Shown: one piece after another, positions 1 to 64,000 of the stretch
Layout: each line of letters begins with the position of its first letter
Numbering within the stretch: the stretch's first letter is position 1
Virus record (IMG/VR): IMGVR_UViG_2737471833_000002
Direction: 5' to 3' (one strand)
Length of the DNA stretch: 64,000 bases
Source of the DNA: a virus
Taxonomy: Duplodnaviria; Heunggongvirae; Uroviricota; Caudoviricetes
Translations under genes and position numbers: made by a program
Notes under the pieces: generated by a model
What the model was told of the DNA's origin: nothing
Databases searched by the model: none
The model's input: only the letters and a program-made list of their open reading frames with translations

Positions 1-11369: not shown

Positions 11370-11846
11370 TCATTTTCCTCGTTTAATGCATCCATCCATT
11401 TTGGCTTGTTGATACAACTTACTTAGCCCAGAAAGAGGGAATGTAGCAATTTTTTCATCATCAACATAAGCATCAATCATATTAGCACTTGAATCTGCTG
11501 CATCTTGCCAAAAGGCATACCACCAAGAATCTCCAACCATTGACCCAAGATTGCTAAAAGGGTATTGCTCACCATCTATAGTTAATACTATTTTATTCTT
11601 GTCAGCATTATACTCCTTTTTATTATTCGACGAACTTAGCAACAAGCCTAAACTACCTGCACTATCTGGTGAACCATACATGAATCCCATATCACATAAA
11701 AAACTTATCTTATCACCATTATGATTATGGATTGTATATTCTCTCCCCCCTCTATCTTCAATCACATTCCATTGTAGAGGATCAATTTTTGCAAATGCTC
11801 CTGCTGAAATTAACGATACAAACAATAAAAACAATCTCATATTCAT
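11370..11846 (-). CDS. secreted protein with N-terminal signal peptide
   Basis: MNMRLFLLFVSLISAGAFA|K signal-peptide-like N-terminus; AT-rich cargo. Confidence 0.5.
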   Translation of the reverse strand: MNMRLFLLFVSLISAGAFAKIDPLQWNVIEDRGGREYTIHNHNGDKISFLCDMGFMYGSPDSAGSLGLLLSSSNNKKEYNADKNKIVLTIDGEQYPFSNLGSMVGDSWWYAFWQDAADSSANMIDAYVDDEKIATFPLSGLSKLYQQAKMDGCIKRGK

Positions 11847-11868
11847 TATTTTCGCTTCTTATCTGTAA

Positions 11869-12219
11869 TTATTCTGCAATATCATTTGCCCATTGCACGG
11901 CAGCAAAATGAGTCCCCAAGCCACTCAGGAAAGCAATTACCCCCAAAACAATACTTGCTGCTGTTGATTCAAACAAAGTACCAATACTATAGCCAATAGC
12001 TCCCCATACTAAGCTAAAAACAATCATCAATGGAATTGCCAGAAATTTTATTCTTAAACTAAAAATCAGTCCAAGAAAAGAACCGCCAAAAGCCCACCAT
12101 GATTTAGATATTAAACCTATCAGTATTGACAGAATTCCTATTTCAATAAAGAGAATATTAGATTGCTCTTCATTGAATTTCGCATTTGTTACACCTTTAC
12201 GAACATGTTCAGATGACAT
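11869..12219 (-). CDS. small multi-pass inner membrane protein
   Basis: 116 aa, three or four hydrophobic helices; strong RBS AGGAGA; first gene of the AT-rich cassette. Confidence 0.5.
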   Translation of the reverse strand: MSSEHVRKGVTNAKFNEEQSNILFIEIGILSILIGLISKSWWAFGGSFLGLIFSLRIKFLAIPLMIVFSLVWGAIGYSIGTLFESTAASIVLGVIAFLSGLGTHFAAVQWANDIAE

Positions 12220-12365
12220 GATTAACTATCTCCTGTCACAGATAAAACGCCTTAAAATAACATTTTGTAGCACAAAGTTTCACCATGCAATGGTCAATAT
12301 CTTTGATCTATATCAATTAAAGTTATGTATTTTAGTTACCTGAGAAATAATTCGCACGGTTGCAA

Positions 12366-12382
12366 ATTGCTCTAATTATTTT
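12366..12382 (+). promoter_or_regulatory. C1-repressor operator-like site
   Basis: ATTGCTCTAATTATTTT, 15/17 to the P1 C1 operator consensus; upstream of the c4/icd/ant region. Confidence 0.5.
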
Positions 12383-12509
12383 GTTTTTTTAGCTTCATAT
12401 GCTACATTAACTTTCTTGCGTGCTAATGCATTTTCGGTTTATCCTAAACAGGCATCTTAGTAAAACGGATGCCGGGATTGGAACCCCGGATAATGCAAAA
12501 GGCGACACA

Positions 12510-12530
12510 GACGCCAAAAGCGTCTTTTTT
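12510..12530 (+). terminator. rho-independent terminator-like hairpin
   Basis: GACGC-CAAAA-GCGTC followed by TTTTTT. Confidence 0.45.
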
Positions 12531-12539
12531 GTGTCATGC

Positions 12540-12700
12540 CATCGCACAGCCATACGTAGCACATAGCTCCGAGATCAATGGTAGTGCTGGCTGGGCTGCC
12601 GAAAGGCAGGCCGGTTCCCTTTTGCGCCGGTAGTTCCAACCCAGTTAGTGCTACCGCCATTGAGATTGGAACCTCACGCGGTAGCTCCTTAAATTAGCAA
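12540..12700 (+). ncRNA. c4-like antisense RNA region with complementary target repeats (approximate)
   Basis: Non-coding, GC-rich hairpins; CAATGGTAGTGCT at about 12577 is complementary to AGTGCTACCGCCATTG at about 12647; by synteny upstream of icd-ant. Confidence 0.25.
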
Positions 12701-12715
12701 AAGGAGGCTGCCATT

Positions 12716-12937
12716 GTGGCTACTACCCCTACCCAAACTCATCCTGAATTTATCTGGCGCTTTTACTCCTGCCAAAAACGTCACTATCACTTCGTTATTG
12801 CACCGACAGAAGATGAGGCCCGCTCTCAGCTTCCTGACGCTCCCTGTATTTTCTCTGCCCGTTTTTCAACCGACTTGCGCAATTCACTTAGTTACTGGAG
12901 CCTCCCCTTCTCTGCCGACGTTCAGGGGGGTTTATGA
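12716..12937 (+). CDS. icd: Icd-like small protein overlapping the ant start
   Basis: 73 aa, GTG start with strong RBS AAGGAGG; stop overlaps the ant ATG as in P1 icd-ant. Confidence 0.45.
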   Translation: MATTPTQTHPEFIWRFYSCQKRHYHFVIAPTEDEARSQLPDAPCIFSARFSTDLRNSLSYWSLPFSADVQGGL

Positions 12938-13971
12938 AAAAACCTCTCGTCACCCGTAATGAAATAGCCGAAGCGATCGCTTTGCATACAACCTGTATGC
13001 CGACACGGGAGATCCCCGGCGCAATTGCCAACTATTTCATGATAACCAGACGTTTTTATACCCGAACAGATAAGGCTGTGATCAACAAGCTACTGATAGC
13101 CGAGATCAGGGATTATTTGATTGAACAAGGACGTCTACGTTACGCAACAGTGGCAGCAGAAATGAGAAAGGAGGCACATAGAATGACCGGTAATAATTTA
13201 AATGTTGAAAAACCAGCACCTGTTGCTTCAGCTACGCCAGCACCAGCCGTGAATATCATCCCCAACACCGGAGACACAATCGACAGCCTGACACTGTTAA
13301 AGATGGTCAATGAAGCGCGTAAGTTATGTGGGGAACCAGAGGTTCGGAACAACAAATTCATCGAAAAAATACTCGATGAGCTTGATGGTGAGCACTACAC
13401 AAAAAGTGTAGTGGAAAAAATGAACAAAACATCAATGCTTGTCATAACCATGACTTTCAAACAAGCCCTGCGAGTCGCCGCGCGCGAGTCAAAAGCGGTC
13501 CGCCGTTCGCTGATCGACAAACTGGAAGAATTACAGCAGGCAAACTCCCCTACCCCATCGATCCCCCAAACATTACCAGAAGCTCTACGCCTGGCTGCCG
13601 AGTTGGCAGAACAGAAAATGCAGCTGGAACAACAGCTGGTGGCCGCTGCCCCTAAAGTCGATTTTGCCGACCGGGTATCAGCGGCTAATGGAATCCTGAT
13701 CGGGAACTTTGCAAAGGTCGTTGGACTTAAGCAAAACGCCCTTTTCTCATGGTTGCGCCAGAACGGCATTCTCATGGCTTTTGGTGCGCGCAAAAACGTA
13801 CCGCGCCAACAGTACATCAACGCCGGGTATTTCACGGTGAAAGAAGTGGTGCTGGATGATGAAAATGGCTACCAGATACGGCTGACGCCCCAATTAACGG
13901 GTAAAGGCCAGCAGTGGTTAACTCGCAAGCTACTTGATGCTGGTTTGTTAAAAACAGTAGCAATAGGTTAA
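12934..13971 (+). CDS. ant: antirepressor Ant (C-terminal KilAC-type domain)
   Basis: C-terminal ...LPEALRLAAELAEQK...APKVDFADRV...GKGQQWL... shared with the next gene; position after c4/icd. Confidence 0.7.
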   Translation: MKKPLVTRNEIAEAIALHTTCMPTREIPGAIANYFMITRRFYTRTDKAVINKLLIAEIRDYLIEQGRLRYATVAAEMRKEAHRMTGNNLNVEKPAPVASATPAPAVNIIPNTGDTIDSLTLLKMVNEARKLCGEPEVRNNKFIEKILDELDGEHYTKSVVEKMNKTSMLVITMTFKQALRVAARESKAVRRSLIDKLEELQQANSPTPSIPQTLPEALRLAAELAEQKMQLEQQLVAAAPKVDFADRVSAANGILIGNFAKVVGLKQNALFSWLRQNGILMAFGARKNVPRQQYINAGYFTVKEVVLDDENGYQIRLTPQLTGKGQQWLTRKLLDAGLLKTVAIG

Positions 13972-14048
13972 CAAAAGAAAAAACCTGCCAGCAAACTGGC
14001 AGGTTTCTGAGCAGATCGACCAACCCGATCTGGATCGAGTTAGAAAAA

Positions 14049-14065
14049 TTTGCTCTAATAAATTT
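14049..14065 (+). promoter_or_regulatory. C1-repressor operator-like site
   Basis: TTTGCTCTAATAAATTT (16/17) upstream of the kilA-repL pair. Confidence 0.5.
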
Positions 14066-14134
14066 CGTTTTCTAAGTGCAAAGAATCACCATTTCGAGCT
14101 GGTGATTGAAGGTTGATGCAAATTTGGAGAAAAA

Positions 14135-14935
14135 ATGCAACAAACATTCAATGCGGATATGAATATATCAAACCTTCATCAAAATGTCGATCCTTCAACC
14201 ACTCTGCCTGTTATTTGTGGTGTTGAAATTACGACCGACCGCGCTGGTCGTTACAACCTTAATGCTCTACACAGAGCGAGCGGACTCGGTGCCCATAAAG
14301 CGCCAGCTCAATGGCTAAGAACGCTGTCAGCCAAACAGCTCATCGAAGAGCTTGAAAAAGAAACTATGCAGAATTGCATAGTTTCGTTCGAAGGCCGTGG
14401 CGGCGGTACGTTTGCCCATGAATTGCTCGCTGTGGAGTACGCAGGCTGGATTTCTCCCGCGTTTCGGCTGAAGGTAAACCAGACATTTATCGACTATCGA
14501 GCCGGAAGATTACAACCTGCTATTCCGCAGAGTCTCCCTGAAGCTCTCCGTTTGGCTGCCGACCTGGCAGAGCAAAAGCAACGGCTGGAGCAAAAAATGC
14601 TTATGGATGCGCCTAAAGTCGAATTCGCCGAACGCGTTGCTACCGCCAGCGGGGTTCTAATCGGCAACTATGCCAAAGTGCTCGGCCTGGGCCAAAACTA
14701 TCTCTTCACCTGGTTGCGTGATAACGGAATTCTGATCGCAACCGGTGAACGCAGGAACGTCCCCAAACAAGAATACATATCCCGTGGGTATTTCACCCTT
14801 AAAGAAACCGTGATCGATACAAGCAATGGAAGCAGGATTTCTTTCACGACTCGTATAACCGGCAAAGGTCAGCAGTGGCTGATGAAGCGATTGCTTGATG
14901 CTGGTGTGCTGGTACCTGTCGCGGCAACGCGCTAA
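14135..14935 (+). CDS. kilA: KilA-like protein (KilA-N-type N-terminus plus KilAC-type C-terminus)
   Basis: 266 aa; C-terminal half paralogous to Ant; preceded by a C1 operator-like site. Confidence 0.6.
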   Translation: MQQTFNADMNISNLHQNVDPSTTLPVICGVEITTDRAGRYNLNALHRASGLGAHKAPAQWLRTLSAKQLIEELEKETMQNCIVSFEGRGGGTFAHELLAVEYAGWISPAFRLKVNQTFIDYRAGRLQPAIPQSLPEALRLAADLAEQKQRLEQKMLMDAPKVEFAERVATASGVLIGNYAKVLGLGQNYLFTWLRDNGILIATGERRNVPKQEYISRGYFTLKETVIDTSNGSRISFTTRITGKGQQWLMKRLLDAGVLVPVAATR

Positions 14936-14964
14936 CAGACGTAGTAAGAACCACCAGCATTGTA

Positions 14965-15810
14965 ATGCTGGCTAAAGTCACTTTCCTGAGCTGTATAACG
15001 ATGAGCGATTTTACTTTTTCTGGCTATGAATTGGCCTGCTTTGTAACACACTCCGGTCTATCTCGTAGCGCCGGGCATATCCTGTCGCAATGTGCAAATC
15101 TAGCGGCAACAACCAGTGAATACTTCATTCACAAGCCTCACCGCCTGATCGCGGCAGAAACTGGTTATAGCCAATCAACCGTCGTTCGTGCATTCCGTGA
15201 AGCTGTAAACAAAGGAATTCTGTCTGTAGAGATTGTTATCGGCGATCACCATGAACGTCGCGCTAACCTGTACCGGTTTACACCATCCTTTTTGGCCTTC
15301 GCACAACAAGCCAAAAATGCGCTGATTGAAAGCAAATTAAAGATCTCTTCAGCGGCAACCAAGGTTAAAGCTGTTCTCGCTAAGACATTGGCTTTATTTA
15401 ATTTTTTATCCACACCCCCATGTCAAAATGATACCCCCTCCCCCTGTCAGGATGACGTGGCAATAAAGAATAAGAAGTCACAAGTTAAAAAAACAAAAAG
15501 ATCAGTTTCCGGCGGTGCCGGAACGACCAGACTCAAAAAATTGACTTCATGGATCGCTGAGGCAAAAGCAAAGGCTGACAATCTGCGGTTATCCAAAAAA
15601 CGCGCTCAAAAACATGAGTTCAAGCAGAAAGTAGAGGCGGCAGCGCGGAAATATGCTTACCTGAAGGACAAGCGTTCTCCTGATATTGGCGGGATATCAA
15701 ACTTCGATAATCTGCCACATTGCATGACGGTAAACGAAGCTCTTAATGCGGTTTTAGCCAAAAATAAAGATAACGAACAATGGGGTATACCGGCAGGATT
15801 CAGAGGGTAA
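14965..15810 (+). CDS. repL: RepL-like lytic replication protein
   Basis: 281 aa, HTH-like N-terminal region, Lys-rich C-terminus; position directly after kilA. Confidence 0.45.
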   Translation: MLAKVTFLSCITMSDFTFSGYELACFVTHSGLSRSAGHILSQCANLAATTSEYFIHKPHRLIAAETGYSQSTVVRAFREAVNKGILSVEIVIGDHHERRANLYRFTPSFLAFAQQAKNALIESKLKISSAATKVKAVLAKTLALFNFLSTPPCQNDTPSPCQDDVAIKNKKSQVKKTKRSVSGGAGTTRLKKLTSWIAEAKAKADNLRLSKKRAQKHEFKQKVEAAARKYAYLKDKRSPDIGGISNFDNLPHCMTVNEALNAVLAKNKDNEQWGIPAGFRG

Positions 15811-15813
15811 TGA

Positions 15814-15830
15814 ATTGCTCTAATTATAAC
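15814..15830 (+). promoter_or_regulatory. weak C1-operator-like site
   Basis: ATTGCTCTAATTATAAC: core 11/11, overall 12/17; directly after the repL stop and upstream of the AT-rich two-gene cassette. Confidence 0.3.
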
Positions 15831-15978
15831 CATGCATACTTTCAACACCTCTAGTTTGCCATGAGGCAAACTCATAGGTGTCCTGGTAAGAGGACATAGT
15901 TGTCAAATCTGGACGTCCCTTTATTGCAATTAATAAACAACTAACGGACAATTCTACCTAACAATAAGTGGAGTTAAC

Positions 15979-16683
15979 ATGTTGAACCGAAGAACATTTA
16001 ATGTATTCTGCGATGAATCCTGTCACCTACTAAATGATCATAATAAAGTCATGGTATTGGGTGCACTTTGGTGTCCTGGCTCTATCACAAAAAAAATTGC
16101 TAGAGACATCAAGGAATTAAAATTAAAACACAATCTAAAACCTGATTTCGAAATCAAGTGGACTAAAGTATCTGCGTCCAAAGTTGAATTTTACTTAGAT
16201 GTCGTAGATTACTTCTTCAGCAACCCAGCATTGCGCTTTAGAGGTGTTGTTGTTCCTGATAAAGAGCAACTGGACCATGCTCGATTCCATCAAGATCATA
16301 ATACTTTCTATTATAAGATGTTTTTTTATGTCTTAAAAAACATAATAGAAAGTAACAACACATACAATATCTACCTAGATATAAAAGATACTTTAGGTAT
16401 TGAAAAAATTGAGAAATTAAGAGGGGTTCTTCACAATGATCGCTATGATTACAATCATGAGTCGATAAACAGAATTCAACATATACGATCTCATGAAGTG
16501 CAACAATTGCAGCTAACGGATCTTTTCATTGGTGCGTTAGGCTACGTTCATCGAGGAATGAATAGCAACGCGGGAAAAATCCAAGTCATAAACAGGATAA
16601 AATCACATACAAACAGGGAGTTACTAAAAAGCACTCTTCCAACAGAAAGTAAATTTAATATTTTCGTGTGGGAGGCTCGCTGA
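15979..16683 (+). CDS. hypothetical protein, cassette gene A (N-terminal FCDES acidic motif)
   Basis: 234 aa, RBS AAGTGGAG; roughly one-third GC by eye versus about half in the backbone; the FNVFCDESCH motif reminds me of the DUF3800-type N-terminus (memory only). Confidence 0.55.
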   Translation: MLNRRTFNVFCDESCHLLNDHNKVMVLGALWCPGSITKKIARDIKELKLKHNLKPDFEIKWTKVSASKVEFYLDVVDYFFSNPALRFRGVVVPDKEQLDHARFHQDHNTFYYKMFFYVLKNIIESNNTYNIYLDIKDTLGIEKIEKLRGVLHNDRYDYNHESINRIQHIRSHEVQQLQLTDLFIGALGYVHRGMNSNAGKIQVINRIKSHTNRELLKSTLPTESKFNIFVWEAR

Positions 16684-17147
16684 TGCTTCAAATGCCAGAT
16701 TTATTGTACTTCAATGGAAGTTGGCAAGAGTATATAGACGATGTATATGATGTTGTCAGAGAAGACATTTTAATCTCTAATATAACGTTTAAGGGTCTCC
16801 CTGTTCGATTACGTTATTCACCGGAATATGATGGGAAAGAGTTCGGATTTTGGCATTTAGTATCAGAGGGAAAAAAAGAAGAAGAACGTATACCCGATCT
16901 TGAACGGTGCAAGCGAATTCGCTGGATCGCGCATATGATAAGGAATTATAACCATTGCGATATATCATGTTGGTCTGAAAGACGAGGACCAACTGAAGAG
17001 TGGGTAATCTGGAATGAGTGTGAAAACTACGTTGTTGTGCTATCCGCACGTAGAGACTATTGGCTTCTCAAAACAGCCTATGTTGTAACCTATGACAGTA
17101 AAATCAGAACACTCAAACAAAGCAGAAAAAGAGCACTTGGGACATAA
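16683..17147 (+). CDS. hypothetical protein, cassette gene B (translationally coupled to gene A)
   Basis: ATG at 16683 overlaps the stop of gene A (TGATG) with RBS GGGAGG 8 nt upstream; track ORF begins at GTG 16668; AT-rich. Confidence 0.55.
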   Translation: MLQMPDLLYFNGSWQEYIDDVYDVVREDILISNITFKGLPVRLRYSPEYDGKEFGFWHLVSEGKKEEERIPDLERCKRIRWIAHMIRNYNHCDISCWSERRGPTEEWVIWNECENYVVVLSARRDYWLLKTAYVVTYDSKIRTLKQSRKRALGT

Positions 17148-17185
17148 AAAAGCTGAACCCGACACATATTGCTATGTATCGGGTT
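17146..17185 (-). terminator. hairpin terminator of the convergent minus-strand operon
   Basis: AACCCGACACATA-TTGC-TATGTATCGGGTT with a U-run on the minus strand. Confidence 0.4.
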
Positions 17186-17313
17186 CGATCGCTCTTTCTA
17201 CACATGGTAGATGAGTAAGGCAAATCTAACCGATCTACTTTAGCTTTTCAATAGCTAGCTATAACTTTCCGCATATATTCTTCTGATAATTCCTGGAGAG
17301 CGGTTGGGTTTTC

Positions 17314-17610
17314 TCATGCTTTTCTGCGCAGAGAAGCACACTTATTCAGCAATAATAAATGCAATTCTTTGTTATCACTAAGTATTTCTACACACCAATA
17401 TCGTAACGTGTTCACTTCAAGTGTAGCCAGCACCTTATGTCGAAAAGCCCCCTCCCCTACACATAACGATGGCTGACATTCTGCTAAGGCACATAACCAT
17501 GTATTGGCATCATAGAGAACCCAATAATGCTCATCTGAAATAGTTATGCATCCAATTATTTCGAATCTTCTTTCTATCGTCTCAGGAGAGTATGAAAAAT
17601 CAATTTCCAT
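17314..17610 (-). CDS. hypothetical protein (98 aa)
   Basis: ORF with ATG start, last gene of the head/tail late operon. Confidence 0.35.
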   Translation of the reverse strand: MEIDFSYSPETIERRFEIIGCITISDEHYWVLYDANTWLCALAECQPSLCVGEGAFRHKVLATLEVNTLRYWCVEILSDNKELHLLLLNKCASLRRKA

Positions 17611-17693
17611 AACATGCTCAAAATCTATCTATACCGGCATAATTTAAGCACAAAAAAGCTCCCGAAGGAGCTTTAAAATACAAGGGATGACTC

Positions 17694-18203
17694 TTAATCC
17701 CACTCAATCCAGTTGTAAACGATACGAAGTGACGGGCGCACAGCGGCAGTCACATCTTCGGTACTAAAGTCGATTGCATCACTGTAGATTTTGCAGTCCA
17801 ACATTTCAATTGTTGTAGCAGCTTTTGTCACAGCGTTAACCCCGGAAGATTTGGATTCAGGGGTCGCAGCCATCGTGATATCAACATAGTCCTTCGCCGC
17901 AATGCGATCTTTAATGAACTGAAGAATATCGCCTTCGATAGTCTCCACGCACTGGACCTGGATTTCCCCAGAGTTTCGAATTGGACCGTGCTGGTTGAAC
18001 TTCACACCATTCGGACCATAGTCCTCCACATCCTCGCGGGTCATTTCAGGAATTTGCGACGTACGAACCAGTACGCTGATATCTTCATGGCCTGCAAAAG
18101 TGAGCTGGAATTCAGAAGATACCAGTCGTTCGCCTTTGGCCGCGTTGGCAGTATAGCGGCCCTTAATAAATTTACGGTTTCCCTTAGTGTTATTGTGCCC
18201 CAT
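17694..18203 (-). CDS. virion structural protein (possible tail tube)
   Basis: 169 aa, size and position near the sheath gene. Confidence 0.4.
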   Translation of the reverse strand: MGHNNTKGNRKFIKGRYTANAAKGERLVSSEFQLTFAGHEDISVLVRTSQIPEMTREDVEDYGPNGVKFNQHGPIRNSGEIQVQCVETIEGDILQFIKDRIAAKDYVDITMAATPESKSSGVNAVTKAATTIEMLDCKIYSDAIDFSTEDVTAAVRPSLRIVYNWIEWD

Positions 18204-18214
18204 ATAAAATCCTT

Positions 18215-18796
18215 TTACTGGAACGCCCGAACAATATCGGAGCTGTTATATATCGAAGAACCGGTCAACTGGAGGTTGACGGTGTTTTTCAGGAAATATC
18301 CATTACTGTCCCTTGGCGCATCGAGATCAAAACTTAAGTCCTGGATGGCGACATCGGTGATGTTGATCCGGCGACCAATGTTTAGCGTCACGCGCTCCGG
18401 GATTCGACCACCAACATTGGCCGCTTTTAGTTCCGGGCTAATCATGGCTGTCAACGCGGCGATAGCGCCTGAAACTTCAATGAATGGATTGTTCAAAGCA
18501 ATGAAAGTTACAGGCAGCGTGAACGTCGGCGGAGTCCCCCCTTCCCAAACCATTAAGCTATTCCAACGGGCAACCGACGTTGTTTCAGTACCTACTTGCA
18601 CAAAACCACCCAGAGCACCAGAAACAGATCCCATGGACATACCGGTAAACGGCGCTTCCCAATTCTGGGCCATGTTCATTGCCGCTCCCTGGCTGATATA
18701 TCCGGTAACCTGGTACTGAGAGTTCGTTAAAGTAACTTTCAGATATGGCGATACACCGTCAGCCTGGCTGTAAACCCCATAAGCTATAGGAGCCAT
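18215..18796 (-). CDS. virion structural protein
   Basis: 193-aa ORF between the sheath and putative tube genes. Confidence 0.4.
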   Translation of the reverse strand: MAPIAYGVYSQADGVSPYLKVTLTNSQYQVTGYISQGAAMNMAQNWEAPFTGMSMGSVSGALGGFVQVGTETTSVARWNSLMVWEGGTPPTFTLPVTFIALNNPFIEVSGAIAALTAMISPELKAANVGGRIPERVTLNIGRRINITDVAIQDLSFDLDAPRDSNGYFLKNTVNLQLTGSSIYNSSDIVRAFQ

Positions 18797-18831
18797 TCAA
18801 GTTAAAGGCCGGAGTTCTCCGGCCTCCTCCT

Positions 18832-19647
18832 TTAGCCAAGGCGCTTACGGCGCAGTTTCATTGACTTTTTGCGGGCAAGTTTTGCCGCGCCGGTCTGGGC
18901 TTTTCGACGAGCTTTTTTCAGCGCCGATTTTTGAGCCGCAGTCAGACGTTTTTTACGCAGGCGTTTACGGATGAGTTTGATCTCACCGTTACGAACAACC
19001 TTCTTGAATGCTTCAGTCAGCATTTCATCAGAAGTGCCAGCAACAACAAACGCCGCTTCCAGTTCGTCGCGGTCGTCGCTATCTAAACCAGCGATAGAGG
19101 CACCAACATCAGCAGCAGCGTCGTCGTCTTCATCGTCAGCCAGTGCTTCGATCAGGTCATCATCTACACCGCATGCTGCGAGGAAGTCAGCAACATTTGC
19201 CCATGCTTCGTTATAGGCATCGTCCTGTTCTTCTGTAACTTCGGAGTCGTCGTCATCAGAGATACCAGCGATAGCCTGAACGAAACCATCAAGGGAGTCG
19301 AAAGTCAGATCACCGCTATCAGCCCAGGCGAAAACGGCGTCGGCCGCATCACTCAACGCATTCTGCATAGCACTTCGATTTGCAGCTTCCAGAATCATCT
19401 GGTGCGCCTGTTCGACGGTCCATTCTTTACCGTCTTTCCCTTCCAGGATTTGCTCAGGAGCCGGGGCAGATGGAACGTTATCGTTAGTCTGTGCCGCCGG
19501 TTCCGGATTATTATTAATAACCGGATCTGTTGGCGGTTCGGCGCTTGCTCGGGCAGACTCCATCAGCTGCACAGGATCAGAGTTCAAAGCGAAACGAGAC
19601 AGTCCATTCCCCAAAAATGCCCCGGATTGAAAAAAGTTTTTGCTCAT
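18832..19647 (-). CDS. acidic virion-associated protein with Lys/Arg-rich C-terminal tail
   Basis: 271 aa; long Asp/Glu-rich middle section and a C-terminal ...KRLRKKRLTAAQKSALKKARRKAQ... tail. Confidence 0.4.
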   Translation of the reverse strand: MSKNFFQSGAFLGNGLSRFALNSDPVQLMESARASAEPPTDPVINNNPEPAAQTNDNVPSAPAPEQILEGKDGKEWTVEQAHQMILEAANRSAMQNALSDAADAVFAWADSGDLTFDSLDGFVQAIAGISDDDDSEVTEEQDDAYNEAWANVADFLAACGVDDDLIEALADDEDDDAAADVGASIAGLDSDDRDELEAAFVVAGTSDEMLTEAFKKVVRNGEIKLIRKRLRKKRLTAAQKSALKKARRKAQTGAAKLARKKSMKLRRKRLG

Positions 19648-19656
19648 TGTATTCCC

Positions 19657-21246
19657 TTACTTAATAAGCAGCGGTACGCCCTGGATACGACGGGCTACGC
19701 CAGTCGGGCAGCAGGCCCAGACTACTTCCCATTTATCGAATTCCGCCTGCGTAACTTTCAGCACATACGGTTCTGTACCGTCAGCATCAGGATCACGAGG
19801 AGCCACCAGAGCGCCGGAGGCGACAAAGCGATCCAAAAGTTTGGTCATCCCTTTAGTCAGACCAGCGGCAGTAATACCGTCAGGGCTATGCTTCATCTGG
19901 CGGGCTAACTGGACAAAGAAACGGCTGATTGCATTCATCAGGGATGGGACGTGCTGGAAGTGCAGATAGTTATCCTGCGTGCAGCAAGTTAAAGCATCGT
20001 CGATGATCATCTGGCCAGAGGTGCCAACAGATACTTTATTGAGGCGGCCCTTAACCATTGCTTCTTCGTCCGGGGTATCTTCCGGATACAGCGGTTGAAT
20101 TGACGCACGAGCAATGACGGCACGTTCTTCACCAGCCGGTGAGTAATGCCAACCGCCGACATCAGAGTTTTTCTTGACGCCACGAGCTTTCGCCGCATAC
20201 GCCGAGCCAGACAGACCGAAGACCACACGGGATTGGGTCCATTTGTCTTTGCAGGAGAACGGGAAGTGATAGACAGCACAGCTTACATAATCGGTACCAA
20301 GTAAACCGGTATCTTCAACAGCAGAGATCGCTTCCGTGTACGTCAATGTCGGTTTGACATCAAAGAAGCCATCAATCAGGCGATCTGCACAGATTTTACC
20401 TAATGCGGTGATAGCCGCATTGTCATAGCAGCCCAAGCCAAGAACAGCGGTGTACATGTACGGCGCATTGTTCAGCACTTTCACCGCACGCAGGTACGCA
20501 GCGGTTGAGATTTTCGACTGATCACCGTTGGTACCACCAGTGAACGCCAACGATTTTTTGTTTGTTACTTTCGCTGTAGAAATCAGATCTTCATTAACAA
20601 CCGCGCGCAGATATTTAGAACGGGCTTCCAGAGCCGTAGGCAGATAACACAAGCGGCCCATGTCATCTTTCGCTTCTTCCGCCAAAGACACAGTGTGTGT
20701 CTCCAGGGTCGTTACCACACCGAGCGAAGTCGTCTGGGTCAGTTTTAAGAGGAAGCGTTCATTACCCGCGCTGTCCGCTGTTGCCGTTTCGATGGTTAAC
20801 TCACGGGTAGGTGAAATACACGGATCACCATCATCAACGTAGATAGCAAAGGCTTCGCCGCTATCAAGTTCAATTTCAGAACCATATGGCAACGCACTGT
20901 AAGCCGGTTCGCCTGATTCATCGAACATAATAATCGGGAACTTCGCATCATCCGGAACAGCACGGACAACATAACCAGACGTTTGCTGAATAGCTTCGTA
21001 CACATGGCGAATTGGTTCGAACTGTGAGCCGGAAGACGGCTTCAGCGGTTCGCCGAGAACATCTTCGTAATTGGACTCAGTAACCGCAAGAACAGTAAAC
21101 GGCTTGCCACGCGCAAATACGCCAATACCAGCCCACAAGCTGCTATTTAATGCAACACCGGTAGATAACGTAGCATCGGCATTGATCGGGCTAACCGCGA
21201 CGCCGGATGCATTACCTAATGACTGTTGAATTGAATATTGAGACAT
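19657..21246 (-). CDS. contractile tail sheath protein
   Basis: 529 aa; N-terminal pattern GVAVSPINA...AGIGVFARGKPFTVLAVTESNYEDVLGEP resembles the conserved sheath N-terminus. Confidence 0.6.
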   Translation of the reverse strand: MSQYSIQQSLGNASGVAVSPINADATLSTGVALNSSLWAGIGVFARGKPFTVLAVTESNYEDVLGEPLKPSSGSQFEPIRHVYEAIQQTSGYVVRAVPDDAKFPIIMFDESGEPAYSALPYGSEIELDSGEAFAIYVDDGDPCISPTRELTIETATADSAGNERFLLKLTQTTSLGVVTTLETHTVSLAEEAKDDMGRLCYLPTALEARSKYLRAVVNEDLISTAKVTNKKSLAFTGGTNGDQSKISTAAYLRAVKVLNNAPYMYTAVLGLGCYDNAAITALGKICADRLIDGFFDVKPTLTYTEAISAVEDTGLLGTDYVSCAVYHFPFSCKDKWTQSRVVFGLSGSAYAAKARGVKKNSDVGGWHYSPAGEERAVIARASIQPLYPEDTPDEEAMVKGRLNKVSVGTSGQMIIDDALTCCTQDNYLHFQHVPSLMNAISRFFVQLARQMKHSPDGITAAGLTKGMTKLLDRFVASGALVAPRDPDADGTEPYVLKVTQAEFDKWEVVWACCPTGVARRIQGVPLLIK

Positions 21247-21306
21247 AACTTTCCCTGTTATGCGCCCCGCACGGGGGCGCTATGTTAAACGGAGAACTTC
21301 CCCTGA

Positions 21307-23013
21307 TTACTCAGAGTCACCGGCATCAATCGTGTCGCCGCTTATGAAGTTAAGCCCGCCTTTTTTGGCCATTGTCAGCGTTACACGAGTGAAGTAATCA
21401 GCGCCGTTGCGTGGGTGCATATCGTTGATAGCCGAACCCCACAGTGTGGTACGGTTGACCAGCGCCGGAGTGGTCGGATGCTGGAACGGGATAGCCGGGA
21501 CAGCATCACCAGTCACGAATCCTGCTTTACCCGGATTTTCATCACGGACGTAGCACAGCACATCCATCGAGCTGAACTGAATGTTCTCTGTCGTTAAGTT
21601 CTTACAAATACCAGCAGGTACTTCGTACACTTTCACGTTACCGAACAGGGTACCGATGTAGTGAACATACGGAGTCTGGATATAGTCTTCGGCTGGCTGG
21701 AAGAAATCCTTCGGCAACTGTTTGAAGAAAGATGCTGCATCAGCACCAGCAAACATCCCCATCGCACCAGAAGATTTAACGCGCTCAATAATGTCGCGAT
21801 ATACAGTCTGGAATTTGCCACGAATGATGGTTGCCCATACATCAAAGGACTGGTTAACCGGCAGAGCGATGTCAAAGGTGTCGGTCGCAAGAGTACGCCA
21901 GATCATGATGCGAAGACGCAGCATATCCTGTTCATGAGACAGGTATTCCTTCAGGGTGCGGAACTGTAGGGAACCCAGGTCCAGACCAAATTCACGCTGT
22001 GCTTCATACGCCGCCTGTACCGTGTGCTCAGCCGCGATAACGAACTGGCTTGGGAACAGGGTGTATTTCTTCATTTCGTGGTTGATCAGCGGGATCAGCT
22101 CAGGAGCGGCTTCAATATTGATTTCCGTCTCAATTGCGATCTCAGTGCCTTTATCCGGCGCTTTGGAGAACGACAGGGCAATCTGACCAATGTTGTAGTT
22201 CAGAGAGCAGGTAACAGTGATTTGCTCACCAGCAGCATTAGTAAACGAGTGAAGTAGGCTGCCGGAACCGTTATCAACAACAGACTTAATACGGTTAACG
22301 TAGATGTTAGTGCGACCTTTTCGGATTGGTACATTCTGGCCTTCGAAGTCTTCCATCTTGAAGGTTGCGGTTTTGCTGGTGCCATCGGAGCTTGCCACCA
22401 GCACATAGCGGCGGCGTAACTGGCTGTACACACCGACGGATTGCATGTCCAGAACATCACCAGCAGCATAAGAACCAAAAGAGGAACCTGCCACGTTAAA
22501 GACTTCATAGATGTCGGACTGGTCACGCGTAACCGGAATGAAGGTACACGCATCAGCGGTAGCTGCCCCCAACTGAACAGGCAGGATCATCGCGAGGAAT
22601 AAAGGCAGACGCATAACACCGTCAGAAACGCTCATCATCTCTGCTGCGACGGATTCCAGCATCGCTTTATTAGTGGCATCCATGCTATTGCGGGTGGACT
22701 CAATCAGGCAGTTTTCCAGCGTCTGGTGGCAGGAGGCCAGAATTTCCGGACGCGGCATAGATTTATGTGCTGCGGCGTAGTCAGCCAGTGCACTTGCCCA
22801 CGCTGTAGCGATTTGAGCGGTGGCATTATCAGAGATACCCGCAAAAACCGGGTCTTTACGTGCAGCTTCAAGGATAGATGCGGCACGCGCGGCATCATCT
22901 TTAATGAATTGGTTATCAGTACCGAACTGCGCAGTGCTTGCCCAGCCAAGCACAGCTTTAGAGCGTTTTGCGATATCTGCAATACGATTCTGGTATTCGC
23001 GTAAGTTACTCAA
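21307..23013 (-). CDS. major capsid (head) protein
   Basis: 568-575 aa ORF upstream of the sheath gene, next to parS as in P1; probable TTG start at 23013 with RBS AAGGAAG (track ORF extends to TTG 23034). Confidence 0.5.
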   Translation of the reverse strand: MSNLREYQNRIADIAKRSKAVLGWASTAQFGTDNQFIKDDAARAASILEAARKDPVFAGISDNATAQIATAWASALADYAAAHKSMPRPEILASCHQTLENCLIESTRNSMDATNKAMLESVAAEMMSVSDGVMRLPLFLAMILPVQLGAATADACTFIPVTRDQSDIYEVFNVAGSSFGSYAAGDVLDMQSVGVYSQLRRRYVLVASSDGTSKTATFKMEDFEGQNVPIRKGRTNIYVNRIKSVVDNGSGSLLHSFTNAAGEQITVTCSLNYNIGQIALSFSKAPDKGTEIAIETEINIEAAPELIPLINHEMKKYTLFPSQFVIAAEHTVQAAYEAQREFGLDLGSLQFRTLKEYLSHEQDMLRLRIMIWRTLATDTFDIALPVNQSFDVWATIIRGKFQTVYRDIIERVKSSGAMGMFAGADAASFFKQLPKDFFQPAEDYIQTPYVHYIGTLFGNVKVYEVPAGICKNLTTENIQFSSMDVLCYVRDENPGKAGFVTGDAVPAIPFQHPTTPALVNRTTLWGSAINDMHPRNGADYFTRVTLTMAKKGGLNFISGDTIDAGDSE

Positions 23014-23148
23014 TTTACTCTTCCTTAAACACAAGGCACTTGTGTGAATCCCTTTTCGGAAGAGATTTTATTGAAAGTCACTTGTTGACTTTCTCGTGAC
23101 AAGCAATTTTTTTATTTTTTTCGGGAGTAGGGGCGGAAGGTAAAATCC

Positions 23149-23238
23149 AAGGTGAAATCGTGGCGATTTCACCTTGAAATTTTAGATGGATTTACTTTAA
23201 AAACAGTAGGTTAATAGTGAAATTTGAATGGCGAAAGT
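23149..23238. other. parS: parS partition site (P1-type centromere)
   Basis: Heptamer box A (ATTTCAC/GTGAAAT at about 23152, 23166, 23217) and hexamer box B (TCGCCA/TGGCGA at about 23161, 23229) around an AT-rich core; reverse complement closely matches the P1 parS I remember. Confidence 0.7.
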
Positions 23239-24240
23239 TTAAGGCTTCGGCTTTTTATCGAGGCTCTTTCTAAGGATATGCCCAATCATCCTGTCGAGTT
23301 CTTCCTGTAGCTCTTTTGAAAGTCGATTAAACTCATAAGAAAATGCACGGCCTTTCACGCGCTTCCTTGCAAAGCGATCCTTGTCCTCAAATTTCCATAA
23401 TTCAGTAACTACGGACTTATCTTTAGAACCTTTATCCGTGAGTAGTGAGGCTTCCTTTGTTATCAAGCGCAGGATTTTATTTTTAACTTCATCTTCGGCC
23501 ATTTCTTCAATGGATAAGATGTCGTTTATTTCCGGGGATATGTTTTGAATAAGCTGATCAAACTCTAAATTCTTGTTCCCCATTTCGTCGCCAACAGCAC
23601 AAAGCGTTTTGTAGTCCGAAAAGGTTAATTCCGACTGCACAGGGAAAAGGGCGACTAATTCTTCCGGAGCACTCGCTGCCTGGAGAGCACGCGTGACCTT
23701 CGCCTGAGACAGCCCTTCTTTGGCTGCAATATCCTTCTGACTCATCCCATCATTTTTCATTCGCATCAAACGCAGACCTATTTCTCGAATGCTGTGCTGC
23801 AATGCTGTCTGAACGTCTTTCGCTAAATTTTGCGCTTCCTGAACGCTGATCTCCTGGTCCGTGACTAAAACCCGCAACCCTACGTTCTCTAAGATGGCAG
23901 AAGCTCGACGCCGGGAACCATCCAAAATTTCAATTTTCCCTGTAGCCCGTCTAACACCTATTGCAGGGTAAAATTGCTGATGCTTAATAGTGCTTCGGAT
24001 ACTTTTTAATGATTTTGGCGTAAGAGATGCCTGGTCACGCCCGTTGTTATGCTGATCAACAAAGGTATCGCTTTCTACCTGGTTCGGAGGTATTACCTCT
24101 TCAATAAATGTGGCCTGGCGACCAGTTGATAACTTGAATACCTGCTCGACTCGATCGCCAGAGGCTGAAGAACTATCAAATCCGCTTAATATTGAAGGAT
24201 TAAGGGTTCGCCCAATTGTTGGTCTGTTTTTCTTTGACAT
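23239..24240 (-). CDS. parB: partition protein ParB
   Basis: 333 aa (P1 ParB size), HTH segment, immediately upstream of parS and downstream of parA. Confidence 0.85.
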   Translation of the reverse strand: MSKKNRPTIGRTLNPSILSGFDSSSASGDRVEQVFKLSTGRQATFIEEVIPPNQVESDTFVDQHNNGRDQASLTPKSLKSIRSTIKHQQFYPAIGVRRATGKIEILDGSRRRASAILENVGLRVLVTDQEISVQEAQNLAKDVQTALQHSIREIGLRLMRMKNDGMSQKDIAAKEGLSQAKVTRALQAASAPEELVALFPVQSELTFSDYKTLCAVGDEMGNKNLEFDQLIQNISPEINDILSIEEMAEDEVKNKILRLITKEASLLTDKGSKDKSVVTELWKFEDKDRFARKRVKGRAFSYEFNRLSKELQEELDRMIGHILRKSLDKKPKP

Positions 24241-24256
24241 GGGGGTTTCTTACTCC

Positions 24257-25453
24257 TCAGTTAGATCTGATAAATTCAATACGGTCAAAAACTGCTTTAG
24301 CAAAATCTTCCGCGGCAATTCGCGCGTTCTTCAATGCATCAGCACTACCAACATACGTTGCCGGGTTAGCTGAAATAACAGTGTCAAAAGACTCGCCGCA
24401 GCGTTCAAAACCGTCAAGGCGAGGGAGGACGACATCAAGCATATCCCCACCGAACACTTCTTTAGCCAGGCTATGGCAATACTTATGGTCTGCCTTGTTA
24501 CTCAACTTGGACATAAAACCAATGTTAGTCGCAAGCTGGCACTCGCAGCCTTCATCCGAAATGAGTTTCACCAACTCAGGAAGGCGGGCAACGTATTTAA
24601 GCGATGAGTGGAAATCAACCGTTGCAGGCGGCAGAGGTGTAAACAGTATATTGGCCGAGGCCAAAGCATTTTTCAGGAAGGCGTCAAGGTGAGGACCACT
24701 ATCAACGAGGATAAAGTCATAATCGCTCTTCAGCTTATCAATCACATTTTCTTTCAGGACAGCATGGATGTTCTGACCCGGTAGATGCTCATTGCACAGC
24801 TCTCTCCAATCGGATGCAATAAAGGCATCGTCAATCGACGCAGGCATAACGTCAACCCCAGGTACAACAGAAGGAACAATAAACTCCTCTAACAGCTCTT
24901 CACGGCTTACATTCTGCAACATAGCCTGTGCAGATGTTGCGTTTACGATACCAATAGAGTGTTTATGGCTTAAAAACATCGTTGCTGAAGATTGCGGATC
25001 AAGGTCAATAACCAGAATCCTTAAATCTTCCATCAGAAGATGAGGGTGAGCACGCATTGCATGCGCCAGAGAAACCGTCGATACAGTTTTTGACACACCG
25101 CCTTTAAGATTGGAGATGAAAATCACATACGCTTCGCTGTAGCGATCCCGGTATTTTGGCACTCCGCGATGTTCATATATGTCAATGATGTTCTGAATTG
25201 ACATCGCATATTTCATTGAAGAGCCAGCAGGGCGTTTATCGAAAACATAACCCTTTTCTTCCATTTCACTCACGGCATAGTCAACGTTCGCTCGAGTCAG
25301 TAGAGGCAATTTTGCCAGTGCCGCTTTCGCATAGACCTGGTAAAACTCGTTCGCGTGTAGCTCATCCTTTTGCAACTGTACTTGTTCAGTCAGAACATTG
25401 AGCATTCTGTTTGCTCTTTGAGCAACCTTGTGAAGCTGGCTGGAATCACTCAT
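24257..25453 (-). CDS. parA: partition ATPase ParA (type Ia, with N-terminal regulatory extension)
   Basis: 398 aa; deviant Walker A KGGVSKT. Confidence 0.9.
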   Translation of the reverse strand: MSDSSQLHKVAQRANRMLNVLTEQVQLQKDELHANEFYQVYAKAALAKLPLLTRANVDYAVSEMEEKGYVFDKRPAGSSMKYAMSIQNIIDIYEHRGVPKYRDRYSEAYVIFISNLKGGVSKTVSTVSLAHAMRAHPHLLMEDLRILVIDLDPQSSATMFLSHKHSIGIVNATSAQAMLQNVSREELLEEFIVPSVVPGVDVMPASIDDAFIASDWRELCNEHLPGQNIHAVLKENVIDKLKSDYDFILVDSGPHLDAFLKNALASANILFTPLPPATVDFHSSLKYVARLPELVKLISDEGCECQLATNIGFMSKLSNKADHKYCHSLAKEVFGGDMLDVVLPRLDGFERCGESFDTVISANPATYVGSADALKNARIAAEDFAKAVFDRIEFIRSN

Positions 25454-25621
25454 CGAAAGCCATCCTTTATGCTGTATTTTTGAATTTAATTAAAAATGCT
25501 GCATAAAATAATAATGTATGCACAGATGCTTGTACATAGCATTCTCTGCATGTTTGGTTCATTTTGCACGATTGAGAGTTACAAGGAGGGCACAAAAAAG
25601 CCCCGTTCAGGGGCATCAGTG

Positions 25622-26431
25622 TTATTTGCTAAGAGCAGCGAATAATCGTTCGAAATCGATAGTATCTATAGCACGCGTAAGCGCCGGAAGTTCAGCCTCA
25701 AAGTACCCGTGTCGATCGTAAAAGAAGGGACCGAAGAGCGAGGCATGTTGGATTCTACTTCGCCCCAGCCCGGACACACAGTTAAGCCCATTACCGGCTA
25801 AAAGGCTAAAAAACTTCTCTGGATTATCGTGGTAAAGCTGGGAATCAATGGTGGCGGTTAACTCTTCCATAGGGAAGCACACCCGCCTTGTCTCCCAGGA
25901 ATATTTAGTCCGAAGCATAAACATTGCTTTCAGCAATTCACATTGAGCGCGGATCGCGTCCGGTTCATAGCCAGATATGGAGACATAAGCCACGTCCCTC
26001 ATTCCTGCGTCATCTTTGAAAGTCACGATAGAAGTAACATCCAGCTCTTTTTCGAAAGAGCGGGCAGCATCTACTGGACGCTGAAGTAAATCATTCGACT
26101 TAATGCGCTCGAGAATCCCTCCCCACATATCATTTAGATATTCGATATGAGCCAAAACCTTATCAAGACACTCTCGTGTAAACCATTCAGTATGCCCGCC
26201 ACCAGCGCTTTTCTCCCACGGCGCATTCCAGGGGAAAAAGGTTGCGTGTAAAGCCCGCTCAAGATTAACTATTGCCAAACGCGTACCACGATAGACCCGT
26301 GAAAGCGCAAAATCGGGACTCACTTGTAGCCCTTTAAACCGTGCCAATGGACCACATGAAATGCCGATTTTAAAAGTATCTCCATTCTCCGGCACCAGAA
26401 CGTAGAGGTAGTGTTGTTTCTCTTCTTGCAT
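25622..26431 (-). CDS. T5orf172-domain (GIY-YIG-like) protein
   Basis: N-terminal YLYVLVPENGDTFKIGIS...LERALHATF...GGGHTEWF pattern; sits between the incA-like iterons and parA. Confidence 0.6.
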   Translation of the reverse strand: MQEEKQHYLYVLVPENGDTFKIGISCGPLARFKGLQVSPDFALSRVYRGTRLAIVNLERALHATFFPWNAPWEKSAGGGHTEWFTRECLDKVLAHIEYLNDMWGGILERIKSNDLLQRPVDAARSFEKELDVTSIVTFKDDAGMRDVAYVSISGYEPDAIRAQCELLKAMFMLRTKYSWETRRVCFPMEELTATIDSQLYHDNPEKFFSLLAGNGLNCVSGLGRSRIQHASLFGPFFYDRHGYFEAELPALTRAIDTIDFERLFAALSK

Positions 26432-26465
26432 ATCAATACCACTGCTTGATGAGAACCGCGCAAAT

Positions 26466-26723
26466 GTTGACTATGCGCGAAAGTTAATGTGAATAGTTGA
26501 CTATGCGCGATGTGACTACAGTCAAAAGTTGACTGTAGTCGATTTAACTCCACCAAAGATCGACTATGTAAGATATTGTCGGGAGAAACGTTGACTATAC
26601 GCGATGAAATGACCCTAAAAGCCATCTCAATAGCGACTTGCAGAATATTGACGCCAGCAAAAATCCACCAGCGTCAACGAATGTCGCCTATAGTCAACTT
26701 CTCGCTATCGCATATAGTCAATA
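26466..26723. repeat. incA-like iteron array downstream of repA
   Basis: Seven or more copies of the GTTGACTATGCGCGA-type iteron in both orientations, including a palindromic pair at about 26511-26542. Confidence 0.6.
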
Positions 26724-27608
26724 TTATGGATTGCGCTTATGGATCTGGAAGCCGATTTTCCTGCCGTTTTTTATTTCTGAAAATTTAAGATATTCAATAG
26801 CTTCCAAATCTTTCATGGCTTTTCTGATAACGCTATTTTGCACGCTAACGGATGATTTGAGATTAAGCCTTGCTCTAAGGCGCTCAATGCTGACAGGTGC
26901 CGGGTTGGCGGGTAGAGCCTCAAAGAATGTATACAGTACCTTGGCCGTCTCTTTGCGCCCGAGCTTATCCAGCATCTTCAGCTTCAGGATTCGCTTATAG
27001 TCAACATAGTAAAGTTCAGATAGCTGTTTCTGCGGCTGGATCTCGATAACATCAAGCTCGGTATTCAGGCTGCTATATGCCAACAAGTTGACGTTAATGT
27101 TATTGAGATGACCTTTTGCCGCCGGGAAGCGGAATTTGACAACTGTCTGCTGAATGCGTGTCAGAGAGTCATCAATACTTTTACGGAACGCCTTTGAAAG
27201 GCGCTTACGTGGATAGCCGCATCGATCGGCAAACTCGGAGAATGGCAGGGTGATTATGCCGTCATCATCAGGTGCGTAGTCAAACAACGCGGAGGTTATG
27301 CCCACCCACACCTTAAAATCAGTATCCATATCCAGGCGTGGGCCATGAATTTCAATTCCCTCATAGCCTTCCTGCTCAACAATTTTAAGGCTTGATAGTT
27401 CTTCGGTTGCGTTCGTTGTGTTTGTAGTAACTGACGATCCGCGACGTAGTGCCACATTGGTAGATTTTAAGGTTGGCACAAACACACCTAAGCGCAACAA
27501 AGCGATAGGTTGTATAGTGCTGTTGTTATTGGGCTTCAGGCTGTGGATTTCTCCTGTATTTCCTGCAACTTCTTCAACGCTAAGGAAGCCTTTACTTTCT
27601 TCCGGCAT
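26724..27608 (-). CDS. repA: plasmid replication initiator RepA (P1 RepA family, diverged)
   Basis: 294 aa; TIQPIALLRLGVFVP and GPRLDMDTDFKVWVG resemble P1 RepA; flanked by iterons on both sides. Confidence 0.85.
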   Translation of the reverse strand: MPEESKGFLSVEEVAGNTGEIHSLKPNNNSTIQPIALLRLGVFVPTLKSTNVALRRGSSVTTNTTNATEELSSLKIVEQEGYEGIEIHGPRLDMDTDFKVWVGITSALFDYAPDDDGIITLPFSEFADRCGYPRKRLSKAFRKSIDDSLTRIQQTVVKFRFPAAKGHLNNINVNLLAYSSLNTELDVIEIQPQKQLSELYYVDYKRILKLKMLDKLGRKETAKVLYTFFEALPANPAPVSIERLRARLNLKSSVSVQNSVIRKAMKDLEAIEYLKFSEIKNGRKIGFQIHKRNP

Positions 27609-27686
27609 CGTGGTTTCTCCATGTGTGGCGCGGCCTGGCGTTAATTTAGATGACTGTTATCAACAGCTGTGAATATTCAGGCTCTA

Positions 27687-27789
27687 AAATCGCGTACAGT
27701 CAACGTTTCTGTCGCGTATAGTCAACAATAAATCGCGTGCAGTCAACATAAAATCGCACACAGTCAACATAAAATCGCGTATAGTCAAT
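27687..27789. repeat. incC-like iterons upstream of repA (five direct repeats at 21-22 bp spacing)
   Basis: AATCGCGTACAGTCAAC and four variants starting at about 27690, 27712, 27733, 27754, 27775. Confidence 0.65.
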
Positions 27790-27905
27790 GTTGATCCCGT
27801 TTCAGGCCATGAACGGCGCGGCTTACAGCGATCCGGGATCTTCTTTGGATCTTCCTAGGTTCTCTTTGGGATCTGTTTATTGGATCTATGCTGTGGATAA
27901 GTTGA
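27790..27905. other. oriR-like origin core: GATC cluster plus DnaA box
   Basis: Five or six GATC sites within about 90 bp and TGTGGATAA (DnaA box) at about 27892. Confidence 0.5.
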
Positions 27906-27942
27906 ATAAACCGGCCAACATAGCCGGTTGGAAGGAAGGGTA

Positions 27943-28335
27943 TTATTCTACGCTTTCGATAAGAAGACCATGTTCATAACATTTAAGCTCATCGCCTTCG
28001 TACAGGAATTGGTATCCAATACCACCATTTTCATGGACATTAGGGAATAACTCATAACTCACTGAAGAGCAAATCACACCAATGCAGCGATCAACGCCTT
28101 CTCGTTCTTCAGTGCTGAAAAAATCCTCTTCGGTAAGAACATGAGTACATTGCTCATCAGCATAGGTCGGAAATACATGCTCAATGCAATCCGGGTGTTT
28201 TAAACCAAGCTGAGCGGCAAGCTCGAAAGCATGACGGTATTGTTCAGATCCTGGCTTGCCAACAGTGATGTGCTCAATTTTGTAGATTGAAGTCGCTTTG
28301 TTGATAGTTTGCTTAACTGTTACTTTATCAGACAT
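27943..28335 (-). CDS. hypothetical protein (130 aa)
   Basis: ATG with RBS AAGGGA; downstream of the spanin-like pair. Confidence 0.4.
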   Translation of the reverse strand: MSDKVTVKQTINKATSIYKIEHITVGKPGSEQYRHAFELAAQLGLKHPDCIEHVFPTYADEQCTHVLTEEDFFSTEEREGVDRCIGVICSSVSYELFPNVHENGGIGYQFLYEGDELKCYEHGLLIESVE

Positions 28336-28346
28336 AAAAATCCCTT

Positions 28347-28592
28347 TTAGTTACCGCTGATAGCGCGGTTGTAATCATTAACGTTGCGATTCTTCCTGTT
28401 AATCCCCATCAGCATCGTTTCTGTATCGAGGATATACGCTGGCAGATCATCAAAATATTCACTGCTAAACTCCGGCATCCTGCACATAAATGCACTTTTG
28501 GGGGCAGGGTGGTTAACCTTTGTCGGCGTTAAATTCGCTGATCGACTCCCGGAGCAACCGCTGAGTGTCAGCAGGAATGCGCTGGCGAACAT
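28347..28592 (-). CDS. outer-membrane lipoprotein, o-spanin-like
   Basis: MFASAFLLTLSGC lipobox, Pro-rich mature part (about 61 aa); starts inside the upstream gene in another frame; track ORF extends to 28673. Confidence 0.5.
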   Translation of the reverse strand: MFASAFLLTLSGCSGSRSANLTPTKVNHPAPKSAFMCRMPEFSSEYFDDLPAYILDTETMLMGINRKNRNVNDYNRAISGN

Positions 28593-28929
28593 TACCCGCC
28601 GCAACCAGTTGTTTCTGAACTTCAGCTTTTCGTTCCATTTGCCTGTCAGCATACTTGGCTTGCTCTGATTCATTTTTCACTTCCTGGCTGTGAAAATGTT
28701 GCTCTGCTTTGTTCATCGTCTCAATGGTCTGGTTAAGATCCATTATTGACTTATCACGTTCCTTAACAGCCTGATCAAGACTGCCAATTTTCTCTATGGC
28801 TTGCTTTAGCTGATGACGTTCCCATGCAAACCCAGCACCAACAAGTGCGCAAATCAGAACAAGAACACCAGTAGCAGCAAGTTTCTCCTTCAAAGACAAA
28901 GCTGTTTTTAACGTAGAAAAGAATGACAT
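28513..28929 (-). CDS. inner-membrane coiled-coil protein, i-spanin-like
   Basis: ATG at 28929 with strong RBS AGGAGGA; N-terminal transmembrane helix then coiled-coil; overlaps the o-spanin-like gene. Confidence 0.5.
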   Translation of the reverse strand: MSFFSTLKTALSLKEKLAATGVLVLICALVGAGFAWERHQLKQAIEKIGSLDQAVKERDKSIMDLNQTIETMNKAEQHFHSQEVKNESEQAKYADRQMERKAEVQKQLVAAGNVRQRIPADTQRLLRESISEFNADKG

Positions 28930-28968
28930 GTCTTCCTCCTGAAGAAAAATTATCAATGAAGTCCTTTG

Positions 28969-29757
28969 TTACTGTGCCGCTTTGTTTAATTCATCAAGAA
29001 CAGAATCAGGAACCAAAGCAGCAACTGCGCTGGCTGTGCTGGCCTTATTTGCTGATGCTTCCGCAAGCGCGGTACCGATAGCATGGCCATAAGCAGTTAT
29101 GGCTACGTTGGCGCTTTCATTCGCTCGTTCATACTGCTGTTGTAACGCAGTTGTGGGCGCTGTTGTCTGGTTGAAAACAACCCCAAACTGTTCAGTTGCT
29201 ACTTTCAGAGATTCAATTTGCTCTTCTGTTAGTGTTGGTGGGGGAGTGGCAGTGCCGCCGCCTGAACCAGAGCCTGACGAGCTTACTGAGCCAGTGTTAA
29301 GGGTCTGGTTAATCTCCCCCATAGCAGCGACTAAACTTGATGTATTAAGCGCGTTAACAGCGTCCTCAAGCGATTTAGTAATATTCACATCACCAATGGC
29401 AATAGAGATCGGCAGTTCTGAAACTTCTCGCTCATTAGCACGGCAGTAAACATCCCAACCAATATCGAGTTGAAGCAGCATTGACAGATCTGCATAACCA
29501 GCCAACAGGTCCGCGTGCTTAGTTGCCAGTTCTCCAATGTTCGTTAAGCCGGTTGTGGTTGTTCTTATCGTTGAAACATAGCAGGTAATAGTGTCGGGAT
29601 AGACAATTGTATCCAGAATTAATCCGGTCAATTCTTCTGCAAGCAGTTTTGCTGTGTTAGCACAGTTTCGTGCCGATGTTATGGCACCAGGTGTTTTCAT
29701 CCCACCGGCGGCGGCCAATTTTTTATATGCGGATAACTGGTAGTCTTTTTCCAGCAT
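28969..29757 (-). CDS. hypothetical protein with Gly/Ser linker
   Basis: ATG at 29757 with RBS AGGAGA (track ORF extends to 29814); SSSGSGSGGG linker between two domains; no lysozyme motifs seen. Confidence 0.4.
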   Translation of the reverse strand: MLEKDYQLSAYKKLAAAGGMKTPGAITSARNCANTAKLLAEELTGLILDTIVYPDTITCYVSTIRTTTTGLTNIGELATKHADLLAGYADLSMLLQLDIGWDVYCRANEREVSELPISIAIGDVNITKSLEDAVNALNTSSLVAAMGEINQTLNTGSVSSSGSGSGGGTATPPPTLTEEQIESLKVATEQFGVVFNQTTAPTTALQQQYERANESANVAITAYGHAIGTALAEASANKASTASAVAALVPDSVLDELNKAAQ

Positions 29758-29765
29758 GATATCTC

Positions 29766-30050
29766 CTAACTTACCTGAACCAGGCCGTCTCCGGACGCTA
29801 CGGTAGATCCGCATGAAACAGGGTCACCAACGCATACGATCCCTTTACTATTGACGGTAAACCATGCCCTGGTTGATATAGCTTGCCCACCGTGCGTACT
29901 GTTTCCATCGGTATGCTGTGCATATTGCTTACCATCAACTAACACTTCGACTCCGTTGACTTTAAGTAGTGGTTCACTCTCTACAGGAGGCCTGGATGGG
30001 AATCCTCCGTGCCCCGAACAAATGCTGTCTTTTGTTGCAATACTTGCCAC
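29766..30050 (-). CDS. small Gly/Cys-rich protein, PAAR-like
   Basis: 94 aa with HGG, VNG and VCVGDPVSCGS segments loosely resembling PAAR repeats; GTG start. Confidence 0.3.
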   Translation of the reverse strand: MASIATKDSICSGHGGFPSRPPVESEPLLKVNGVEVLVDGKQYAQHTDGNSTHGGQAISTRAWFTVNSKGIVCVGDPVSCGSTVASGDGLVQVS

Positions 30051-30130
30051 GGCATCACCAATAATTTGCTCTGGTTTTCTTTATTTTAACTTAGGTTACT
30101 TGTGGTCTACATGGCGTCAACTATTGCATA

Positions 30131-30147
30131 ATTGCCCTAATAAATAT
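30131..30147 (+). promoter_or_regulatory. C1-repressor operator-like site
   Basis: ATTGCCCTAATAAATAT (15/17) upstream of the 30219/rdgC/dmt operon. Confidence 0.45.
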
Positions 30148-30218
30148 TGTTTTTTATGTCTTGTTTTCGGTACCATTCAGCCATCGCCCTTCAATGGGTA
30201 TTTGTTTGGAGTCGTCAG

Positions 30219-30503
30219 ATGCAGATGGAGCTAATAAGTCGCAAAGAGTTCGATAGCCGTGTAACCAGCGGTGAACTCGACAACTTGCAGGCTATCAAGG
30301 TGAAAGAAGGCTTTTGCCTCATTGGGAATCAGAGCGGAACAAATCGCGTTTTTATGCTTCGCCGTACGGATTTGAAGCCATTTGTCTGGAAGAACGAAAT
30401 TGGTCCCAGCTCATACGCTCAAACGAGGGGGTGCCACAACCTGGCATTTTTCTACAAAGACGAGCTTTCTGTGGTTGATATTCAAGGGTTACAACATGTT
30501 TAA
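30219..30503 (+). CDS. hypothetical protein (94 aa)
   Basis: ATG at 30219 with GGAG 8 nt upstream; track ORF 30147-30503. Confidence 0.4.
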
Positions 30504-31401
30504 GCACTGGAAAAACATTACTATTTATAAACTTTCTCGTGAGGCGGATCTGACCGACTTAGAAGATAAAAAGAAAATGATCCTTTTCACGCCATGCGGT
30601 AGTCAGGATATGGCCAAGTTCGGTTTTGTATCTCCATTTGGTGATAATTCCGAAGTTATCGCTATGCATGGAAATGGTTTTATCCTTGTTGAAGCAAAGC
30701 GCGAAACAAAAATTCTTCCCCCGCCGGTTATCCAGCGAGCTATTCAAGAAAAAATTGAAAAACTTGAGCAAGAACAAGCGCGTAAACTGAAGAAAACAGA
30801 GAAGGACTCCCTGAAAGACGAAGTTCTGCATTCTCTTCTGCCACGGGCTTTTTCAAAGTTTTCTGTTATCCAGGCGATCTACGACGGTTCAACTAAACGT
30901 ATCTATATCAATGCCAGCGCGCGGCAGGCAGAGGATATGCTCGCGCTTATGCGTAAATCTCTGGGTTCTCTTCCTGTTGTGCCCCTAAGTGTTGAAAATC
31001 AAATTGAGTTAACGCTGACCGACTGGGTGCGTGATGGTAGTGCTCCGCAGGGATTTCAAATGGGGGATGCGGCAGAACTTAAGGCAGTGCTTGAGGATGG
31101 CGGTATTGCCCGAGTGAAAAAGCAGGACTTGGGAAGTGATGAAATATCCACACACCTGGAAGCTGGCAAGCTCGTCACTAAGTTGGCACTCGACTGGCAG
31201 AACCGCATTAAATTTACACTGGACCATAACTTCAGCCTTACCAGCGTCAAATTTGCGGATGAATTGCTTGAGCAGAACGCTGATATTGATAGTGAAGATG
31301 TTGCGCAGCGACTGGACGCAGATTTCTTCCTGTTGACCAGTGAAATTTCGTGCCTGGTTGATGCTCTGGTAAATGCCCTTGGCGGAGAGGCTAAGCAGTG
31401 A
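30496..31401 (+). CDS. rdgC: RdgC-like recombination-associated protein
   Basis: 302 aa from the internal ATG; near-collinear with E. coli RdgC ([48 protein letters not shown]). Confidence 0.85.
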
Positions 31402-34400
31402 AAGAGCTGTGCTACGGATCTGTTTGCAGTGGAATTGAAGCCGCGAGTATTGCCTGGGAACCGTTGGGTATGCGTCCGGCGTGGTTTGCTGAAATCGAGC
31501 CTTTTCCATCTGCCGTTCTTGCGCTCCGCTGGCCCCATGTCGCCAACCTTGGCGACATGACAAAACTTGCCAAAAAAGTCTTGGCTGGGGAAATCGAATC
31601 CCCTGACGTGCTCGTCGGGGGAACACCATGTTTTACCGCGGGGCATATGGTTCTTTGTAAAAATGGTTATAAACCAATAGAAGATGTTTGCCCTGGCGAT
31701 TACGTAGTCAGTCATCTCGGGCGGTTACAACAAGTAAAAAGAGTTGGTTCAAAAATAGCTAATACGGGGTTACTTAATGCCGTTGGGCAGCCTTTAGGTA
31801 TAAGAACAACCAATGACCATCCCTTCCTGGCTGTTCGGTGGAAAGCCCAAAACACCCGGAAAAATGGCACATATTTTAAGAGAGAGTTGTTGTCTGAACC
31901 GGAATGGCGAGCAGCATGTGATATGCCGGGATATCAATGGTGCGCTCTAACTAATTTCAATATTGCATCTCCAGATATTTGTTCTCGGTTCTTGTCTGAA
32001 GAACAGGCTATGTATCTTGCGGGCGCTTATGTAGGCGATGGATATATTAGGAGATGGAGAGGTAAATCTAAGAAGGCGGTTGTTTTTGGCATAAATTGCC
32101 AGAAATTGAGAAAGTTTCATTGCCACATACCAGAAAACATGTTTTCCGTGGCAAGCGAAATCCGAGGGAGCATCAAAGTAACCTTGAATGATACGTGTTA
32201 TGCCAATTGGCTTAATGAACATTTTGGCGAGTTAAGCCATGCTAAACGTATCCCTGCATGGGTGATGTCGCATCCATTGCGTCATGTGTTTTTACAAGGC
32301 TATCTTGATACTGATGGGACACCAAGTGGTAAAGCGGGATTTAGAATTAATAGTGTTAGTCCTGCGCTTGCTTGGGGCGTTGCGGGGTTGTCACAGACTT
32401 GTGGTTATGTTTCTTCGGTCAGCTTTATTGAAGTTGAGCCCAAAAAAGTGATCGAGGATCGCGTGGTAAATCAACGGGATTATTATCAGGTAACAATCTG
32501 CCCGCAGAAATTGTCACGTAAATCAAGATTGGCTCATGGAATGCTTTTACGAACAGTCAAAGAGTTTAAATCGGTAGGCCTAGATACTGTATACAACATA
32601 GAAGTCGAAGGTGATCATTCCTATATCCTCAATGGTGCGGTGGTCCATAACTGTCAGGCATTCAGTATCGCGGGATTACGTGGTGGGCTTGATGATGAGC
32701 GTGGCGCGCTAACTTTAAAGTATGTGGAGCTTGCAAATGCAATTGACGACAAACGGGCTGAGTCATTTCTCAAACCAGCCGTTATCGTCTGGGAAAATGT
32801 CCCAGGAGTCTTGTCATTGGCAGATAACGCCTTCGGATGTTTCCTTGCCGGATTGGCTGGAGAAGATGTGCCATTTGAACCAGGTGATCGACCTGAATCA
32901 GGAAAAAGCAACGCGTTCTGGCGGTGGGATGGCAAAACCGGTTGCCATGTTCCAAAGTGGCCGCAGTGTGGTTGTATTTATGGACCGCAGCGAAAGGTGG
33001 CCTGGAGAATCCTTGATGCCCAATACTTCGGAGTGGCACAACGACGCCGACGCGTGTTTGTTGTCGCAAGTGCTCGAACAGACCTCGATCCCGCAACGGT
33101 ACTTTTTGAGTTCGAAGGCGTGCGCCGGAATATTGCGCCGAGCCGAAAAAAGAAGGAAATCGCTTCCGCCATTATTGCAAATGGCGCTGCAATCAGTGGC
33201 GAAAGCCTAAATCCATGCCTACACGCTGGCATGTCTCCCGGTATGAAATCGACGAAAGCCGTAAACGGTTTCAGGATGGCGGCATTTGGGGAATATATTG
33301 ACGATGAAACCGCATCGACAGTAAAGGCAAGAGATTTTAAAGATGCCACTGACCTTGCCGTTTTTAGCAGCACAGGAGCAGGTTTTTGGTCAGAAGGGCA
33401 TGGTACATTGCGGGCACGTGAGCAAGAAAGCCATGAGCATCTTGTTACATTGGCTTTTCCTGAGCGTATGAGCGGTACACAACATGCTGCAACTAAGAAT
33501 ACTTCACCATCTCTAATGGCTAAAAATCCAACAGCTGTTTGCTATGAAGTAAGAAACGCAGAAGTAGCTGTCCGCCGTCTTACCCCTGTCGAATGTGAAA
33601 GGCTGCAAGGTTTTCCTGATGGGCATACGTTGATCCCGACGGAAAAGCGTAAAAAAGTTAATTCAGATGAACTGGCATATCTCCGCAATCACTATCCAGA
33701 TTTAAGCGAAGAAGAGGCCGCGATGCTTGCAGCTGACGGACCGCGTTACAAAGCGATCGGCAATAGTATGGCAATACCAGTAATGCGCTGGATTGGCGAT
33801 CGGATTACTAAGGCCGTATGTCGGCAGAAAGAAGGAAGTGAAACAAAAGAGCGAAAAGTTAAACCAGCGACAGAATTCGAACGGTCCATATTCAAATGGG
33901 CTGGTGGAAAATTTGGTGTTCTGGAACAAATCTTTCGCTATTTGCCAGAAGGGAAGCGCCTGATTGAACCTTTCGTTGGTGGCGGAGCTGTCTTCATGAA
34001 TGCCGGATACCAGGAAAATCTGCTAAATGATGTGAATGCTGACCTGATTAACTTTTACAAGACTCTGCAACGCGAGGCGCATTCACTTATCACTCTGGCA
34101 CATCGTTTCTTCCAGGACTACAACACACAGGAAGGATACCTGGCAGTACGGAATGCGTTTAACAAACAAGTCTATGATGATTTACATCGCGCAGCGGCGT
34201 TTTTGTTCCTGAACCGACATTGTTTTAACGGATTGACGCGTTACAACCAGGCCGGTGAGTTCAATGTCGGTTATGGGAAGTATAAAACTCCGTATTTCCC
34301 ATTACAGGAGATGGAAGCCTTCCTCGGTGCGGAAGGGCGGTCTGAGTTTGTATGCGGTGATTTTGCAGCGGTGATTGAAGCTGCCGGAGAAGGAGATGTC

Positions 34401-34685
34401 ATCTTTTGCGATCCGCCGTATGAACCGCTTCCAAATACAGAGGGATTCACGAACTATTCCGGTCATGACTTTAAGTTTGAAGAGCAAAAACGCCTGGTGT
34501 CTCTGTTGACGGATGCTCATCGTCGAGGTGCAAAGGTTCTCATTACTAACAGTGGCGCGCCAAACATCAGAGAGCTTTATCATGACAGTGGCTTCAGAGT
34601 GGAACCTCTTTTTGCCAGACGTTCTGTGTCTTGTAAGGGGGACACTCGAGGTGTAGCTCATGACGTTTTGGGTATATTGCTCTAA
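31398..34685 (+). CDS. dmt: bifunctional DNA methyltransferase (C5-cytosine domain plus Dam-like N6-adenine domain), interrupted by an intein
   Basis: GTG start overlapping the rdgC stop; CSGIEAAS (motif I), [12 protein letters not shown] split by the intein, VVWENVPG (ENV); C-terminal [10 protein letters not shown] and FCDPPYEP; extein 754 aa. Confidence 0.85.
31629..32651 (+). mobile_element. intein (Hint splicing domain plus LAGLIDADG homing endonuclease), 341 aa
   Basis: Begins [28 protein letters not shown]; block B TTNDHPF; [10 protein letters not shown] and [11 protein letters not shown]; ends [21 protein letters not shown] followed by Cys; excision restores [12 protein letters not shown]. 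Confidence 0.8.
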
Positions 34686-34692
34686 TAAATTT
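34676..34692 (+). promoter_or_regulatory. C1-repressor operator (perfect consensus match)
   Basis: ATTGCTCTAATAAATTT 17/17, overlapping the dmt stop codon; upstream of the tRNA/tciA/ban region. Confidence 0.55.
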
Positions 34693-34866
34693 ATTAGTGT
34701 AATATCACCTCAATGAATCGTGATTTATAGAGCGATTTAGCTGTTAGCCGCGACAGGCGCGGCGGTAAGCATGGCTGGGCCTAGTCCTCCCAGACAAACC
34801 ACCGAGTTGCCAGGTTGACCATGCGCCTAAGTGGCAACGCCGAAGTGCGTTACGAGCTTCCAGTTT

Positions 34867-34892
34867 GCCCATCTTCGGGTGGGCGTTTTTTT
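34867..34892 (+). terminator. rho-independent terminator-like hairpin
   Basis: GCCCA-TCTTCGG-TGGGC followed by GTTTTTTT. Confidence 0.45.
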
Positions 34893-35357
34893 CAGGGTTT
34901 TCGTCATGGTTAGCGACTTTGCGGCGGTTTAGAAACTGGCCATTAAAGTAAATGCAAACGATGATCTGATGATGGTAGCGGCCTAAGAAGCCAGATGCCA
35001 CGGGGTATGAGTCGTCCCCCGTCAAAAAATCGACCGCAGAGTGTCCCCGTCTGTGTATTAGGGAACGGGGAGGCACAACAGGTAAGGGCGCTGGTGTGAT
35101 TAACCAGATGAACGAGAAGGGGCCATCTGTTGGTCAGCGTCCTTTCCTGTTGCGTTTTCTTTTCAGCGTAACAGCGGTGCTTAACAGCACTTTGGGTACA
35201 GTTCCACGAATTTACGGGTATATCCCGTCATGCTGAAGGCGCTAATCACGCTGGAAGCCAGGGTTGTGCATCCCCTGTTACCGAATTGCAGCCAGGGCGC
35301 GGTGCGCCGAAAAGCATACGGAGGTGGAAGCCCTCGCCGGAGACGTACCCGGCAAGT

Positions 35358-35433
35358 GATGGTGTAGCTCAGCGGTTAGAGCGGTTGACTGTTAATCAAC
35401 GGGTCGATGGTTCAAATCCATCCACCATCGCCA
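35358..35433 (+). tRNA. tRNA-Asn (anticodon GUU)
   Basis: Cloverleaf: acceptor GATGGTG/CACCATC, D-arm GCTC-AGCGGTTA-GAGC, anticodon loop CTGTTAA, T-loop TTCAAAT, encoded CCA. Confidence 0.85.
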
Positions 35434-35435
35434 AT

Positions 35436-35511
35436 GCCGGTTTAGCTCAGTTGGTAGAGCGCCTGCCTTGTAAGCAGGATGTCAGCGGTTCGAGTCCGTT
35501 AATCGGCACCA
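35436..35511 (+). tRNA. tRNA-Thr (anticodon UGU)
   Basis: Cloverleaf: acceptor GCCGGTT/AATCGGC, anticodon stem CCTGC/GCAGG with loop CTTGTAA, T-loop TTCGAGT, encoded CCA; 2 nt after tRNA-Asn. Confidence 0.85.
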
Positions 35512-36442
35512 GCACAACAGGTAAGGGTATTTTGCGACGTCGGAGATCGCCGAGCTTGGCAGAGGGTTCGAATCCCTACGAAGTACCCTTACCGTTGTGA
35601 TGAATGCGCAGGCTGATGCGCGAAAGACATTGCAGCTATTGCGGAAAAGAGCTGTTCGGCGGGGCAATTAAACGCCCGTGAGAGTCTGAAATAACCGCAA
35701 GCCGGAGATCAGCACCGGTCATCACAACACAACAGGTAAGGGCATTCTCCCTTATGGGGCTTGGCTTAAATGCATCGAGTGCTCTTACCGTTGTGATGAA
35801 GTGCAGCTCTTTGAAGCAACCAGAAGATAAGCATCTGGCTTCACAACATAAACCGCAGGAACGACCAATAAACGGTAGTCCGTATGGAGAACACCCCGTT
35901 GAGGAAGAGGCCTGGCCGGAACCGTAACCGGCACTACAACGTTGAGAACACTGGCGTAACGGGGTCATATCCCAATCTACGAATAAATGTTGCGTTGCAG
36001 CGTGACAACCAGTGTTCTCAACATTGTGGTGAATGCACAGGCTGATGTGCCGCAACTACAGTAGTGCGCGCTTTGCGGGGCTTGCTACAACCCTGTGTTG
36101 GAGTTCAGCACCGACCATCACAGTTTGATTCTCTGGCATGAGCATAACGCTGAAATAAGTCCAGTCTGGTGCGGCCCGATCACCCGCCGTTAGCTCCACG
36201 AAACGGAGCACGTAACAGGTAAGAGCATTCTCCTGTAACGGGTTCATATCCCAATCTACAGGTCCACCAAGAATGCTCTTTCCGTTGCGGTGAATGCGGC
36301 TAAGCGCACGCGGGGAAATGGTTATATCTGTCCATTATTTCTCCTTGTTTCCACGTCCACGGTGGATAACCAGCCAAAGGACACCGGGAGGAACCCGGCA
36401 CCGCAATCTAATAAATATGTCACTTTTATTGAGGGATAACCA

Positions 36443-36877
36443 ATGTTCGGTAAATTGTTCGGCAAGAAAGTCGCTTCTGCAAAAGTAGAGCTGAAAAAAG
36501 TTGAGAATCGCGATCTGATGGAGGCCATTATCGGTGGCTGTTTGTTGGTGTCTGCCGCTGATGGTGAAATCGAAAAAGAAGAAACAGCGAAACTTGATCA
36601 GCTTGTCCGCTCTAATCCGCGTCTTAGTCATTTTGGTAACGAAATTACTGCAACAATTACCCGCTTTACCGAGCAACTTGAAGCTGGCTTCCGTGTTGGT
36701 CGCATGAATATCCTTCGCGAAATTGAAGATATCAAAAACGATCCAAAAGAAGCGGAAGAAGTATTCGTTAACATGCTGACAATTGCAGAAGCGGACGGTG
36801 AAATCGAGCCAGCAGAACACAAAGTACTGGAAGAAGTAGGCCGTCGTTTAGGTCTTCGTGTGGAAGATTATCTGTAA
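36443..36877 (+). CDS. tciA: TerB-family protein (P1 TciA-like)
   Basis: 144 aa with TerB-like repeated ...SAADGEIEKEE... and ...AEADGEIEPAE... motifs; RBS GAGGGA. Confidence 0.65.
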   Translation: MFGKLFGKKVASAKVELKKVENRDLMEAIIGGCLLVSAADGEIEKEETAKLDQLVRSNPRLSHFGNEITATITRFTEQLEAGFRVGRMNILREIEDIKNDPKEAEEVFVNMLTIAEADGEIEPAEHKVLEEVGRRLGLRVEDYL

Positions 36878-37041
36878 TGGCAAGCAAGGCACGTATCGCA
36901 ATCGCCATTGGTTTTCTCTTGCTGTCCGTGCTGGTGGATTTCACCAGCACAATCCTGTCAGTTTTATCGGACGGGGCGTTGGTGGCAGTAGCTGTAACAT
37001 TGGTATGGCCGATATTTAAAATAGCTTCGAAGGATCAGTGA
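36877..37041 (+). CDS. small membrane protein (54 aa)
   Basis: ATG overlaps the tciA stop (TAATG); MASKARIAIAIGFLLLSVLVDF...; below the 60-aa track cutoff. Confidence 0.4.
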   Translation: MASKARIAIAIGFLLLSVLVDFTSTILSVLSDGALVAVAVTLVWPIFKIASKDQ

Positions 37042-37160
37042 TGGGCTTCTGGGATTTTGCTGACAAGTATCCAATTGTTCTCATTATTATTGTTGCCATA
37101 GTTGTAGGCGGCATTGTTAGCGCCATTGAAGCACTTAGTAAACAGTAATCCGGCCCCTTA
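37041..37160 (+). CDS. small membrane peptide (39 aa)
   Basis: ATG overlaps the previous stop (TGATG); MGFWDFADKYPIVLIIIVAIVVGG...; 3' end overlaps tRNA-Ile by about 10 nt, so doubtful. Confidence 0.25.
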
Positions 37161-37226
37161 GCTCAGTGGTTAGAGCTGGCGACTCATAATCGCACGGTCA
37201 CCGGTTCAAGTCCGGTAGGGGCCACC
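37151..37226 (+). tRNA. tRNA with CAU anticodon, most similar to tRNA-Ile2 (lysidine-dependent)
   Basis: GGCCCCTTAGCTCAGTGGTTAGAGC...CTCATAA...TTCAAGT...AGGGGCCACCA; near-identical framework to E. coli ileX as I remember it; would default-annotate as tRNA-Met. Confidence 0.8.
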
Positions 37227-37513
37227 ATATTTGGTTGTAACACGGCGTCTGGCACATGCGTCGTTAGCGGTCTGGTGACGTTAAAAGGGGGGAACCTTGC
37301 CCCTAGCTCAGGCAACGAACCAGGTAGCCGGAATGTGCAAGCCACCGTTTGTTGTTTCTCGGGTAAAGGGATTCACCATCCTAGCGATTCGGTGTGACAG
37401 CCGGGAAGAGTCCGGCGCATTAATCCTGATTTTCTGGTGATGACTCATATCGTTAGGAGTGATTTGAGTATGCCGATTATATCTGACATTCAGCACGCCT
37501 GGGTGGAGTGCTA

Positions 37514-38878
37514 ATGTCTGCATCCCCTCTTGAATCCATGCCAAATTCCCTTAGTGCAGAACAAGCTGTACTTGGTGGCTTAATGCTTGATAACTGCCGC
37601 TGGGATGAAGTTGCAGATCGTATAGTTGCTGATGATTTTTATACCAGTGCTCATCGTGAAATTTTCAGTGAGATGGAGAGGTTATTAAGTCATGGCAAAC
37701 CGATTGATTTGATAACACTTGCTGAAGCACTTGAACAGAACGGTAAATTAGAACGCGCCGGTGGTTTTGCGTACCTTGCGGAGATGTCAAAGAACACGCC
37801 CAGCGCGGCAAATATTTGTGCTTATGCGGATATCGTTCGTGAACGCGCGGTTGTTCGTGAAATGATTTCCGTCGCAAATGAAATAGCCGAAGCTGGATAT
37901 GCGCAGGATGGCAGGGGCAGCAATGAATTGCTGGATATGGCCGAGCGCCGCGTTTTTGAAATAGTTGAAAAACGACAAAAGAGCGGTAGTGGTCCAAAAG
38001 ATATCGCCAGCATTCTCGATGCAACGGTATCTCGCATAGAAGAGTTGTTTCAGCGACCGCATGATGGTGTAACGGGGCTTGATACCGGATTTACCGATCT
38101 CAATAAGAAGACGGCAGGACTTCAGGCGTCCGATCTCATTATTGTCGCCGCCCGCCCATCGATGGGGAAGACTACGTTTGCGATGAATCTCGTCGAAAAT
38201 GCCGCAGTCCGTAACGATAAGCCCGTATTGGTTTTTAGCCTTGAGATGCCGAGCCACCAGCTGATGATGCGCTCACTGGCTTCTCTTGCACGCGTTGATC
38301 AGACTCGTATTCGAACAGGGCAACTTAACGACGAGGATTGGGCGCGGGTTTCTGGCGCAATGGGGATTCTGTTGGACAAGCAGAATATTTTTATTGATGA
38401 CTCAAGCGCCCTGACACCTACAGAGCTTCGTTCCCGCGCTCGTCGTGTTTATAAAGAAAATGGTGGTTTGAGCATGATTATGATCGACTACCTGCAACTT
38501 ATGCGCGTCCCCGAGCTGCAAGATAACCGAACGCTGGAAATTGCCGAGATTTCTCGCTCACTGAAGGCTTTGGCGAAGGAATTACAAGTACCGGTGGTGG
38601 CATTGTCACAACTTAATCGTTCACTTGAACAGCGTGCGGACAAACGACCGGTAAATTCAGATTTACGTGAATCAGGAGCAATTGAGCAGGACGCAGACCT
38701 GATCATGTTTCTGTATCGCGACGAAGTTTATCACCCGGATAGCGAAATGAAGGGCATTGCCGAGGTGATTATCGGTAAGCAACGAAATGGCCCAATTGGC
38801 ACGGTGAGATTGGCTTTTAACGGCCAATACTCACGGTTTGATAACTATGCTGGTGCTGACTGGCAAGAGGATTATTAA
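37514..38878 (+). CDS. ban: DnaB-family replicative DNA helicase (P1 Ban-like)
   Basis: About 454 aa from ATG 37514 (track starts at GTG 37508); Walker A ARPSMGKTTFA; collinear with E. coli DnaB. Confidence 0.9.
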   Translation: MSASPLESMPNSLSAEQAVLGGLMLDNCRWDEVADRIVADDFYTSAHREIFSEMERLLSHGKPIDLITLAEALEQNGKLERAGGFAYLAEMSKNTPSAANICAYADIVRERAVVREMISVANEIAEAGYAQDGRGSNELLDMAERRVFEIVEKRQKSGSGPKDIASILDATVSRIEELFQRPHDGVTGLDTGFTDLNKKTAGLQASDLIIVAARPSMGKTTFAMNLVENAAVRNDKPVLVFSLEMPSHQLMMRSLASLARVDQTRIRTGQLNDEDWARVSGAMGILLDKQNIFIDDSSALTPTELRSRARRVYKENGGLSMIMIDYLQLMRVPELQDNRTLEIAEISRSLKALAKELQVPVVALSQLNRSLEQRADKRPVNSDLRESGAIEQDADLIMFLYRDEVYHPDSEMKGIAEVIIGKQRNGPIGTVRLAFNGQYSRFDNYAGADWQEDY

Positions 38879-52177: not shown

Positions 52178-52734
52178 CAATTGACTATCAGGCACTGCGA
52201 GATGCGGCAGTTGCAGTAGAAACAGAACCTATGCATCAAAATTTTGTGGCGTTTCGTATGGCGTTCACGCCATCGGTGGCACTGGCACTACTGGATGAAC
52301 GGGAAAGAAACCAGCAATACATCAAACGCCGTGATCAGGAGAACGAGGATATTGCGCTAACGGTAGGGAAGCTGCGCGTTGAGCTTGAAGCAGCAAAATC
52401 AAAACTCAACGAGCAGCGTGAATATTACGAGGGAGTAATCGCGGATGGAAGTAAGCGCATTGCAGAACTGGAAGCACGGGAAATAAAACCAGCCAAAGGT
52501 GAGGTTCTTGTCGTTGTTTCTGGTTTTACTGGTTGCGGAAAAAGCGCCATTGCCGGGGAAATAGAAATCGCGATGAAGGCTATTGGTGTACCGGTTCAGT
52601 GGACTAATGGCGATGCGGAAAAGCGCATGACAGGAGCTGACTGGCTGACAGCGATTGAGATGTACAAACCAACAGTGCGCATCATGGAAGTTAATGTGCC
52701 ACGCGCCGCTGGCATTCGCATCAAAGGAGAGTGA
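52165..52734 (+). CDS. hypothetical protein (189 aa)
   Basis: ORF in operon with overlapping junctions. Confidence 0.4.
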   Translation: MARMTIDYQALRDAAVAVETEPMHQNFVAFRMAFTPSVALALLDERERNQQYIKRRDQENEDIALTVGKLRVELEAAKSKLNEQREYYEGVIADGSKRIAELEAREIKPAKGEVLVVVSGFTGCGKSAIAGEIEIAMKAIGVPVQWTNGDAEKRMTGADWLTAIEMYKPTVRIMEVNVPRAAGIRIKGE

Positions 52735-52735
52735 T

Positions 52736-53251
52736 ATGGCGTTAACACACCGCGAACTCTGTCAGATTGCGTACAAGTTCCTTAAGCGCAACGGGTTCAA
52801 GGTTTGTTTTCATGACCGCTTTATAGCTGTAACCAGTACCGGAGAACAGCCAGATGCTATGGGATTCAGAAATTCAGCATCATGCCTGATAGAGGCGAAG
52901 TGTTCTCGTGCTGACTTGTTGGCAGATAGAAAAAAGCGTTTCCGTAAAAATCCCTCACTTGGCATGGGCGACTGGCGATTCTTTATTAGTGAGCCGGGAA
53001 TTATTTCAGTTGAGGATTTACCTCCCGGCTGGGGATTACTTCACGTTGTTAACGGAAGAGTACGGAAAGTACATGGATGGCCCAAGGGGAATTGCTGTTG
53101 GGGTAACCCTGAAGATAAACCTTTTATTGGGAATAAGCAGGTTGAATGCGATTACATGTTATCTGCATTAAGGCGCATGGAGTTGAGAGGGCACCTTAAT
53201 GAAATATATGACGGTGTAATTGTTAATAAGAAAGAAGGAAACGCGGCATGA
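52736..53251 (+). CDS. putative PD-(D/E)XK-fold nuclease-like protein
   Basis: ATG 52736 with RBS AAAGGAGAG (track ORF from 52655); ...PDAMGF...LIEAKCSRADL... reminiscent of a D...EAK motif. Confidence 0.35.
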   Translation: MALTHRELCQIAYKFLKRNGFKVCFHDRFIAVTSTGEQPDAMGFRNSASCLIEAKCSRADLLADRKKRFRKNPSLGMGDWRFFISEPGIISVEDLPPGWGLLHVVNGRVRKVHGWPKGNCCWGNPEDKPFIGNKQVECDYMLSALRRMELRGHLNEIYDGVIVNKKEGNAA

Positions 53252-53964
53252 TCACTATTACCAAAGAGCGACTACTTACAATCAAGCAGTGGCGCGAAAC
53301 ATACGGACCGGGTAGCAACGTTGTACTGCCAGCAGAAGAAGCAGAAGAACTGGCACGAATTGCGCTGGCATCGCTGGAAGCAGATCCAGTTGCTTATATT
53401 TTCAAACATCCGGCCGGGAAATTATTCTGGTCTTTAACGGATGAAAGCAATAAAGAGCAAGCGGACGTTATTCCTGTTTATGCTGCCGCGCCTGCGTCGG
53501 TTGTGCCGGATAATGCATCAGAGCCTCTTGCTTATGCTTACAAAGAGCTTACGCCTGAGATTATGCGCAACCATTTAGCTGTATTCGAGCGATATGGAAT
53601 AGCCCCAAACGATAGCTCTACCACAATTCAGGCACTGCGAATCGCGCTGGATGGCATAGAGCGGAGCGACGCCATGCTTCATGGTGCCGAACCTGTAAGC
53701 CAAACTTACAAGTTGAACCAGCTATCGGGCAACTCTCCGGCAACTCCGGATGGTTGGATAAGCTGTAGTGAGCGAATGCCGAATACCAAAACAGCCGTTC
53801 TTGTTGCCGTGGAGTTTGACAGGAAAGGTGACTGGCGAATGAAATGGGCTACTTACATCCCCGGGCATCCTGACGCTAATGATGGGTGGATAATTCCTGG
53901 TGCGTCGTGGAAACCGTCACACTGGATGCCGCTACCAGAACCGCCGCAGGAGGTGAATCAATGA
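53248..53964 (+). CDS. DUF551-like protein
   Basis: C-terminal ...DGWISCSERMPN...WKPSHWMPLPEPP pattern typical of DUF551 proteins. Confidence 0.4.
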   Translation: MITITKERLLTIKQWRETYGPGSNVVLPAEEAEELARIALASLEADPVAYIFKHPAGKLFWSLTDESNKEQADVIPVYAAAPASVVPDNASEPLAYAYKELTPEIMRNHLAVFERYGIAPNDSSTTIQALRIALDGIERSDAMLHGAEPVSQTYKLNQLSGNSPATPDGWISCSERMPNTKTAVLVAVEFDRKGDWRMKWATYIPGHPDANDGWIIPGASWKPSHWMPLPEPPQEVNQ

Positions 53965-54028
53965 GCTGGCCTGAAGCATTCACCACGGTAGGAATTGTGA
54001 TGGCGGCAGCACTGGGTTTGTATTCAAT

Positions 54029-54280
54029 TTGTCGCTGGTGGTAACGATGGGAAAAATAACTTTTGTAGTCGAATTTGAGGATGACAAAGAGCCACCTGTT
54101 AGCGCCAATCTTGATGTTGCTGGTGGCAGGCTGGTTTCGGTTCTATTTGGTGATTACCGCGACGACTTCTTTCAGCCTGAAGAAGTTGATGTAGTGCGAG
54201 AAGCATTAAACGAGCTAAGTGTTGATAACGATGATGCTCATGCGGAAATCATCAAAAAAATGGAACTGCTAACTCACTAA
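54029..54280 (+). CDS. hypothetical acidic protein (83 aa)
   Basis: ORF with ATG start. Confidence 0.35.
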   Translation: MSLVVTMGKITFVVEFEDDKEPPVSANLDVAGGRLVSVLFGDYRDDFFQPEEVDVVREALNELSVDNDDAHAEIIKKMELLTH

Positions 54281-54458
54281 ATTATCAATTATGGTGCTAT
54301 CACCTACGACACCGAGAGAAAATTTATAATGTCAAAAGTAAATGTTTTGATTTTTTCAGCAATTGTTGGCTTTGGTTTTACTGCCGGAGTGCAGATTTAT
54401 ATTGCGTGGGAAAAAATCATCAACTACGCATGGAGTTGTTTTATTAAGTGAGGTAAGT

Positions 54459-54752
54459 ATGTGGAGAGGTAATAGTCATGGCAAAAGCCAGATGATACTT
54501 ACCGAATATAAGCTAGACCACAAAGCCAATAAATCACGCTCAGTATATTTGCTCCGGCACAATAGCCGCGTAAGAAATACCGTGCTGGAACAAAATCTGA
54601 CAGTTGAAATGGATAATTACGGTGGATTCAAGCCAACAATTTCGCTTGATGATTTTCCTCGTGGTTTAAGCGAAAGAGAAGCAATGCTGAAATTAGCAGA
54701 ATGGCTACAAAGATTAAGCATTGCTATTGAAGATAACTGGTCTGAACCTTAA
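54459..54752 (+). CDS. hypothetical protein (97 aa)
   Basis: ATG 54459 with RBS GTGAGGT; track ORF from 54363. Confidence 0.35.
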   Translation: MWRGNSHGKSQMILTEYKLDHKANKSRSVYLLRHNSRVRNTVLEQNLTVEMDNYGGFKPTISLDDFPRGLSEREAMLKLAEWLQRLSIAIEDNWSEP

Positions 54753-54758
54753 ATTTAT

Positions 54759-55133
54759 ATGATGACACTAAAACATTTTCTTGACCGCCCATTATGGGCG
54801 GCAGCCGCAGGCTATGACTTTAATTATATGGATTGCATGTCTTATACTGCCAATGCATACGACCATTCGTTCAGCCTGCTGTTTAATTCTTTAAGAATAT
54901 TGCCGGAAACAGAAGTTGGAGAGCTTCATTTATGGATATTGGGCTTTATCGCGGCTGTCGTTGGTATTGCTGTATGGCCTTTTATTTTCTGGCTGGTGGC
55001 TGTTGTAGTGTGGTTTAAGTGCAAGACATACCGGAGAAAGTATTTCTTAGGTGATGGAATGACCGATATTGCCAAAATGAACATTGAAAAATGGACTAAG
55101 GAATGTGAAAAGAAATGGCGCAAAAAGAAATGA
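54759..55133 (+). CDS. small membrane protein
   Basis: Hydrophobic segment ILGFIAAVVGIAVWPFIFWLVAVVVWF. Confidence 0.4.
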   Translation: MMTLKHFLDRPLWAAAAGYDFNYMDCMSYTANAYDHSFSLLFNSLRILPETEVGELHLWILGFIAAVVGIAVWPFIFWLVAVVVWFKCKTYRRKYFLGDGMTDIAKMNIEKWTKECEKKWRKKK

Positions 55134-55789
55134 CTACTCTAACGACAGCATACTTACAGCAATTGGTATTTTTTGCAGGCGAGGCTACTTGTCATCCTGA
55201 CGCAAACTATTTATTGGAATTTGAGAGGTTAGCGTCACCCGGTATCGTTCTGGAACTGGCCCAACAGGTGCTGGCCTTGAGACAAAAAGAGCAACATGAA
55301 AGTAATACGTGTAGATTGAATTTTGAGCAGTGGCTGGAACAGCAACGCGGAAAAATCGATGTGGACTGTGGTTGTGTGTCCACTGAAACATTCATGCACT
55401 GGCTGCGGGTAGCTTACGAGGCTGGCAACTATCCGGATATTCCGGATAGTTCGGTGCCAGCGCCAGGAAAGGGCGTCACCGGTGAACGTATCCGCATTAA
55501 GCCGCATGTTTATCGCGAACTGGTTAACCGTCTCCACGATACAGCGATCAAGTGTGCTGGCACCCAGCAATTACGAGAAAGAATTAGCCGTGTTTTGGGC
55601 GACGTTATTACGCCATATCATCATAAACAAGCCGAGAAAAGCGGTCTGGAAAGGTGTCATCTTGAGGCAGCATTAAACATTAAGCCGGGGCATACGCTTG
55701 GCATTATTGATGCACTGTTGGTTCATAAGATGGCCAGGGCTTTATTGTCGTTGGTGGACGCTGGTGATACAAGCGAGGGTGAAGTATGA
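55115..55789 (+). CDS. hypothetical protein (224 aa)
   Basis: ORF in operon. Confidence 0.4.
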   Translation: MAQKEMTTLTTAYLQQLVFFAGEATCHPDANYLLEFERLASPGIVLELAQQVLALRQKEQHESNTCRLNFEQWLEQQRGKIDVDCGCVSTETFMHWLRVAYEAGNYPDIPDSSVPAPGKGVTGERIRIKPHVYRELVNRLHDTAIKCAGTQQLRERISRVLGDVITPYHHKQAEKSGLERCHLEAALNIKPGHTLGIIDALLVHKMARALLSLVDAGDTSEGEV

Positions 55790-56148
55790 GAGTTGCAGAT
55801 CACATCAAACACCTTGAAAGAATTATCGAAAACGGTGAACTCTTAAGAGATCAGATGAGACGCACGGCAGAAGCCAGGGAGGCGATAATCCGCAGTCAGG
55901 CTGGTAAATTAAAGCAATTGTCAGAGATTAACACGCTATACAAGAACAGACGTAACCGGGCGGTGATGCGGCTTCAGAAAGCACGTAATGAAATTAAATT
56001 GGTGGAGGCAAAACTGAAAAAACAGATCCAGCGTTACGATCAGCAAGATGCTTTTTATGCCGCCATCAAGGCGGCTGCTAATGAAATAGGCATCTGGAAG
56101 TTGCTGGTGGAGAAAGCAAAGACGAAGTTAAATGCCAACGAAAGCTGA
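55786..56148 (+). CDS. coiled-coil protein (120 aa), last gene of the plus-strand accessory operon
   Basis: Overlapping start; helical, Lys/Arg/Glu-rich. Confidence 0.4.
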   Translation: MRVADHIKHLERIIENGELLRDQMRRTAEAREAIIRSQAGKLKQLSEINTLYKNRRNRAVMRLQKARNEIKLVEAKLKKQIQRYDQQDAFYAAIKAAANEIGIWKLLVEKAKTKLNANES

Positions 56149-57223
56149 ACTACAGGTGCCCACCAGCACATACAGAAAATGATTGTTTCCACATCAAGGA
56201 GATTTTAATGTTTCACTGAAACATTAAGTAAGCCAGTGCATAATTCCATTTTTTACTGACCTTAAAAGCAAAATCAAAACGATGATGAGGATAATAGCCA
56301 GAATCTGGCTAATAATAGGCGCATCTAAAAATGCACTCAGGAACTGAAAAAAAGCGTTCATTCAGGTGGTTCCTTGTCAAATGTAAAGGTGCACTTGCTC
56401 ACGTTGACGTAGAAACCCAACCCCTATATAGTTGGATTCGGTGAATGAAAGTCGTTAACGTGAGCTTACGGCACATGTTTTCGGAAAAACATCAGGGAAC
56501 GGCTAATTCCTTGATGCGGGTGGGGTCTGTAATGCAGACCCTATCTATTAACGTCATGATTGCATCTCAAATTTTCTCCTTATCTTCAATTAATCTACAT
56601 TCATTTCATCTGTTAGCCACCACAATATGTAGAAAATGGCCCTCTTGCAAGTGCATAACTTTGTGGATAACTCAGGAAGGAAAAAGTGGCTTTCGCGCAC
56701 CTTCGGTCAGACAAGGTGTCCGGGAAAGTCAACGCAAAGAAAAAAATTGTTAAAAATAACGTTTGTTGGAATTGTATATTTTTATCCCCTTCAATGGTTA
56801 GCATTCTATTAACATCTTTTTTTAGAGACAGAAAAACATATCGTAACAACATATATACAGTGTTAAGAGGCGAGTATTATCCTGCGGTGGGAATTCTGGG
56901 CGCTGTTAGATTCGACTTTCTCAGCAGGATTACATCGTCAACTTGCGACGTTGCCGTATGACTTTCGTGTGATAGGTGACAATGATGCGGCTAGTGAGTT
57001 ACTTGTGAAGTTTTTCGGAAAAGGTTTTGTGGCCTCGGATCTTGATGAGCTACAGCAACATGAAGTGTCTAATTTGATTTTTAGCTATAGCCAATAAGCC
57101 TCCCTCCTCCATCAAGGCCACAATTTGTGACCTTAAACAATTTGTTTTCTGCTTTTTCTTATTTGAGAAAATAACGTTGTTGACAGCTAATAGGCTCATT
57201 GTTGTTATACATGCCTGTATAGA

Positions 57224-57580
57224 TTATGACCGTAAATTATTAGCGGATTTTAAGCCATATTCACCGTTGTAGAAATTACTCATGTTCCATTCATTAGGAA
57301 GTTCTTTTCTGTCCAATGTATAGTGGCGCACGATATAACGATCTTCATCTTCTTCGATGGACAGGCGGACATAGCCAATGTGAATCACCGATACGGGCGG
57401 TGTTCGTATTGCATAGATGTCGCGGAGATATACCGGCAGCTCGACAAATGCATCAGGTGCATCTGTGATGCTCGTTTTTTCACAGTATTCATATAACGCA
57501 TCGTTGATATCGTTAAGAGATTCATGATCGTATATTTCCAGGTAATTACCGCGATCGCGATGGTACTCGATTTTAGCCAT
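57224..57580 (-). CDS. hypothetical protein (118 aa)
   Basis: Abuts the upstream gene; divergent from humD. Confidence 0.4.
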   Translation of the reverse strand: MAKIEYHRDRGNYLEIYDHESLNDINDALYEYCEKTSITDAPDAFVELPVYLRDIYAIRTPPVSVIHIGYVRLSIEEDEDRYIVRHYTLDRKELPNEWNMSNFYNGEYGLKSANNLRS

Positions 57581-58165
57581 TCAAAATCCTCTGTTATCGT
57601 TTTGCATTTCTCTAATCCGGTTCAGAACTACTTCGTGCTGGACTTGGATAGCGGCTTTTTCGTTTTCAAGCCGGGCAATAGACATCTCTAATTCTTTGCT
57701 GTACCAGGCGAGCTGGGCCAGGTTCATCCGGTTGTGGTCGAGAGTTGGAGACACTTCGACGCGATCCCTTTCTTCCTGCTTTAATGAGAAGAGATTCATC
57801 TCATCCCTTGAGGAAAATTCAGCAACAATTTCTTGTTGATGATCCGGTCGCTGCGGCATCCTCGCCAGTATAAATGGCGGTTCTTTTGAAAACATGAATG
57901 ACGGTTTAGACCGTGTTTTGACCCATCTAGCTTGCTGTCTTTCGGCAAGTTCACAGGCTTCATCATAGTTATCTACAAAACCAAGCACGGATGGACGGTC
58001 CCACGCGCCACCATTCAGACAATAAACAAGAATTTTCCCGTCAGGTTCTGTAACTCCATAGGGATGGTCCCACCAGGCGTCCAGCTGGGCTTTGGAGCGT
58101 TTCTCGTTAGGAGTGCAGTCAAAATTTTTGGGCAATGCAGGATCGAGAGGAATGCGGGCAGGCAT
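57581..58165 (-). CDS. hypothetical protein (194 aa), divergent from humD across the LexA box
   Basis: ATG with RBS AAGGAA. Confidence 0.45.
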   Translation of the reverse strand: MPARIPLDPALPKNFDCTPNEKRSKAQLDAWWDHPYGVTEPDGKILVYCLNGGAWDRPSVLGFVDNYDEACELAERQQARWVKTRSKPSFMFSKEPPFILARMPQRPDHQQEIVAEFSSRDEMNLFSLKQEERDRVEVSPTLDHNRMNLAQLAWYSKELEMSIARLENEKAAIQVQHEVVLNRIREMQNDNRGF

Positions 58166-58299
58166 GGCTAATTCCTTATTAATTGATTAGTAACGAGGTT
58201 ACGCTGATCCAGCGGTGATGAATAGTAGCAAAGCGCACAAAGTCATCAGAGGGGTTAAGATCCATAACGCGTTTGCACCAAAGGTGTCTCTTTAATGTA

Positions 58300-58319
58300 T
58301 ACTGTATAAATAAACAGTA
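58300..58319. promoter_or_regulatory. LexA box (SOS operator)
   Basis: TACTGTATAAATAAACAGTA, a CTGT-N8-ACAG palindrome, about 20 bp upstream of humD. Confidence 0.7.
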
Positions 58320-58338
58320 TTATTGAGGTGAAAACGCT

Positions 58339-58728
58339 ATGGGCTTCCCTTCTCCTGCGGCGGATTATGTTGAAAGCCGAATTTCTCTTGATCAGCAACT
58401 AATCAGGCATCCATCAGCAACCTACTTCATGCGGGCAGCTGATAGCCATCACCGTGAGGGAATATTGCAGGGTGCTTTGCTGGTGGTTGATTCTTCGCTT
58501 ACTCCAGTTGATGGTTCGCTGCTTGTGTGCGCTATGGAGGGTGAATATCGCATAAAGAGATACCGAAAGTATCCGCGCCAGCACCTGGAGGATTTAAGCA
58601 CCGGGAAGAAAGAGGCGTTACCAGTAGATGACGATGGATGCACGGGCAGTAATGCTGTGTTTGGTGTGATCACTCATGTCATTAATGATGCCCGAAGTGG
58701 GGAATTTGATGATTGTCCGGTGATTTAA
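58339..58728 (+). CDS. humD: UmuD-like SOS mutagenesis protein (HumD)
   Basis: 129 aa; LexA/UmuD-type C-terminal domain; LexA box upstream; position before phd-doc as in P1. Confidence 0.8.
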   Translation: MGFPSPAADYVESRISLDQQLIRHPSATYFMRAADSHHREGILQGALLVVDSSLTPVDGSLLVCAMEGEYRIKRYRKYPRQHLEDLSTGKKEALPVDDDGCTGSNAVFGVITHVINDARSGEFDDCPVI

Positions 58729-58800
58729 GCTGCAAAGTGCTGGTGCTTTATGCCTGTGAAGTTTATAATTGTGTACACATAACGAGTACACGAGGTGTTT

Positions 58801-59022
58801 ATGCAATCCATTAACTTCCGTACCGCGCGCGGCAACCTTTCTGAAGTGCTCAACAATGTTGAAGCCGGGGAAGAGGTTGAAATCACCCGCAGAGGCCGTG
58901 AGCCAGCAGTAATTGTCAGCAAGGCTACTTTCGAAGCCTACAAAAAAGCGGCGCTGGATGCTGAATTTGCATCCCTGTTTGACACCCTGGACTCCACCAA
59001 CAAGGAACTGGTTAACCGATAA
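58801..59022 (+). CDS. phd: Phd antitoxin
   Basis: [73 protein letters not shown] matches P1 Phd as I remember it; ATG 58801 (track ORF begins at GTG 58795). Confidence 0.9.
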
Positions 59023-59402
59023 TGAGGCATATATCACCGGAAGAACTTATTGCGCTTCATGATGCGAATATAAACCGCTACGGCGGCCTGCCGGGAATGT
59101 CAGATCCGGGTAGGGCAGAGGCCATTATCGGGAGAGTTCAGGCCAGAGTTGCCTACGAAGAGATCACCGACCTTTTCGAAGTCTCCGCCACCTACCTGGT
59201 GGCTACGGCGAGAGGGCATATATTCAATGATGCCAATAAGCGTACCGCGCTAAACAGTGCGCTGTTATTTCTACGCCGTAACGGGGTGCAGGTATTTGAT
59301 TCACCTGAACTGGCAGACCTTACCGTAGGGGCTGCGACTGGCGAGATATCTGTATCTTCTGTCGCCGCCACGTTACGTAGATTGTACGGTTCTGCGGAGT
59401 AG
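59022..59402 (+). CDS. doc: Doc toxin (Fic-fold kinase)
   Basis: 126 aa; start overlaps the phd stop (TAATG); sequence matches P1 Doc as I remember it. Confidence 0.9.
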
Positions 59403-59406
59403 ATTA

Positions 59407-59586
59407 ATGGCACGCAAATACAACAAATTGTCCCGTGAAGCGTTAAAGATGCTTCTTGATGGCGTGAGTCGCCGCAAGGTAAAGCAATACCTGGTTGGTA
59501 AGCAAATTGGAGTCAGGACCGCTATTGCTGTGTTATGCCGTCAGGAAATGGTTGTGCTTAAACAGAGAATGCCGGGCAGCAGATAA
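59407..59586 (+). CDS. small basic protein (59 aa, post-doc gene)
   Basis: MARKYNKLSREALKMLLDGVSRRKVKQYLVGKQIG...; GGAG upstream; below track cutoff. Confidence 0.35.
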   Translation: MARKYNKLSREALKMLLDGVSRRKVKQYLVGKQIGVRTAIAVLCRQEMVVLKQRMPGSR

Positions 59587-59613
59587 AGCCCAATCAGTGA
59601 TTAAAGGTGTGAT

Positions 59614-60657
59614 GTGAAAGCCGTAATTACTCCCTTTGTACAGAAAGAGCTTGGCCTCGCCACGTTCAAAGTGGATCAGGAGGTCAGAAAGCTGGTGGAG
59701 GCTGGCCGTAAATTTATTATGGAGCCGGTGCCGCGTGAGTTAATCGAGCACATGGAAGACGGCCTCGTTGTTACCGAGCAAACCATGGCAACAAATGAGG
59801 CGTTGCAGCCGTTTTTTAACAGCGATGAACTGTTTCGCCGTATTGGTGGAATTGACGCGCTGGTGGCGTGGTTGCGTAGGAAAGAGGGTCAATGCCAGGC
59901 CGCAGATCGTAGTTGGTGTGACAATCATATTGTCCACGCTGAACGAGACAATAGCGCGGTGTTGTTGTGCTGGCATCACGATAACCATTATCGGATGCGT
60001 GGTTTTAATGAGCTGAAAGAAACGCTGCACAATAATCGCGTTAACTGGATACTGGATGTCGCCCGTCAGGAAATGGGCCTTTCAAATAGCCATGATTTAA
60101 GTATTCAGGAGCTGTGCTGGTGGGCTTTCATGCGCAACATGATGCACCTGATGCCGGAAGAAGTCTGCCGCATATCAATAAATAAGATGAAGGCTACTCC
60201 GCAGGATAGCGGACCTCTGAAAGAGGCGGATATTCGCCCGTATGACGATCGCGCTACAGCATATGTTCAGATGATGGAAGAACGCGCCGCGCCGATGCGT
60301 GCAAAAGTATGCCCTGTGGATGTTGACTCCGACCCTGGCATGGCGCATTTCAGAATACCAAAACTGCAATCGCTAAAATTACCTGAGTACATGGACTTTG
60401 TTGCTTCCCGTCCATGCTGTGGGTGTGGAGCTGCGGGAGCTGGCGCTCACATTACGCCTTATATCGTTCGTCATAGTCGATTATGCGCGCATGACATTTA
60501 CGCAATTCCTCTGTGCCAGTCATGCCAGCGTGATATTGAGCGTGACCGCGATAATTGGGAGAAGATGCACGGTAGGTTGGCGATGCATCAACGATTGTTC
60601 TTTGATTACGCGCTTGGAGTGGGCGTTATCACAAGTCATTCGTCGAGCGTTAGATAA
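59614..60657 (+). CDS. hypothetical Cys/His-rich protein (347 aa)
   Basis: Several Cys/His clusters; follows doc. Confidence 0.45.
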
Positions 60658-60658
60658 A

Positions 60659-60675
60659 ATTGCTCTAATGTATTG
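60659..60675 (+). promoter_or_regulatory. C1-operator-like site
   Basis: ATTGCTCTAATGTATTG (14/17), 1 nt after the upstream stop, before the lpa-like gene. Confidence 0.45.
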
Positions 60676-60745
60676 CTATTTCTTTAATCGAGTGTATTAT
60701 ATTCCACGTTGATTAGTTGACATGGGCTAATCAGTAGGTGACAGG

Positions 60746-61198
60746 ATGTTACTTAACTGGCAGGGACGCCACTTCATGGAAATAAATCACTCACGAATAA
60801 CATCGTACGAGATTGCGGATTACATGATCCGCACTAAATCTCTTCTATCAGCGAAAGAACTCGCAGCAATTCTTGAAAAGGAATACCCACATCTGGATGT
60901 CGATAAGCGCGATGTTTATCTGCGCTTAAAGGCTATCGCTGTGTCTAAGTATTCGTCTGTTTTGATTGATGACAGTACACGCCCACGTAGATTTCAGATC
61001 CACTCTCTGAATCCTGAATTCTTTCGCCGTAGCCGCGCTCCGCGCCGGTTTGATGAAAAACTCCAGAACGAACTCTATATGACGCAGGACGAAAAGGAAC
61101 GCCGGGAGCACCAGCCTTGGGTAATGGCGCGTCAACTTTTCAATAAGGTGGCCCGTCAGCACCGTCATTACGGTAATGCCACATCCGCACGTATCTGA
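60746..61198 (+). CDS. lpa: late promoter activator-like protein (Lpa-like, by synteny)
   Basis: 150 aa, directly upstream of pacA and behind a C1-operator-like site, as for P1 lpa; no motif verified. Confidence 0.4.
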   Translation: MLLNWQGRHFMEINHSRITSYEIADYMIRTKSLLSAKELAAILEKEYPHLDVDKRDVYLRLKAIAVSKYSSVLIDDSTRPRRFQIHSLNPEFFRRSRAPRRFDEKLQNELYMTQDEKERREHQPWVMARQLFNKVARQHRHYGNATSARI

Positions 61199-61283
61199 TT
61201 GATTGCTTGCCCGTTCCGGGCCTTTTGACATGTGACTTTCGTTACCCTCGCGTCAAAAAGAGTTTTTACGAAAGGAAGCATAA

Positions 61284-62477
61284 GTGACCTGGGACGATCA
61301 CAAGAAGAATTTTGCTCGCCTGGCGCGAGATGGTGGTTACACCATCGCACAGTATGCCGCCGAGTTTAATCTTAACCCTAATACTGCACGTCGTTATCTC
61401 CGTGCCTTCAAAGAAGACACCAGGACAGCGGACAGCCGCAAGCCAAATAAGCCAGTCAGGAAGCCACTAAAAAGCATGATCATTGATCACTCTAATGATC
61501 AACATGCAGGTGATCACATTGCGGCTGAAATAGCGGAAAAACAAAGGGTTAATGCCGTTGTCAGTGCCGCAGTCGAGAATGCGAAGCGCCAAAATAAGCG
61601 CATAAATGATCGTTCTGATGATCATGACGTGATCACCCGCGCCCACCGGACCTTACGTGATCGCCTGGAACGCGACACCCTGGATGATGATGGTGAACGC
61701 TTTGAATTCGAAGCTGGCGATTACCTGATAGATAACGTTGAAGCGCGGAAGGCCGCGCGCGCTATGTTGCGTCGGTCCGGGGCCGATGTTCTGGAAACCA
61801 CTCTTCTTGAAAAGTCTCTTTCTCATCTCCTTATGCTGGAGAACGCCAGGGATACGTGTATTCGCCTGGTGCAGGAAATGCGCGATCAGCAAAAAGACGA
61901 TGATGAAGGTACTCCGCCTGAATACCGTATCGCGAGCATGCTAAACAGCTGTTCCGCGCAGATAAGCAGTCTGATCAACACCATTTACAGCATCCGGAAT
62001 AACTATCGAAAAGAAAGCCGGGAGGCGGAAAAGCACGCTTTGTCTATGGGGCAAGCTGGCATTGTTAAGCTGGCATACGAACGAAAGCGTGAAAATAACT
62101 GGTCAGTGCTGGAAGCGGCTGAATTCATCGAGGCGCATGGAGGAAAAGTGCCGCCCCTGATGCTGGAGCAAATCAAAGCCGATCTGCGTGCTCCTAAGAC
62201 CAATACCGATGATGAGGAAAGGCAAACTGCCGTCGGTGGCCCTTCTCTTGAAGATCTGGACAAAGTTGCGCGAGAACGGGCCGCCAACCGCCGCGCCGAT
62301 GCCGCATTGTGGATTGAGCAACGTAGGGAAGAAATCGCCGATATCGTTGATACAGGCGGTTATGGAGATGTTGATACTGAAGGTGTATCAAACGACCCAT
62401 GGCTGGAACAAGACCTGGACGAAGACGAGGAGGAAGACGAAGAAGTTACCCGCAAGCTATACGGGGATGATGATTAA
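61284..62477 (+). CDS. pacA: DNA packaging protein PacA (terminase small-subunit-like)
   Basis: 397 aa; N-terminal HTH-like segment; contains the pac hexamer clusters; acidic C-terminus; upstream of pacB. Confidence 0.75.
61477..61635. other. pac site: four plus three TGATC(A/G) hexamers flanking the cleavage region
   Basis: TGATCA x4 at about 61477-61516 and TGATCG/TGATCA/TGATCA at about 61607-61635, each carrying a Dam GATC. Confidence 0.65.
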
Positions 62478-63961
62478 TGGCCAGAAGTTGCGTAACGGAT
62501 CCACGTTGGCGCGAGCTGGTGGCGCTATATCGTTATGACTGGATTGCGGCCGCTGATGTTTTGTTCGGCAAAACACCTACCTGGCAGCAGGATCTGATTA
62601 TTGAGTCTGTGCAGGAACAGGGTAGCAAGACATCTGTTTCGTCTGGTCACGGTACCGGGAAATCAGACATGACTTCTATCATGATCATGTTGTTCATAAT
62701 CATGTATCCCGGTGCCCGCGCCATTATCGTTGCGAACAAAATTCAGCAGGTAATGACCGGTATATTCAAGTACATCAAGATAAACTGGGCTACTGCCACC
62801 AGCCGTTTTCCATGGCTTGCTGATTATTTTGTTCTGACAGAAACCGCTTTCTATGAGGTTACTGGTAAAGGTGTATGGACTGTAGTACCGAAGGGCTTTC
62901 GTCTGGGAAGTGAAGAAGCTCTCGCCGGTGAACACGCAGATCATCTTCTGTATATTATCGATGAAGCCTCCGGTGTCAGTGATAGAGCTTTCGGTATCAT
63001 CACCGGTGCTCTTACCGGACAGGATAACCGCATCTTATTACTGTCACAGCCTACACGCCCAAGCGGCTATTTCTACGATACACACCATAAACTGGCCAAG
63101 CGTCCTGGTAACCCTGATGGCGTTTATACGGCGATCACGCTTAACAGTGAGGAATCACCGTTGGTAACGCCAGCATTTATCAAAATGAAGCTGGCGGAGT
63201 ACGGCGGGCGTGATAACCCTATGTACATGATTAAGGTACGCGGCCTATTCCCTAAATCACAGGATGGCTTCCTTCTTGGACGTGATGAGGTTGAACGTGC
63301 AACGCGGCGGAAAGTCAAGATTGCAAAAGGATGGGGCTGGCTTGCATGTGTGGACGTTGCTGGTGGTACGGGACGGGATAAGTCCGTTATCAATATCATG
63401 ATGGTGTCCGGCCAGCGAAATAAACGCCGTGTAATCAACTATCGAATGCTGGAATACACAGACGTTACAGAAACGCAGCTTGCCGCCAAAATTTTCGCAG
63501 AATGTAATCCTGAGCGATTCCCAAATATCACCATAGCGATAGACGGCGATGGCCTGGGTAAAGCAACGGCGGATCTGATGTACGAGTATTATGGTATTAC
63601 CGTACAGCGTATACGCTGGGGTAAAAAGATGCATAGCCGTGAAGATAAGAGCCTGTACTTTGATAAACGTGCTTATGCCAACGTTCAAGCCGCAGAGGCC
63701 GTAAAATCTGGTCGTATGAGACTGGATAAGGGTAATGAAACTATTGAGGAAGCGTCGAAAATCCCTGTAGGGATTAACTCCGCAGGTCAATGGAAGGTGA
63801 TGAGTAAGGAGGATATGAAGAAAAAACTCAACCTGCACTCACCAGACCATTGGGATACATATTGTTTCGCTATGCTGGCGGATTATGTTCCCCAGGACGA
63901 AGTGCTTAGCGTCGAAGACGAAGCGCAGGTTGATGAAGCTCTGGCATGGCTTAATGAATGA
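62477..63961 (+). CDS. pacB: terminase large subunit PacB
   Basis: 494 aa; P-loop-like [11 protein letters not shown] and acidic ATPase/nuclease motifs; start overlaps the pacA stop. Confidence 0.85.
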
Positions 63962-63964
63962 ACG

Positions 63965-63981
63965 TTTGCTCTAATGAATTG
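63965..63981 (+). promoter_or_regulatory. C1-operator-like site
   Basis: TTTGCTCTAATGAATTG (14/17) directly after the pacB stop. Confidence 0.4.
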
Positions 63982-64000
63982 TGTTTTTTAACTACCGATG

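Follow-up and report, generated by a model that had tools for sequence, protein, structure and literature searches.

Our analysis reveals thirteen sites in the window (the whole 64,000-nucleotide stretch of IMG/VR record IMGVR_UViG_2737471833_000002) that are very probably operators of the P1 repressor C1, twelve of them orthologous to P1 operators and the thirteenth most probably belonging to a second antirepressor cassette. Judged from its sequence, the window is a P1-family phage-plasmid; it is collinear with P1 positions 36466-93207 and 95-99% identical to P1 over most of that range. The C1-operator regulon is the textbook control circuit of P1. The network itself is already known, and the site at 63965 is the one site outside the P1 set.

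The motif is a 17-bp asymmetric sequence, ATTGCTCTAATAAATTT, which the earlier note had named as the C1 operator consensus of P1 and which agrees with the published consensus (PMC8546580). P1 has 22 dispersed C1 operators (PMC8546580), in agreement with the network seen here. With up to three mismatches allowed, the consensus was matched 11 times in the window against 0.43 expected from dinucleotide shuffles, a count reached in 0 of 100 shuffles, and the core TTGCTCTAAT occurs in nine copies against 0.19 expected. We also scanned the window with a weight matrix built on all 17 sites that are marked as C1 operators in the part of the P1 reference record AF234172 that was used (36400-94800). This yielded 13 matches of at least 17 bits, with scores from 17.4 to 27.7 bits, against 0.13 expected (150 shuffles), while a threshold of 12 bits gave 15 matches against 1.87 expected. 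Matches at 28659 (+) and 38868 (-), of about 12 bits each, were rejected as extra operators because the number of matches between 12 and 17 bits is at chance level. The excess over chance on which the earlier note depended is therefore present both in the consensus search and in the matrix scan that it had proposed. All eleven sites that it listed exist, at the coordinates and on the strands given there, but the total is 13, two minus-strand sites (Op72b and Op83 below) having been missed. Its view that most sites share an invariant core holds for nine of the eleven, the exceptions being 30131 (TTGCCCTAAT) and 44747 on the minus strand (TTGCACTAAT). The weak match that it reported at 15814 was borne out as well; this site was found through its core and the matrix and escaped the search with at most three mismatches.

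Twelve of the 13 sites align to C1-operator features of AF234172, the exception being 63965, which has no P1 counterpart. For ten of those 12 the flanks are 91-100% identical to P1, and thus the promoter hexamers annotated in P1 lie in near-identical sequence. The operator names and identities used here rest on the GenBank annotation of AF234172 ("protein_bind: phage repressor C1"), in which several operator features cross-refer to operator sequences deposited earlier. The sites are as follows.

12366..12382, plus strand: Op51/Oc4, ATTGCTCTAATTATTTT, 24.0 bits; heads the primary immI operon, at a position that matches P1.
14049..14065, plus strand: Op53/OrepL, identical to P1 with flanks 98% identical; over the -10 of PkilA (P53), with kilA-repL (14135-15810) as its operon.
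15814..15830, plus strand: Op55/Orlf, 12 of 17 matches, 17.4 bits; 3 nt past the repL stop and upstream of rlfA-rlfB (15979-17147), overlapping no annotated promoter.
30131..30147, plus strand: Op68/Odmt, ATTGCCCTAATAAATAT; abuts the -35 of Pdmt, operon uhr-hrdC(rdgC)-dmt.
34676..34692, plus strand: Op72a/Obana; overlaps Op72b to form a bivalent operator, 34676..34703.
34687..34703, minus strand: Op72b, the other half of that bivalent operator, which overlaps P1ban and P2ban, with the tRNA/ban operon under its control.
44747..44763, minus strand: Op82/O26; between the divergent genes 26 and pmgL, over the predicted pmgL promoters.
45654..45670, minus strand: Op83/Oppp, CATGCACTAATTAATTT, 18.5 bits; follows PpmgN closely and lies 6 nt past the pmgM stop.
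48371..48387, plus strand: Op86a (OpmgRa), flanks 100% identical to P1.
48420..48436, minus strand: Op86b (OpmgRb), flanks 100% identical to P1; brackets PpmgR together with Op86a, operon pmgR-pmgS.
50511..50527, plus strand: Op88/OpmgT; overlaps the -35 of P2pmgT and heads an operon (50706-56148) in which a block of ea-like genes, of P7/SJ46 type, stands where P1 has pmgT-V.
60659..60675, plus strand: Op94/Olpa; overlaps the -35 of Plpa, with lpa (60746-61198), a late-promoter activator, as its operon.
63965..63981, plus strand: extra operator, TTTGCTCTAATGAATTG, 18.8 bits; 3 nt past the pacB stop (63959-63961).

Ten of the eleven sites first listed coincide base for base in position with annotated P1 operators, and the operons named with them (c4-icd-ant, kilA-repL, rdgC-dmt, tRNA/ban and lpa) were the right ones, in support of the C1-regulon reading. 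The overlap with promoters, or abutment on them, follows from transfer of the P1 annotation across near-identical flanks for Op53, Op68, Op72a/b, Op82, Op83, Op86a/b, Op88 and Op94. The further claim that several sites overlap the preceding stop codon stood in part: a stop (the dmt TAA) lies inside the operator at 34676 alone, and 50511 shares its first base with the end of the pap stop, but the sites at 15814, 45654, 48371, 60659 and 63965 begin 1-6 nt past one. The window shares with P1 and P7 the 17-bp asymmetric consensus, the 12 orthologous positions with identical or near-identical sequences, the promoter overlaps as far as the P1 annotation transfers, the regulated operons and the bivalent arrangement at ban. 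It differs from P1 in that Op51 lies in non-P1 flanks, Op68 carries a T-to-C change at core position 6 and Op88 precedes a P7/SJ46-type gene block, and it differs from P1, P7, phiW39 and SJ46 alike in having one more operator, after pacB.

From this correspondence, we infer that C1 binds and represses at the individual sites of this element. As established for P1, C1 would bind each asymmetric 17-bp site, and with most sites overlapping or abutting a sigma-70 -35 or -10, bound C1 would silence dispersed early and lytic operons in the plasmid prophage. Those silenced would include the c4-icd-ant antirepressor, the kilA-repL and rlf lytic replicon, hrdC-dmt, and the tRNAs with the ban helicase, along with a number of pmg, ppp and accessory operons, and also lpa, whose product activates every late promoter. 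Once Coi or Ant inactivates C1, all of these operons would be released together.

Conservation was uninformative for ten sites because their flanks are equally conserved, and the phage collection available for footprinting held only relatives of at least 97% identity plus unrelated lambdoid matches to ppp. At Op94, 69 of 77 PacB-anchored contigs have the same operator sequence and all common variants fall outside it, with rare variants at 6 of 17 operator columns versus 30 of 184 outside columns; this pattern of polymorphism is at most suggestive of constraint on the operator. The change in Op68 is a rare one, which lowers its score to 20.6 bits from 26.1 in P1. A C at core position 6 is absent from all 17 annotated P1 operators examined, and in IMG/VR it was found in 2 of 71 contigs (C versus T, 2 versus 68), although that scan needed an exact operator match, so that it gives the base frequency at one position and says nothing on constraint. 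C1 may bind this variant more weakly.

At the head of the primary immI operon (12366-13971), Op51 has flanks that are only 32% identical to P1, whereas its core and the T-run are conserved. No promoter was detected beside 12366 or the junction operator at 63965 in a strict sigma-70 scan; the promoters proposed at both match the consensus at only 7 of 12 positions, as does P51a of P1. A promoter is placed at 12366 because the position is homologous to that of P51a, its putative -35 (TTGTTT) being overlapped by the 3' end of Op51 and its putative -10 (TACATT) lying 16 nt downstream. Four features follow.

12452..12530, plus strand: isrK-like leader RNA (RF01394 in Rfam; 58.5 bits, gathering score 50), closed by a terminator-like hairpin at 12509-12525 in a terminator scan.
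12574..12661, plus strand: C4 antisense RNA (RF01695 in Rfam; 75.4 bits, gathering score 45).
12716-12937, plus strand: icd, an open reading frame that overlaps the start of ant.
12934-13971, plus strand: ant, with a KilAC domain (Pfam ANT, E = 5.6e-31); its product is 93% identical to P1 Ant1.

The loop of this C4 RNA, GTTCCAA, has two complementary targets (TTGGAAC) in its own transcript. With C4 and its targets, the overlap of icd and ant, and a C1 operator at the head, the locus is of the immI type, and by homology icd and ant are antirepressor genes under Op51 and C4 control. The AT-rich cassette beside Op51 had no PADLOC match.

The thirteenth site is, on comparative grounds, an Op51-type operator that probably arrived with a second icd-ant cassette between pacB and c1. 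Sites of this type are absent from P1, P7, phiW39 and SJ46. In P1, phiW39, SJ46 and 36 IMG/VR contigs, c1 comes directly after pacB, across a spacer of 24-25 bp without an operator, whereas 41 of 77 classifiable PacB-anchored IMG/VR contigs carry a site of the 63965 type. The core TTGCTCTAAT is intact in 40 of the 41 copies, and the -10 TACATT, unlike the variable linker to the pacB stop, is the same throughout; a putative -35 (TTGTGT) overlaps the 3' end of the operator at 63965. Homology between the immI operon of the window and the inserted cassette starts at operator base 2, and the upstream flanks are unrelated. In collinear relatives, the insert is about 1.7 kb long and consists of the operator, a putative promoter, an isrK-like RNA, a C4 antisense RNA, icd and ant. 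It is complete in all 30 junction contigs in which c1 was located downstream (1666-1727 bp away); icd is intact in each of these 30, ant in 28 of them. C4 RNA scored at least 75 bits in all four relatives checked with Rfam, which cover three specificity types, and the isrK-like leader of the inserted cassettes also passes the Rfam isrK gathering score. Across the cassettes, the C4 loop co-varies with both of its targets; three antisense specificity types, with the loops GTCTCAA, GTTCCAA and AGGCCAA, share one operator head, and in elements with two cassettes that were typed at both positions the copies differ in specificity in 17 of 18 cases. The Ant of the second cassette is about 56% identical to P1 Ant1, with its central part replaced. 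Taken together, the operator at 63965 most probably controls a second C4-regulated icd-ant cassette.

After this operator the window has 19 nt left; it takes in no more of the cassette than the operator and the putative -35, and we infer that the body lies past base 64000 of this element. The last 401 nt of the window are 100% identical to pFLI21_1, which was rejected as a full-length proxy because it is a rearranged mosaic that is not collinear with the window. The complete collinear plasmids pEC13-3 and pMTY10828_p0111 served instead; in both, an identical junction operator is followed by the cassette, and the cassette by c1. The same operator head carries C4 type A in pFLI21_1 and type C in pEC13-3.

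An argument can be made that the junction site, the Op68 variant or both are relics or chance matches that C1 does not usefully bind. The site at 63965 has three mismatches to the consensus, and its score is exceeded by the best in single window shuffles, which reached up to 21.7 bits, while the core C of Op68 is unprecedented. Nevertheless, we consider this unlikely. The junction site corresponds in position to Op51, within a paralogous cassette, and its core has stayed intact in nearly all independent copies even though neighboring bases vary. Furthermore, Op94, a proven operator according to the P1 record, scores 18.9 bits and has the same 3' end (...ATTG). As for Op68, its sole change falls at a core position that is naturally T or A among P1 operators.

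A role of 63965 in the control of the neighboring c1 gene, as its autoregulatory or terminal operator, is very improbable. Relatives do have c1 downstream of the site, on the opposite strand, and P1 itself has many operators around c1 (Op99a-e). Yet the orientation of the site and its Op51-like spacing fit a plus-strand promoter followed by C4, icd and ant, and its distance is some 1.6-1.7 kb to the 3' end of c1 and some 2.6 kb to Pc1. The same evidence qualifies the earlier note, which took the site after pacB as a sign that c1 lies just beyond the window. The gene is indeed outside the window, past its end, but in relatives it comes only after the inserted cassette, and the reason given for its proximity fails, as the pacB-c1 spacer lacks the site wherever c1 directly follows pacB. 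In relatives with this type of junction, 281-282 of the 283 residues of C1 are the same as in P1. Finally, it is scarcely credible that the motif represents a promoter element common to these operons or a dispersed mobile repeat rather than a repressor site: a TTGnnT -35-like hexamer and a T-run do adjoin many copies, but the copies lie in both orientations and over the -35, over the -10 or downstream of the start, the curated P1 record annotates the same sequences as C1 binding sites, and they do not lie in an extended repeat.

Read as C1 operators, the 13 sites mark the element as a phage-plasmid of the P1 type whose lysogeny switch is intact, a result of use in annotation. The extra operator points to a way in which accessory antirepressor modules join the C1 regulon, that is, by bringing their own operator. 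In E. coli, resistance genes are commonly carried by P1-like plasmids, and such plasmids often have a pair of antirepressors under antisense control that differ in specificity. This could influence whether given P1-like elements are able to coexist, and whether one induces another. In the literature that we searched, the inserted cassettes are mentioned only in passing, as two short orfs plus ant between pacB and c1. We are evenly divided on a broader reading, in which these are plug-in antirepressor cassettes with a C1 operator as their left boundary, at least three C4 specificities and a second copy in about half of the lineage to which the window belongs. One C1 would then gate two antisense-locked antirepressors, if both are functional. 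If true, this would amount to a combinatorial code of immunity and anti-immunity among co-circulating P1-like elements, one without formal description in that literature.

The plan of immI in P1 and P7 (Op51 - P51a/b - c4 - icd - ant1/2) recurs both in the primary immI operon and in the inserted cassette of relatives, with an operator over a putative -35, a C4 RNA (RF01695), two complementary targets, and a 73-aa icd that overlaps the start of an ant encoding a KilAC-domain protein. The arrangement departs from P1 and P7 in that the leader and C4 region is of another sequence type that includes an isrK-like element, and in the second copy between pacB and c1; it may also depart from them in its three C4 recognition specificities. 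Repressor sites over promoters also silence lytic genes in the lambda prophage, where the CI operators (OL/OR) are symmetric and clustered at two loci; those of P1 are asymmetric, mostly single and spread genome-wide. RF01394 is the Rfam family of the IsrK/antirepressor locus of Salmonella prophage Gifsy-1. The leader before C4 in both immI cassettes resembles that locus in passing the isrK gathering score and in preceding an antirepressor gene; its setting here is an immI of the P1 type with a C1 operator at the head.

By megablast, the window belongs to a P1-family phage-plasmid (Punavirus). In local alignment, positions 1-63963 are collinear with P1 36466-93207 at 93-99% identity, broken where replacements or insertions occur at 10165-12742, 25553-27814, 31632-32651, 36407-36907, 50762-55413, and 56701-57630, and identity with P1 stops exactly at the pacB stop codon. 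Sites matching the operator of C1, the master repressor of P1, are strongly enriched. With up to three mismatches, the consensus ATTGCTCTAATAAATTT had 11 matches, while 0.43 was predicted from dinucleotide shuffles (0 of 100 reached 11), and its 10-bp core TTGCTCTAAT was found in nine copies (0.19 expected). The weight-matrix scan that an earlier note had proposed, with a matrix derived from the 17 "phage repressor C1" sites in positions 36400-94800 of P1 reference record AF234172, returned 13 sites of at least 17 bits; 150 shuffles averaged 0.13 and never exceeded 2. All eleven coordinates listed in that note are correct, but two further sites had been missed: 45654-45670 (-) and 34687-34703 (-), the latter overlapping the site at 34676 to form a bivalent operator. 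Weaker matrix matches at 28659 (+) and 38868 (-), each of about 12 bits, are at chance level.

The note had read its sites as a C1 regulon, and it did so correctly; 12 of the 13 sites align to named operators in the P1 record.

Operators in the window identified by alignment to P1 record AF234172 (start, strand, operator)
12366, +, Oc4/Op51
14049, +, OrepL/Op53
15814, +, Orlf/Op55
30131, +, Odmt/Op68
34676, +, Obana (Op72a)
34687, -, Obanb (Op72b)
44747, -, O26/Op82
45654, -, Oppp/Op83
48371, +, OpmgRa (Op86a)
48420, -, OpmgRb (Op86b)
50511, +, OpmgT/Op88
60659, +, Olpa/Op94

The P1 repressor recognizes a 17-bp asymmetric consensus at about 22 dispersed operators, with repL, lpa, and ant under its control (PMC8546580; PMC8201110). 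In P1, C1 bound to such sites occludes the promoters of early and lytic operons, and its binding is made stronger by the corepressor Lxc. Inactivation of C1 by Coi and Ant1/2 frees all operons together, including lpa, which then switches on late promoters (P1 record notes; PMC8546580). Judged from sequence, the system in the window is this well-characterized and already known regulon; the observation is real and its reading right. The sole predicted departure is an extra Op51-type operator at 63965, which would mark a second antisense-gated antirepressor cassette. Together, the extra operator and cassette are a minor variation, so far described only in part, on a known design.

At ten sites, the flanks are 91-100% identical to P1. 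Conservation is therefore uninformative for these ten, and the annotated promoters (PkilA, P1/P2ban, PpmgR, P1/P2pmgT, Plpa, and others) lie in near-identical sequence. A polymorphism test at Op94 had an outcome that was only suggestive. The upstream flank of Op68 (30131-30147) is diverged or indel-shifted relative to P1, and core position 6 carries a T-to-C change where all 17 annotated P1 operators examined have T or A. This variant, which may reduce C1 control of the hrdC-dmt operon, occurs in 2 of 71 IMG/VR contigs with this operator-promoter and is tied to one upstream haplotype. The suggestion that several sites overlap the preceding stop codon holds loosely: the dmt TAA lies within Op72a, the first base of Op88 is also the last base of the pap stop, and five others begin 1-6 nt past a stop.

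While the wiring is predicted to be the same as in P1, part of the cargo is different. Op88 here heads an operon (50706-56148) in which pmgT-V of P1 are replaced by ea-like genes, among them Ea22-like and DUF551 members, in a mosaic of the P7/SJ46 type. Since some stretches share 97% identity with Stx-converting lambdoid phages, P1-like and lambdoid phages seem to have exchanged genes within a C1-controlled operon. Outside the immI heads, the matrix scan found no operator-grade site in segments that differ from P1; the new cargo therefore sits inside existing C1-controlled operons.

The immI, or antirepressor, operon at 12366 is of another sequence type than that of P1/P7. Sequence surrounding its Op51 is only 32% identical to P1 (ungapped), yet the operator core, T-run, and promoter-like spacing are kept. 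Downstream of two RNA elements lie icd and a KilAC-domain ant.

RNA elements of the primary immI
12452-12530, +, isrK-like element, with terminator-like hairpin at 12509-12525
12574-12661, +, C4 antisense RNA (75.4 bits)

This isrK-leader type is a minority, found in 7-9 of 74 typed IMG/VR loci anchored on KilA. A strict sigma-70 scan returned no promoter beside 12366 or the junction operator (63965). The putative promoters proposed at both rest on positional homology to P1 P51a, and all three match only 7 of 12 consensus positions.

The junction operator begins 3 nt past the pacB stop. In P1, phiW39, SJ46, and 36 IMG/VR contigs, c1 follows pacB after 24-25 bp with no operator there; the operator is present in RCS47, pFLI21_1 (100% identical over the last 401 nt of the window), pEC13-3, pMTY10828_p0111, and 41 IMG/VR contigs. 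In these relatives the sequence continues with a conserved TACATT -10-like hexamer, an isrK-like RNA, C4 RNA, icd, and an ant of 351-372 aa; c1 then lies on the opposite strand, at 1666-1727 bp from the pacB stop. The expectation of c1 directly past the window edge is thus only approximately true: in the relatives c1 starts some 1.6-1.7 kb further on, and the site is owed to the cassette rather than to c1. The window immI and the second cassette share 81% homology from base 2 of the operator while their upstream flanks are unrelated; a mobile immI cassette thus has this operator as its left-most conserved element. Forty of the 41 junction copies keep the core intact, and variation affects both the linker to pacB (ATA, ACA, ACG, AAA, or AAAAA) and the promoter spacer. 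C1 proteins of these relatives share 281-282 of 283 residues with P1 C1, and the same operator specificity is therefore expected. The searchable literature notes only an ant and two short ORFs placed between pacB and c1; the passage naming RCS47 in PMC6906374 mentions neither operator nor C4, and no fuller account of the pacB-c1 cassette was found.

Second cassettes are of three antisense types, plus one hybrid, and a change of type alters the C4 loop and both mRNA targets in concert.

Antisense types of second cassettes
Type A: target 1 TTGAGAC, C4 loop GTCTCAA, target 2 TTGAGAC, 18 loci
Type B: target 1 TTGGAAC, C4 loop GTTCCAA, target 2 TTGGAAC, 3 loci
Type C: target 1 TTGGCCT, C4 loop AGGCCAA, target 2 TTGGTCT (one G-U pair), 19 loci

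Of 74 typed primary modules, 64 are P1/P7-type and the rest mostly isrK-type B, like the window. Of the 18 elements typed at both positions, 17 have two copies that differ in C4 specificity. For example, pEC13-3 and pMTY10828_p0111 pair a type B primary like that of the window with a second cassette of type C, which stands behind a junction operator identical to that of the window. Among L035/L170 (IMGVR_UViG_2778261639_000014) and L188 are hybrid cassettes with a first target of one specificity and a C4 and second target of another, and one contig in which a cassette joins pacB straight to kilA. These arrangements suggest that recombination has occurred both within the immI copies and between the two.

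Other features were observed in the window. The Op72-controlled ban operon carries three tRNA genes (35358-35430, 35436-35508, and 37152-37224) at the positions of P1 tRNA-Asn, tRNA-Thr, and tRNA-Ile. Dmt (31398-34685) has 1095 aa, compared with 754 in P1. The extra ~341 aa (insert at about 31632-32651) form a canonical intein with Hint and LAGLIDADG homing-endonuclease domains, beginning with Cys, ending in VVHN, and interrupting the C5-methyltransferase PCQ motif precisely at its catalytic Cys (GTP/C...HN/CQAFS); no mention of it was found in the literature searched. Divergent from Op51, an AT-rich (36% GC) three-gene cassette (10261-12219, minus strand) replaces the P1 sim operon. Its genes (355 aa with a weak SH3_3 match, 158 aa, and 116 aa) belong to PHROG families of unknown function, had no match in PADLOC, and are common to about 27 plasmids at ~96% identity. 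Finally, 25553-27814 holds a plasmid replicon unlike that of P1, with an extra T5orf172-domain gene (25622-26431) and a 294-aa Rep3-type initiator (26724-27608, minus strand) between its own iterons TCGCgTAtAGTCAAC, five in tandem at 27690-27791 and more at 26461-27007. Its incompatibility specificity is probably different from that of P1.

Follow-up and report, generated by a model that had tools for sequence, protein, structure and literature searches.

What is the AT-rich pair of genes at positions 15814-17185 of the window, i.e. of the 64,000-nucleotide stretch of viral DNA analysed here: a part of the viral backbone or exchangeable cargo, and with which function? A first reading made from the letters of the DNA alone (below, the sequence-only reading) had regarded the pair as a candidate defence or addiction module and had named, as the alternative, the rlfA and rlfB genes that follow repL in phage P1. 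This alternative is correct: In a megablast search, the whole 1372 bases are 99.0% identical to rapA/rapB of P7 and 98.4% identical to rlfA/rlfB of P1, and the order repL - operator - rlfA - rlfB - pmgF - bplB matches that of the P1 rlfA/rlfB locus. The pair is native to P1 and P7, where it is called rlfA/rlfB and rapA/rapB, respectively, and the window is a P1/P7-like phage-plasmid: the genes, their position, the operator and the predicted promoter are the same, with no material difference. A 100% identical pair is found in many E. coli plasmids. In the annotated surroundings, kilA and repL are located upstream, and pmgF, bplB, pmgG, 21 and 22 are encoded on the opposite strand. The locus has the following features:

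15814..15830, plus strand: weak C1 repressor operator Orlf/Op55, annotated in P1 and P7, with the core ATTGCTCTAAT
15831..15978, plus strand: leader/intergenic region with the predicted sigma-70 promoter PrlfA and an 8-bp hairpin at about 15853-15872
15979..16683, plus strand: rlfA (rapA), 234 aa, ATG start, DUF3800 protein, predicted RNase HII-like metal-dependent nuclease
16670..16675, plus strand: Shine-Dalgarno sequence GGGAGG for rlfB, within the 3' end of rlfA, 7 nt ahead of the ATG
16683..17147, plus strand: rlfB (rapB), 154 aa, no Pfam family, PADLOC match to PDC-M04B (4.1e-52)
17155..17186, minus strand: terminator-like hairpin of 14 pairs that separates the converging genes rlfB and pmgF; its T-run belongs to the minus strand
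17314..17610, minus strand: pmgF, a co-variable neighbour in the swappable segment, outside the conserved rlfAB module
17655..17674, minus strand: terminator-like hairpin past bplB; here the variable cassette ends on its right side, and other P1-like plasmids are similar again from 17652 on

The annotation of P1 and P7, according to which the two genes are 'possibly associated with lytic replication', is derived from their position only. RlfB (16683-17147; database entries P0002, P0007, P0008 and NC_005856.1) is labelled 'oxidoreductase' in many NCBI records and 'replication protein' in RefSeq for P1/P7 and in PHROG 16230. Our searches gave no backing for either name, and the PHROG name is unsupported beyond the P1/P7 annotation.

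The coordinates of the open reading frames bear out the tight organization described in the sequence-only reading, i.e. two coupled genes of 234 and about 154 amino acids with a TGATG overlap and the ribosome-binding site GGGAGG: rlfB starts with the ATG at 16683, in the frame of an open reading frame that extends from 16668 to 17147, which gives 154 amino acids, and the TGA of rlfA (16681-16683) and the ATG of rlfB (16683-16685) have one base in common. The GC content is 0.349 for rlfA, 0.391 for rlfB and 0.366 for the pair as compared to 0.468 for the window, and only 2.8% of equal-sized windows have a GC content as low as the pair. The GC3 value of rlfAB is 0.34 versus 0.43-0.49 in repL and kilA. 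The direction of the bias had thus been recognized (0.37 versus 0.47), but the estimate of one third versus one half was slightly overstated.

Although native to P1 and P7, rlfAB is dispensable and swappable cargo between repL and the bplB late operon. This conclusion is based on the phenotype of the genes, on their distribution and on the replacement and published variability of the locus. In P1, rlfA, rlfB and pmgF are non-essential as judged by CRISPRi whereas bplB and pmgG are essential (PMC10695390). Among the 507 plasmids in PLSDB that carry this repL (coverage 80% or more), only 99 (about 20%) have rlfAB. With the region from repL to bplB as the query, the similarity in most relatives ends at 15824, just after the operator core, and returns at 17652; the slot is occupied by an 81-aa open reading frame and hokD, by an Ail/Lom gene, or by other open reading frames. 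The rlfAB region has been published as the low-GC 'variable region 5' of P1-like phage-plasmids (PMC9603915), and deletion or replacement of rlfA-rlfB-pmgF has been described in two earlier papers, one of which is the same study (PMC9603915). A conserved backbone pair with typical composition, the outcome that the sequence-only reading had set against its own proposal, is therefore not what we find: the GC content is low, the region is variable, and four fifths of the plasmids with the same repL do without the pair. Among complete E. coli genomes, rlfAB is present in 121 of 5426, nearly always on plasmids, and in 50,697 phage records RlfA occurs only in P1-like phages, in one Bifidobacterium prophage and in one metagenomic phage.

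In a spread sample of relatives, the 81-aa open reading frame with hokD was the commonest alternative cassette at the repL-bplB slot; further cassettes consist of the 81-aa and a 198-aa open reading frame, or of Ail/Lom and a 198-aa open reading frame. The records with alternative cassettes are the plasmids NZ_AP027471.1, NZ_CP033848.1 and NZ_CP021729.1 (L119-L121), in which the slot corresponds to window positions 15825-17651. In the hok-type records (L119, L120) the left breakpoint is located exactly past the 11-nt C1-operator core, and the Ail/Lom record (L121) has no junction there. In some P1-like plasmids (NZ_CP045829.1, i.e. L122, as well as L104 and L105) rlfB is shortened to about 80-90 codons while rlfA is intact, and one of these truncations adjoins an IS600-associated rearrangement. 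Truncated rlfA variants exist as well (P0038, P0108), and since truncated forms of both genes occur, biased decay of rlfB is uninformative as a sign of toxicity. The window contains a second low-GC block (about 0.34) at 10261-12219 with three minus-strand open reading frames encoding a 355-aa protein, a 158-aa protein with a signal-peptide-like start and a hydrophobic protein of 116 aa. This is the position of simCBA in P1 and of upf50.0-50.5 in P7, another published variable cargo slot.

The sequence-only reading had noticed a weak C1-operator-like site upstream of the pair, and indeed, the 11 nt at 15814-15824 agree letter for letter with the C1-operator core ATTGCTCTAAT, which occurs seven times in the window versus 0.03 times expected. 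The same operator is annotated in P1 and P7, where the names Orlf, Op55 and Op(rap) are used for this site ahead of rlfA and the annotators take it to control the pair; the full 17-mer at 15814 is a poor match with more than three mismatches. For the predicted promoter PrlfA, we carried the positions over from the P1 annotation by alignment, in which the leader is gap-free versus both P1 and P7: the -35 region TTGCAA is at 15924-15929 and the -10 region GACAAT at 15947-15952. A promoter consensus scan did not flag PrlfA. Since some 100 bp separate the operator from the predicted promoter further downstream, control of rlfAB by C1 is putative. The leader (15811-15985) has a fold z-score of -2.6, with 3 of 200 shuffles being equally stable, is near-identical in P1 and P7, and contains the 8-bp hairpin AGUUUGCC-AUGA-GGCAAACU. 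As most homologous pairs elsewhere are almost leaderless, the leader lies outside the conserved rlfAB module.

On the downstream side, a hairpin is present as had been proposed, but not in the orientation of a terminator for rlfAB: because its T-run is on the minus strand, the hairpin at 17155-17186 is best understood as ending the pmgF transcript, which runs leftward, and it is possibly bidirectional. Likewise, the idea of a self-contained, insert-like unit holds for the swappable segment, but not with the limits 15814-17185; in the relatives, the unit is wider, extends from about 15825 to 17651 and includes pmgF. We ruled out pmgF as a third component of the module since its homologues are found only beside P1-like copies of the pair. 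Residues 3-67 of PmgF (98 aa) are 45% identical to the N-terminus of the 198-aa protein (L120:1625-2221) that holds the same position in other P1-like plasmids. With the match limited to these residues, the pmgF gene of P1 and P7 seems to be a short allele that has diverged and moves together with the rlfAB cassette. The label 'morphogenetic' derives from its position.

The N-terminal FNVFCDESCH motif of the first gene product had been associated with DUF3800 proteins, and it does fall within a match of RlfA to the Pfam family DUF3800 (PF12686) that covers profile positions 1-148 of 149 with 54.2 bits (cut-off 21; E 3.5e-14). RlfA carries the N-terminal DE motif (D12-E13) and the C-terminal QxxD motif (Q178-L-T-D181), both of which have been described for DUF3800 (PMC7736814); an RNase H2-like assignment has been published for the family as well. 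No variation is seen at D12, E13, D134, D137, Q178 and D181 across 37 sequences with identities down to 52%. In its structure model, RlfA has an RNase H fold, and the carboxylates are located on strand 1, at the end of the strand 127-134 and on the helix 175-191; judged by the order of these elements, they would occupy the places of the catalytic residues of a type 2 RNase H. At the sequence level, RlfA matched none of the RNase HII/H2A families of Pfam and NCBIfam, and a profile search of the PDB gave chance matches only. RlfA has 5467 homologues at E <= 0.001, and the identity stays at 50-55% across many phyla. Such conservation, at about 50% identity or more, is unusual for mobile cargo. 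The DE motif is flanked by the invariant residues C15, H16 and C32 and by C11, which at least 90% of the sequences of the A2 alignment retain; it is tempting to speculate that C11, C15, H16 and C32 may form a metal or redox site. To our knowledge, such Cys/His residues are not expected in RNase HII-type enzymes.

For RlfB, in which no motif could be placed by eye, the searches agree: neither RlfB itself nor 145 members of its family, searched singly, matched a Pfam family, and there was no match in NCBIfam or the PDB profile search. A profile search with RlfB retrieved 1780 cluster representatives, nearly all of which are stand-alone proteins of 150-190 aa. In 147 cluster representatives H58 is present in 100% and R75 in 99%, and R69, R75, R78, F56, W57, W81 and W97 are each kept in more than 90%. 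The structure model has a pLDDT of 92. Its best structural matches are RNases of the colicin D/CdiA/RelE type, a weak fold resemblance with low scores, and Foldseek gave no match in the PDB at E <= 0.001. Based on this model and on the conserved residues, an RNase-type active site in RlfB is plausible but not established.

Outside P1, the two genes are found together in every locus surveyed. In all 80 genomic loci identified with RlfA, the next gene downstream, on the same strand, encodes an RlfB homologue (frameshifted in two cases), and in all 31 viral loci identified with RlfB, RlfA is immediately upstream. Stop and start codons overlap in 76 of 95 homologous pairs, mostly by 4 nt or 1 nt. 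RlfB diverges faster than RlfA (mean pairwise identities of 0.38 and 0.56, respectively), and the two proteins are co-inherited: their distance matrices are correlated with a Mantel r of 0.53, a value that none of 999 permutations reached. The GC content of the pair is below that of the flanks in 57 of 65 loci. Taken together, rlfAB is a strictly coupled, horizontally mobile two-gene module. About a quarter of the loci lie inside type I restriction-modification (R-M) operons: for the 72 loci with called neighbours, a type I specificity subunit is encoded immediately upstream in 18 and a type I restriction subunit immediately downstream in nine. Other neighbours are type III and IIG enzymes, GmrSD, KwaB and AIPR, and homologues are also embedded in defence islands and at prophage ends. 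In Enterobacter ludwigii, the pair is located at the end of a lambdoid prophage, adjoining the integrase, and in the Bifidobacterium prophage Bbif-1 it is part of the lysogeny region. The latter prophage (GQ141189.1, L124) has an unannotated rlfB homologue (about 5700-6208, E 1.3e-30) directly after the gene for the 'RlfA phagic protein'. An Algoriphagus locus has the order hsdMS - reverse transcriptase - A - B - hsdR - x - pAgo. In record L006 (Algoriphagus pacificus, 8470-9978 and 15557-17617) and in L007, a 502-aa reverse transcriptase is encoded immediately upstream of the rlfA homologue inside the type I R-M operon, and pAgo (Piwi) two genes downstream. This layout is reminiscent of the association of retrons with DUF3800; it is uncommon among the 72 neighbourhoods, only loci of the Algoriphagus type have a reverse transcriptase upstream, and no reverse transcriptase family ranks among the 25 commonest families of upstream neighbours.

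What might such a module do? Both proteins are full-length matches to the two components of the PADLOC system PDC-M04 (7.8e-96 for A and 4.1e-52 for B), and they are encoded adjacent to each other, overlapping and in the same A-to-B order. The PDC systems are candidates that were found by their embedding in BREX, DISARM or R-M systems, and most of them, PDC-M04 included, are unvalidated predictions (Payne et al. 2024 preprint). With the PDC-M04 matches and the context of R-M operons, defence islands and prophage ends, the candidate-defence part of the sequence-only reading gains support that is real but indirect. We lean towards the idea that rlfAB is a mobile two-nuclease conflict module that acts in phage exclusion or abortive infection rather than in the replication of P1 DNA, and we give this idea slightly better than an even chance. 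From the folds, the conserved residues and the genomic context, we infer the catalytic activity, the complex, the trigger, the target and the phenotype as follows: RlfA would recognise or cut an RNA-DNA hybrid or a structured nucleic acid that arises during infection. RlfB would be the small partner and, coupled to RlfA, would serve as an RNase-like effector or as a regulator; it may be an RNase of the colicin D/RelE type that needs no metal. As a complex, the two proteins might cleave nucleic acid, in the case of RlfB probably RNA, and this cleavage would halt the invader or the infected cell. The more far-reaching proposal, i.e. an anti-phage or abortive-infection system with a new mechanism that combines an RNase H2-like DUF3800 enzyme with an unrecognised His/Arg RNase-like partner, is tentative, and we would rather bet against it. 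The main caveat to the defence reading is the C1 operator: since C1 may silence rlfAB in lysogens, a role in which the prophage protects its host is less obvious, and if such silencing takes place, the function of the pair would fall in lytic growth. Our literature search found no defence test of rlfAB, DUF3800 or PDC-M04.

The two-gene layout with translational coupling, the structural resemblance of RlfB to the RNase toxins of toxin-antitoxin and colicin systems, and hokD, a type I toxin gene, in the cassette that most often takes the place of rlfAB all bring plasmid addiction to mind. In this case, RlfB would be a toxin checked by RlfA, and the pair would kill P1-free segregants and stabilise the plasmid prophage. 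The truncations of rlfB next to an intact rlfA would fit as well, but they are matched by the variants with a truncated rlfA. Moreover, RlfA is a 234-aa enzyme-like protein with intact residues of the catalytic type rather than a DNA-binding antitoxin, and in Pfam it has neither an HTH nor an RHH domain as seen in type II antitoxins. The classic pattern of an acidic antitoxin and a basic toxin is absent since both proteins are mildly basic, and most homologues are chromosomal and inside R-M operons, not plasmid-borne. Finally, P1 already has the phd-doc addiction system. We therefore consider addiction unlikely.

A function in lytic replication would be in line with the location of the pair directly after repL and its origin oriL and behind a C1 operator, and with changes of the rlfAB transcripts that track those of repL upon P1vir infection of an hfq mutant. 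Based on its RNase HII-like fold, RlfA might process a transcript or R-loop at oriL in repL as an RNase H, with RlfB as a cofactor. However, neither gene is essential in the CRISPRi screen (PMC10695390), about 80% of the plasmids with the same repL lack the pair, which is low in GC and swappable, and it is almost absent from other phages. In addition, the homologues in more than 80 genomes of many phyla adjoin R-M rather than replication genes, and a replication helper appears quite improbable to us. The fold of RlfA allows yet another idea: RNA-DNA hybrids are the substrates of the RNase H fold, DUF3800 genes are linked in genomes to retrons and Cas12a2/a3, and possible control by C1 implies expression upon induction or infection, so that the pair could serve counter-defence, with an early lytic RNase H-like enzyme that destroys the RNA-DNA hybrid components of host immunity, for instance R-loops, DRT products or the msDNA of retrons. 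Few phages carry the family, however, and most of its members are chromosomal and located in host R-M operons, as is typical of defence rather than of anti-defence, which makes this the sort of explanation that we would accept only with great surprise.

If the more far-reaching proposal of a new mechanism is true, a defence system next to the lytic origin of P1 has so far escaped notice, and a first function could be assigned to the DUF3800 fold, which is also found with type VII retrons, with Cas12a2/a3 loci and with eleven orphan RNA motifs. DUF3800 proteins recur beside retrons, Cas12a2/a3 and orphan structured RNAs, and none of them has a known biochemical function. For this problem, P1 in E. 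coli is perhaps the most tractable setting: the genes are non-essential, the slot is naturally swapped, and plasmids with and without the pair are available. A positive phage challenge would validate PDC-M04, give a role to two 'replication-linked' genes of P1 and correct the database names 'replication protein' and 'oxidoreductase' of RlfB; if no effect were found, rlfAB would be ordinary uncharacterised cargo. The genes rlfA and rlfB of P1, their low-GC variable region and the PADLOC entry PDC-M04 were already known. What our work adds is the explicit assignment of P1 rlfAB to PDC-M04, the finding that A is strictly followed by a coupled B across phyla, numbers for the embedding in R-M operons, and fold-level assignments with candidate catalytic residues.

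How, then, does rlfAB compare to known systems? As compared to RNase HII and RNase H2A, RlfA has the additional invariant residues C15, H16 and C32 and an obligate small partner. RlfB differs from the BECR-type RNases colicin D, CdiA-CT and RelE/ParE by an extra N-terminal region, and it is not accompanied by a small immunity or antitoxin gene. With the DUF3800 partners of type VII retrons and the TPR-DUF3800 proteins of Cas12a2/Cas12a3 loci, RlfA shares DUF3800, the RNase H2-like fold and the DE and QxxD motifs. In those systems, however, there is a reverse transcriptase, an ncRNA, a TPR domain or a CRISPR array, whereas the obligate partner in rlfAB is RlfB: the window contains neither an adjacent reverse transcriptase with an ncRNA nor a TPR fusion by cas12a. 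Nor is there support for an RNA partner of the kinds known from DUF3800 motifs, since an E-value scan of 15300-17700 against Rfam gave only hits at chance level and no DUF3800 RNA motif, and a scan of 20 homologous loci at the gathering threshold gave only a group II intron. The anticodon nuclease PrrC, whose gene is nearly always found within a type I R-M system (Payne et al. 2024 preprint) such as EcoprrI, has in common with rlfAB an accessory function of the RNase type nested in a type I R-M operon. This likeness is one of context only: PrrC is a single ATPase-nuclease protein, whereas rlfAB consists of two genes with unrelated folds. With the candidate system PDC-M04, finally, rlfAB shares both components as well as homologues embedded in R-M operons, but here the pair is located in a cargo slot of a phage-plasmid behind a C1 operator and not within an R-M operon.

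What the first reader, a model, noticed from the sequence alone, without database searches (positions are those of the whole stretch)
31629..32651. LAGLIDADG intein inserted exactly in the catalytic PCQ motif of the Dcm/Dam methyltransferase
The 1095-aa dmt ORF reads ...LVGGTP then [28 protein letters not shown] (Hint block A), TTNDHPF (block B), two LAGLIDADG-type motifs ([21 protein letters not shown]), and ...[21 protein letters not shown] followed by [12 protein letters not shown]. Removing residues 78-418 recreates a canonical C5-methyltransferase motif IV ([12 protein letters not shown]) and leaves a 754-aa two-domain extein. Inteins are, to my knowledge, very rare in enterobacterial phages and plasmids, and this one sits on the catalytic nucleophile, so cytosine methylation depends on protein splicing while the Dam-like domain may not. 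The insert also looks more AT-rich than its flanks.
Basis: partly seen in the sequence, partly recalled or inferred. Interest (0 to 1): 0.8.

Follow-up and report, generated by a model that had tools for sequence, protein, structure and literature searches.

The report
Intein in P1-family Dmt methyltransferase
The DNA methyltransferase gene of this P1-like E. coli phage-plasmid is interrupted, exactly at its catalytic cysteine, by a canonical self-splicing intein with a homing endonuclease; the kind of element is well known, but this copy is common, unlabelled in the databases, and easy to test.

Summary
ORF 31398-34685 (+) is the P1-family bifunctional methyltransferase Dmt, with a C5-cytosine domain followed by a Dam domain. 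Nucleotides 31629-32651 are a precise, in-frame 1023-bp insertion that phage P1 itself lacks. The insert has every feature of a class 1 intein: Cys1, TxxH, a terminal His-Asn and Cys+1. It also has two LAGLIDADG motifs with their catalytic Asp residues. It passes the Pfam and NCBIfam cut-offs, and its predicted structure (pLDDT 93) best matches PI-SceI and other endonuclease-bearing inteins. The +1 Cys aligns with the catalytic PCQ cysteine of M.HhaI.

The intein is not rare. It is in 31% of dmt-bearing complete E. coli genomes (152 of 493) and in about 130 PLSDB plasmids, all named only "Dam family methyltransferase". Related inteins occupy the same P|C site in C5-methyltransferases of many bacteria, one archaeal MAG and several phages. 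A preprint already lists C-5 methylases as intein hosts.

Population data fit a splicing-competent, recently spreading element. All 28 copies are intact, the splicing domain is under purifying selection, and the intein is 2.5-6 times less diverse than its flanks.

Verdict: a real new member of a known kind, of moderate interest.

The parts
30131..30147 (+). C1-repressor operator-like site (ATTGCCCTAATAAATAT), homologous to P1 Odmt/Op68 next to promoter Pdmt. By homology it controls the uhr-hrdC-dmt operon.
   Evidence: 96% identical alignment to the annotated P1 Odmt/Pdmt region. The operator consensus has 11 matches in the window against 0.43 expected.
31398..31628 (+). N-extein: Dmt residues 1-77, holding C5-methyltransferase motif I and the GGTP part of motif IV.
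   Evidence: ORF, alignment to P1 Dmt, PF00145 match.
31629..32651 (+). Intein, 341 aa, class 1, with an inserted LAGLIDADG homing-endonuclease domain.
   Evidence: Precise 1023-nt gap in P1 dmt. Pfam and NCBIfam hits. AF2 model with pLDDT 93.1. Foldseek best matches are PI-SceI at E=1e-16, then the TliVMA and PhoVMA inteins, PI-PfuI and PDB 2cw7/PI-PkoII.
31629..31709 (+). Intein block A, including Cys1 ([27 protein letters not shown]).
   Evidence: Hint_2 match to residues 1-49. C1, F2 and G5 are invariant in homologues.
31806..31826 (+). Intein block B (TTNDHPF), with T61 and H64 forming the TxxH motif.
   Evidence: T61 and H64 are invariant in alignments A1 and A2 and conserved in all 28 close copies.
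32016..32045 (+). First LAGLIDADG motif ([10 protein letters not shown]), with catalytic Asp137.
   Evidence: Model helix 124-137 followed by a strand. D137 is nearly invariant. Motif coordinates.
32289..32321 (+). Second LAGLIDADG motif ([11 protein letters not shown]), with catalytic Asp229.
   Evidence: PF14528 match to residues 221-282. Model helix 218-229. D229 is conserved in all 28 copies.
32589..32651 (+). Intein blocks F and G ([21 protein letters not shown]), ending in His340-Asn341.
   Evidence: TIGR01443 at 28.9 bits. Local match to the C-terminus of the Spl DnaX mini-intein.
32652..32654 (+). Cys+1 codon. It is the splice-junction nucleophile and also the Cys of the methyltransferase PCQ motif.
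   Evidence: The in-silico spliced product aligns [12 protein letters not shown] with GFPCQAFSISG of M.HhaI. That this Cys (Cys81 in M.HhaI) is the catalytic nucleophile is established knowledge, not tested here.
32652..34685 (+). C-extein: the rest of the C5-methyltransferase domain (motif VI ENV at 32790-32807, motif VIII QRRRR at 33039-33059, the variable target-recognition region, motif X GNS at 33759-33782), then the Dam (D12-class N6-adenine) domain from about 33897 to 34595, and the stop codon.
   Evidence: PF00145 and PF02086 (191.9 bits) and TIGR00571 (248.8 bits). Motif coordinates.

Best explanation
The segment is a genuine class 1 intein carrying a LAGLIDADG homing endonuclease. 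It lies between Pro77 and the catalytic Cys of motif IV (PCQ) in the N-terminal C5-cytosine methyltransferase domain of the bifunctional Dmt protein of a P1-family phage-plasmid. The window is essentially identical to E. coli S51 plasmid pS51_2.

Shown here: the anatomy, the fold, the precise empty-site allele, the distribution, and the conservation pattern.

Inferred:
1. After translation of the 1095-aa precursor, the intein excises itself by the standard four-step pathway: an N-S acyl shift at Cys1, trans-thioesterification onto Cys+1, Asn341 cyclisation, and an S-N shift.
2. This yields a 754-aa Dmt in which GGTP and CQAFS are joined, so the C5 active site exists only after splicing. The Dam domain lies entirely in the C-extein and may work in the precursor as well.
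3. The free intein, or the precursor, cuts intein-less dmt alleles at the GGTP|CQ site. Repair from the intein-bearing copy then spreads the intein among P1-like elements (homing).
4. Because the operon carries a P1-type C1 operator, expression is expected on lytic derepression.
For: - Insertion: it is precise, in frame, and absent from P1 dmt.
- Profiles: LAGLIDADG_3, Hint_2 and intein_Cterm are all above their curated cut-offs.
- Fold: the AF2 model has pLDDT 93.1 and pTM 0.89. The best PDB matches are all endonuclease-bearing inteins, led by PI-SceI at 1.4e-16, followed by free-standing LAGLIDADG enzymes such as I-SceI.
- Host enzyme: in-silico splicing raises the PF00145 score from 103.5 bits in 3 stretches to 127.1 bits in 2, the best now running unbroken from residue 8 to 134 across the junction. 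The spliced product aligns without a break to M.HhaI through PCQ.
- Intactness: 28 copies from IMG/VR and GenBank are all exactly 1023 nt, with no stops. C1, T61, H64, D137, D229, D329, H340 and N341 are kept in all, and all 28 were located by the VHNCQ junction, so Cys+1 is also present.
- Selection: pN/pS is 0.31 overall. The Hint lobes have 3 nonsynonymous and 9 synonymous polymorphisms against 12 and 5 in the endonuclease domain (Fisher p=0.025).
- Spread: intein nucleotide diversity is 0.0057, against 0.035 upstream and 0.014 downstream in the same alleles.
- Backgrounds: the intein sits in at least three target-recognition-domain variants of Dmt, giving proteins of 1095, 1013 and 1148 aa.
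- Flanks: haplotypes switch to the intein-less type at nested distances on both sides, and the nucleotide at -1 is a fixed A/T difference.
- Same site elsewhere: homologous inteins at 23-52% identity occupy the same P|C site in C5-methyltransferases of many taxa and phages.
Against: - No experimental evidence of splicing or of endonuclease activity exists for this element.
- The Hint_2 score is only 0.1 bit above its cut-off, and PF14890 is below its cut-off.
- Endonuclease-domain polymorphism looks relaxed (12 nonsynonymous, 5 synonymous), so the nuclease could be decaying.
- The mosaic flanks and multiple backgrounds could come from ordinary homologous recombination among P1-like plasmids rather than endonuclease-driven homing.
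- The population sample contains some duplicate contigs, and the polymorphism counts are small.
Confidence: 0.85

Rival explanations
1. The intein still splices, but its endonuclease is inactive. Its present distribution would then reflect one old invasion followed by vertical descent and ordinary homologous recombination among P1-like plasmids, not ongoing homing.
For: The endonuclease domain has 12 nonsynonymous and 5 synonymous polymorphisms, which is near neutral. The target-recognition region of dmt is itself highly mosaic, with variants of 672, 754, 807 and 862 aa, so recombination in this gene is frequent anyway. The downstream haplotype linked to the intein also occurs in intein-less alleles.
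Against: Both catalytic Asp residues (D137, D229) and a full-length endonuclease domain are kept in all 28 copies, with no deletions to a mini-intein. The intein is 2.5-6 times less diverse than its own flanks, which suggests recent spread across diverged alleles. Flank tract ends are nested around the insertion site on both sides.
Confidence: 0.3
2. The insert is a degenerate, non-splicing Hint/LAGLIDADG domain. It permanently disrupts the C5-methyltransferase domain and is tolerated because only the C-terminal Dam domain matters to the phage.
For: The P1 GenBank annotation gives the C5 activity of Dmt only as 'perhaps'. The one stated biological role is Dam methylation, which P1 needs at pac sites for packaging (PMC12707154). 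The reference P1 allele carries a unique G74W change in motif IV (1 of 66 intein-less alleles), so loss of C5 function can be tolerated.
Against: All splice-site residues are conserved in every copy, and the Hint lobes show strong purifying selection (3 nonsynonymous, 9 synonymous). Neither would be expected if splicing were irrelevant. The C5 motifs I, IV, VI, VIII and X of the extein are intact.
Confidence: 0.07
3. It is a bacterial intein-like (BIL) domain, or another in-frame insertion element such as a disguised intron or endonuclease cassette, rather than a true intein.
For: There is a weak sequence hit to a BIL-domain structure (2lwy, E=0.89). In-frame non-intein insertion elements are known in phage methylase genes, for example the ShiLan domain (PMC11855218, listed).
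Against: The insert has a nested LAGLIDADG domain, a conserved +1 Cys and a terminal His-Asn. It sits in the most conserved motif of a conserved enzyme. Its best structural matches are canonical inteins at E=1e-16, against 1.6e-3 for the BIL domain. The Hint N- and C-lobes flank the endonuclease domain as in PI-SceI.
Confidence: 0.03

Closest known systems
PI-SceI (S. cerevisiae VMA1 intein) and the archaeal VMA, PI-PfuI and PI-PkoII inteins
   Same: They share the bipartite architecture: a Hint splicing domain split by a two-motif LAGLIDADG endonuclease, with Cys1, a terminal His-Asn and Cys+1. They are the best structural matches, at E from 1e-16 to 7e-9.
   Different: Sequence identity is only 11-16%. 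This intein is smaller (341 aa against 454-537). The host protein and host organism are different.
Inteins at the P|C site of other C5-cytosine methyltransferases: Mannheimia phage vB_MhS_587AP2 (48% identical), Metarhizobium album prophage (49%), Propionibacterium phage B22 (31%), Lactobacillus phage Nyseid (29%), E. coli Asteriusvirus jumbo phages such as A4 (27%), and the C-5 methylase inteins of actinobacteriophages listed in 10.1101/2025.01.02.630785
   Same: The insertion point is the same (G-x-P | C-Q/T) wherever I read the junction: phage A4, the Metarhizobium prophage, 13 further genome loci and 11 metagenome proteins. The remaining named phage hits share the intein type, homologous over its full length, but I did not read their junctions.
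   Different: Here the host is the bifunctional C5+Dam fusion protein Dmt of P1-family phage-plasmids of Escherichia, Salmonella and Shigella. Identity to all of these is at most 52%. I found no paper describing the P1-family copy.
Mycobacteriophage DNA methylase inteins (DNMT-1/2; Kelley et al. 2016, PMC5050341)
   Same: They are phage-borne LAGLIDADG inteins in DNA methyltransferases, with about 26% identity over the full length.
   Different: Their hosts are N6/N4 methylases (PF01555), not C5 enzymes, so the insertion site is different.

Membership tests
Class 1 intein (Hint-fold protein-splicing element) | Cys or Ser nucleophile at intein position 1 | tested here: met
   Cys1 (ORF residue 78). 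It is invariant in 15 homologues and in 28 close copies.
Class 1 intein (Hint-fold protein-splicing element) | Block B TxxH motif | tested here: met
   T61-N-D-H64. T61 and H64 are invariant.
Class 1 intein (Hint-fold protein-splicing element) | C-terminal His-Asn followed by a Cys, Ser or Thr at +1 | tested here: met
   The sequence reads ...VVHN|C. TIGR01443 scores 28.9 bits against a cut-off of 15.6. N341 is invariant.
Class 1 intein (Hint-fold protein-splicing element) | Hint fold | tested here: met
   AF2 model with pLDDT 93.1. Foldseek matches to PI-SceI and the VMA inteins at probability 1.00. Pfam Hint_2 scores 28.5 bits against 28.4, a borderline pass.
Class 1 intein (Hint-fold protein-splicing element) | Precise in-frame insertion in a conserved host protein, with intein-less alleles whose sequence equals the joined exteins | tested here: met
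   P1 Dmt (754 aa) equals the N-extein plus the C-extein. The gap is exactly 1023 nt. 66 intein-less alleles were examined.
Class 1 intein (Hint-fold protein-splicing element) | Autocatalytic excision with ligation of the exteins | not testable with these tools
   This needs expression followed by western blot or mass spectrometry. The only indirect support is purifying selection on the Hint lobes.
LAGLIDADG (DOD) homing endonuclease | Two LAGLIDADG motifs, each ending in a catalytic acidic residue | tested here: met
   LAGAYVGD137G and LQGYLDTD229G. PF14528 scores 34.5 bits against 22.5.
LAGLIDADG (DOD) homing endonuclease | Pseudo-dimeric alpha-beta-beta-alpha-beta-beta-alpha fold | tested here: met
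   The secondary-structure order in the model fits this fold. Foldseek matches I-SceI at E from 5e-5 to 5e-4, and more weakly I-OnuI variants, I-AniI and other LAGLIDADG enzymes.
LAGLIDADG (DOD) homing endonuclease | Site-specific cleavage of the empty allele, and homing | tested here: inconclusive
   The population signatures are compatible with homing: low intein diversity against the flanks, nested flank tracts, and three or more host backgrounds.
C5-cytosine DNA methyltransferase (host domain, PF00145) | Motifs I, IV (PCQ), VI (ENV), VIII (QRR) and X (GNS) in order | tested here: met
   The spliced product scores 127.1 bits on PF00145 and aligns to M.HhaI across PCQ and ENV.
Bacterial intein-like (BIL) domain | A Hint domain without an endonuclease, located in variable regions of non-conserved proteins, often without a +1 nucleophile | tested here: not met
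   An endonuclease domain is present, the site lies in the catalytic motif of a conserved enzyme, and Cys+1 is conserved.

The most novel reading that the evidence does not exclude
The intein is more than a passenger. One possibility is that its endonuclease, expressed from the C1-controlled lytic operon, cuts the intein-less dmt of competing P1-like phage-plasmids during superinfection or co-induction, acting as an interference weapon. Another is that splicing at the Cys1/Cys+1 junction is conditional, for example redox-sensitive, so that the C5-methylation (anti-restriction) activity of Dmt is switched on after translation and independently of its Dam activity.
Probability: 0.12. Interest if true: 0.65.

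Novelty: new member of a known kind. Interest (0 to 1): 0.4.

Why it matters
P1 is a classical model phage and a standard transduction tool, and P1-like phage-plasmids are important carriers of resistance genes. About 9% of complete E. coli genomes carry a P1-family dmt, and nearly a third of those carry this intein. Every public record I saw names the protein only 'Dam family methyltransferase' or something similar.

The intein therefore offers a naturally occurring E. coli system for studying protein splicing and homing in the native host. One deposited P1 isolate (OP279344) already carries it. It also matters for annotation, for interpreting 5mC methylomes of strains that carry these plasmids, and for understanding why the C5 half of Dmt has remained uncharacterised.

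Conceptually it is another case of an intein sitting on a catalytic residue. Here the residue that completes splicing is the same one that later attacks cytosine C6.

Tried and rejected
- Ten full-text literature searches used combinations of intein with dmt, P1, P1-like, RCS47, Punavirus, phage-plasmid, cytosine methyltransferase and Dcm. None returned a paper describing this intein. The hits were unrelated.
- A search for explicit statements that E. coli lacks inteins found nothing usable, so I do not lean on that claim.
- The papers citing OP279344 are about Argonaute proteins, not Dmt.
- A direct sequence search of the PDB gave only weak hits (E=0.0014 to the Spl DnaX mini-intein, 0.016 to PI-PkoII). 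The fold comparison was needed.
- The first attempt to scan genome contigs with the 15-sequence alignment failed because no block was conserved enough. It was repeated with the eight closest sequences.
- The AT-richness of the insert was considered as evidence of foreign origin. It was rejected as weak, at the 12th percentile of windows.
- The mycobacteriophage 'DNA methylase' hits were considered as alleles at the same site. They were rejected because those hosts are N6/N4 methylases.
Full report
**Observation**

The window carries a 1095-codon ORF at 31398..34685 on the + strand, with a GTG start. Its neighbours match phage P1: uhr and hrdC/rdgC lie upstream, and tRNA-Asn and tRNA-Thr lie downstream. 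P1-type C1 operator sequences are also present, with 11 matches against 0.43 expected. One of them sits at 30131-30147, in the position of P1 Odmt.

The window matches E. coli S51 plasmid pS51_2 (NZ_CP015997.1), a P1-like phage-plasmid, at 15286 of 15288 positions compared.

Aligned with the reference P1 Dmt (754 aa), residues 78-418 (nt 31629-32651) form one gap of exactly 341 aa / 1023 nt, between ...GTP and CQAFSIAG.... Deleting them leaves 754 aa.

**Identity of the insert**

- Pfam scores LAGLIDADG_3 at 34.5 bits (cut-off 22.5) and Hint_2 at 28.5 bits (cut-off 28.4). PF14890 is below its threshold.
- NCBIfam scores the intein C-terminal splicing region, TIGR01443, at 28.9 bits (cut-off 15.6).
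- An AlphaFold2 model built on 15 homologues has mean pLDDT 93.1 and pTM 0.89. It shows beta-rich N- and C-terminal lobes around a central alpha/beta domain, in which each LAGLIDADG motif ends a helix (124-137 and 218-229).
- Foldseek against the PDB returns only endonuclease-bearing inteins at the top: PI-SceI at 1.4e-16, then the TliVMA and PhoVMA inteins, PI-PfuI and PDB 2cw7 (PI-PkoII). Free-standing LAGLIDADG enzymes such as I-SceI follow.
- The residues that define a class 1 intein are all present: Cys1, T61-x-x-H64, His340-Asn341 and Cys+1. Both LAGLIDADG acidic residues, D137 and D229, are present too.

**Relation to the host enzyme**

Joining the exteins in silico gives [12 protein letters not shown]. 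The PF00145 score rises from 103.5 bits in three pieces to 127.1 bits, and the best stretch now covers residues 8-134 without a break. The joined protein aligns without interruption to M.HhaI, matching [12 protein letters not shown] to GFPCQAFSISG.

The Cys of PCQ (Cys81 in M.HhaI) is the nucleophile that attacks cytosine C6; that is established knowledge, not tested here. So the +1 residue that completes splicing is the methyltransferase's own catalytic cysteine. The Dam (D12-class) domain, ORF residues 834-1066, lies wholly in the C-extein.

**Distribution**

The same intein, at 95-100% nucleotide identity, occurs in:
- phages RCS47 and vB_EcoM-Ro157c2YLVW, and a deposited P1 isolate, OP279344;
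- 133 PLSDB plasmids of Escherichia, Salmonella and Shigella, out of 498 with a dmt match;
- 152 of 5426 complete E. coli genomes, of which 493 carry a P1-family dmt, giving 31% occupancy.

The exact 1095-aa protein is on 190 contigs in the large protein collection. Every source name in its cluster is 'Dam family site-specific DNA-(adenine-N6)-methyltransferase'. Only fragments, or the Mannheimia relative, are labelled 'Hint domain-containing' or 'DOD-type homing endonuclease'. Ten full-text searches found no paper describing an intein in P1-family dmt.

**The site is a recurrent intein site**

Homologues at 48-52% identity, and a wider set at 23-39%, interrupt C5-methyltransferases at exactly the same point (G-x-P | C-Q/T). 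They occur in:
- Mannheimia haemolytica and the Metarhizobium album prophage (its phage 587AP2 matched, but I did not read that junction);
- Gemmiger, Blautia and other Clostridia;
- Bacteroidaceae, Coriobacteriales and Arthrobacter;
- Mesorhizobium, Beijerinckiaceae and Sphingopyxis;
- a Desulfurococcales archaeal MAG;
- E. coli Asteriusvirus jumbo phages (A4 reads GGFP|C...VVHN|CQAWSVAG). Propionibacterium phage B22 and Lactobacillus phage Nyseid also matched, but I did not read their junctions.

A 2025 preprint on actinobacteriophage inteins lists C-5 DNA methylase among host proteins already known to contain inteins (10.1101/2025.01.02.630785). The mycobacteriophage 'DNA methylase' inteins of Kelley et al. 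2016 are in N6/N4 enzymes and so are not the same site (PMC5050341).

**Is it functional and mobile?**

I extracted 28 intein-bearing and 66 intein-less close dmt alleles from IMG/VR and GenBank loci.

- *Intactness.* All 28 inteins are exactly 1023 nt, with no stop codons. C1, T61, H64, D137, D229, D329, H340 and N341 are conserved in all, and all were located by the VHNCQ junction, so Cys+1 is present too.
- *Selection.* Among 15 distinct intein sequences there are 15 nonsynonymous and 14 synonymous polymorphisms, giving pN/pS of 0.31. The Hint lobes carry 3 nonsynonymous and 9 synonymous changes, against 12 and 5 in the endonuclease domain (Fisher p=0.025). This pattern is expected if splicing is under selection and the nuclease is less constrained.
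- *Diversity.* Nucleotide diversity of the intein is 0.0057. In the same alleles it is 0.035 in the 231 nt upstream and 0.014 in the 480 nt downstream. This suggests the intein has spread recently across already diverged dmt alleles.
- *Backgrounds.* The intein occurs in at least three target-recognition-domain variants: 754+341=1095, 672+341=1013 and 807+341=1148 aa.
- *Flanks.* The nucleotide at -1 is A in all 28 intein-bearing alleles and T in all 66 intein-less ones. Several synonymous upstream variants (-22, -48, -104, -118) are private to intein-bearing alleles. One subgroup has its own run of third-position changes at -16, -13, -10 and -7.
- *Tract ends.* The points where flanks revert to the common intein-less haplotype are nested: upstream between -22/-48 and -104/-118, and downstream at +24, +66/+106 and +117/+126.

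This is what variable co-conversion tracts from repeated homing would leave. Ordinary recombination among P1-like plasmids, which clearly shuffles the target-recognition region, cannot be excluded. The sample contains a few duplicate contigs, and the counts are small.

**Mechanism proposed**

The steps below are inferred from the established class 1 splicing pathway.
1. The uhr-hrdC-dmt operon is derepressed when C1 is inactivated. This rests on operator homology.
2. The 1095-aa precursor folds, and Cys1 forms a thioester.
3. Cys+1 attacks that thioester.
4. Asn341 cyclises and releases the intein.
5. An S-to-N shift gives the native Pro77-Cys78 bond of motif IV.

Only then can the C5 domain methylate DNA. 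The Dam domain may act in the precursor or in a C-terminal cleavage product. The released intein is predicted to cut GGTP|CQ empty sites in other P1-like elements.

**Assessment**

The AT-bias remark is weak, since 43.0% GC puts the insert only at the 12th percentile of windows. The rarity remark is overstated.

This is a genuine, probably active, widely distributed but unannotated intein. Inteins at this site of C5-methyltransferases are already a known kind, so it is a new member rather than a new kind. Its interest is practical: it is a natural intein in the E. coli/P1 model system, with the splice nucleophile doubling as the enzyme's catalytic residue.

Noticed in passing
L001:1720-1722 (AF234172 P1 dmt codon 74); corresponds to window 31617-31619: The reference P1 genome (mod749::IS5 c1.100) has Trp instead of Gly at Dmt residue 74, giving WGTPCQ in motif IV. 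It is the only one of 66 intein-less alleles with this change, and all 28 intein-bearing alleles have Gly. The C5 domain of reference P1 Dmt may therefore be defective, which could explain why its cytosine activity is annotated only as 'perhaps'.
   Followed up: partly
window ~33250-33700 (the variable region of dmt between motifs VIII and IX); loci L069, L082, L070, L013: The target-recognition region of Dmt is highly modular across P1-like elements. Intein-less proteins come in lengths of 672, 754, 807 and 862 aa that differ by block replacement of this region, which implies several different C5 specificities in the family.
   Followed up: partly
L003 (OP279344.1, 'Escherichia phage P1 isolate del res del mod'): A deposited P1 isolate, cited in two Argonaute papers, carries the intein and the short (672-type) recognition variant, giving a Dmt of 1013 aa. 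The reference P1 sequence does not. At least one phage deposited as P1 therefore differs from the reference at dmt.
   Followed up: partly
L137:1501-2547 (Sphingopyxis sp. GW247-27LB): A related intein at the same site is followed by Ser instead of Cys at +1 (VVHN|SQGFSLAG). After splicing, this methyltransferase would lack its catalytic cysteine.
   Followed up: no
P0012 (Mannheimia haemolytica, 439 aa, seen on 578 contigs); phage vB_MhS_587AP2 27587-28606: The 48%-identical intein in Mannheimia sits in an ORF that ends 22 residues after the intein (HN|CQSDKGG...*). The phage record annotates two separate methyltransferase CDSs there. The host gene appears broken downstream of an intact intein.
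   Followed up: no
window 25622-26431 (-) and 26724-27608 (-): In pS51_2 these ORFs are annotated as a GIY-YIG nuclease family protein next to a RepB-family replication initiator. The GIY-YIG ORF could be a second, free-standing homing-type nuclease in the same element. I did not compare this region with P1.
   Followed up: no
window 34676-34703: A perfect C1 operator (ATTGCTCTAATAAATTT) and an inverted partner overlap the dmt stop codon. This corresponds to the divalent Oban operator of P1. There are 11 operator-like sites in the window against 0.43 expected.
   Followed up: partly
window 35358-35433, 35436-35511, 37152-37227 (+): Three tRNA genes (Asn-GTT, Thr-TGT, Met-CAT) lie downstream of dmt. 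The first two match the P1 tRNA pair.
   Followed up: no
H57 / H118 (NZ_CP070875.1, E. fergusonii plasmid, 106022-106327): This dmt copy stops matching 76 nt into the intein. Only the N-extein and the first 76 nt of the intein are present, and nothing is annotated there. It is possibly a truncated or rearranged intein-bearing allele.
   Followed up: no
L007, L009/L113 (IMG/VR contigs): Some intein-bearing dmt copies have early frameshifts in the N-extein, giving ORFs of 58-61 aa. These are either draft-assembly errors or pseudogenes.
   Followed up: no

Follow-up and report, generated by a model that had tools for sequence, protein, structure and literature searches.

A 190-nt form of DicF was reportedly described by Faubladier et al. 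in 1990 for the dicBF operon of the Qin prophage. Northern hybridizations and primer extension identified two DicF species of 53 nt and 190 nt that both end at the DicF terminator (PMC10448788; PMC9438474). The 5'-end of the 53-nt DicF depends on RNase E and that of the 190-nt species is made by RNase III; the 190-nt species accumulates once RNase E has been inactivated, and RNase E converts it to the 53-nt DicF (PMC10448788; PMC9438474). This long DicF belongs to the dicBF operon of Qin (Ragunathan et al. 2023, PMC10448788). The small RNA StxS is reported to result from early termination of the late (PR') transcript of Stx phages (PMC7547250). The put RNA of phage HK022 is about 70 nt long and has two stems (PMC9378689). 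As put elements we regarded RNAs of about 70 nt with two stem-loops that bind the zinc-binding domain of the polymerase beta' subunit and suppress termination in cis.

Geneticists have relied on phage P1 for 70 years. To our knowledge, the first 180 nt of its ban operon have so far not been credited with an RNA product, and a search of the literature for P1 transcript data or a transcriptome paper found none. The window analyzed here is a stretch of 64,000 nucleotides from the IMG/VR virus record IMGVR_UViG_2737471833_000002. Its positions 34400-35600 share 99.7% identity with AF234172 and NC_005856 and 96% with P7, which identifies the region as phage P1. AF234172 features that map here are the bivalent C1 operator Obanab (formerly Op72ab) with the remark 'controls expression of ban', the promoters P1ban and P2ban, and a misc_feature termed 'dicF-like region' (P1 68791-68892), which corresponds to 34800-34901 on the plus strand of the window. 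The P7 record contains the same operators, which are said there to control the tRNA genes and ban.

Operator, promoters, and the 'dicF-like region' are therefore already on record, and through this label the idea of a small RNA in the P1 leader partly pre-existed. New is the covariation-backed fold of the P1 leader domain. The correspondence of this domain to the 5' domain of long DicF and its wide distribution, both derived from sequence comparison, are likewise new, as is the prediction of a C1-controlled P1 RNA of approximately 181 nt with a P1-specific 3' module. On balance, we favor the reading that 34676-34892 comprises the operator and promoter of the C1-repressed ban operon together with its first approximately 181 transcribed bases, and that this element is a small-RNA gene as well as an attenuator.

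Operator, promoters and terminator of the ban leader

C1 operators of P1 were identified by their asymmetric 17-bp consensus ATTGCTCTAATAAATTT, of which a bivalent operator contains two copies that are inverted and overlap. The window contains 11 operator-like sites with at most 3 mismatches, compared to 0.43 expected. Oban-a (formerly Op72a; annotated in AF234172 and P7) is located on the plus strand at 34676-34692 and matches the consensus in 17 out of 17 positions. It overlaps the -35 hexamer of P1ban as well as the stop codon of dmt, whose ORF extends from 31398 to 34685, with its TAA (34683-34685) inside the operator. Oban-b (formerly Op72b), the second half of the bivalent operator, is located on the minus strand at 34687-34703 and matches in 15 out of 17 positions (2 mismatches). 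Together they form a C1-controlled operator of the Op72ab (Oban) type at 34676-34703.

The sigma-70 promoter P1ban (34677-34705, plus strand) is composed of the -35 hexamer TTGCTC (34677-34682), a 17-bp spacer, and the -10 hexamer TAATAT (34700-34705). The position of the -10 hexamer implies a transcription start near 34712, 35 nt 5' of the first helix of the domain described below. A second predicted sigma-70 promoter, P2ban, was mapped from the AF234172 annotation to 34660-34691 on the same strand, with its -35 hexamer at 34660-34665 and its -10 hexamer at 34686-34691. A first-pass annotation of this DNA had proposed to predict promoters within 34690-34720. In a consensus scan, P1ban scored 8/12 and remained under the cut-off of 9/12. 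The sequence of operator and promoter is invariant or nearly so across about 45 P1-like copies, and both almost certainly function as such.

Rho-independent terminators were defined by a G+C-rich hairpin with a U-run directly after it. Sequence and folding energy identify such a terminator on the plus strand at 34867-34892. Its hairpin GCCCATC-TTCG-GGTGGGC (34867-34884), with a 7-bp stem and a UUCG loop, is followed by a G and T7 (U7 in the RNA) up to 34892, has a folding energy of -11.3 kcal/mol, and begins 181 nt past the dmt stop codon. In the terminator scan it was scored with 8 pairs including an outer G-T, 5 G-C pairs, and a 4-base loop. Terminator-like sites as a class were not enriched in the surrounding 4-kb region (6 versus 4.1 expected), the site at 34867-34892 being the strongest. 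It is conserved in about 45 P1-like copies including P7 and also in phage D6, and is very likely active.

On the plus strand, the interval contains only TTG and GTG frames of 32-33 amino acids. A 110-aa ORF on the minus strand (34744-35076) was rejected, since its frame is broken by frameshifts in P7 and D6. Hence, what the first-pass annotation had read from the sequence, namely a perfect 17/17 C1 operator over the dmt stop codon, a strong intrinsic terminator about 190 nt downstream, and an interval without a credible ORF, was borne out. In AF234172 no plus strand promoter is annotated between the hairpin and ban. According to this annotation, expression of the tRNAs, tciABC, and ban from P1ban would thus need read-through of the hairpin.

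A conserved pseudoknotted domain

Between operator and terminator, a domain at 34747-34838 (plus strand) is predicted to fold into four helices, H1, P2, H2, and H3, and a pseudoknot. The helices were set by hand from compensatory changes seen by eye and then tested by pair counts. H1 (GCCGCG-ACAGG-CGCGGC, 34747-34763) is paired in 96% of cells and is identical to the GC-rich hairpin GCCGCGACAGGCGCGGC cited in the first-pass annotation. P2 (34763-34766 with 34801-34804) encloses hairpin H2 and the 5' strand of the pseudoknot; a U-A pair of P2 is replaced by C-G in P7-type copies. In H2 (34775-34779 with 34789-34793) three pairs change on both sides; its variants are CUGGG/CCCAG, CGGGG/CCCCG, and CAGGUG/CACCUG. 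In H3 (34806-34812 with 34832-34838) this applies to 6 out of 8 pairs, with GUUGCCA/UGGCAAC in P1, GUUGUCA/UGACAAC in Qin, and GUAACCA/UGGUUAC in Izhakiella. The pseudoknot pairs 34769-34774 with 34819-34824, its 3' strand being located within the 19-nt loop of H3. One of its pairs varies: P1 has C-G, three copies have U.G, and most have U-A.

A fifth, outer helix, P0, is well formed in lambdoid copies and weak or absent in P1. The closing helix of GUUGUGGC with GCUGCAAC, or ACCACAAC, was not found in P1, and the P0 columns of P1-type copies contain mismatches and G.U pairs that allow at best a 4-bp AGCU/AGCU pairing. In the covariance-model alignment, the predicted 5' leader of the P1 transcript (34712-34746, plus strand) aligns with the lambdoid region that holds the 5' strand of P0.

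Pair counts supported the structure in two alignments. In a MAFFT alignment of 46 distinct copies, pairing was found in 94.0% of the cells, and in 14 pairs both partners are altered; out of 500 shuffles none reached this value, and sliding the 3' partner by 1-3 columns left 29-55% of the cells paired. After realignment of 77 copies with a covariance model, R1, 95.8% of the cells were paired and again 14 pairs, in 63 cells, changed on both sides, compared to 0 out of 500 shuffles reaching this value and 30-55% pairing with slid partners. Since the 77-copy alignment leans towards the model R1, the count from the 46-copy MAFFT alignment is the more independent one. Members of the R1 family are defined by H1, P2, H2, H3, a pseudoknot that joins the internal loop of P2 to the loop of H3, and the invariant stretches GGCGCGGCGG.AAG.AUGG and CAGGUUGACCAU.CGC. 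This core is present in P1, where all its helices can form, and R1 matches the P1 copy at 34729-34864 with 97.2 bits (E = 6e-33).

Default RNAalifold applied to the family did not recover the hand-defined structure. The single-sequence minimum-free-energy fold of P1 (34712-34892) is unexceptional (z = -1.8) and uninformative, and it disagrees with the structure drawn from covariation. A search with all Rfam families at permissive E-values in 33500-38500 and 34660-35360 gave only chance-level matches within the leader. The terminator hairpin was matched by RyhB with 15.8 bits and by nuoG with 17.6 bits, and the conserved domain itself is matched by no Rfam family.

Distribution and genomic setting of the domain

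A distant DNA search revealed that 34748-34842 of the window resembles chromosomal DNA in 4428 out of 5426 complete E. coli genomes, with approximately 77-80% identity and a median of two places per genome. The domain is also found in many lambdoid phages, among them mEp460, cdtI, 2H10, Stx2c phages, and an Actinobacillus phage. IMG/VR and a set of one genome per species yielded further copies in Escherichia, Shigella, Citrobacter, Trabulsiella, Erwinia, Izhakiella, and Serratia symbiotica. In E. coli K-12, the match within the Qin prophage is located between ydfC and dicB and ends about 25 nt before DicF.

Each phage contains one copy. In every phage examined, this copy is oriented like the repressor gene and lies downstream of it, which places the domain in the early-left operon. 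The first genes downstream of lambdoid copies encode DicB, Kil, or proteins of unknown function, and no N-like antiterminator adjoining these copies was recognized with PHROGs. The P1 ban leader is a mosaic of lambdoid modules, which include an STnc100-like piece at 36286-36405. Cassettes of family members are bracketed by complementary sequences of the GUGCUCU and AGAGCA type. A stalk of the RNase III type formed by these cassette flanks was considered and rejected: Qin and cdtI do have such pairings, yet with energies that do not surpass the shuffled controls.

Relation to long DicF

As a positive control, the Rfam DicF model identified DicF in Qin with 76.7 bits (L003:3122-3173, L003 being the sequence that contains Qin), and the Qin copy of the domain (L003:2982-3119) is situated directly 5' of it. 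With the DicF end at 3173-3178 of L003, a 190-nt RNA would start at approximately 2984-2989, just 5' of the first base of P0 (G2990). This start position indicates that long DicF is composed of the conserved domain, a spacer, and DicF; the composition follows from arithmetic and not from the numbering used in the paper (813/814). The 137-nt 5' part of long DicF, until now seen as a precursor tail, thereby gains a defined covarying fold, one that occurs in most E. coli genomes and has no entry in Rfam.

A transcript of P1 starting near 34712 and ending with the U-run at 34892 would have a length of approximately 181 nt, close to the 190 nt of long DicF. We regard this predicted RNA as a structural analogue of long DicF that would be made directly by initiation and termination. 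Their 5' domains are homologous (about 77-80% identity over 95 nt) and agree in helices and pseudoknot; in both RNAs, a short unpaired stretch and an intrinsic terminator come next. Both also stand at the head of a repressor-controlled early operon with downstream products that are tied to inhibition of cell division, namely DicB in Qin and, by homology only, TciA in P1. They differ in the repressor, which is C1 in P1 and DicA for long DicF, and in P0, which is degenerate in P1. Furthermore, the predicted 5'-end of the P1 RNA is that of the primary transcript from P1ban, whereas the 5'-end of long DicF results from an RNase III cut.

The clearest difference concerns the 3' module. In contrast to the Qin sequence, 34660-35360 gave no match to the DicF family RF00039, a model of 52 positions for which at least 48 bits were required, at E-values up to 10. 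The 3' module of P1 thus has neither sequence nor model similarity to DicF, although it occupies the same position relative to the conserved domain and likewise consists of an unpaired 5' part and a terminator hairpin with a U-tail. The hairpin itself has a short UUCG stem in P1 and a long stem in DicF.

The 3' module of P1 and a candidate small RNA

Within 12-57 nt after the domain, every family member contains a hairpin and U-run of variable sequence. The types of 3' modules found in this position are DicF, DicF variants, the cdtI type, and the Erwinia/Trabulsiella type. In P1, the domain is separated from the terminator by a 28-nt spacer (GCCGAAGUGCGUUACGAGCUUCCAGUUU, 34839-34866, plus strand), which takes the place of the DicF 5' region and is a candidate seed. 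Except for its first base, the spacer is near-invariant in about 45 P1-like copies, as is the terminator hairpin, with a T-run of 6-8. H2, by contrast, diverges between P1 and P7 by compensatory changes with all helices being kept. This combination of a near-invariant spacer and a drifting H2 suggests that the spacer sequence is under selection, as expected of a seed. In D6 and in lambdoid copies the spacer is replaced by other sequence, and D6 keeps the hairpin but has a different upstream sequence without the core of the domain. A site complementary to the spacer was searched for in the whole window and only the spacer itself was found.

As Hfq-dependent sRNAs derived from a 3' end or a leader we regarded RNAs that bind Hfq and have a single-stranded seed, a U-rich stretch ahead of the terminator hairpin, and, after it, a U-tail of at least about 7. 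Sequence features of this type in the P1 3' module are GUUU, the hairpin, a G, and U7, with U6 to U8 among the copies. That a discrete RNA accumulates from the leader is likely in our judgement; that this RNA acts in trans as a small RNA is a more tentative suggestion. The prediction that emerges is a C1-controlled P1 small RNA with a new seed.

A probable small RNA and attenuator

The first-pass annotation had left a choice between a repressor-controlled small RNA and a leader or attenuator of the operon of tRNAs, tciA, and helicase. Annotated operator and promoters, the covarying fold, the homology to long DicF, and the conserved terminator speak in favor of this interpretation, and its two versions are compatible; probably both the small-RNA precursor and the attenuator of the tRNA-tciABC-ban operon apply. 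Transcription from P1ban would begin near 34712 when C1 leaves the bivalent operator, the start being deduced from the promoter position, and the nascent RNA would fold into the pseudoknotted domain at 34747-34838, as the covariation indicates. Judging from the strength of the terminator, many transcripts may stop at 34892 and yield a discrete RNA of approximately 181 nt. By analogy to DicF, RNase E probably trims this RNA to a 3' small RNA of approximately 45 nt of the Hfq-binding type. Transcripts that read through would supply the downstream stable RNAs, TciABC, tRNA-Ile, and the Ban helicase. With stopped transcripts being the small RNA and read-through transcripts being the operon, the element would be both a small-RNA gene and an attenuator.

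A similar arrangement has been reported for StxS, where a promoter-proximal terminated transcript is the regulatory small RNA and read-through expresses the operon (PMC7547250). The StxS promoter is reported to be always active, with read-through by antitermination (PMC7547250). The promoter of the predicted P1 RNA, in contrast, is repressed by C1, and no antiterminator is known. This raises the question of how transcription gets past a strong terminator into the tRNA genes and the gene of the replicative helicase. The point also counts against the model of an approximately 181-nt RNA, in which the only promoter annotated for ban is followed after 180 nt by a strong terminator, with the read-through left unexplained.

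Alternative functions of the domain

A different view, which we consider unlikely, is that the domain is a mere scaffold for processing and stability, which sets the cuts of RNase III and RNase E and protects neighboring RNA. It would then have no trans function in P1, and the terminator would simply attenuate the operon. In Qin, the cleavage sites of RNase III and RNase E lie on either side of the domain, and loss of either enzyme alters the stability of the upstream mRNA (PMC10448788), and the complementary sequences bracketing the cassettes would also suit a scaffold. However, the flank pairing energies, which do not exceed those of shuffled sequence, argue against it, as does the near-invariance of the P1 spacer next to a freely drifting H2, which suggests selection on the spacer.

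The read-through would find an explanation if the domain acted in cis on RNA polymerase in the manner of HK022 put, enabling part of the polymerases to pass the terminator and to reach the tRNAs and ban in P1 or dicB and kil in prophages, with the terminated RNA as a by-product. Like putL and putR, the P1 domain is a promoter-proximal structured RNA in an early phage operon upstream of terminators that have to be read through, and it always precedes the first hairpin and U-run of this operon. According to annotation and literature (PMC10448788), ban, dicB, and kil are expressed from the upstream promoter. The lack of a recognized N-like protein beside the domain and the extreme sequence conservation of its loops and junctions, which fits binding of a conserved host machine, also point in this direction. 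Nevertheless, we regard action of this kind as rather improbable. In Qin, the domain stays joined to DicF in the stable 190-nt RNA (PMC10448788), and it is present in a single copy per phage and not as a left and right pair. Homology to put was rejected: R1 found nothing in HK022 at 23-30 kb, the region from IS903 to gene O where the early promoters and both put sites are expected, and size and fold differ, with about 70 nt and two stems in put (PMC9378689) compared to approximately 95-115 nt, four to five helices, and a pseudoknot in the domain.

There is a similarly small chance that the domain represents a new class of cis-acting RNA which, via polymerase or another conserved host factor, determines whether transcription stops at the next hairpin or continues. 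Stopping would then release the small RNA, and continuing would lead in P1 into the stable-RNA cluster, including the tag cassette described below, and to ban. Such a class would be common to the P1 ban leader and Qin-type early-left operons, in which no N-like protein was recognized, would occur in about 80% of the complete E. coli genomes, and would constitute a second, structurally unrelated counterpart of HK022 put.

Even less probable, in our view, is that the hairpin serves mainly as the terminator of the dmt unit or as the 5' boundary of the stable-RNA cluster, with the dicF-like homology being a functionless relic of recombination. The distance of 181 nt to the dmt stop codon, the mosaic structure of the ban leader with its STnc100-like piece, and the hairpin of D6 under a different upstream sequence are consistent with this explanation. 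Given the situation in D6, the hairpin may also be a functional part of the downstream RNA cluster. On the other hand, the compensatory changes in H2 between P1 and P7 with conservation of all helices argue for continuing selection on the fold, and the promoter position results in a transcript of nearly the size of long DicF. A ligand-sensing aptamer controlling the terminator, i.e. a riboswitch whose aptamer competes in its 3' part with an expression platform, is highly improbable. The fold, with its pseudoknot and invariant junction nucleotides, and its location 5' of an intrinsic terminator would fit this idea. However, the spacers to the terminator are variable (12-57 nt) and unrelated among the copies without a conserved alternative pairing, terminator modules are swapped freely, and no Rfam riboswitch model matches.

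A tmRNA-like cassette next to the terminator

Directly 3' of the U-run, an unannotated cassette at 34896-35075 encodes a tmRNA-like tag. A 2014 tmRNA census listed tmRNAs among phages only for mycobacteriophages and Bacillus phage G, and a search of the literature for phage tmRNA-like elements found no paper beyond this census. The cassette is homologous to ORF-free DNA in 333 phage records, including Vi01-like, N4-like, and T1-like phages and the late leader of HK620. None of the records listed carries an RNA gene annotation at the cassette; a minority contain hypothetical or structural-protein CDS only.

In its sequence, ...UUUAGAAAC...AUAAAU is followed by the tag frame GCA AAC GAU GAU CUG AUG AUG GUA GCG GCC UAA, which encodes ANDDLMMVAA and a stop. 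For comparison, the tag of the E. coli tmRNA is ANDENYALAA. All 130 retrieved copies possess a frame of exactly 10 codons with the pattern A-N-[DE]-[DEN]-x-x-[LM]-x-[AV]-A. Synonymous variants are numerous; ANDDVVLMAA alone is encoded in seven different ways. An in-frame UAG is located eight codons upstream of the GCA, with no start codon in between. The stop codon of the tag lies within a helix that is 99% paired and in which one pair occurs 28 times as G-C and 27 times as A-U. Two H-type pseudoknots with compensatory changes follow the tag. Judged from these sequences, the layout of the cassette is that of the mRNA-like part of a tmRNA.

A tmRNA is further defined, besides tag reading frame and pseudoknots, by a tRNA-like domain with a G.U acceptor pair and a T-arm. 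ARAGORN with default settings identified no tmRNA in the cassette, and the Rfam model tmRNA_permuted scored 22.8 bits in P1 and 33.4 bits in PD38, below its gathering score of 47. No T-arm motif was found within about 1.5 kb of the HK620 and SG01 cassettes. In T1-like phages, the cassette is flanked by small tRNA-like elements with a T-arm in conserved stalks, and P1 contains a tRNA-like element of this kind, with a T-arm in a conserved stalk, at 35516-35612.

Putative stable-RNA elements after the terminator hairpin

An unannotated cassette at 34896-35075 on the plus strand resembles the mRNA-like portion of tmRNA. Homologues were found in 333 phage records, including Vi01-like, N4-like and T1-like phages and HK620. 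The cassette contains a 10-codon tag-like frame, ANDDLMMVAA-stop, which has no start codon and is preceded by ...AUAAAU. This frame was kept in all 130 retrieved cassette copies despite many synonymous changes. Its stop codon lies inside a helix, and two covarying pseudoknots are located 3' of it. No tRNA-like domain belonging to the cassette was recognized by ARAGORN at default settings or at Rfam thresholds.

The plus strand at 35516-35612 carries a tRNA-like element in which a canonical T-arm (AGGGTTCGAATCCCT) is combined with a GCGA...TCGC hairpin; it overlaps plp, an annotated minus-strand gene. A stalk of 16 bp, formed by CACAACAGGTAAGGGTA and TACCCTTACCGTTGTG, encloses the element, which received no call from ARAGORN. 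In contigs of T1-like phages the tmRNA-like cassette is flanked by the same payload, held within a stalk of this kind. The stalk motif also occurs in a long imperfect hairpin at 35078-35163 (plus strand; CAACAGGTAAGGGCGCTG ... CAGCGTCCTTTCCTGTTG). Rfam matches of this hairpin to microRNA families (mir-465, 24 bits) were judged to be false.

After the stalk cassettes, the motif GTGA(A/T)GAATGCGCAGGCTGATGCGCG occurs in P1 (35606-35625, plus strand), in the HK620 late leader (about 1767-1790 of L133) and in T1-like phages. A related motif, GGTGAATGCGGCT(A/G)AGCGCACGCGG, was found at 36289-36320 in P1 and after DicF in Qin, the E. coli prophage that carries DicF and dicB.

Layout and variation of the ban leader

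Just upstream of tciA, at 36286-36405 on the plus strand, a region similar to the prophage small RNA STnc100 was matched by Rfam below threshold (38 bits versus a gathering score of 47). Qin has an STnc100-like region directly 3' of DicF, likewise sub-threshold (34.4 bits). Since this region adjoins DicF in Qin and tciA in P1, the P1 ban leader has the appearance of a leader from a dicB operon into which a stable-RNA cluster has been inserted.

In phage D6 (L162, 1150-1300) the conserved pseudoknotted domain is absent. D6 has another G+C-rich element about 200 nt upstream of the terminator hairpin that it shares with P1; this element ends in CCCCGCTGCAACGAAC, similar to the 3' strand of the outer helix P0, and its covariance model score is only 9 bits. 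The T-run 3' of the hairpin (34886-34892) comprises 6, 7 or 8 T among P1-like elements, with 6 in reference P1 versus 7 in the window, a difference that also disrupts the spurious 110-aa minus-strand ORF (34744-35076).

Other operator-like sites and tRNA assignment

Sequences resembling the C1 operator, each with 1-3 mismatches, were also matched at nine more positions (12366, 14049, 30131, 44747, 48371, 48420, 50511, 60659 and 63965) and presumably are the other known P1 operators. The tRNA gene at 37152-37227 (plus strand) was called tRNA-Met (CAT) by ARAGORN and is labelled tRNA-Ile2 (CAT, similar to ileX) in the P1 record; the latter label presumably implies a lysidine-modified anticodon.

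Follow-up and report, generated by a model that had tools for sequence, protein, structure and literature searches.

Long, imperfect stems borne on precursor transcripts and processed by RNase III occur in the early mRNA of phage T7, in rRNA operons and in the intervening sequences of enterobacterial 23S rRNA, where they separate functional RNAs and have apical parts that vary freely. For phage lambda, RNase III processing of the Q-dependent late transcript was reportedly described, at the transcript level, by Daniels, Subbarao, Blattner and Lozeron in 1988, and processing of the dicB operon by the same enzyme, again for the transcript, is said to have been described by Faubladier et al. in 1990. 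Prophages also specify the small RNAs STnc100 and PasD, which are abundant and bound by Hfq.

The 64-kb stretch of viral DNA analysed here (the window) is of phage P1 type. The leader of its C1-controlled ban operon carries exactly five long hairpins (LH1 to LH5, 35074-36289, + strand), which are genuine non-coding RNA structures of this early operon. They belong to a widespread, uncatalogued hairpin family found directly upstream of tRNAs and of tRNA-shaped modules (tRNA-like modules, TLMs). Hairpin and TLM form a two-part module, in which the 3' arm of the hairpin overlaps the 5' strand of the TLM or of a real tRNA.

The ban operon leader

The operon begins at the C1 operator Oban and promoter Pban (34676-34710, +), where ATTGCTCTAATAAATTT is visible in the sequence; the counterpart in reference P1 is the annotated operator Obanab with promoters P1ban and P2ban. 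All elements of the array, from 34740 onward, lie inside the operon that starts there. A 'dicF-like region' (34740-34893, +), a misc_feature of the P1 annotation, ends in an intrinsic terminator (34866-34893) that a terminator scan identified as the sole strong one of the leader, and scanning found no internal promoters or terminators within the array. The 'dicF-like region' is followed by a tmRNA-like module and LH1, and then by genes for tRNA-Asn(GTT) (35358-35433, +) and tRNA-Thr(TGT) (35436-35511, +), both called by ARAGORN and scoring 74.5 and 72.9 bits, respectively, with the Rfam tRNA model. Together with a tRNA-Met(CAT), these are the only tRNAs called in the window by the two methods. 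The first protein-coding gene past the array is tciA (TerB-like; 36443-36877, +), which is present in the ORF list and in the P1 annotation.

Reference P1 aligns to the query in two pieces (86% query coverage) and is missing LH3 and TLM2. In P1-like plasmids, cassettes for tRNA-Tyr, -Arg and -Ser are exchanged within the same array, and among close relatives the array varies in length by whole modules, with breakpoints within the repeated arms.

Five long hairpins

An earlier note, made from the letters of the sequence, had described five hairpin units with a shared stem base, and folding, a repeat finder and a covariance model (R1) all recover the units, shared base included. All lie on the + strand and fold as one long hairpin each: LH1 (35074-35154; -41.7 kcal/mol, z -5.0), LH2 (35513-35599; -42.7 kcal/mol, z -4.2), LH3 (35728-35795; -34.5 kcal/mol, z -4.5), LH4 (35932-36031; -49.2 kcal/mol, z -6.1) and LH5 (36211-36289; -35.8 kcal/mol, z -4.1). 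None of 200 shuffles folded as stably. The unfiltered R1 search of the 64-kb window returned exactly these five sites, at 51.9, 63.0, 63.6, 46.7 and 62.7 bits from LH1 to LH5 (next best, E = 0.62); since three of the five were part of the R1 training alignment, their recovery is partly by construction; neither the folding z-scores nor the repeat finder depends on R1. On the - strand the same units score 27.0-37.5 bits, a gap of about 13 to 36 bits between strands.

The units differ in detail. LH2 starts 2 nt past the CCA end of tRNA-Thr and, as had been noticed, contains the T-loop-type sequence GGTTCGAATCC, with the T-arm-like GGGTTCGAATCCC in its apex. LH4 has divergent arms, and the claim that it nevertheless stays paired is upheld by 23-nt arms that are 91% complementary. 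The base of LH5 is CGTAAC/GTTGCG. A loop motif had been seen in two units, which proved to be LH4 and LH5 (25 nt, 96% identical); it recurs in the apex of one hairpin of phage mEp460, so that it is kept between hairpins with different arms.

Across the family, the conserved arms read CACAAC-A-GGUAAGAGCAUUG / CAGUGCUCUUWCC-GUUGUG and form a stem of 6 + 13 bp, which further pairs extend into the apex in all five P1 units, while the interiors (35-50 nt) fall into at least 35 unrelated types. When the units were aligned with their homologs, 95.1% of stem cells were paired and 11 of the 19 pairs had changed on both sides; no shuffle among 500 reached this level, and slid controls were 36-60% paired. 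Selection on the pairing of the stem, which the earlier note had proposed, is thus supported by covariation. G-U pairing is common; at one pair of the stem, 32 of 41 sequences have U-G.

Distribution and genomic context

The hairpin family is local neither to P1 nor to the P1 tRNA genes. Its arms were found in phage lambda, in the Qin dicB operon of E. coli K-12 and in over 120 viral contigs. The lambda member (44784-44866) lies directly after tR', has identical arms and scores 67.5 bits with R1; next to it comes a stem with the closing strands GTTGTGCTG/CAGCACAAC. The K-12 member, between ydfC and dicF, is weak and diverged (33.7 bits). Hairpins are always oriented along the direction of transcription. 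Among 98 contexts, 38 follow an intrinsic terminator (the tR'-type late leader) and 14 the CCA end of a tRNA, and other copies occur in PL leaders and inside structural operons. A pattern scan for 19 fixed bases in 596 Gb gave 82 matches, against roughly 130 expected by chance, and the credible ones come only from Enterobacterales and lambda-contaminated contigs. A miniature element of the ERIC, Correia or REP type was considered and rejected: the interiors are unrelated (35 types), the five copies of the window are clustered in one orientation, and copies elsewhere follow the direction of transcription.

Rfam (release 15) was searched at gathering and at permissive thresholds. No hairpin reached the gathering threshold of any family; below it, the only matches were to microRNA precursor models, which reflect the generic hairpin shape. 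Neither hairpins nor TLMs matched a family in 32 related loci or in mEp460, and the only matches at gathering score across the window, mEp460 and these loci were tRNAs, C4, isrK and int-alpA. No description of the hairpins was found in the literature searched.

tRNA-like modules

What had appeared as spacers between the hairpins, outside the view of the earlier note, are themselves conserved modules with the shape of a tRNA, and one strand of their acceptor-like stem also belongs to the hairpin. A TLM comprises an acceptor-like stem of 7 bp, which covaries, and two hairpins, B and C, that are nearly invariant and have complementary loops. TLM2 (35594-35728, +) has a predicted fold with closing stem GTTGTGATG/CATCACAAC, hairpin C at 35606-35621 (GCGCAGGCTGATGCGC) and hairpin B at 35702-35718 (CCGGAGATCAGCACCGG), and is about 98% identical to PL-leader segments of lambdoid phages. 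The short TLM3 (35790-35847, +) is closed by GTTGTGATG/CTTCACAAC and contains the hairpin CCAGAAGATAAGCATCTGG; modules of this type are present in phage Sasha and just upstream of an N-like gene in the P22-like phage SPN9CC, where the closing strands are GATGCGATG/CATCGCATC. The predicted fold of TLM4 (36023-36124, +) has a variant hairpin C (36035-36050, GCACAGGCTGATGTGC), hairpin B (36097-36115, GTTGGAGTTCAGCACCGAC) and the 3' strand CATCACAGT, and the module carries the direct-repeat families D1 and D2. TLM5 (36284-36407, +), directly upstream of tciA, is closed by GTTGCGGTG/CACCGCAAT. It resembles STnc100 (RF02076; E = 3e-6 over 36286-36405), at 38 bits against a gathering score of 47, and a module of its type lies between dicF and dicB in K-12. 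No canonical TLM follows LH1. About 29 types of TLM insert were distinguished, and in some contigs the TLM slot is filled by a genuine tRNA-Arg. A nut site or put-type antiterminator was considered for the TLM3-type modules upstream of the N-like gene, given a boxA-like GCTCTTT, and was dropped: lytic phages and structural operons contain such modules too, and the hairpins follow terminators and do not precede them.

Defined by position, the acceptor-like stem has 6.82 of 8 positions paired, compared with 4.23 +/- 0.18 for shuffled partners, with four pair types at several positions. The 3' tails are weakly tRNA-like (ACC in 14 of 92). When sites were anchored on hairpin C alone, independently of hairpin sequence, a long hairpin (at least 17 of 18 bp) ended no more than 10 nt upstream in 35 of 102 TLMs, against a background expectation of 0.9%, and these hairpins had 33 different arm sequences. 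A permissive generic TLM finder gave 1095 matches, mostly noise, and was used solely for listing loop combinations. The base of the hairpin and the stem of the TLM compete for a strand: the hairpin 3' base (strand b) can pair with its own 5' base (strand a) or with the acceptor-like 3' strand of the TLM (strand c), and both pairings covary. Minimum-energy folding favours a-b in LH3 and LH4 and b-c in LH2, LH5 and the lambda element.

A further module, upstream of LH1, is tmRNA-like (34900-35072, +), with a resume codon and tag ORF at 34954-34986 (ANDDLMMVAA*) whose stop codon sits in the loop of a hairpin, a PK2-like pseudoknot and a terminal hairpin. Related loci carry ten different 10-residue tags, and the second stem of the pseudoknot covaries. 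ARAGORN made no default tmRNA call; at the 80% threshold it reported a weak tRNA-like domain lacking G3-U70, and the Rfam tmRNA models gave 13-23 bits against gathering scores of 47-84. If this is truly a tagging module, it would represent a phage intervention in ribosome rescue, which would be of wide interest.

Proposed role in RNA processing

We give about even weight to a model in which LH1-5 are sense-strand leader and spacer hairpins, and in which RNase III cleavage, combined with competition for the acceptor stem, releases the tRNAs and TLMs. The full hairpin would form first, co-transcriptionally, as a quasi-continuous helix of at least 19-22 bp that could serve as a substrate for host RNase III. 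Strand b might then be freed, either by the RNase III cut or by strand c displacing strand a, and would complete the acceptor-like stem (7 bp), which would stack on a T-like stem of 5 bp. Once closed in this way, the TLM or tRNA could be trimmed in the manner of a pre-tRNA, by RNase P on the 5' side and exonucleases on the 3' side, leaving hairpin stubs that could shield the flanking RNA ends. The structures and their covariation, the overlap of strands a, b and c, the strand bias, the genomic contexts and the distribution are observed; which nucleases act, and in what order the steps follow, we infer. The hairpins do have the near-continuous helix of about two turns (at least 20 bp), on the transcribed strand, that is expected of an RNase III substrate. 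The family members of lambda and Qin also lie in transcripts that RNase III reportedly processes. With b-c closed, all that is left of a hairpin is 13 bp of helix and the apical pairs, a short substrate for RNase III if there is no coaxial stacking on the TLM stem. A processing signal alone also leaves unexplained the strong conservation of the arms among enterobacterial phages beside unrelated interiors, and the 25-nt apex motif that spans the different arms of LH4, LH5 and the mEp460 hairpin.

Among the options raised in the earlier note, processing or stability elements, here co-transcribed with the tRNAs, are favoured. A related account, compatible with RNase III processing and not exclusive of it, dispenses with the enzyme: an 'anti-acceptor' hairpin would sequester strand b while the long TLM insert is transcribed, after which strand c would displace strand a, timing or limiting RNase P and preventing misfolding with flanking mRNA. 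Strand b can take part in only one of the two pairings at a time, both are preserved despite sequence change, both states occur in the predicted ensembles, and the conserved 7 + 5 bp stack has the length of a tRNA minihelix; such a gate would, however, not require a helix of at least 19 bp, and it leaves unexplained the hairpins that follow a tRNA or terminator with no canonical TLM behind them (LH1, and the 44 of 98 downstream contexts that are unclassifiable). We consider it unlikely as the explanation. Somewhat less probable again is a role as a scaffold, with the arms presenting a hypervariable apical RNA that is cut out as a stable hairpin some 50-60 nt long and acts in trans as a regulator, decoy or anti-defence RNA, while the TLM bears its own cargo at the position of the anticodon arm. 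The many unrelated interiors between near-identical arms, the variety of TLM inserts, the one apex motif kept across different arms and the tmRNA-tag-like module among the cargo types would all suit it, as would the abundant, Hfq-bound STnc100 and PasD from the same genomic neighbourhood, with TLM5 STnc100-like below threshold. Against it, sequence conservation of the kind expected for function is absent from most interiors, and the five P1 interiors show neither complementarity to the rest of the window nor repeats in it beyond those of shuffles, apart from the motif shared by LH4 and LH5.

Readings at the level of DNA or protein fare worse. The inverted-repeat arms could be recombination sites, attC-like or 'linkers' of modules, where phages would swap tRNA and RNA cassettes with one another. 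The whole-module length differences between close relatives end within repeated arms, and conserved arms around unrelated interiors recall the layout of attC. This is nonetheless improbable: frequent G-U pairs and strong strand asymmetry indicate single-stranded sense RNA, arms of entirely different sequence still form the hairpin in the same place with respect to the TLM, and homologous recombination at any conserved sequence accounts for the indels with no dedicated site. An integron attC in particular is rejected, as the arm cores GCACAAC and GTTGTGA each miss the R''/R' consensus (RYYYAAC/GTTRRRY) and instead of ORFs the 'cassettes' hold tRNAs or structured RNAs (58-135 nt). Degenerate tRNA genes, another option of the earlier note, are very improbable. 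Real tRNAs are nearby, and a T-arm-like sequence (GAGTTCGACTC or GGGTTCGAATCCC) is present in LH2 and in one subfamily of interiors, but it is one among many unrelated interiors; tRNA features are absent from most of them, the conserved part is a 19-bp helix and no cloverleaf, and no unit gives an ARAGORN call or a match to RF00005 at E <= 10. The least probable reading is that the region encodes the minus-strand proteins Plp and Upl, which are annotated as CDS in reference P1 (NC_005856); the window has ORFs of 139 and 63 aa on the minus strand. Pfam gave no match above threshold for any of the six ORFs that cover this region, plp overlaps trnT on the opposite strand in reference P1, its ORF is altered in the window by the insertion of a module of about 215 bp, and most P1-like plasmids have no CDS here in the RefSeq pipeline annotation. 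Conservation follows the paired arms, not codons, and the units lie on the transcribed strand of a tRNA-bearing operon; the region is non-coding, as had been supposed, and the plp and upl ORFs over the array are almost certainly spurious.

Wider significance

The processing model suggests, in a form open to testing, how tRNAs and small RNAs could be freed from long phage operons without loss of the mRNA. More tentatively, and as a possibility that we rate as rather unlikely, hairpin and TLM may be an unrecognised, widespread modular phage RNA, tRNA-shaped, with a 6-bp loop-loop contact and gated from upstream by the 'anti-acceptor' hairpin, that yields stable RNAs with hypervariable inserts; the diversity of inserts would then reflect an arms race with the host. 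RNAs of this kind would be spread over P1, lambda, P22-like phages, Sashavirus, the lytic Taipeivirus and uncultured soil phages. Their inserts, which would include the tmRNA-like tagging module, might serve, for example, as decoys or hijackers of translation or RNA surveillance, and if the variable inserts are functional the module would be a natural 'tRNA scaffold' for RNA cargo. On the genetic map of a model phage, an ordered array of RNA modules takes the place of plp and upl, both probably spurious as genes. Lambda, P1 and a cryptic prophage of K-12 have in common a structured RNA element that stands outside the catalogues of RNA families, and this element is one half of a two-part module present in hundreds of viral contigs.

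Comparison with known systems

The lambda tR' hairpin is a single copy in a late operon, whereas P1 carries five in an early, repressor-controlled operon, interleaved with tRNAs. The Qin dicB operon has a hairpin before dicF and a TLM between dicF and dicB, and the 'dicF-like region' of P1 is homologous to the Qin segment upstream of dicF; unlike Qin, P1 lacks the sequence of the DicF sRNA proper. The alignment of TLM5 with STnc100 covers model positions 31-147 of 206, closing stem and 3' hairpin included. In lambdoid prophages, STnc100 and PasD lie close to the genes for the Q antiterminator and lysis, where hairpin-TLM modules also occur. The likeness stops at TLM5, itself below the gathering score, as the other TLMs and all hairpins gave no match to STnc100.

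In topology, the TLM resembles tmRNA: a 7-bp acceptor-like stem is stacked on a 5-bp stem, hairpins occupy the D and T positions, and a large insert takes the place of the anticodon arm. It differs from both tRNA and tmRNA in having Watson-Crick complementary loops (GCUGAU/AUCAGC) instead of canonical D and T loops, and in lacking an anticodon arm, G3-U70 and a regular CCA end; TLMs did not match the Rfam tRNA, tmRNA or YrlA models. The sole YrlA match (RF02553; 25.6 bits, gathering score 69) covers the two genuine tRNAs and includes no hairpin or TLM. Y RNA nests a tRNA-like domain within a long Ro-binding stem, whereas the P1 hairpin and TLM are adjacent. With the RNase III stems of T7, rRNA operons and 23S rRNA, LH1-5 share the form of long, imperfect hairpins with variable apices in polycistronic precursors; there is no sequence kinship between them, and the sharing of a strand with a tRNA-like acceptor stem is seen only in the P1-type elements.

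Organization of the ban operon leader

The window is from a P1-type phage or phage-plasmid; it contains the C4 antisense RNA and isrK, and over the hairpin region its identity is 99.4% with Escherichia phage P1 and 100% with a plasmid of E. coli S51. By the reference P1 annotation, the hairpin array belongs to the leader of the ban operon, which C1 represses, and transcription runs along the + strand, on which all elements of interest lie. The operator and promoter (about 34676-34710, + strand) are followed by a 'dicF-like region', the 3' end of which is a strong intrinsic terminator (34866-34893, + strand; terminator scan), and then by tRNA-Asn and tRNA-Thr, also on the + strand. In Qin, the homologue of the 'dicF-like region' is the segment 5' of dicF, not DicF itself. 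About 900 nt 3' of tRNA-Thr are annotated in P1 as the - strand genes plp and upl, and beyond these are tciA, tciB, tciC, a tRNA with anticodon CAT, and ban. In this P1 variant an intein interrupts dmt: the Dmt methyltransferase ORF (31398-34685) specifies 1095 aa compared with about 754 aa in the P1 reference (66412-68676), and the extra length is that of the intein (Pfam Hint_2 and LAGLIDADG_3), which splits the C5-methylase domain at its catalytic PC motif (GGTP/C...VVHN/CQAFS).

The five long hairpins are LH1 (35074-35154), LH2 (35513-35599), LH3 (35728-35795), LH4 (35932-36031) and LH5 (36211-36289), all on the + strand. Each forms one single long hairpin (z -4.1 to -6.1, no shuffle being as stable), and a repeat finder recovered the shared stem arms, the divergent yet paired arms of LH4 and a loop motif common to two units, all as described in the earlier note. 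The last of these is a 25-nt apex motif, GTAACGGGKTCATATCCCAATCTAC, found in LH4 (35956-35980) and LH5 (36235-36259), the arms of which differ, and a diverged form, ACGGGCTCATAACCCAATCCAT, recurs in a hairpin of the lambdoid phage mEp460 (L004 ~2722-2745). A covariance model of the hairpin family, run without filters, matches exactly LH1-LH5 in 64 kb, with nothing else below E = 0.6, and its scores are about 13 to 36 bits higher on the + strand than on the - strand. The units are not tRNAs as judged by ARAGORN and the Rfam tRNA model. The ORFs over them had been called non-protein-like, and none has a Pfam match at threshold; in most P1-like plasmids the RefSeq pipeline annotates no CDS over the hairpin region, and in P1 plp and trnT overlap on opposite strands. 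A protein-coding reading of the region (plp, upl) is therefore very unlikely. The 200-nt segment from LH1 to tRNA-Asn (35155-35357) has sequence blocks, such as GTTACCGAATTGCAGCC, in common with segments 5' of long hairpins in unrelated prophage contigs (L009, L079), and it is probably another conserved RNA module.

A hairpin family in phages

Parts of the region match unannotated DNA of lambdoid, P22-like, Sasha-like, FelixO1-like and 157-kb Klebsiella phages. An exact stem-base pattern (ACAACAGGTAAG, 40-70 nt, CGTTGTG) matched at least 120 viral contigs, yielding at least 72 distinct units. Among the matches listed, the arms are nearly identical (ACAAC, bulged A, GGTAAGAGCATTG ... CAGTGCTCTTWCC, GTTGTG), and the interiors of 35-50 nt between them are of at least 35 unrelated types. 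The compensatory stem changes claimed for the window units are borne out when 41 units, each with a distinct interior, are aligned: 95.1% of cells are paired and both sides have changed at 11 of 19 pairs; no shuffle of 500 reaches any of its pairing measures, and pairing falls to 36-60% when the partner strand is slid. Because the search pattern fixed the lower part of the arms, the informative covariation is that of the upper seven pairs and of added divergent members. A U-U mismatch is tolerated at one position (26/41 sequences), and the abundance of G-U pairs is consistent with RNA of this strand.

A bacterial genome scan with the pattern gave about as many matches as expected by chance, the credible ones being in Enterobacterales or in low-coverage contigs of 48.4-48.5 kb that represent lambda contamination. 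Phage lambda has a full member (44784-44866, 67.5 bits) directly 3' of the 6S RNA terminator tR' and about 320 nt 5' of gene S, and in a helix scan from the late start point to S no regular helix was longer. In the dicB operon of the Qin prophage of E. coli K-12 (L327), a diverged member (33.7 bits) lies between ydfC and dicF (L327 15171-15261; NC_000913.3 ~1649170-1649260), and the interval from the dicF terminator to dicB contains an STnc100-like tRNA-shaped module (L327 15440-15585; NC_000913.3 ~1649440-1649585).

In 38 of 98 distinct contexts the hairpin is preceded by an intrinsic terminator with a promoter before it, the PR'-tR' layout of lambdoid late operons; in 14 it is preceded by a tRNA CCA end, and in nine by the terminal hairpin of a tmRNA-like module. 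Other sites include the PL leaders of mEp460 and SPN9CC (in the latter just 5' of an N-like gene) and, in phage Sasha, an interval between head genes. The element is oriented with transcription in all cases examined. The lytic Klebsiella phage K751 (Taipeivirus, 157 kb) carries its copy inside a stretch of about 2.6 kb that has no annotated genes (L006 450-3108) and is packed with a tmRNA-like tag, a long hairpin, a tRNA-shaped module and other conserved hairpins; ARAGORN called no tRNA within it.

The tmRNA-like module of the window (34900-35072) lies just 5' of LH1. It has an A-rich stretch, then a resume codon GCA and a 10-residue tag, ANDDLMMVAA* (tag ORF 34954-34986), with the stop codon within a hairpin loop. 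A PK2-like pseudoknot is also present, and its second stem shows covariation between phages (GUCG/CGAC, CCGA/UCGG, CCAG/CUGG, CCAA/UUGG). Related phage loci specify ten different AND... tags, all of ten residues (e.g. ANDEQFLAVA, ANDNTFLAVA). No alanine-type acceptor or G3-U70 acceptor stem was found in the module, and it is called neither by ARAGORN at default setting nor at Rfam gathering thresholds.

A tRNA-shaped module adjoining the hairpins

The 'spacers' 3' of the hairpins contain a second conserved element, the tRNA-shaped module (TLM, numbered by the preceding hairpin), which directly follows each hairpin. It consists of a closing stem, the 5' strand of which (b) overlaps the hairpin 3' base; hairpin C (consensus GCGCAGGCUGAUGCGC), 2-3 nt after b; a variable insert of 30-200 nt; and hairpin B (GCCGG AGAUCAGCA CCGGC), which abuts the closing-stem 3' strand (c). 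In some contigs canonical D and T arms replace hairpins C and B, and in three a real tRNA-Arg occupies the TLM position. A search anchored on hairpin C alone returned, among the matches listed, contigs from soil and other metagenomes, with closing stems varied in sequence yet complementary (GGAGCCG/CGGCTCC, ATTGGAT/ATCCAAT, GTGATCT/AGATCAC, TAAGCTG/CAGCTTA). When b and c were then defined solely by position relative to hairpins C and B, 6.82 of 8 positions were paired, against 4.23 +/- 0.18 with shuffled partners, with up to four pair types at a position. Seven base pairs of the closing stem are conserved; they stack directly on the 5-bp hairpin B stem, giving 12 bp, the length of the tRNA acceptor/T minihelix. 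Six nt of the hairpin C loop are complementary to the hairpin B loop (GCUGAU/AUCAGC), and two compensating variants occur (GGUCGAU with UUCGACA; AGACUGAU with AGAUCAGUA); as two such events are few, we regard the loop-loop contact as putative.

In topology the TLM resembles tRNA and tmRNA; it fails the tRNA, tmRNA and YrlA models, and its 3' tails are weakly tRNA-like (ACC in 14/92). An Rfam search of the window, mEp460 and 32 related loci gave no family matching the hairpins or TLMs, the score of TLM5 against STnc100 (38 bits) being below the threshold of 47 bits. P1-like plasmids differ in the array by whole cassettes (tRNA-Tyr, -Arg, -Ser or 'OTHER'), and TLM2 plus LH3 (35594-35795, about 215 bp) are extra relative to reference P1 and variably present in P1-like plasmids. 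The array appears to grow and shrink via recombination between conserved arms.

Coupling of hairpin and module

Among 102 distinct TLM sites chosen regardless of upstream sequence, 35 are preceded by a long hairpin with at least 17 of 18 bp, the end of which is no more than 10 nt from the TLM, against a background expectation of 0.9%. These 35 hairpins have 33 different arm sequences; conservation therefore extends beyond sequence to the structure and its fixed position. The hairpin 5' base (strand a) and strand c are each complementary to b, so the a-b and b-c helices are mutually exclusive. In LH5, b has changed from GUUGUG to GUUGCG, and a (CACAAC to CGUAAC) and c (CACCACAAC to CACCGCAAU) have each changed to match. 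Energy minimisation predicts b-c in LH2, LH5 and lambda and a-b in LH3 and LH4, and for the whole lambda leader the predicted minimum-energy and centroid folds disagree exactly on this choice.

Possible roles and relation to known systems

The most economical reading, to which we give about an even chance, is that the hairpins are RNA-processing and insulating elements. The two-turn helix would be cut by host RNase III, and the hairpin would retain strand b until the downstream TLM or tRNA is complete; the closed 7 + 5 bp stack would then present a pre-tRNA-like substrate, and leftover stems would cap the adjoining RNA ends. Two loci linked to RNase III, the lambda late leader and the Qin dicB operon, contain family members, a match at the level of the locus: in vivo RNase III processing is reported in the titles of Daniels et al. 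1988, for the Q-dependent lambda late transcript, and Faubladier et al. 1990, for the dicB operon.

Three features are not accounted for by processing: arm sequences are extremely conserved in enterobacterial phages, the interiors keep their size and remain diverse, and hairpins with different arms have a 25-nt apex motif in common. For these reasons we keep alive the idea that the conserved hairpins are a scaffold for variable cargo. Antisense targets of the P1 interiors, sought within the window, were not found. A minority reading takes the hairpin and TLM together as a new class of RNA scaffold. Were the arms instead DNA-level recombination sites, the cassette insertions and deletions would follow, but the G-U pairs, strand bias and covariation do not fit.

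No description of the hairpin family, the TLM or their coupling was found in the literature searched, and both elements may be present, unnamed, in a 2023 phage catalogue that lists about 10,000 candidate RNA structures. Processing hairpins themselves are known, and what is new here is the coupling of such putative processing hairpins to a tRNA-shaped module via a common strand. The P1 hairpins and the lambda late-leader hairpin belong to one family; in their proposed function the P1 hairpins come closest to tRNA-like punctuation elements and to the stems at which RNase III processes T7 early mRNA, rRNA operons and 23S rRNA intervening sequences.

Follow-up and report, generated by a model that had tools for sequence, protein, structure and literature searches.

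A putative minus-strand gene for a small membrane peptide, with a likely captured nrdA promoter, in a variable region of P1/P7-family phage-plasmids

What does a phage-plasmid keep in a kilobase where no ordinary gene is apparent? The window analysed here, 64,000 nucleotides in all, is a P1/P7-like phage-plasmid, and the kilobase flagged by an initial annotation (56149 to 57223) sits in its pmgV–lxr/humD variable region, which is among the eight regions of P1-like plasmids counted as highly variable (PMC9603915). The region is 99.6-100% identical to P7, whose IS903 is missing here, and up to 56700 it shares about 96% identity with P1. The initial annotation had described it as AT-rich and coding-poor, with a small hydrophobic minus-strand ORF that might belong to a type I toxin or small-RNA locus. 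Its GC content is indeed lower than that of the flanks, but only mildly so (0.36-0.42 over 56000-57350 against 0.45-0.52). The labels that the stretch already carries, upfM/N/O in P1 and upf91.3–91.7 in P7, all denote plus-strand ORFs. This reference annotation appears to lie on the wrong strand; judged by allele comparison, the conserved frame is not one of the plus-strand upf ORFs but a minus-strand one, here called ORF45, with a long leader. The question has some reach, as P1 is a reference phage and a workhorse of cloning and transduction, and resistance genes travel on P1-like plasmids through Escherichia and Salmonella.

On balance we consider it somewhat more likely than not that about 470 bp of the region (~56190-56670) make up one minus-strand gene, belonging to phage-plasmids of the P1/P7 family. 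Transcription would start near 56615 from a copy of the host nrdA promoter that retains two DnaA boxes and the nrdA -35 without the NrdR operator, and the transcript would consist of a folded leader of ~250 nt and, after it, the reading frame of a single-pass membrane peptide of 45 residues. By sequestering the ribosome-binding site or the start codon of this frame, the leader probably holds back its translation. Expression would respond to DnaA and to the replication status of the host, and the peptide would most likely act on the inner membrane. The right half (56670-57223) would have been left by recombination in a known variable region. The features at the peptide end of the unit are as follows.

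56224..56361, minus strand: ORF45, stop included, encoding a 45-aa predicted single-pass membrane peptide, MNAFFQFLSAFLDAPIISQILAIILIIVLILLLRSVKNGIMHWLT
56370..56375, minus strand: Shine-Dalgarno AAGGAA, 8 nt before the ATG (56361-56359), read from the sequence
56205..56227, unstranded: perfect palindrome of 11+11 nt (inverted repeat I10) that overlaps the ORF45 stop, a possible 3' stem-loop

The initial annotation had quoted the peptide exactly, with coordinates one base off, and the AAGGAA ribosome-binding site that it named is present on the minus strand at 56375-56370, with the spacing given above. The maximum 19-residue Kyte-Doolittle mean of ORF45 is 3.1 (2.6 in the divergent allele described below), and its C-terminal tail is basic. 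The significance of the 3' stem-loop is doubtful, because a 1-nt deletion weakens the palindrome in the common P1-type allele.

The initial annotation had proposed conservation across related elements as a check on the small ORF, and this we found in three allele groups. All 45 codons are intact in 16 of 16 distinct sequences from 57 loci, and tblastn finds ORF45 complete or nearly so in 216 plasmids of PLSDB; rare truncated variants also occur. The most divergent allele has 58% amino-acid identity and retains GAGGA, 8 nt and the ATG, within 37 nt ahead of ORF45 that are only 64% identical. It has other neighbours, hot and hsdM, and more generally the neighbours of the unit vary by lineage: one side is taken by pmgV or the hsd genes, and at the other hot may be present or absent. 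Two annotation efforts have called the gene independently, PGAP (the P1 allele is RefSeq WP_000123562.1, a hypothetical protein) and the SJ46 authors; in the P1 and P7 reference records it is unannotated.

How firmly these alleles speak for a protein is a separate matter, and they fall into only three groups. No indels separate the alleles within ORF45, whereas the flanks, which have diverged as much, show five events in about 140 nt. The pN/pS is about 0.4 and dN/dS 0.41, with an excess of synonymous changes (p = 0.048 pairwise, about 0.02 pooled). Hydrophobic-for-hydrophobic replacements preserve the transmembrane segment between alleles, and its hydrophobicity survives simulated random mutation in 6.7% of trials. 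We regard the statistical case for ORF45 as protein-coding as only moderate, and an alternative draws on the same comparisons: the core at 56400-56586 could be an RNA element of either strand, or protein-binding DNA, with ORF45 an accidental frame. Between the P7-type and the divergent allele this leader core (~190 nt) is 92% identical, compared with 76% for ORF45 and 64-72% for the flanks; the ORF45 frame stays open in 42% of random-substitution simulations; other frames, which contain stops, give a similar pN/pS; the substitutions fall on codon positions 1, 2 and 3 in the weakly biased numbers 12, 8 and 13; and both strands of the locus fold significantly better than shuffled sequence. Against this non-coding reading stand the joint retention of ribosome-binding site, spacing and ATG in a poorly conserved stretch, the freedom from indels, the preserved transmembrane segment and the two independent gene calls. 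Rfam, moreover, supplies no family for the RNA element that it would need: with the Rfam 15 covariance models there was no match on either strand of 55000-59000 at E-values up to 1. We think it improbable, and prefer a translated ORF45.

If ORF45 is a gene, where does its transcript begin? The TTGACA named in the initial annotation is present at 56380-56375, but with the ATG just 13 nt away it runs into the ribosome-binding site, so that on geometry it cannot be the -35 of ORF45 and was rejected. The likely promoter lies about 250 nt upstream of the ORF, went unnoticed in the initial annotation, and appears to be a captured host nrdA promoter.

56622..56650, minus strand: nrdA-like promoter, -35 TTGCAA (56650-56645), 17-nt spacer, -10 TATTGT (56627-56622)
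56650..56670, minus strand: two DnaA boxes, TTATCCACA (56670-56662) and TTATGCACT (56658-56650), immediately upstream of the -35
56632..56760, unstranded: captured host DNA, 129 bp, ~95% identical to E. coli upstream of nrdA

The captured 129 bp are oriented so that transcription in the nrdA direction points to ORF45. Each of the 5426 complete E. coli genomes has a match to them; the chromosomal matches listed all span the whole 129 bp, the underlying feature being ypaB in most and none in the rest, and in the single chromosomal region that was examined the match lies just upstream of nrdA. Aligned with the E. coli nrdA upstream region, both DnaA boxes agree with their counterparts at every position, and TTATCCACA is an exact match to the DnaA-box consensus. 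The homology ends about 14 nt past the -35, leaving the -10 outside it, and the -10-like hexamer keeps the 17-nt spacing of E. coli nrdA. With 8/12 consensus matches, the site was for that reason not reported by the promoter scan, and the P1 record M95666 does label a predicted 'nrdA-like promoter' on the minus strand, together with a DnaA box, at this place. From the DnaA boxes to the -10, the divergent alleles are 88.5% identical, as against 50-72% in the flanking DNA. The unit thus has in common with the E. coli nrdAB promoter its two DnaA boxes, its TTGCAA -35 and the orientation of these to the downstream gene; it differs in that the downstream gene encodes a 45-aa peptide, not a ribonucleotide reductase, and in leaving out the NrdR operator. 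In nrdA the two boxes of that operator, 1 and 2, follow the transcription start (PMC12176259); neither box is in the captured stretch, where homology ends before the -10. A second NrdR operator within the leader was considered and dismissed, as only a shortened TATATA palindrome is found there (CCAACTATATAGGGGTTGG). Should the promoter work as its sequence suggests, it would show clearly that a phage can take over a host promoter responsive to replication and the cell cycle in order to control an accessory membrane peptide.

Between this promoter and ORF45 lies the putative leader, with several local hairpins.

56362..56615, minus strand: inferred 5' leader of the ORF45 mRNA, ~250 nt; its core (~56400-56586) is the best-conserved stretch of the locus
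56523..56541, unstranded: hairpin H1, GGGTCTG-taatg-CAGACCC
56490..56516, unstranded: hairpin H2, CATCA-GGGAA...TTCC-TTGATG, with invariant stems and 3 loop substitutions
56397..56465, unstranded: nested hairpins H3/H4, outer arms GCTCACGTTGACG and CGTTAACGTGAGC (inverted repeat I7 and RNAalifold helices)

Compared with shuffled sequence, the leader alone folds with z = -2.78 and leader plus ORF45 with z = -4.69. Covariation evidence amounts to one pair, in H1, the only one in which both bases have changed so as to keep the pairing (the divergent allele has C-G for U-A); seven further pairs are kept through one-sided changes, and a C-to-U change in H3/H4 preserves a G-U pair in minus-sense RNA only. 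Pairing is intact in 526/536 cells when read in the minus sense, as opposed to 447/536 for the complement, and variable columns are depleted in the predicted stems (14 vs 32, p = 0.005) in a test that is partly circular. A conserved global mRNA fold is not supported, since local hairpins alone are shared between alleles; in the minimum-energy fold of a single sequence, 15/25 leader substitutions at paired positions break pairs. A further hairpin at 56476-56493 (ATGTTTT/AAAACAT) was rejected as not conserved. Folding models predict leader pairings, AAGGAG/UUCCU and GAGAUGCAAUCAU/AUGAACGC, that would hide either the ribosome-binding site, in a local hairpin, or the start codon, by a long-range interaction whose partner would be the upstream AAGGAG...UUGAGAUGCAAUCAU element. 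They also allow a 5'-3' fold-back of 56508-56519 with 56189-56200. A 25-codon frame within the leader (56399-56476, minus strand) stops 37 nt before the ORF45 ATG and lacks a ribosome-binding site, and its amino-acid conservation is no better than that of its nucleotides; neither it nor a 9-codon frame was accepted as a conserved peptide, given mostly non-synonymous changes or collapse of the frame.

The opposite strand of the same leader carries the features that make a toxin-antitoxin arrangement conceivable.

56404..56432, plus strand: promoter-like site TTGACG-17-TATAGT, 10/12 consensus matches, the predicted PupfN in P1
56439..56553, plus strand: candidate antisense RNA, hypothetical, three hairpins ending at H1 and UAUCUAUU

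The plus-strand ORFs around these features do not behave as genes. Mechanical translation yields three frames of at least 60 aa, with 102 aa at 56445-56753 (+), 91 aa at 56686-56961 (+) and 79 aa at 56613-56852 (-); P7 labels the two plus-strand frames upf91.4 and upf91.7. The 102-aa upf91.4 frame is split in P1 into upfN (65 aa) and upfO (46 aa), and the divergent allele leaves a 42-aa ORF; the upfM frame has no counterpart in that allele. We therefore rejected upfM/upf91.3 and upf91.4 as genes, their frames breaking between alleles, and the judgement of the initial annotation that the stretch has no convincing ORF of 60 aa or more holds, because the 102-aa frame is split or shortened in other alleles.

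Could the locus, then, be a true type I toxin-antitoxin module with ORF45 as a toxin that damages the membrane? Its antitoxin would be a plus-strand RNA of ~115 nt, starting at TTGACG-17-TATAGT and ending at H1, that pairs with the leader 80-190 nt upstream of the ribosome-binding site and so blocks translation or triggers cleavage. Alongside phd/doc, such a module would serve prophage stability or abortive infection. The layout of the locus, as read from its sequence, is compatible with this. The peptide is small, hydrophobic and basic at its C-terminus. The leader is long and folded, with nucleotide conservation above that of ORF45, as expected if both strands are functional. A strong and unused AAGGAG in the leader could be a ribosome standby or decoy site. 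Both hexamers of the antisense promoter-like site are invariant in all alleles, but this is nothing specific to them, as the whole block around them is conserved; nor are promoter-like sites enriched in the region (3 found vs 3.9 expected). Any transcript from this site would be non-coding, since the plus-strand ORFs downstream of it are not conserved. The candidate antisense RNA (~115-118 nt) folds with z = -4.85, yet it has no canonical U-tract terminator in its sequence, because the plus-strand stem extends into the U-rich tail. The element, besides, already carries phd/doc. What stands of the resemblance to type I toxins drawn in the initial annotation is the small, hydrophobic, conserved ORF with its folded leader and opposite-strand promoter-like site; a match to a toxin family or to Rfam is missing. 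We judge a true type I module to be possible but on the unlikely side. If ORF45 were toxic, it would give P1 a second maintenance or abortive module, with a bearing on plasmid stability, P1 vector engineering and the catalogue of type I toxins.

The family searches bear directly on this. Pfam, NCBIfam, PHROGs and PADLOC profiles gave only noise for ORF45 and no toxin family; in particular, Hok/Gef (PF01848) did not match in Pfam at E-values up to 10, nor in NCBIfam. The PADLOC anti-phage defence profiles had no match for ORF45 or five neighbouring proteins, and Pfam had none for the neighbouring genes. A word-indexed protein search and phmmer over 1.84 billion representatives returned four truncated or frameshifted ORF45 variants and nothing else. 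A protein-pattern scan for ORF45 in GTDB genomes found none; an 18-mer of the leader gave chance matches only in the same genomes, and a second leader 18-mer gave one further IMG/VR locus, likewise by chance. As far as these searches tell, the ORF45 family is confined to P1-like elements, and this, with its three allele groups, limits covariation analysis. A BLASTP comparison with LdrD aligned 7/15 identical residues (E = 0.002 for a single comparison), a short local match in favour of a type I toxin; hhalign against Ldr gave a probability of 8%, both comparisons using manually entered Ldr sequences. Ldr/Fst homology was rejected on the absent Pfam match and the hhalign result, a shared 'AP-I-I..IL' motif being unsupported. 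A scan for tRNA and tmRNA found none in the region, and in the literature we found no mention of ORF45, its accessions or an "nrdA-like promoter".

Known systems nonetheless frame the comparison. In the type I loci tisB/IstR-1, zorO/OrzO and ldr/Rdl the toxin mRNA has a long 5' leader, to which the antisense RNA binds upstream of the ribosome-binding site; IstR-1 acts on tisB, and OrzO on zorO, in this way. ORF45 resembles these loci in its hydrophobic peptide of under 60 aa, in a leader some hundreds of nucleotides long whose fold is predicted to mask the start of translation, in the promoter-like site on the opposite strand within that leader, and in a putative regulatory RNA sequence that is better conserved than the peptide. 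It has no sequence relationship to any of the three toxins, however, its antitoxin RNA is hypothetical and without a clear terminator, and its likely promoter is of the captured nrdA/DnaA-box type, whereas the compared loci are SOS (LexA) regulated or constitutive. With hok/sok it shares a plasmid-like replicon, a membrane peptide, a folded mRNA with a possible 5'-3' fold-back, and a small upstream reading frame in the leader. Unlike Hok, ORF45 has no conserved periplasmic domain and no match to the Hok model, and unlike mok over hok, the 25-codon leader frame does not overlap it and has no ribosome-binding site. A bolder proposal, to which we give rather little credence, is that P1-family phage-plasmids carry an unrecognised, lineage-restricted type I-like module with its toxin mRNA on a stolen nrdA promoter. 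A membrane toxin would in that case be wired, through DnaA boxes that were kept while the NrdR operator was lost, to the replication-initiation state of the host. One of the best-studied phages would then have, besides phd/doc, another addiction or abortive switch, this one under RNA control.

The right half of the region differs in kind. It is, by sequence comparison, captured host DNA, AT-rich filler and the truncated tail of a primase-like gene, and not a gene.

56636..56812, plus strand: ypaB-like ORF (P7 upf91.6) that arrived with the captured host DNA, 34/46 residues identical to YpaB
56897..57097, plus strand: primase-like remnant, the last 67 codons of a 174-aa gene, 87% identical to the PhiR41_1 C-terminus (tblastn)

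About half of the kilobase that the initial annotation called coding-poor is thus host DNA that was captured and the tail of a primase-like gene, and not an RNA locus. Even if the promoter does not work as its sequence suggests and ORF45 proves not to be toxic, the annotation is corrected and the 'empty' kilobase accounted for in these terms.

Such debris raises the further alternative that the whole region is a recombination scar without present function, its conservation being merely recent common ancestry. It belongs to the eight highly variable regions already mentioned (PMC9603915), the IS903 of P7 has inserted here, the primase-like remnant and the captured host DNA lie within it, more distant relatives of P1, RCS47 and D6 among them, lack the ORF45 locus, and some ORF45 variants, if rare ones, are truncated. 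In addition, upfN and upfO, which overlap the ORF45 locus, are dispensable for lytic growth (PMC10695390). Their intervals are among the lowest-valued P1 genes in the P1vir lytic-growth table, with log fold changes at 10/30 min of 4.9/8.2 for upfN and 1.5/5.3 for upfO against 8.4/10.8 for pmgV; this RNA-seq was unstranded and so cannot settle the direction of transcription. Shared ancestry alone, however, does not yield the patchy, functional-looking conservation seen between the two diverged lineages, where the promoter island (88.5%) and the leader core (92%) stand out from surroundings of 50-72%, and the unit is kept beside different neighbours in different lineages. We consider a functionless scar very unlikely, and for the left half continue to favour a minus-strand gene. 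As for the remnant on the right, the PhiR41_1 protein that it matches itself matches PHROG 849 and 17952, both 'DNA primase'.

We favor, with somewhat more than even confidence, reading the flagged region (56149-57223) as a lineage-restricted accessory gene, ORF45, that encodes a 45-aa membrane peptide and has a long regulatory leader and a host-derived nrdA/DnaA-box promoter, with captured host DNA and a defunct primase-like gene next to it. By BLAST, 55700-57700 is 99.6-99.7% identical to P7 and several 'P1' plasmid-prophages, and P1 itself covers ~54% of this query at ~96% identity. The tRNA genes of the window are presumably the three familiar from P1.

Features of the flagged region and its setting
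35358-35511 and 37152-37227: tRNA-Asn(GTT), tRNA-Thr(TGT) and a tRNA with a CAT anticodon
55786-56148, plus: pmgV-type gene, left neighbor of the flagged region
56224-56361, minus: ORF45, predicted single-pass membrane peptide
56636-56812, plus: ypaB homologue that came with the captured host DNA, 34/46 amino acids identical to YpaB
56670-56662, minus: DnaA box TTATCCACA, exact consensus match inside the nrdA homology
minus strand, also inside the nrdA homology: second DnaA box TTATGCACT
56897-57097, plus: primase-like gene remnant (pseudogene), last 67 codons, 87% identity
57224-58165, minus: lxr/upf93.6 pair, right neighbor
58339-58728: HumD gene
58795-59402: Phd and Doc genes

On the equivalent DNA, P1 is annotated with upfM, upfN and upfO (plus-strand, function not assigned), followed by hot, and P7 with upf91.3-91.7 and an IS903 that is missing from the window. 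The stretch pmgT...humD is among the eight highly variable regions that a survey of P1-like plasmids distinguished (PMC9603915). The initial annotation had called the region AT-rich, and GC does drop to 0.36-0.42, but the dip is only mild. Its statement that no convincing long ORF is present was fair: both strands do have longer mechanical ORFs, but the plus-strand frames break between alleles, the window's 102-aa frame being split into 65 + 46 aa in P1 and reduced to a 42-aa ORF in the divergent allele, where the upfM frame has no counterpart.

ORF45 itself exists as first described, with the ribosome-binding site AAGGAA 8 nt 5' of its ATG; the TTGACA noted upstream of it overlaps that site and therefore cannot be its -35. 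Its conservation in related elements was borne out by tblastn hits to 13 phage records and to 216 plasmids from Escherichia, Salmonella and Shigella. The alleles form three groups: the P7-type of the window, the P1-type, differing by N2T and I16V, and a divergent type (58% amino-acid identity; 17 PLSDB plasmid records). The divergent-type locus has hot on one side and, on the other, a type I restriction-modification operon in the place of P1/P7 pmgT-V; in two such plasmids (CP057418, 2501-4733; NZ_CP032074) hsdM and hsdS lie 3' of ORF45 on the same strand. P1's own annotation describes these flanks as similar to an EcoDXXI hsd plasmid.

We consider ORF45 probably translated. Exactly 45 codons are kept in 16/16 distinct sequences (57 loci), and the P7 and divergent types differ within ORF45 by 33 substitutions and no indels, against five indel events in ~140 nt of equally diverged flanks. 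The 64%-identical stretch before ORF45 still keeps the ribosome-binding site core, spacing and ATG. Replacements between alleles are mostly hydrophobic to hydrophobic, dN/dS is 0.41, and synonymous changes are in excess (p = 0.048 pairwise; p ~0.02 with within-group polymorphisms pooled). PGAP (WP_000123562.1) and the SJ46 authors (J46_0085) called the gene independently. Two results call for caution here: under simulated random mutation the reading frame stayed open 42% of the time and transmembrane hydrophobicity survived in 6.7% of trials, and the pN/pS of stop-containing other frames was similar to that of ORF45's frame. That the locus is a purely non-coding element we think improbable.

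ORF45 belongs to no known family. It matched none in Pfam, NCBIfam, PHROGs or PADLOC; across 1.84 billion representatives, a full scan with phmmer found nothing beyond four variants of the peptide, truncated or frameshifted; and GTDB genomes searched with peptide patterns, and GTDB and IMG/VR searched with leader 18-mers, gave no further lineage. A resemblance to Ldr toxins (…LAAPVIAGILA…) was rejected: the local match was 7/15, but the hhalign probability was 8%. In rare natural variants from public metagenome and NCBI contigs (P0001-P0004) the C-terminus is replaced via a frameshift or insertion junction, so disruption is tolerated. The ORF45 unit is accessory, as is usual for toxin-antitoxin genes and others of the moron type (non-essential accessory genes). 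Among more distant relatives, RCS47 has another gene, of 116 aa, in its place and D6 is without the locus. CRISPRi knock-down of upfN and upfO left P1 plaque formation unaffected, and upfM, to which CRISPRi was not applicable, was nonessential in an earlier deletion survey (PMC10695390).

The promoter appears to be of host origin. An 'nrdA-like promoter' and DnaA box are annotated on the minus strand of P1 fragment M95666, and 56632-56760 (129 bp) is ~95% identical to E. coli chromosomal DNA, with a match in 5426/5426 complete E. coli genomes. The counterpart lies directly upstream of nrdA in the one region examined, and among the matches listed most counterparts fall under ypaB. The captured stretch is oriented with nrdA-direction transcription heading to ORF45. 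Its homology takes in both DnaA boxes and the -35 TTGCAA and stops ~14 nt beyond the latter; a -10-like hexamer, TATTGT, follows after the canonical 17-nt spacer. The captured piece does not include the true nrdAB NrdR operator, which is located 3' of the start site (PMC12176259). From the DnaA boxes to the -10, the P7-type and divergent alleles are 88.5% identical, against 50-72% on both sides, which argues that the promoter is under selection. Transcription of ORF45 probably starts near 56615, giving a leader of ~250 nt (56362-56615, minus). P1 and the divergent allele share only ~56 bp of the nrdA-upstream homology, so more host DNA was either retained or taken up anew in the P7-type. Two further perfect boxes (TTATCCACA) lie at 15406-15414 (plus) and 27892-27900 (minus), making three in the window against 0.6 expected by chance.

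Conservation within the locus peaks in the leader core (~56400-56586), with 92% identity against 76% for ORF45 and 64-72% for surrounding segments. Fold z-scores were -4.69 for leader plus ORF45, -2.78 for the leader alone and -2.11 for the divergent allele. RNAalifold on eight distinct sequences retained four local hairpins: H1 (56523-56541), with the sole compensatory change in the leader (U-A to C-G); H2, with invariant stems and a variable loop; and H3 and H4, one nested within the other. It also predicted that the start codon, along with codons 2-8, pairs over a long range with an AAGGAG...UUGAGAUGCAAUCAU element further 5', whereas in the single-sequence fold of the P7 allele the ribosome-binding site pairs with codons 6-8; either predicted pairing would restrain ORF45 translation. 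Predicted stems hold fewer variable columns than expected (p = 0.005), and the same helices pair in 526/536 cells in the minus sense against 447/536 in the complement, both statistics being partly circular because the structure derives from the alignment tested. The global minimum-energy fold is not conserved among alleles, and the case for a conserved leader structure is therefore suggestive, not proven. A 25-codon frame spanning H3/H4 (56399-56476, minus) is open in all alleles; with no ribosome-binding site and mostly non-synonymous changes it is probably not a conserved peptide, and it might be translated for regulation. The H4 sequence CCAACTATATAGGGGTTGG (56415-56439, minus) resembles an NrdR box (…CTATATATAG…) less 2 bp, which may be chance or a degenerate remnant.

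The initial annotation's proposal of a type I toxin-antitoxin or small-RNA locus fits the architecture, and on that basis a type I module is the most interesting live possibility, though a clearly less probable one than the accessory gene. The best promoter-like site of the region, TTGACG-17-TATAGT (56404-56432, plus; 10/12 matches), is P1's predicted PupfN; its hexamers are invariant across all alleles, but lie within a block conserved throughout, and shuffled sequence yields promoter-like sites at least as often. The candidate RNA from this site to H1 has three predicted hairpins (z = -4.85) and would be complementary to the part of the leader that lies 80-190 nt 5' of the ribosome-binding site; it lacks a canonical terminator because the plus-strand H1 stem runs into the U-rich tail. 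The initial observation is confirmed, and its interpretation partly supported. In the only P1 transcriptome found (TruSeq v2, unstranded; PMC8201110), changes were given per annotated gene.

Log fold change at 10 and 30 min (PMC8201110)
pmgV: 8.4, 10.8
upfN interval (leader and promoter): 4.9, 8.2
upfO interval (promoter and DNA upstream): 1.5, 5.3
hot: 6.3, 9.6

The roughly eight-fold step between upfN and upfO has two equally good explanations: a transcript starting leftward from the nrdA-like promoter, or one running rightward and ending near H1. Another site, 57172-57205 (plus), with TTGACA and, 17 nt on, a TGTTAT/TATACA-like sequence, was not reported by the promoter scan; it would be antisense, since it points into the upf93.6 3' end.

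The right half of the region is recombination debris, which explains much of its coding-poor look; that the whole is a scar without function seems to us very improbable beside the conserved leader and promoter. The source gene of the primase-like remnant, 174 aa, is intact in phage PhiR41_1 (PV340561 25692-26216) and matches PHROG 'DNA primase' families, and P7's IS903 sits beside the remnant, at the equivalent of ~56970. RefSeq already had an entry for ORF45 (hypothetical protein), and the nrdA-like promoter was noticed in 1993; new here are the joining of promoter, leader and ORF45 as a single minus-strand unit and the strand correction for the P1 and P7 annotation. The hot gene, which encodes a homologue of DNA polymerase III theta, is absent from the window and P7, which have upf93.6 instead; in P1 and divergent-allele plasmids it adjoins the nrdA-like promoter. 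Replication parts of host origin (hot, the nrdA promoter, the primase remnant and humD) cluster around the flagged region.
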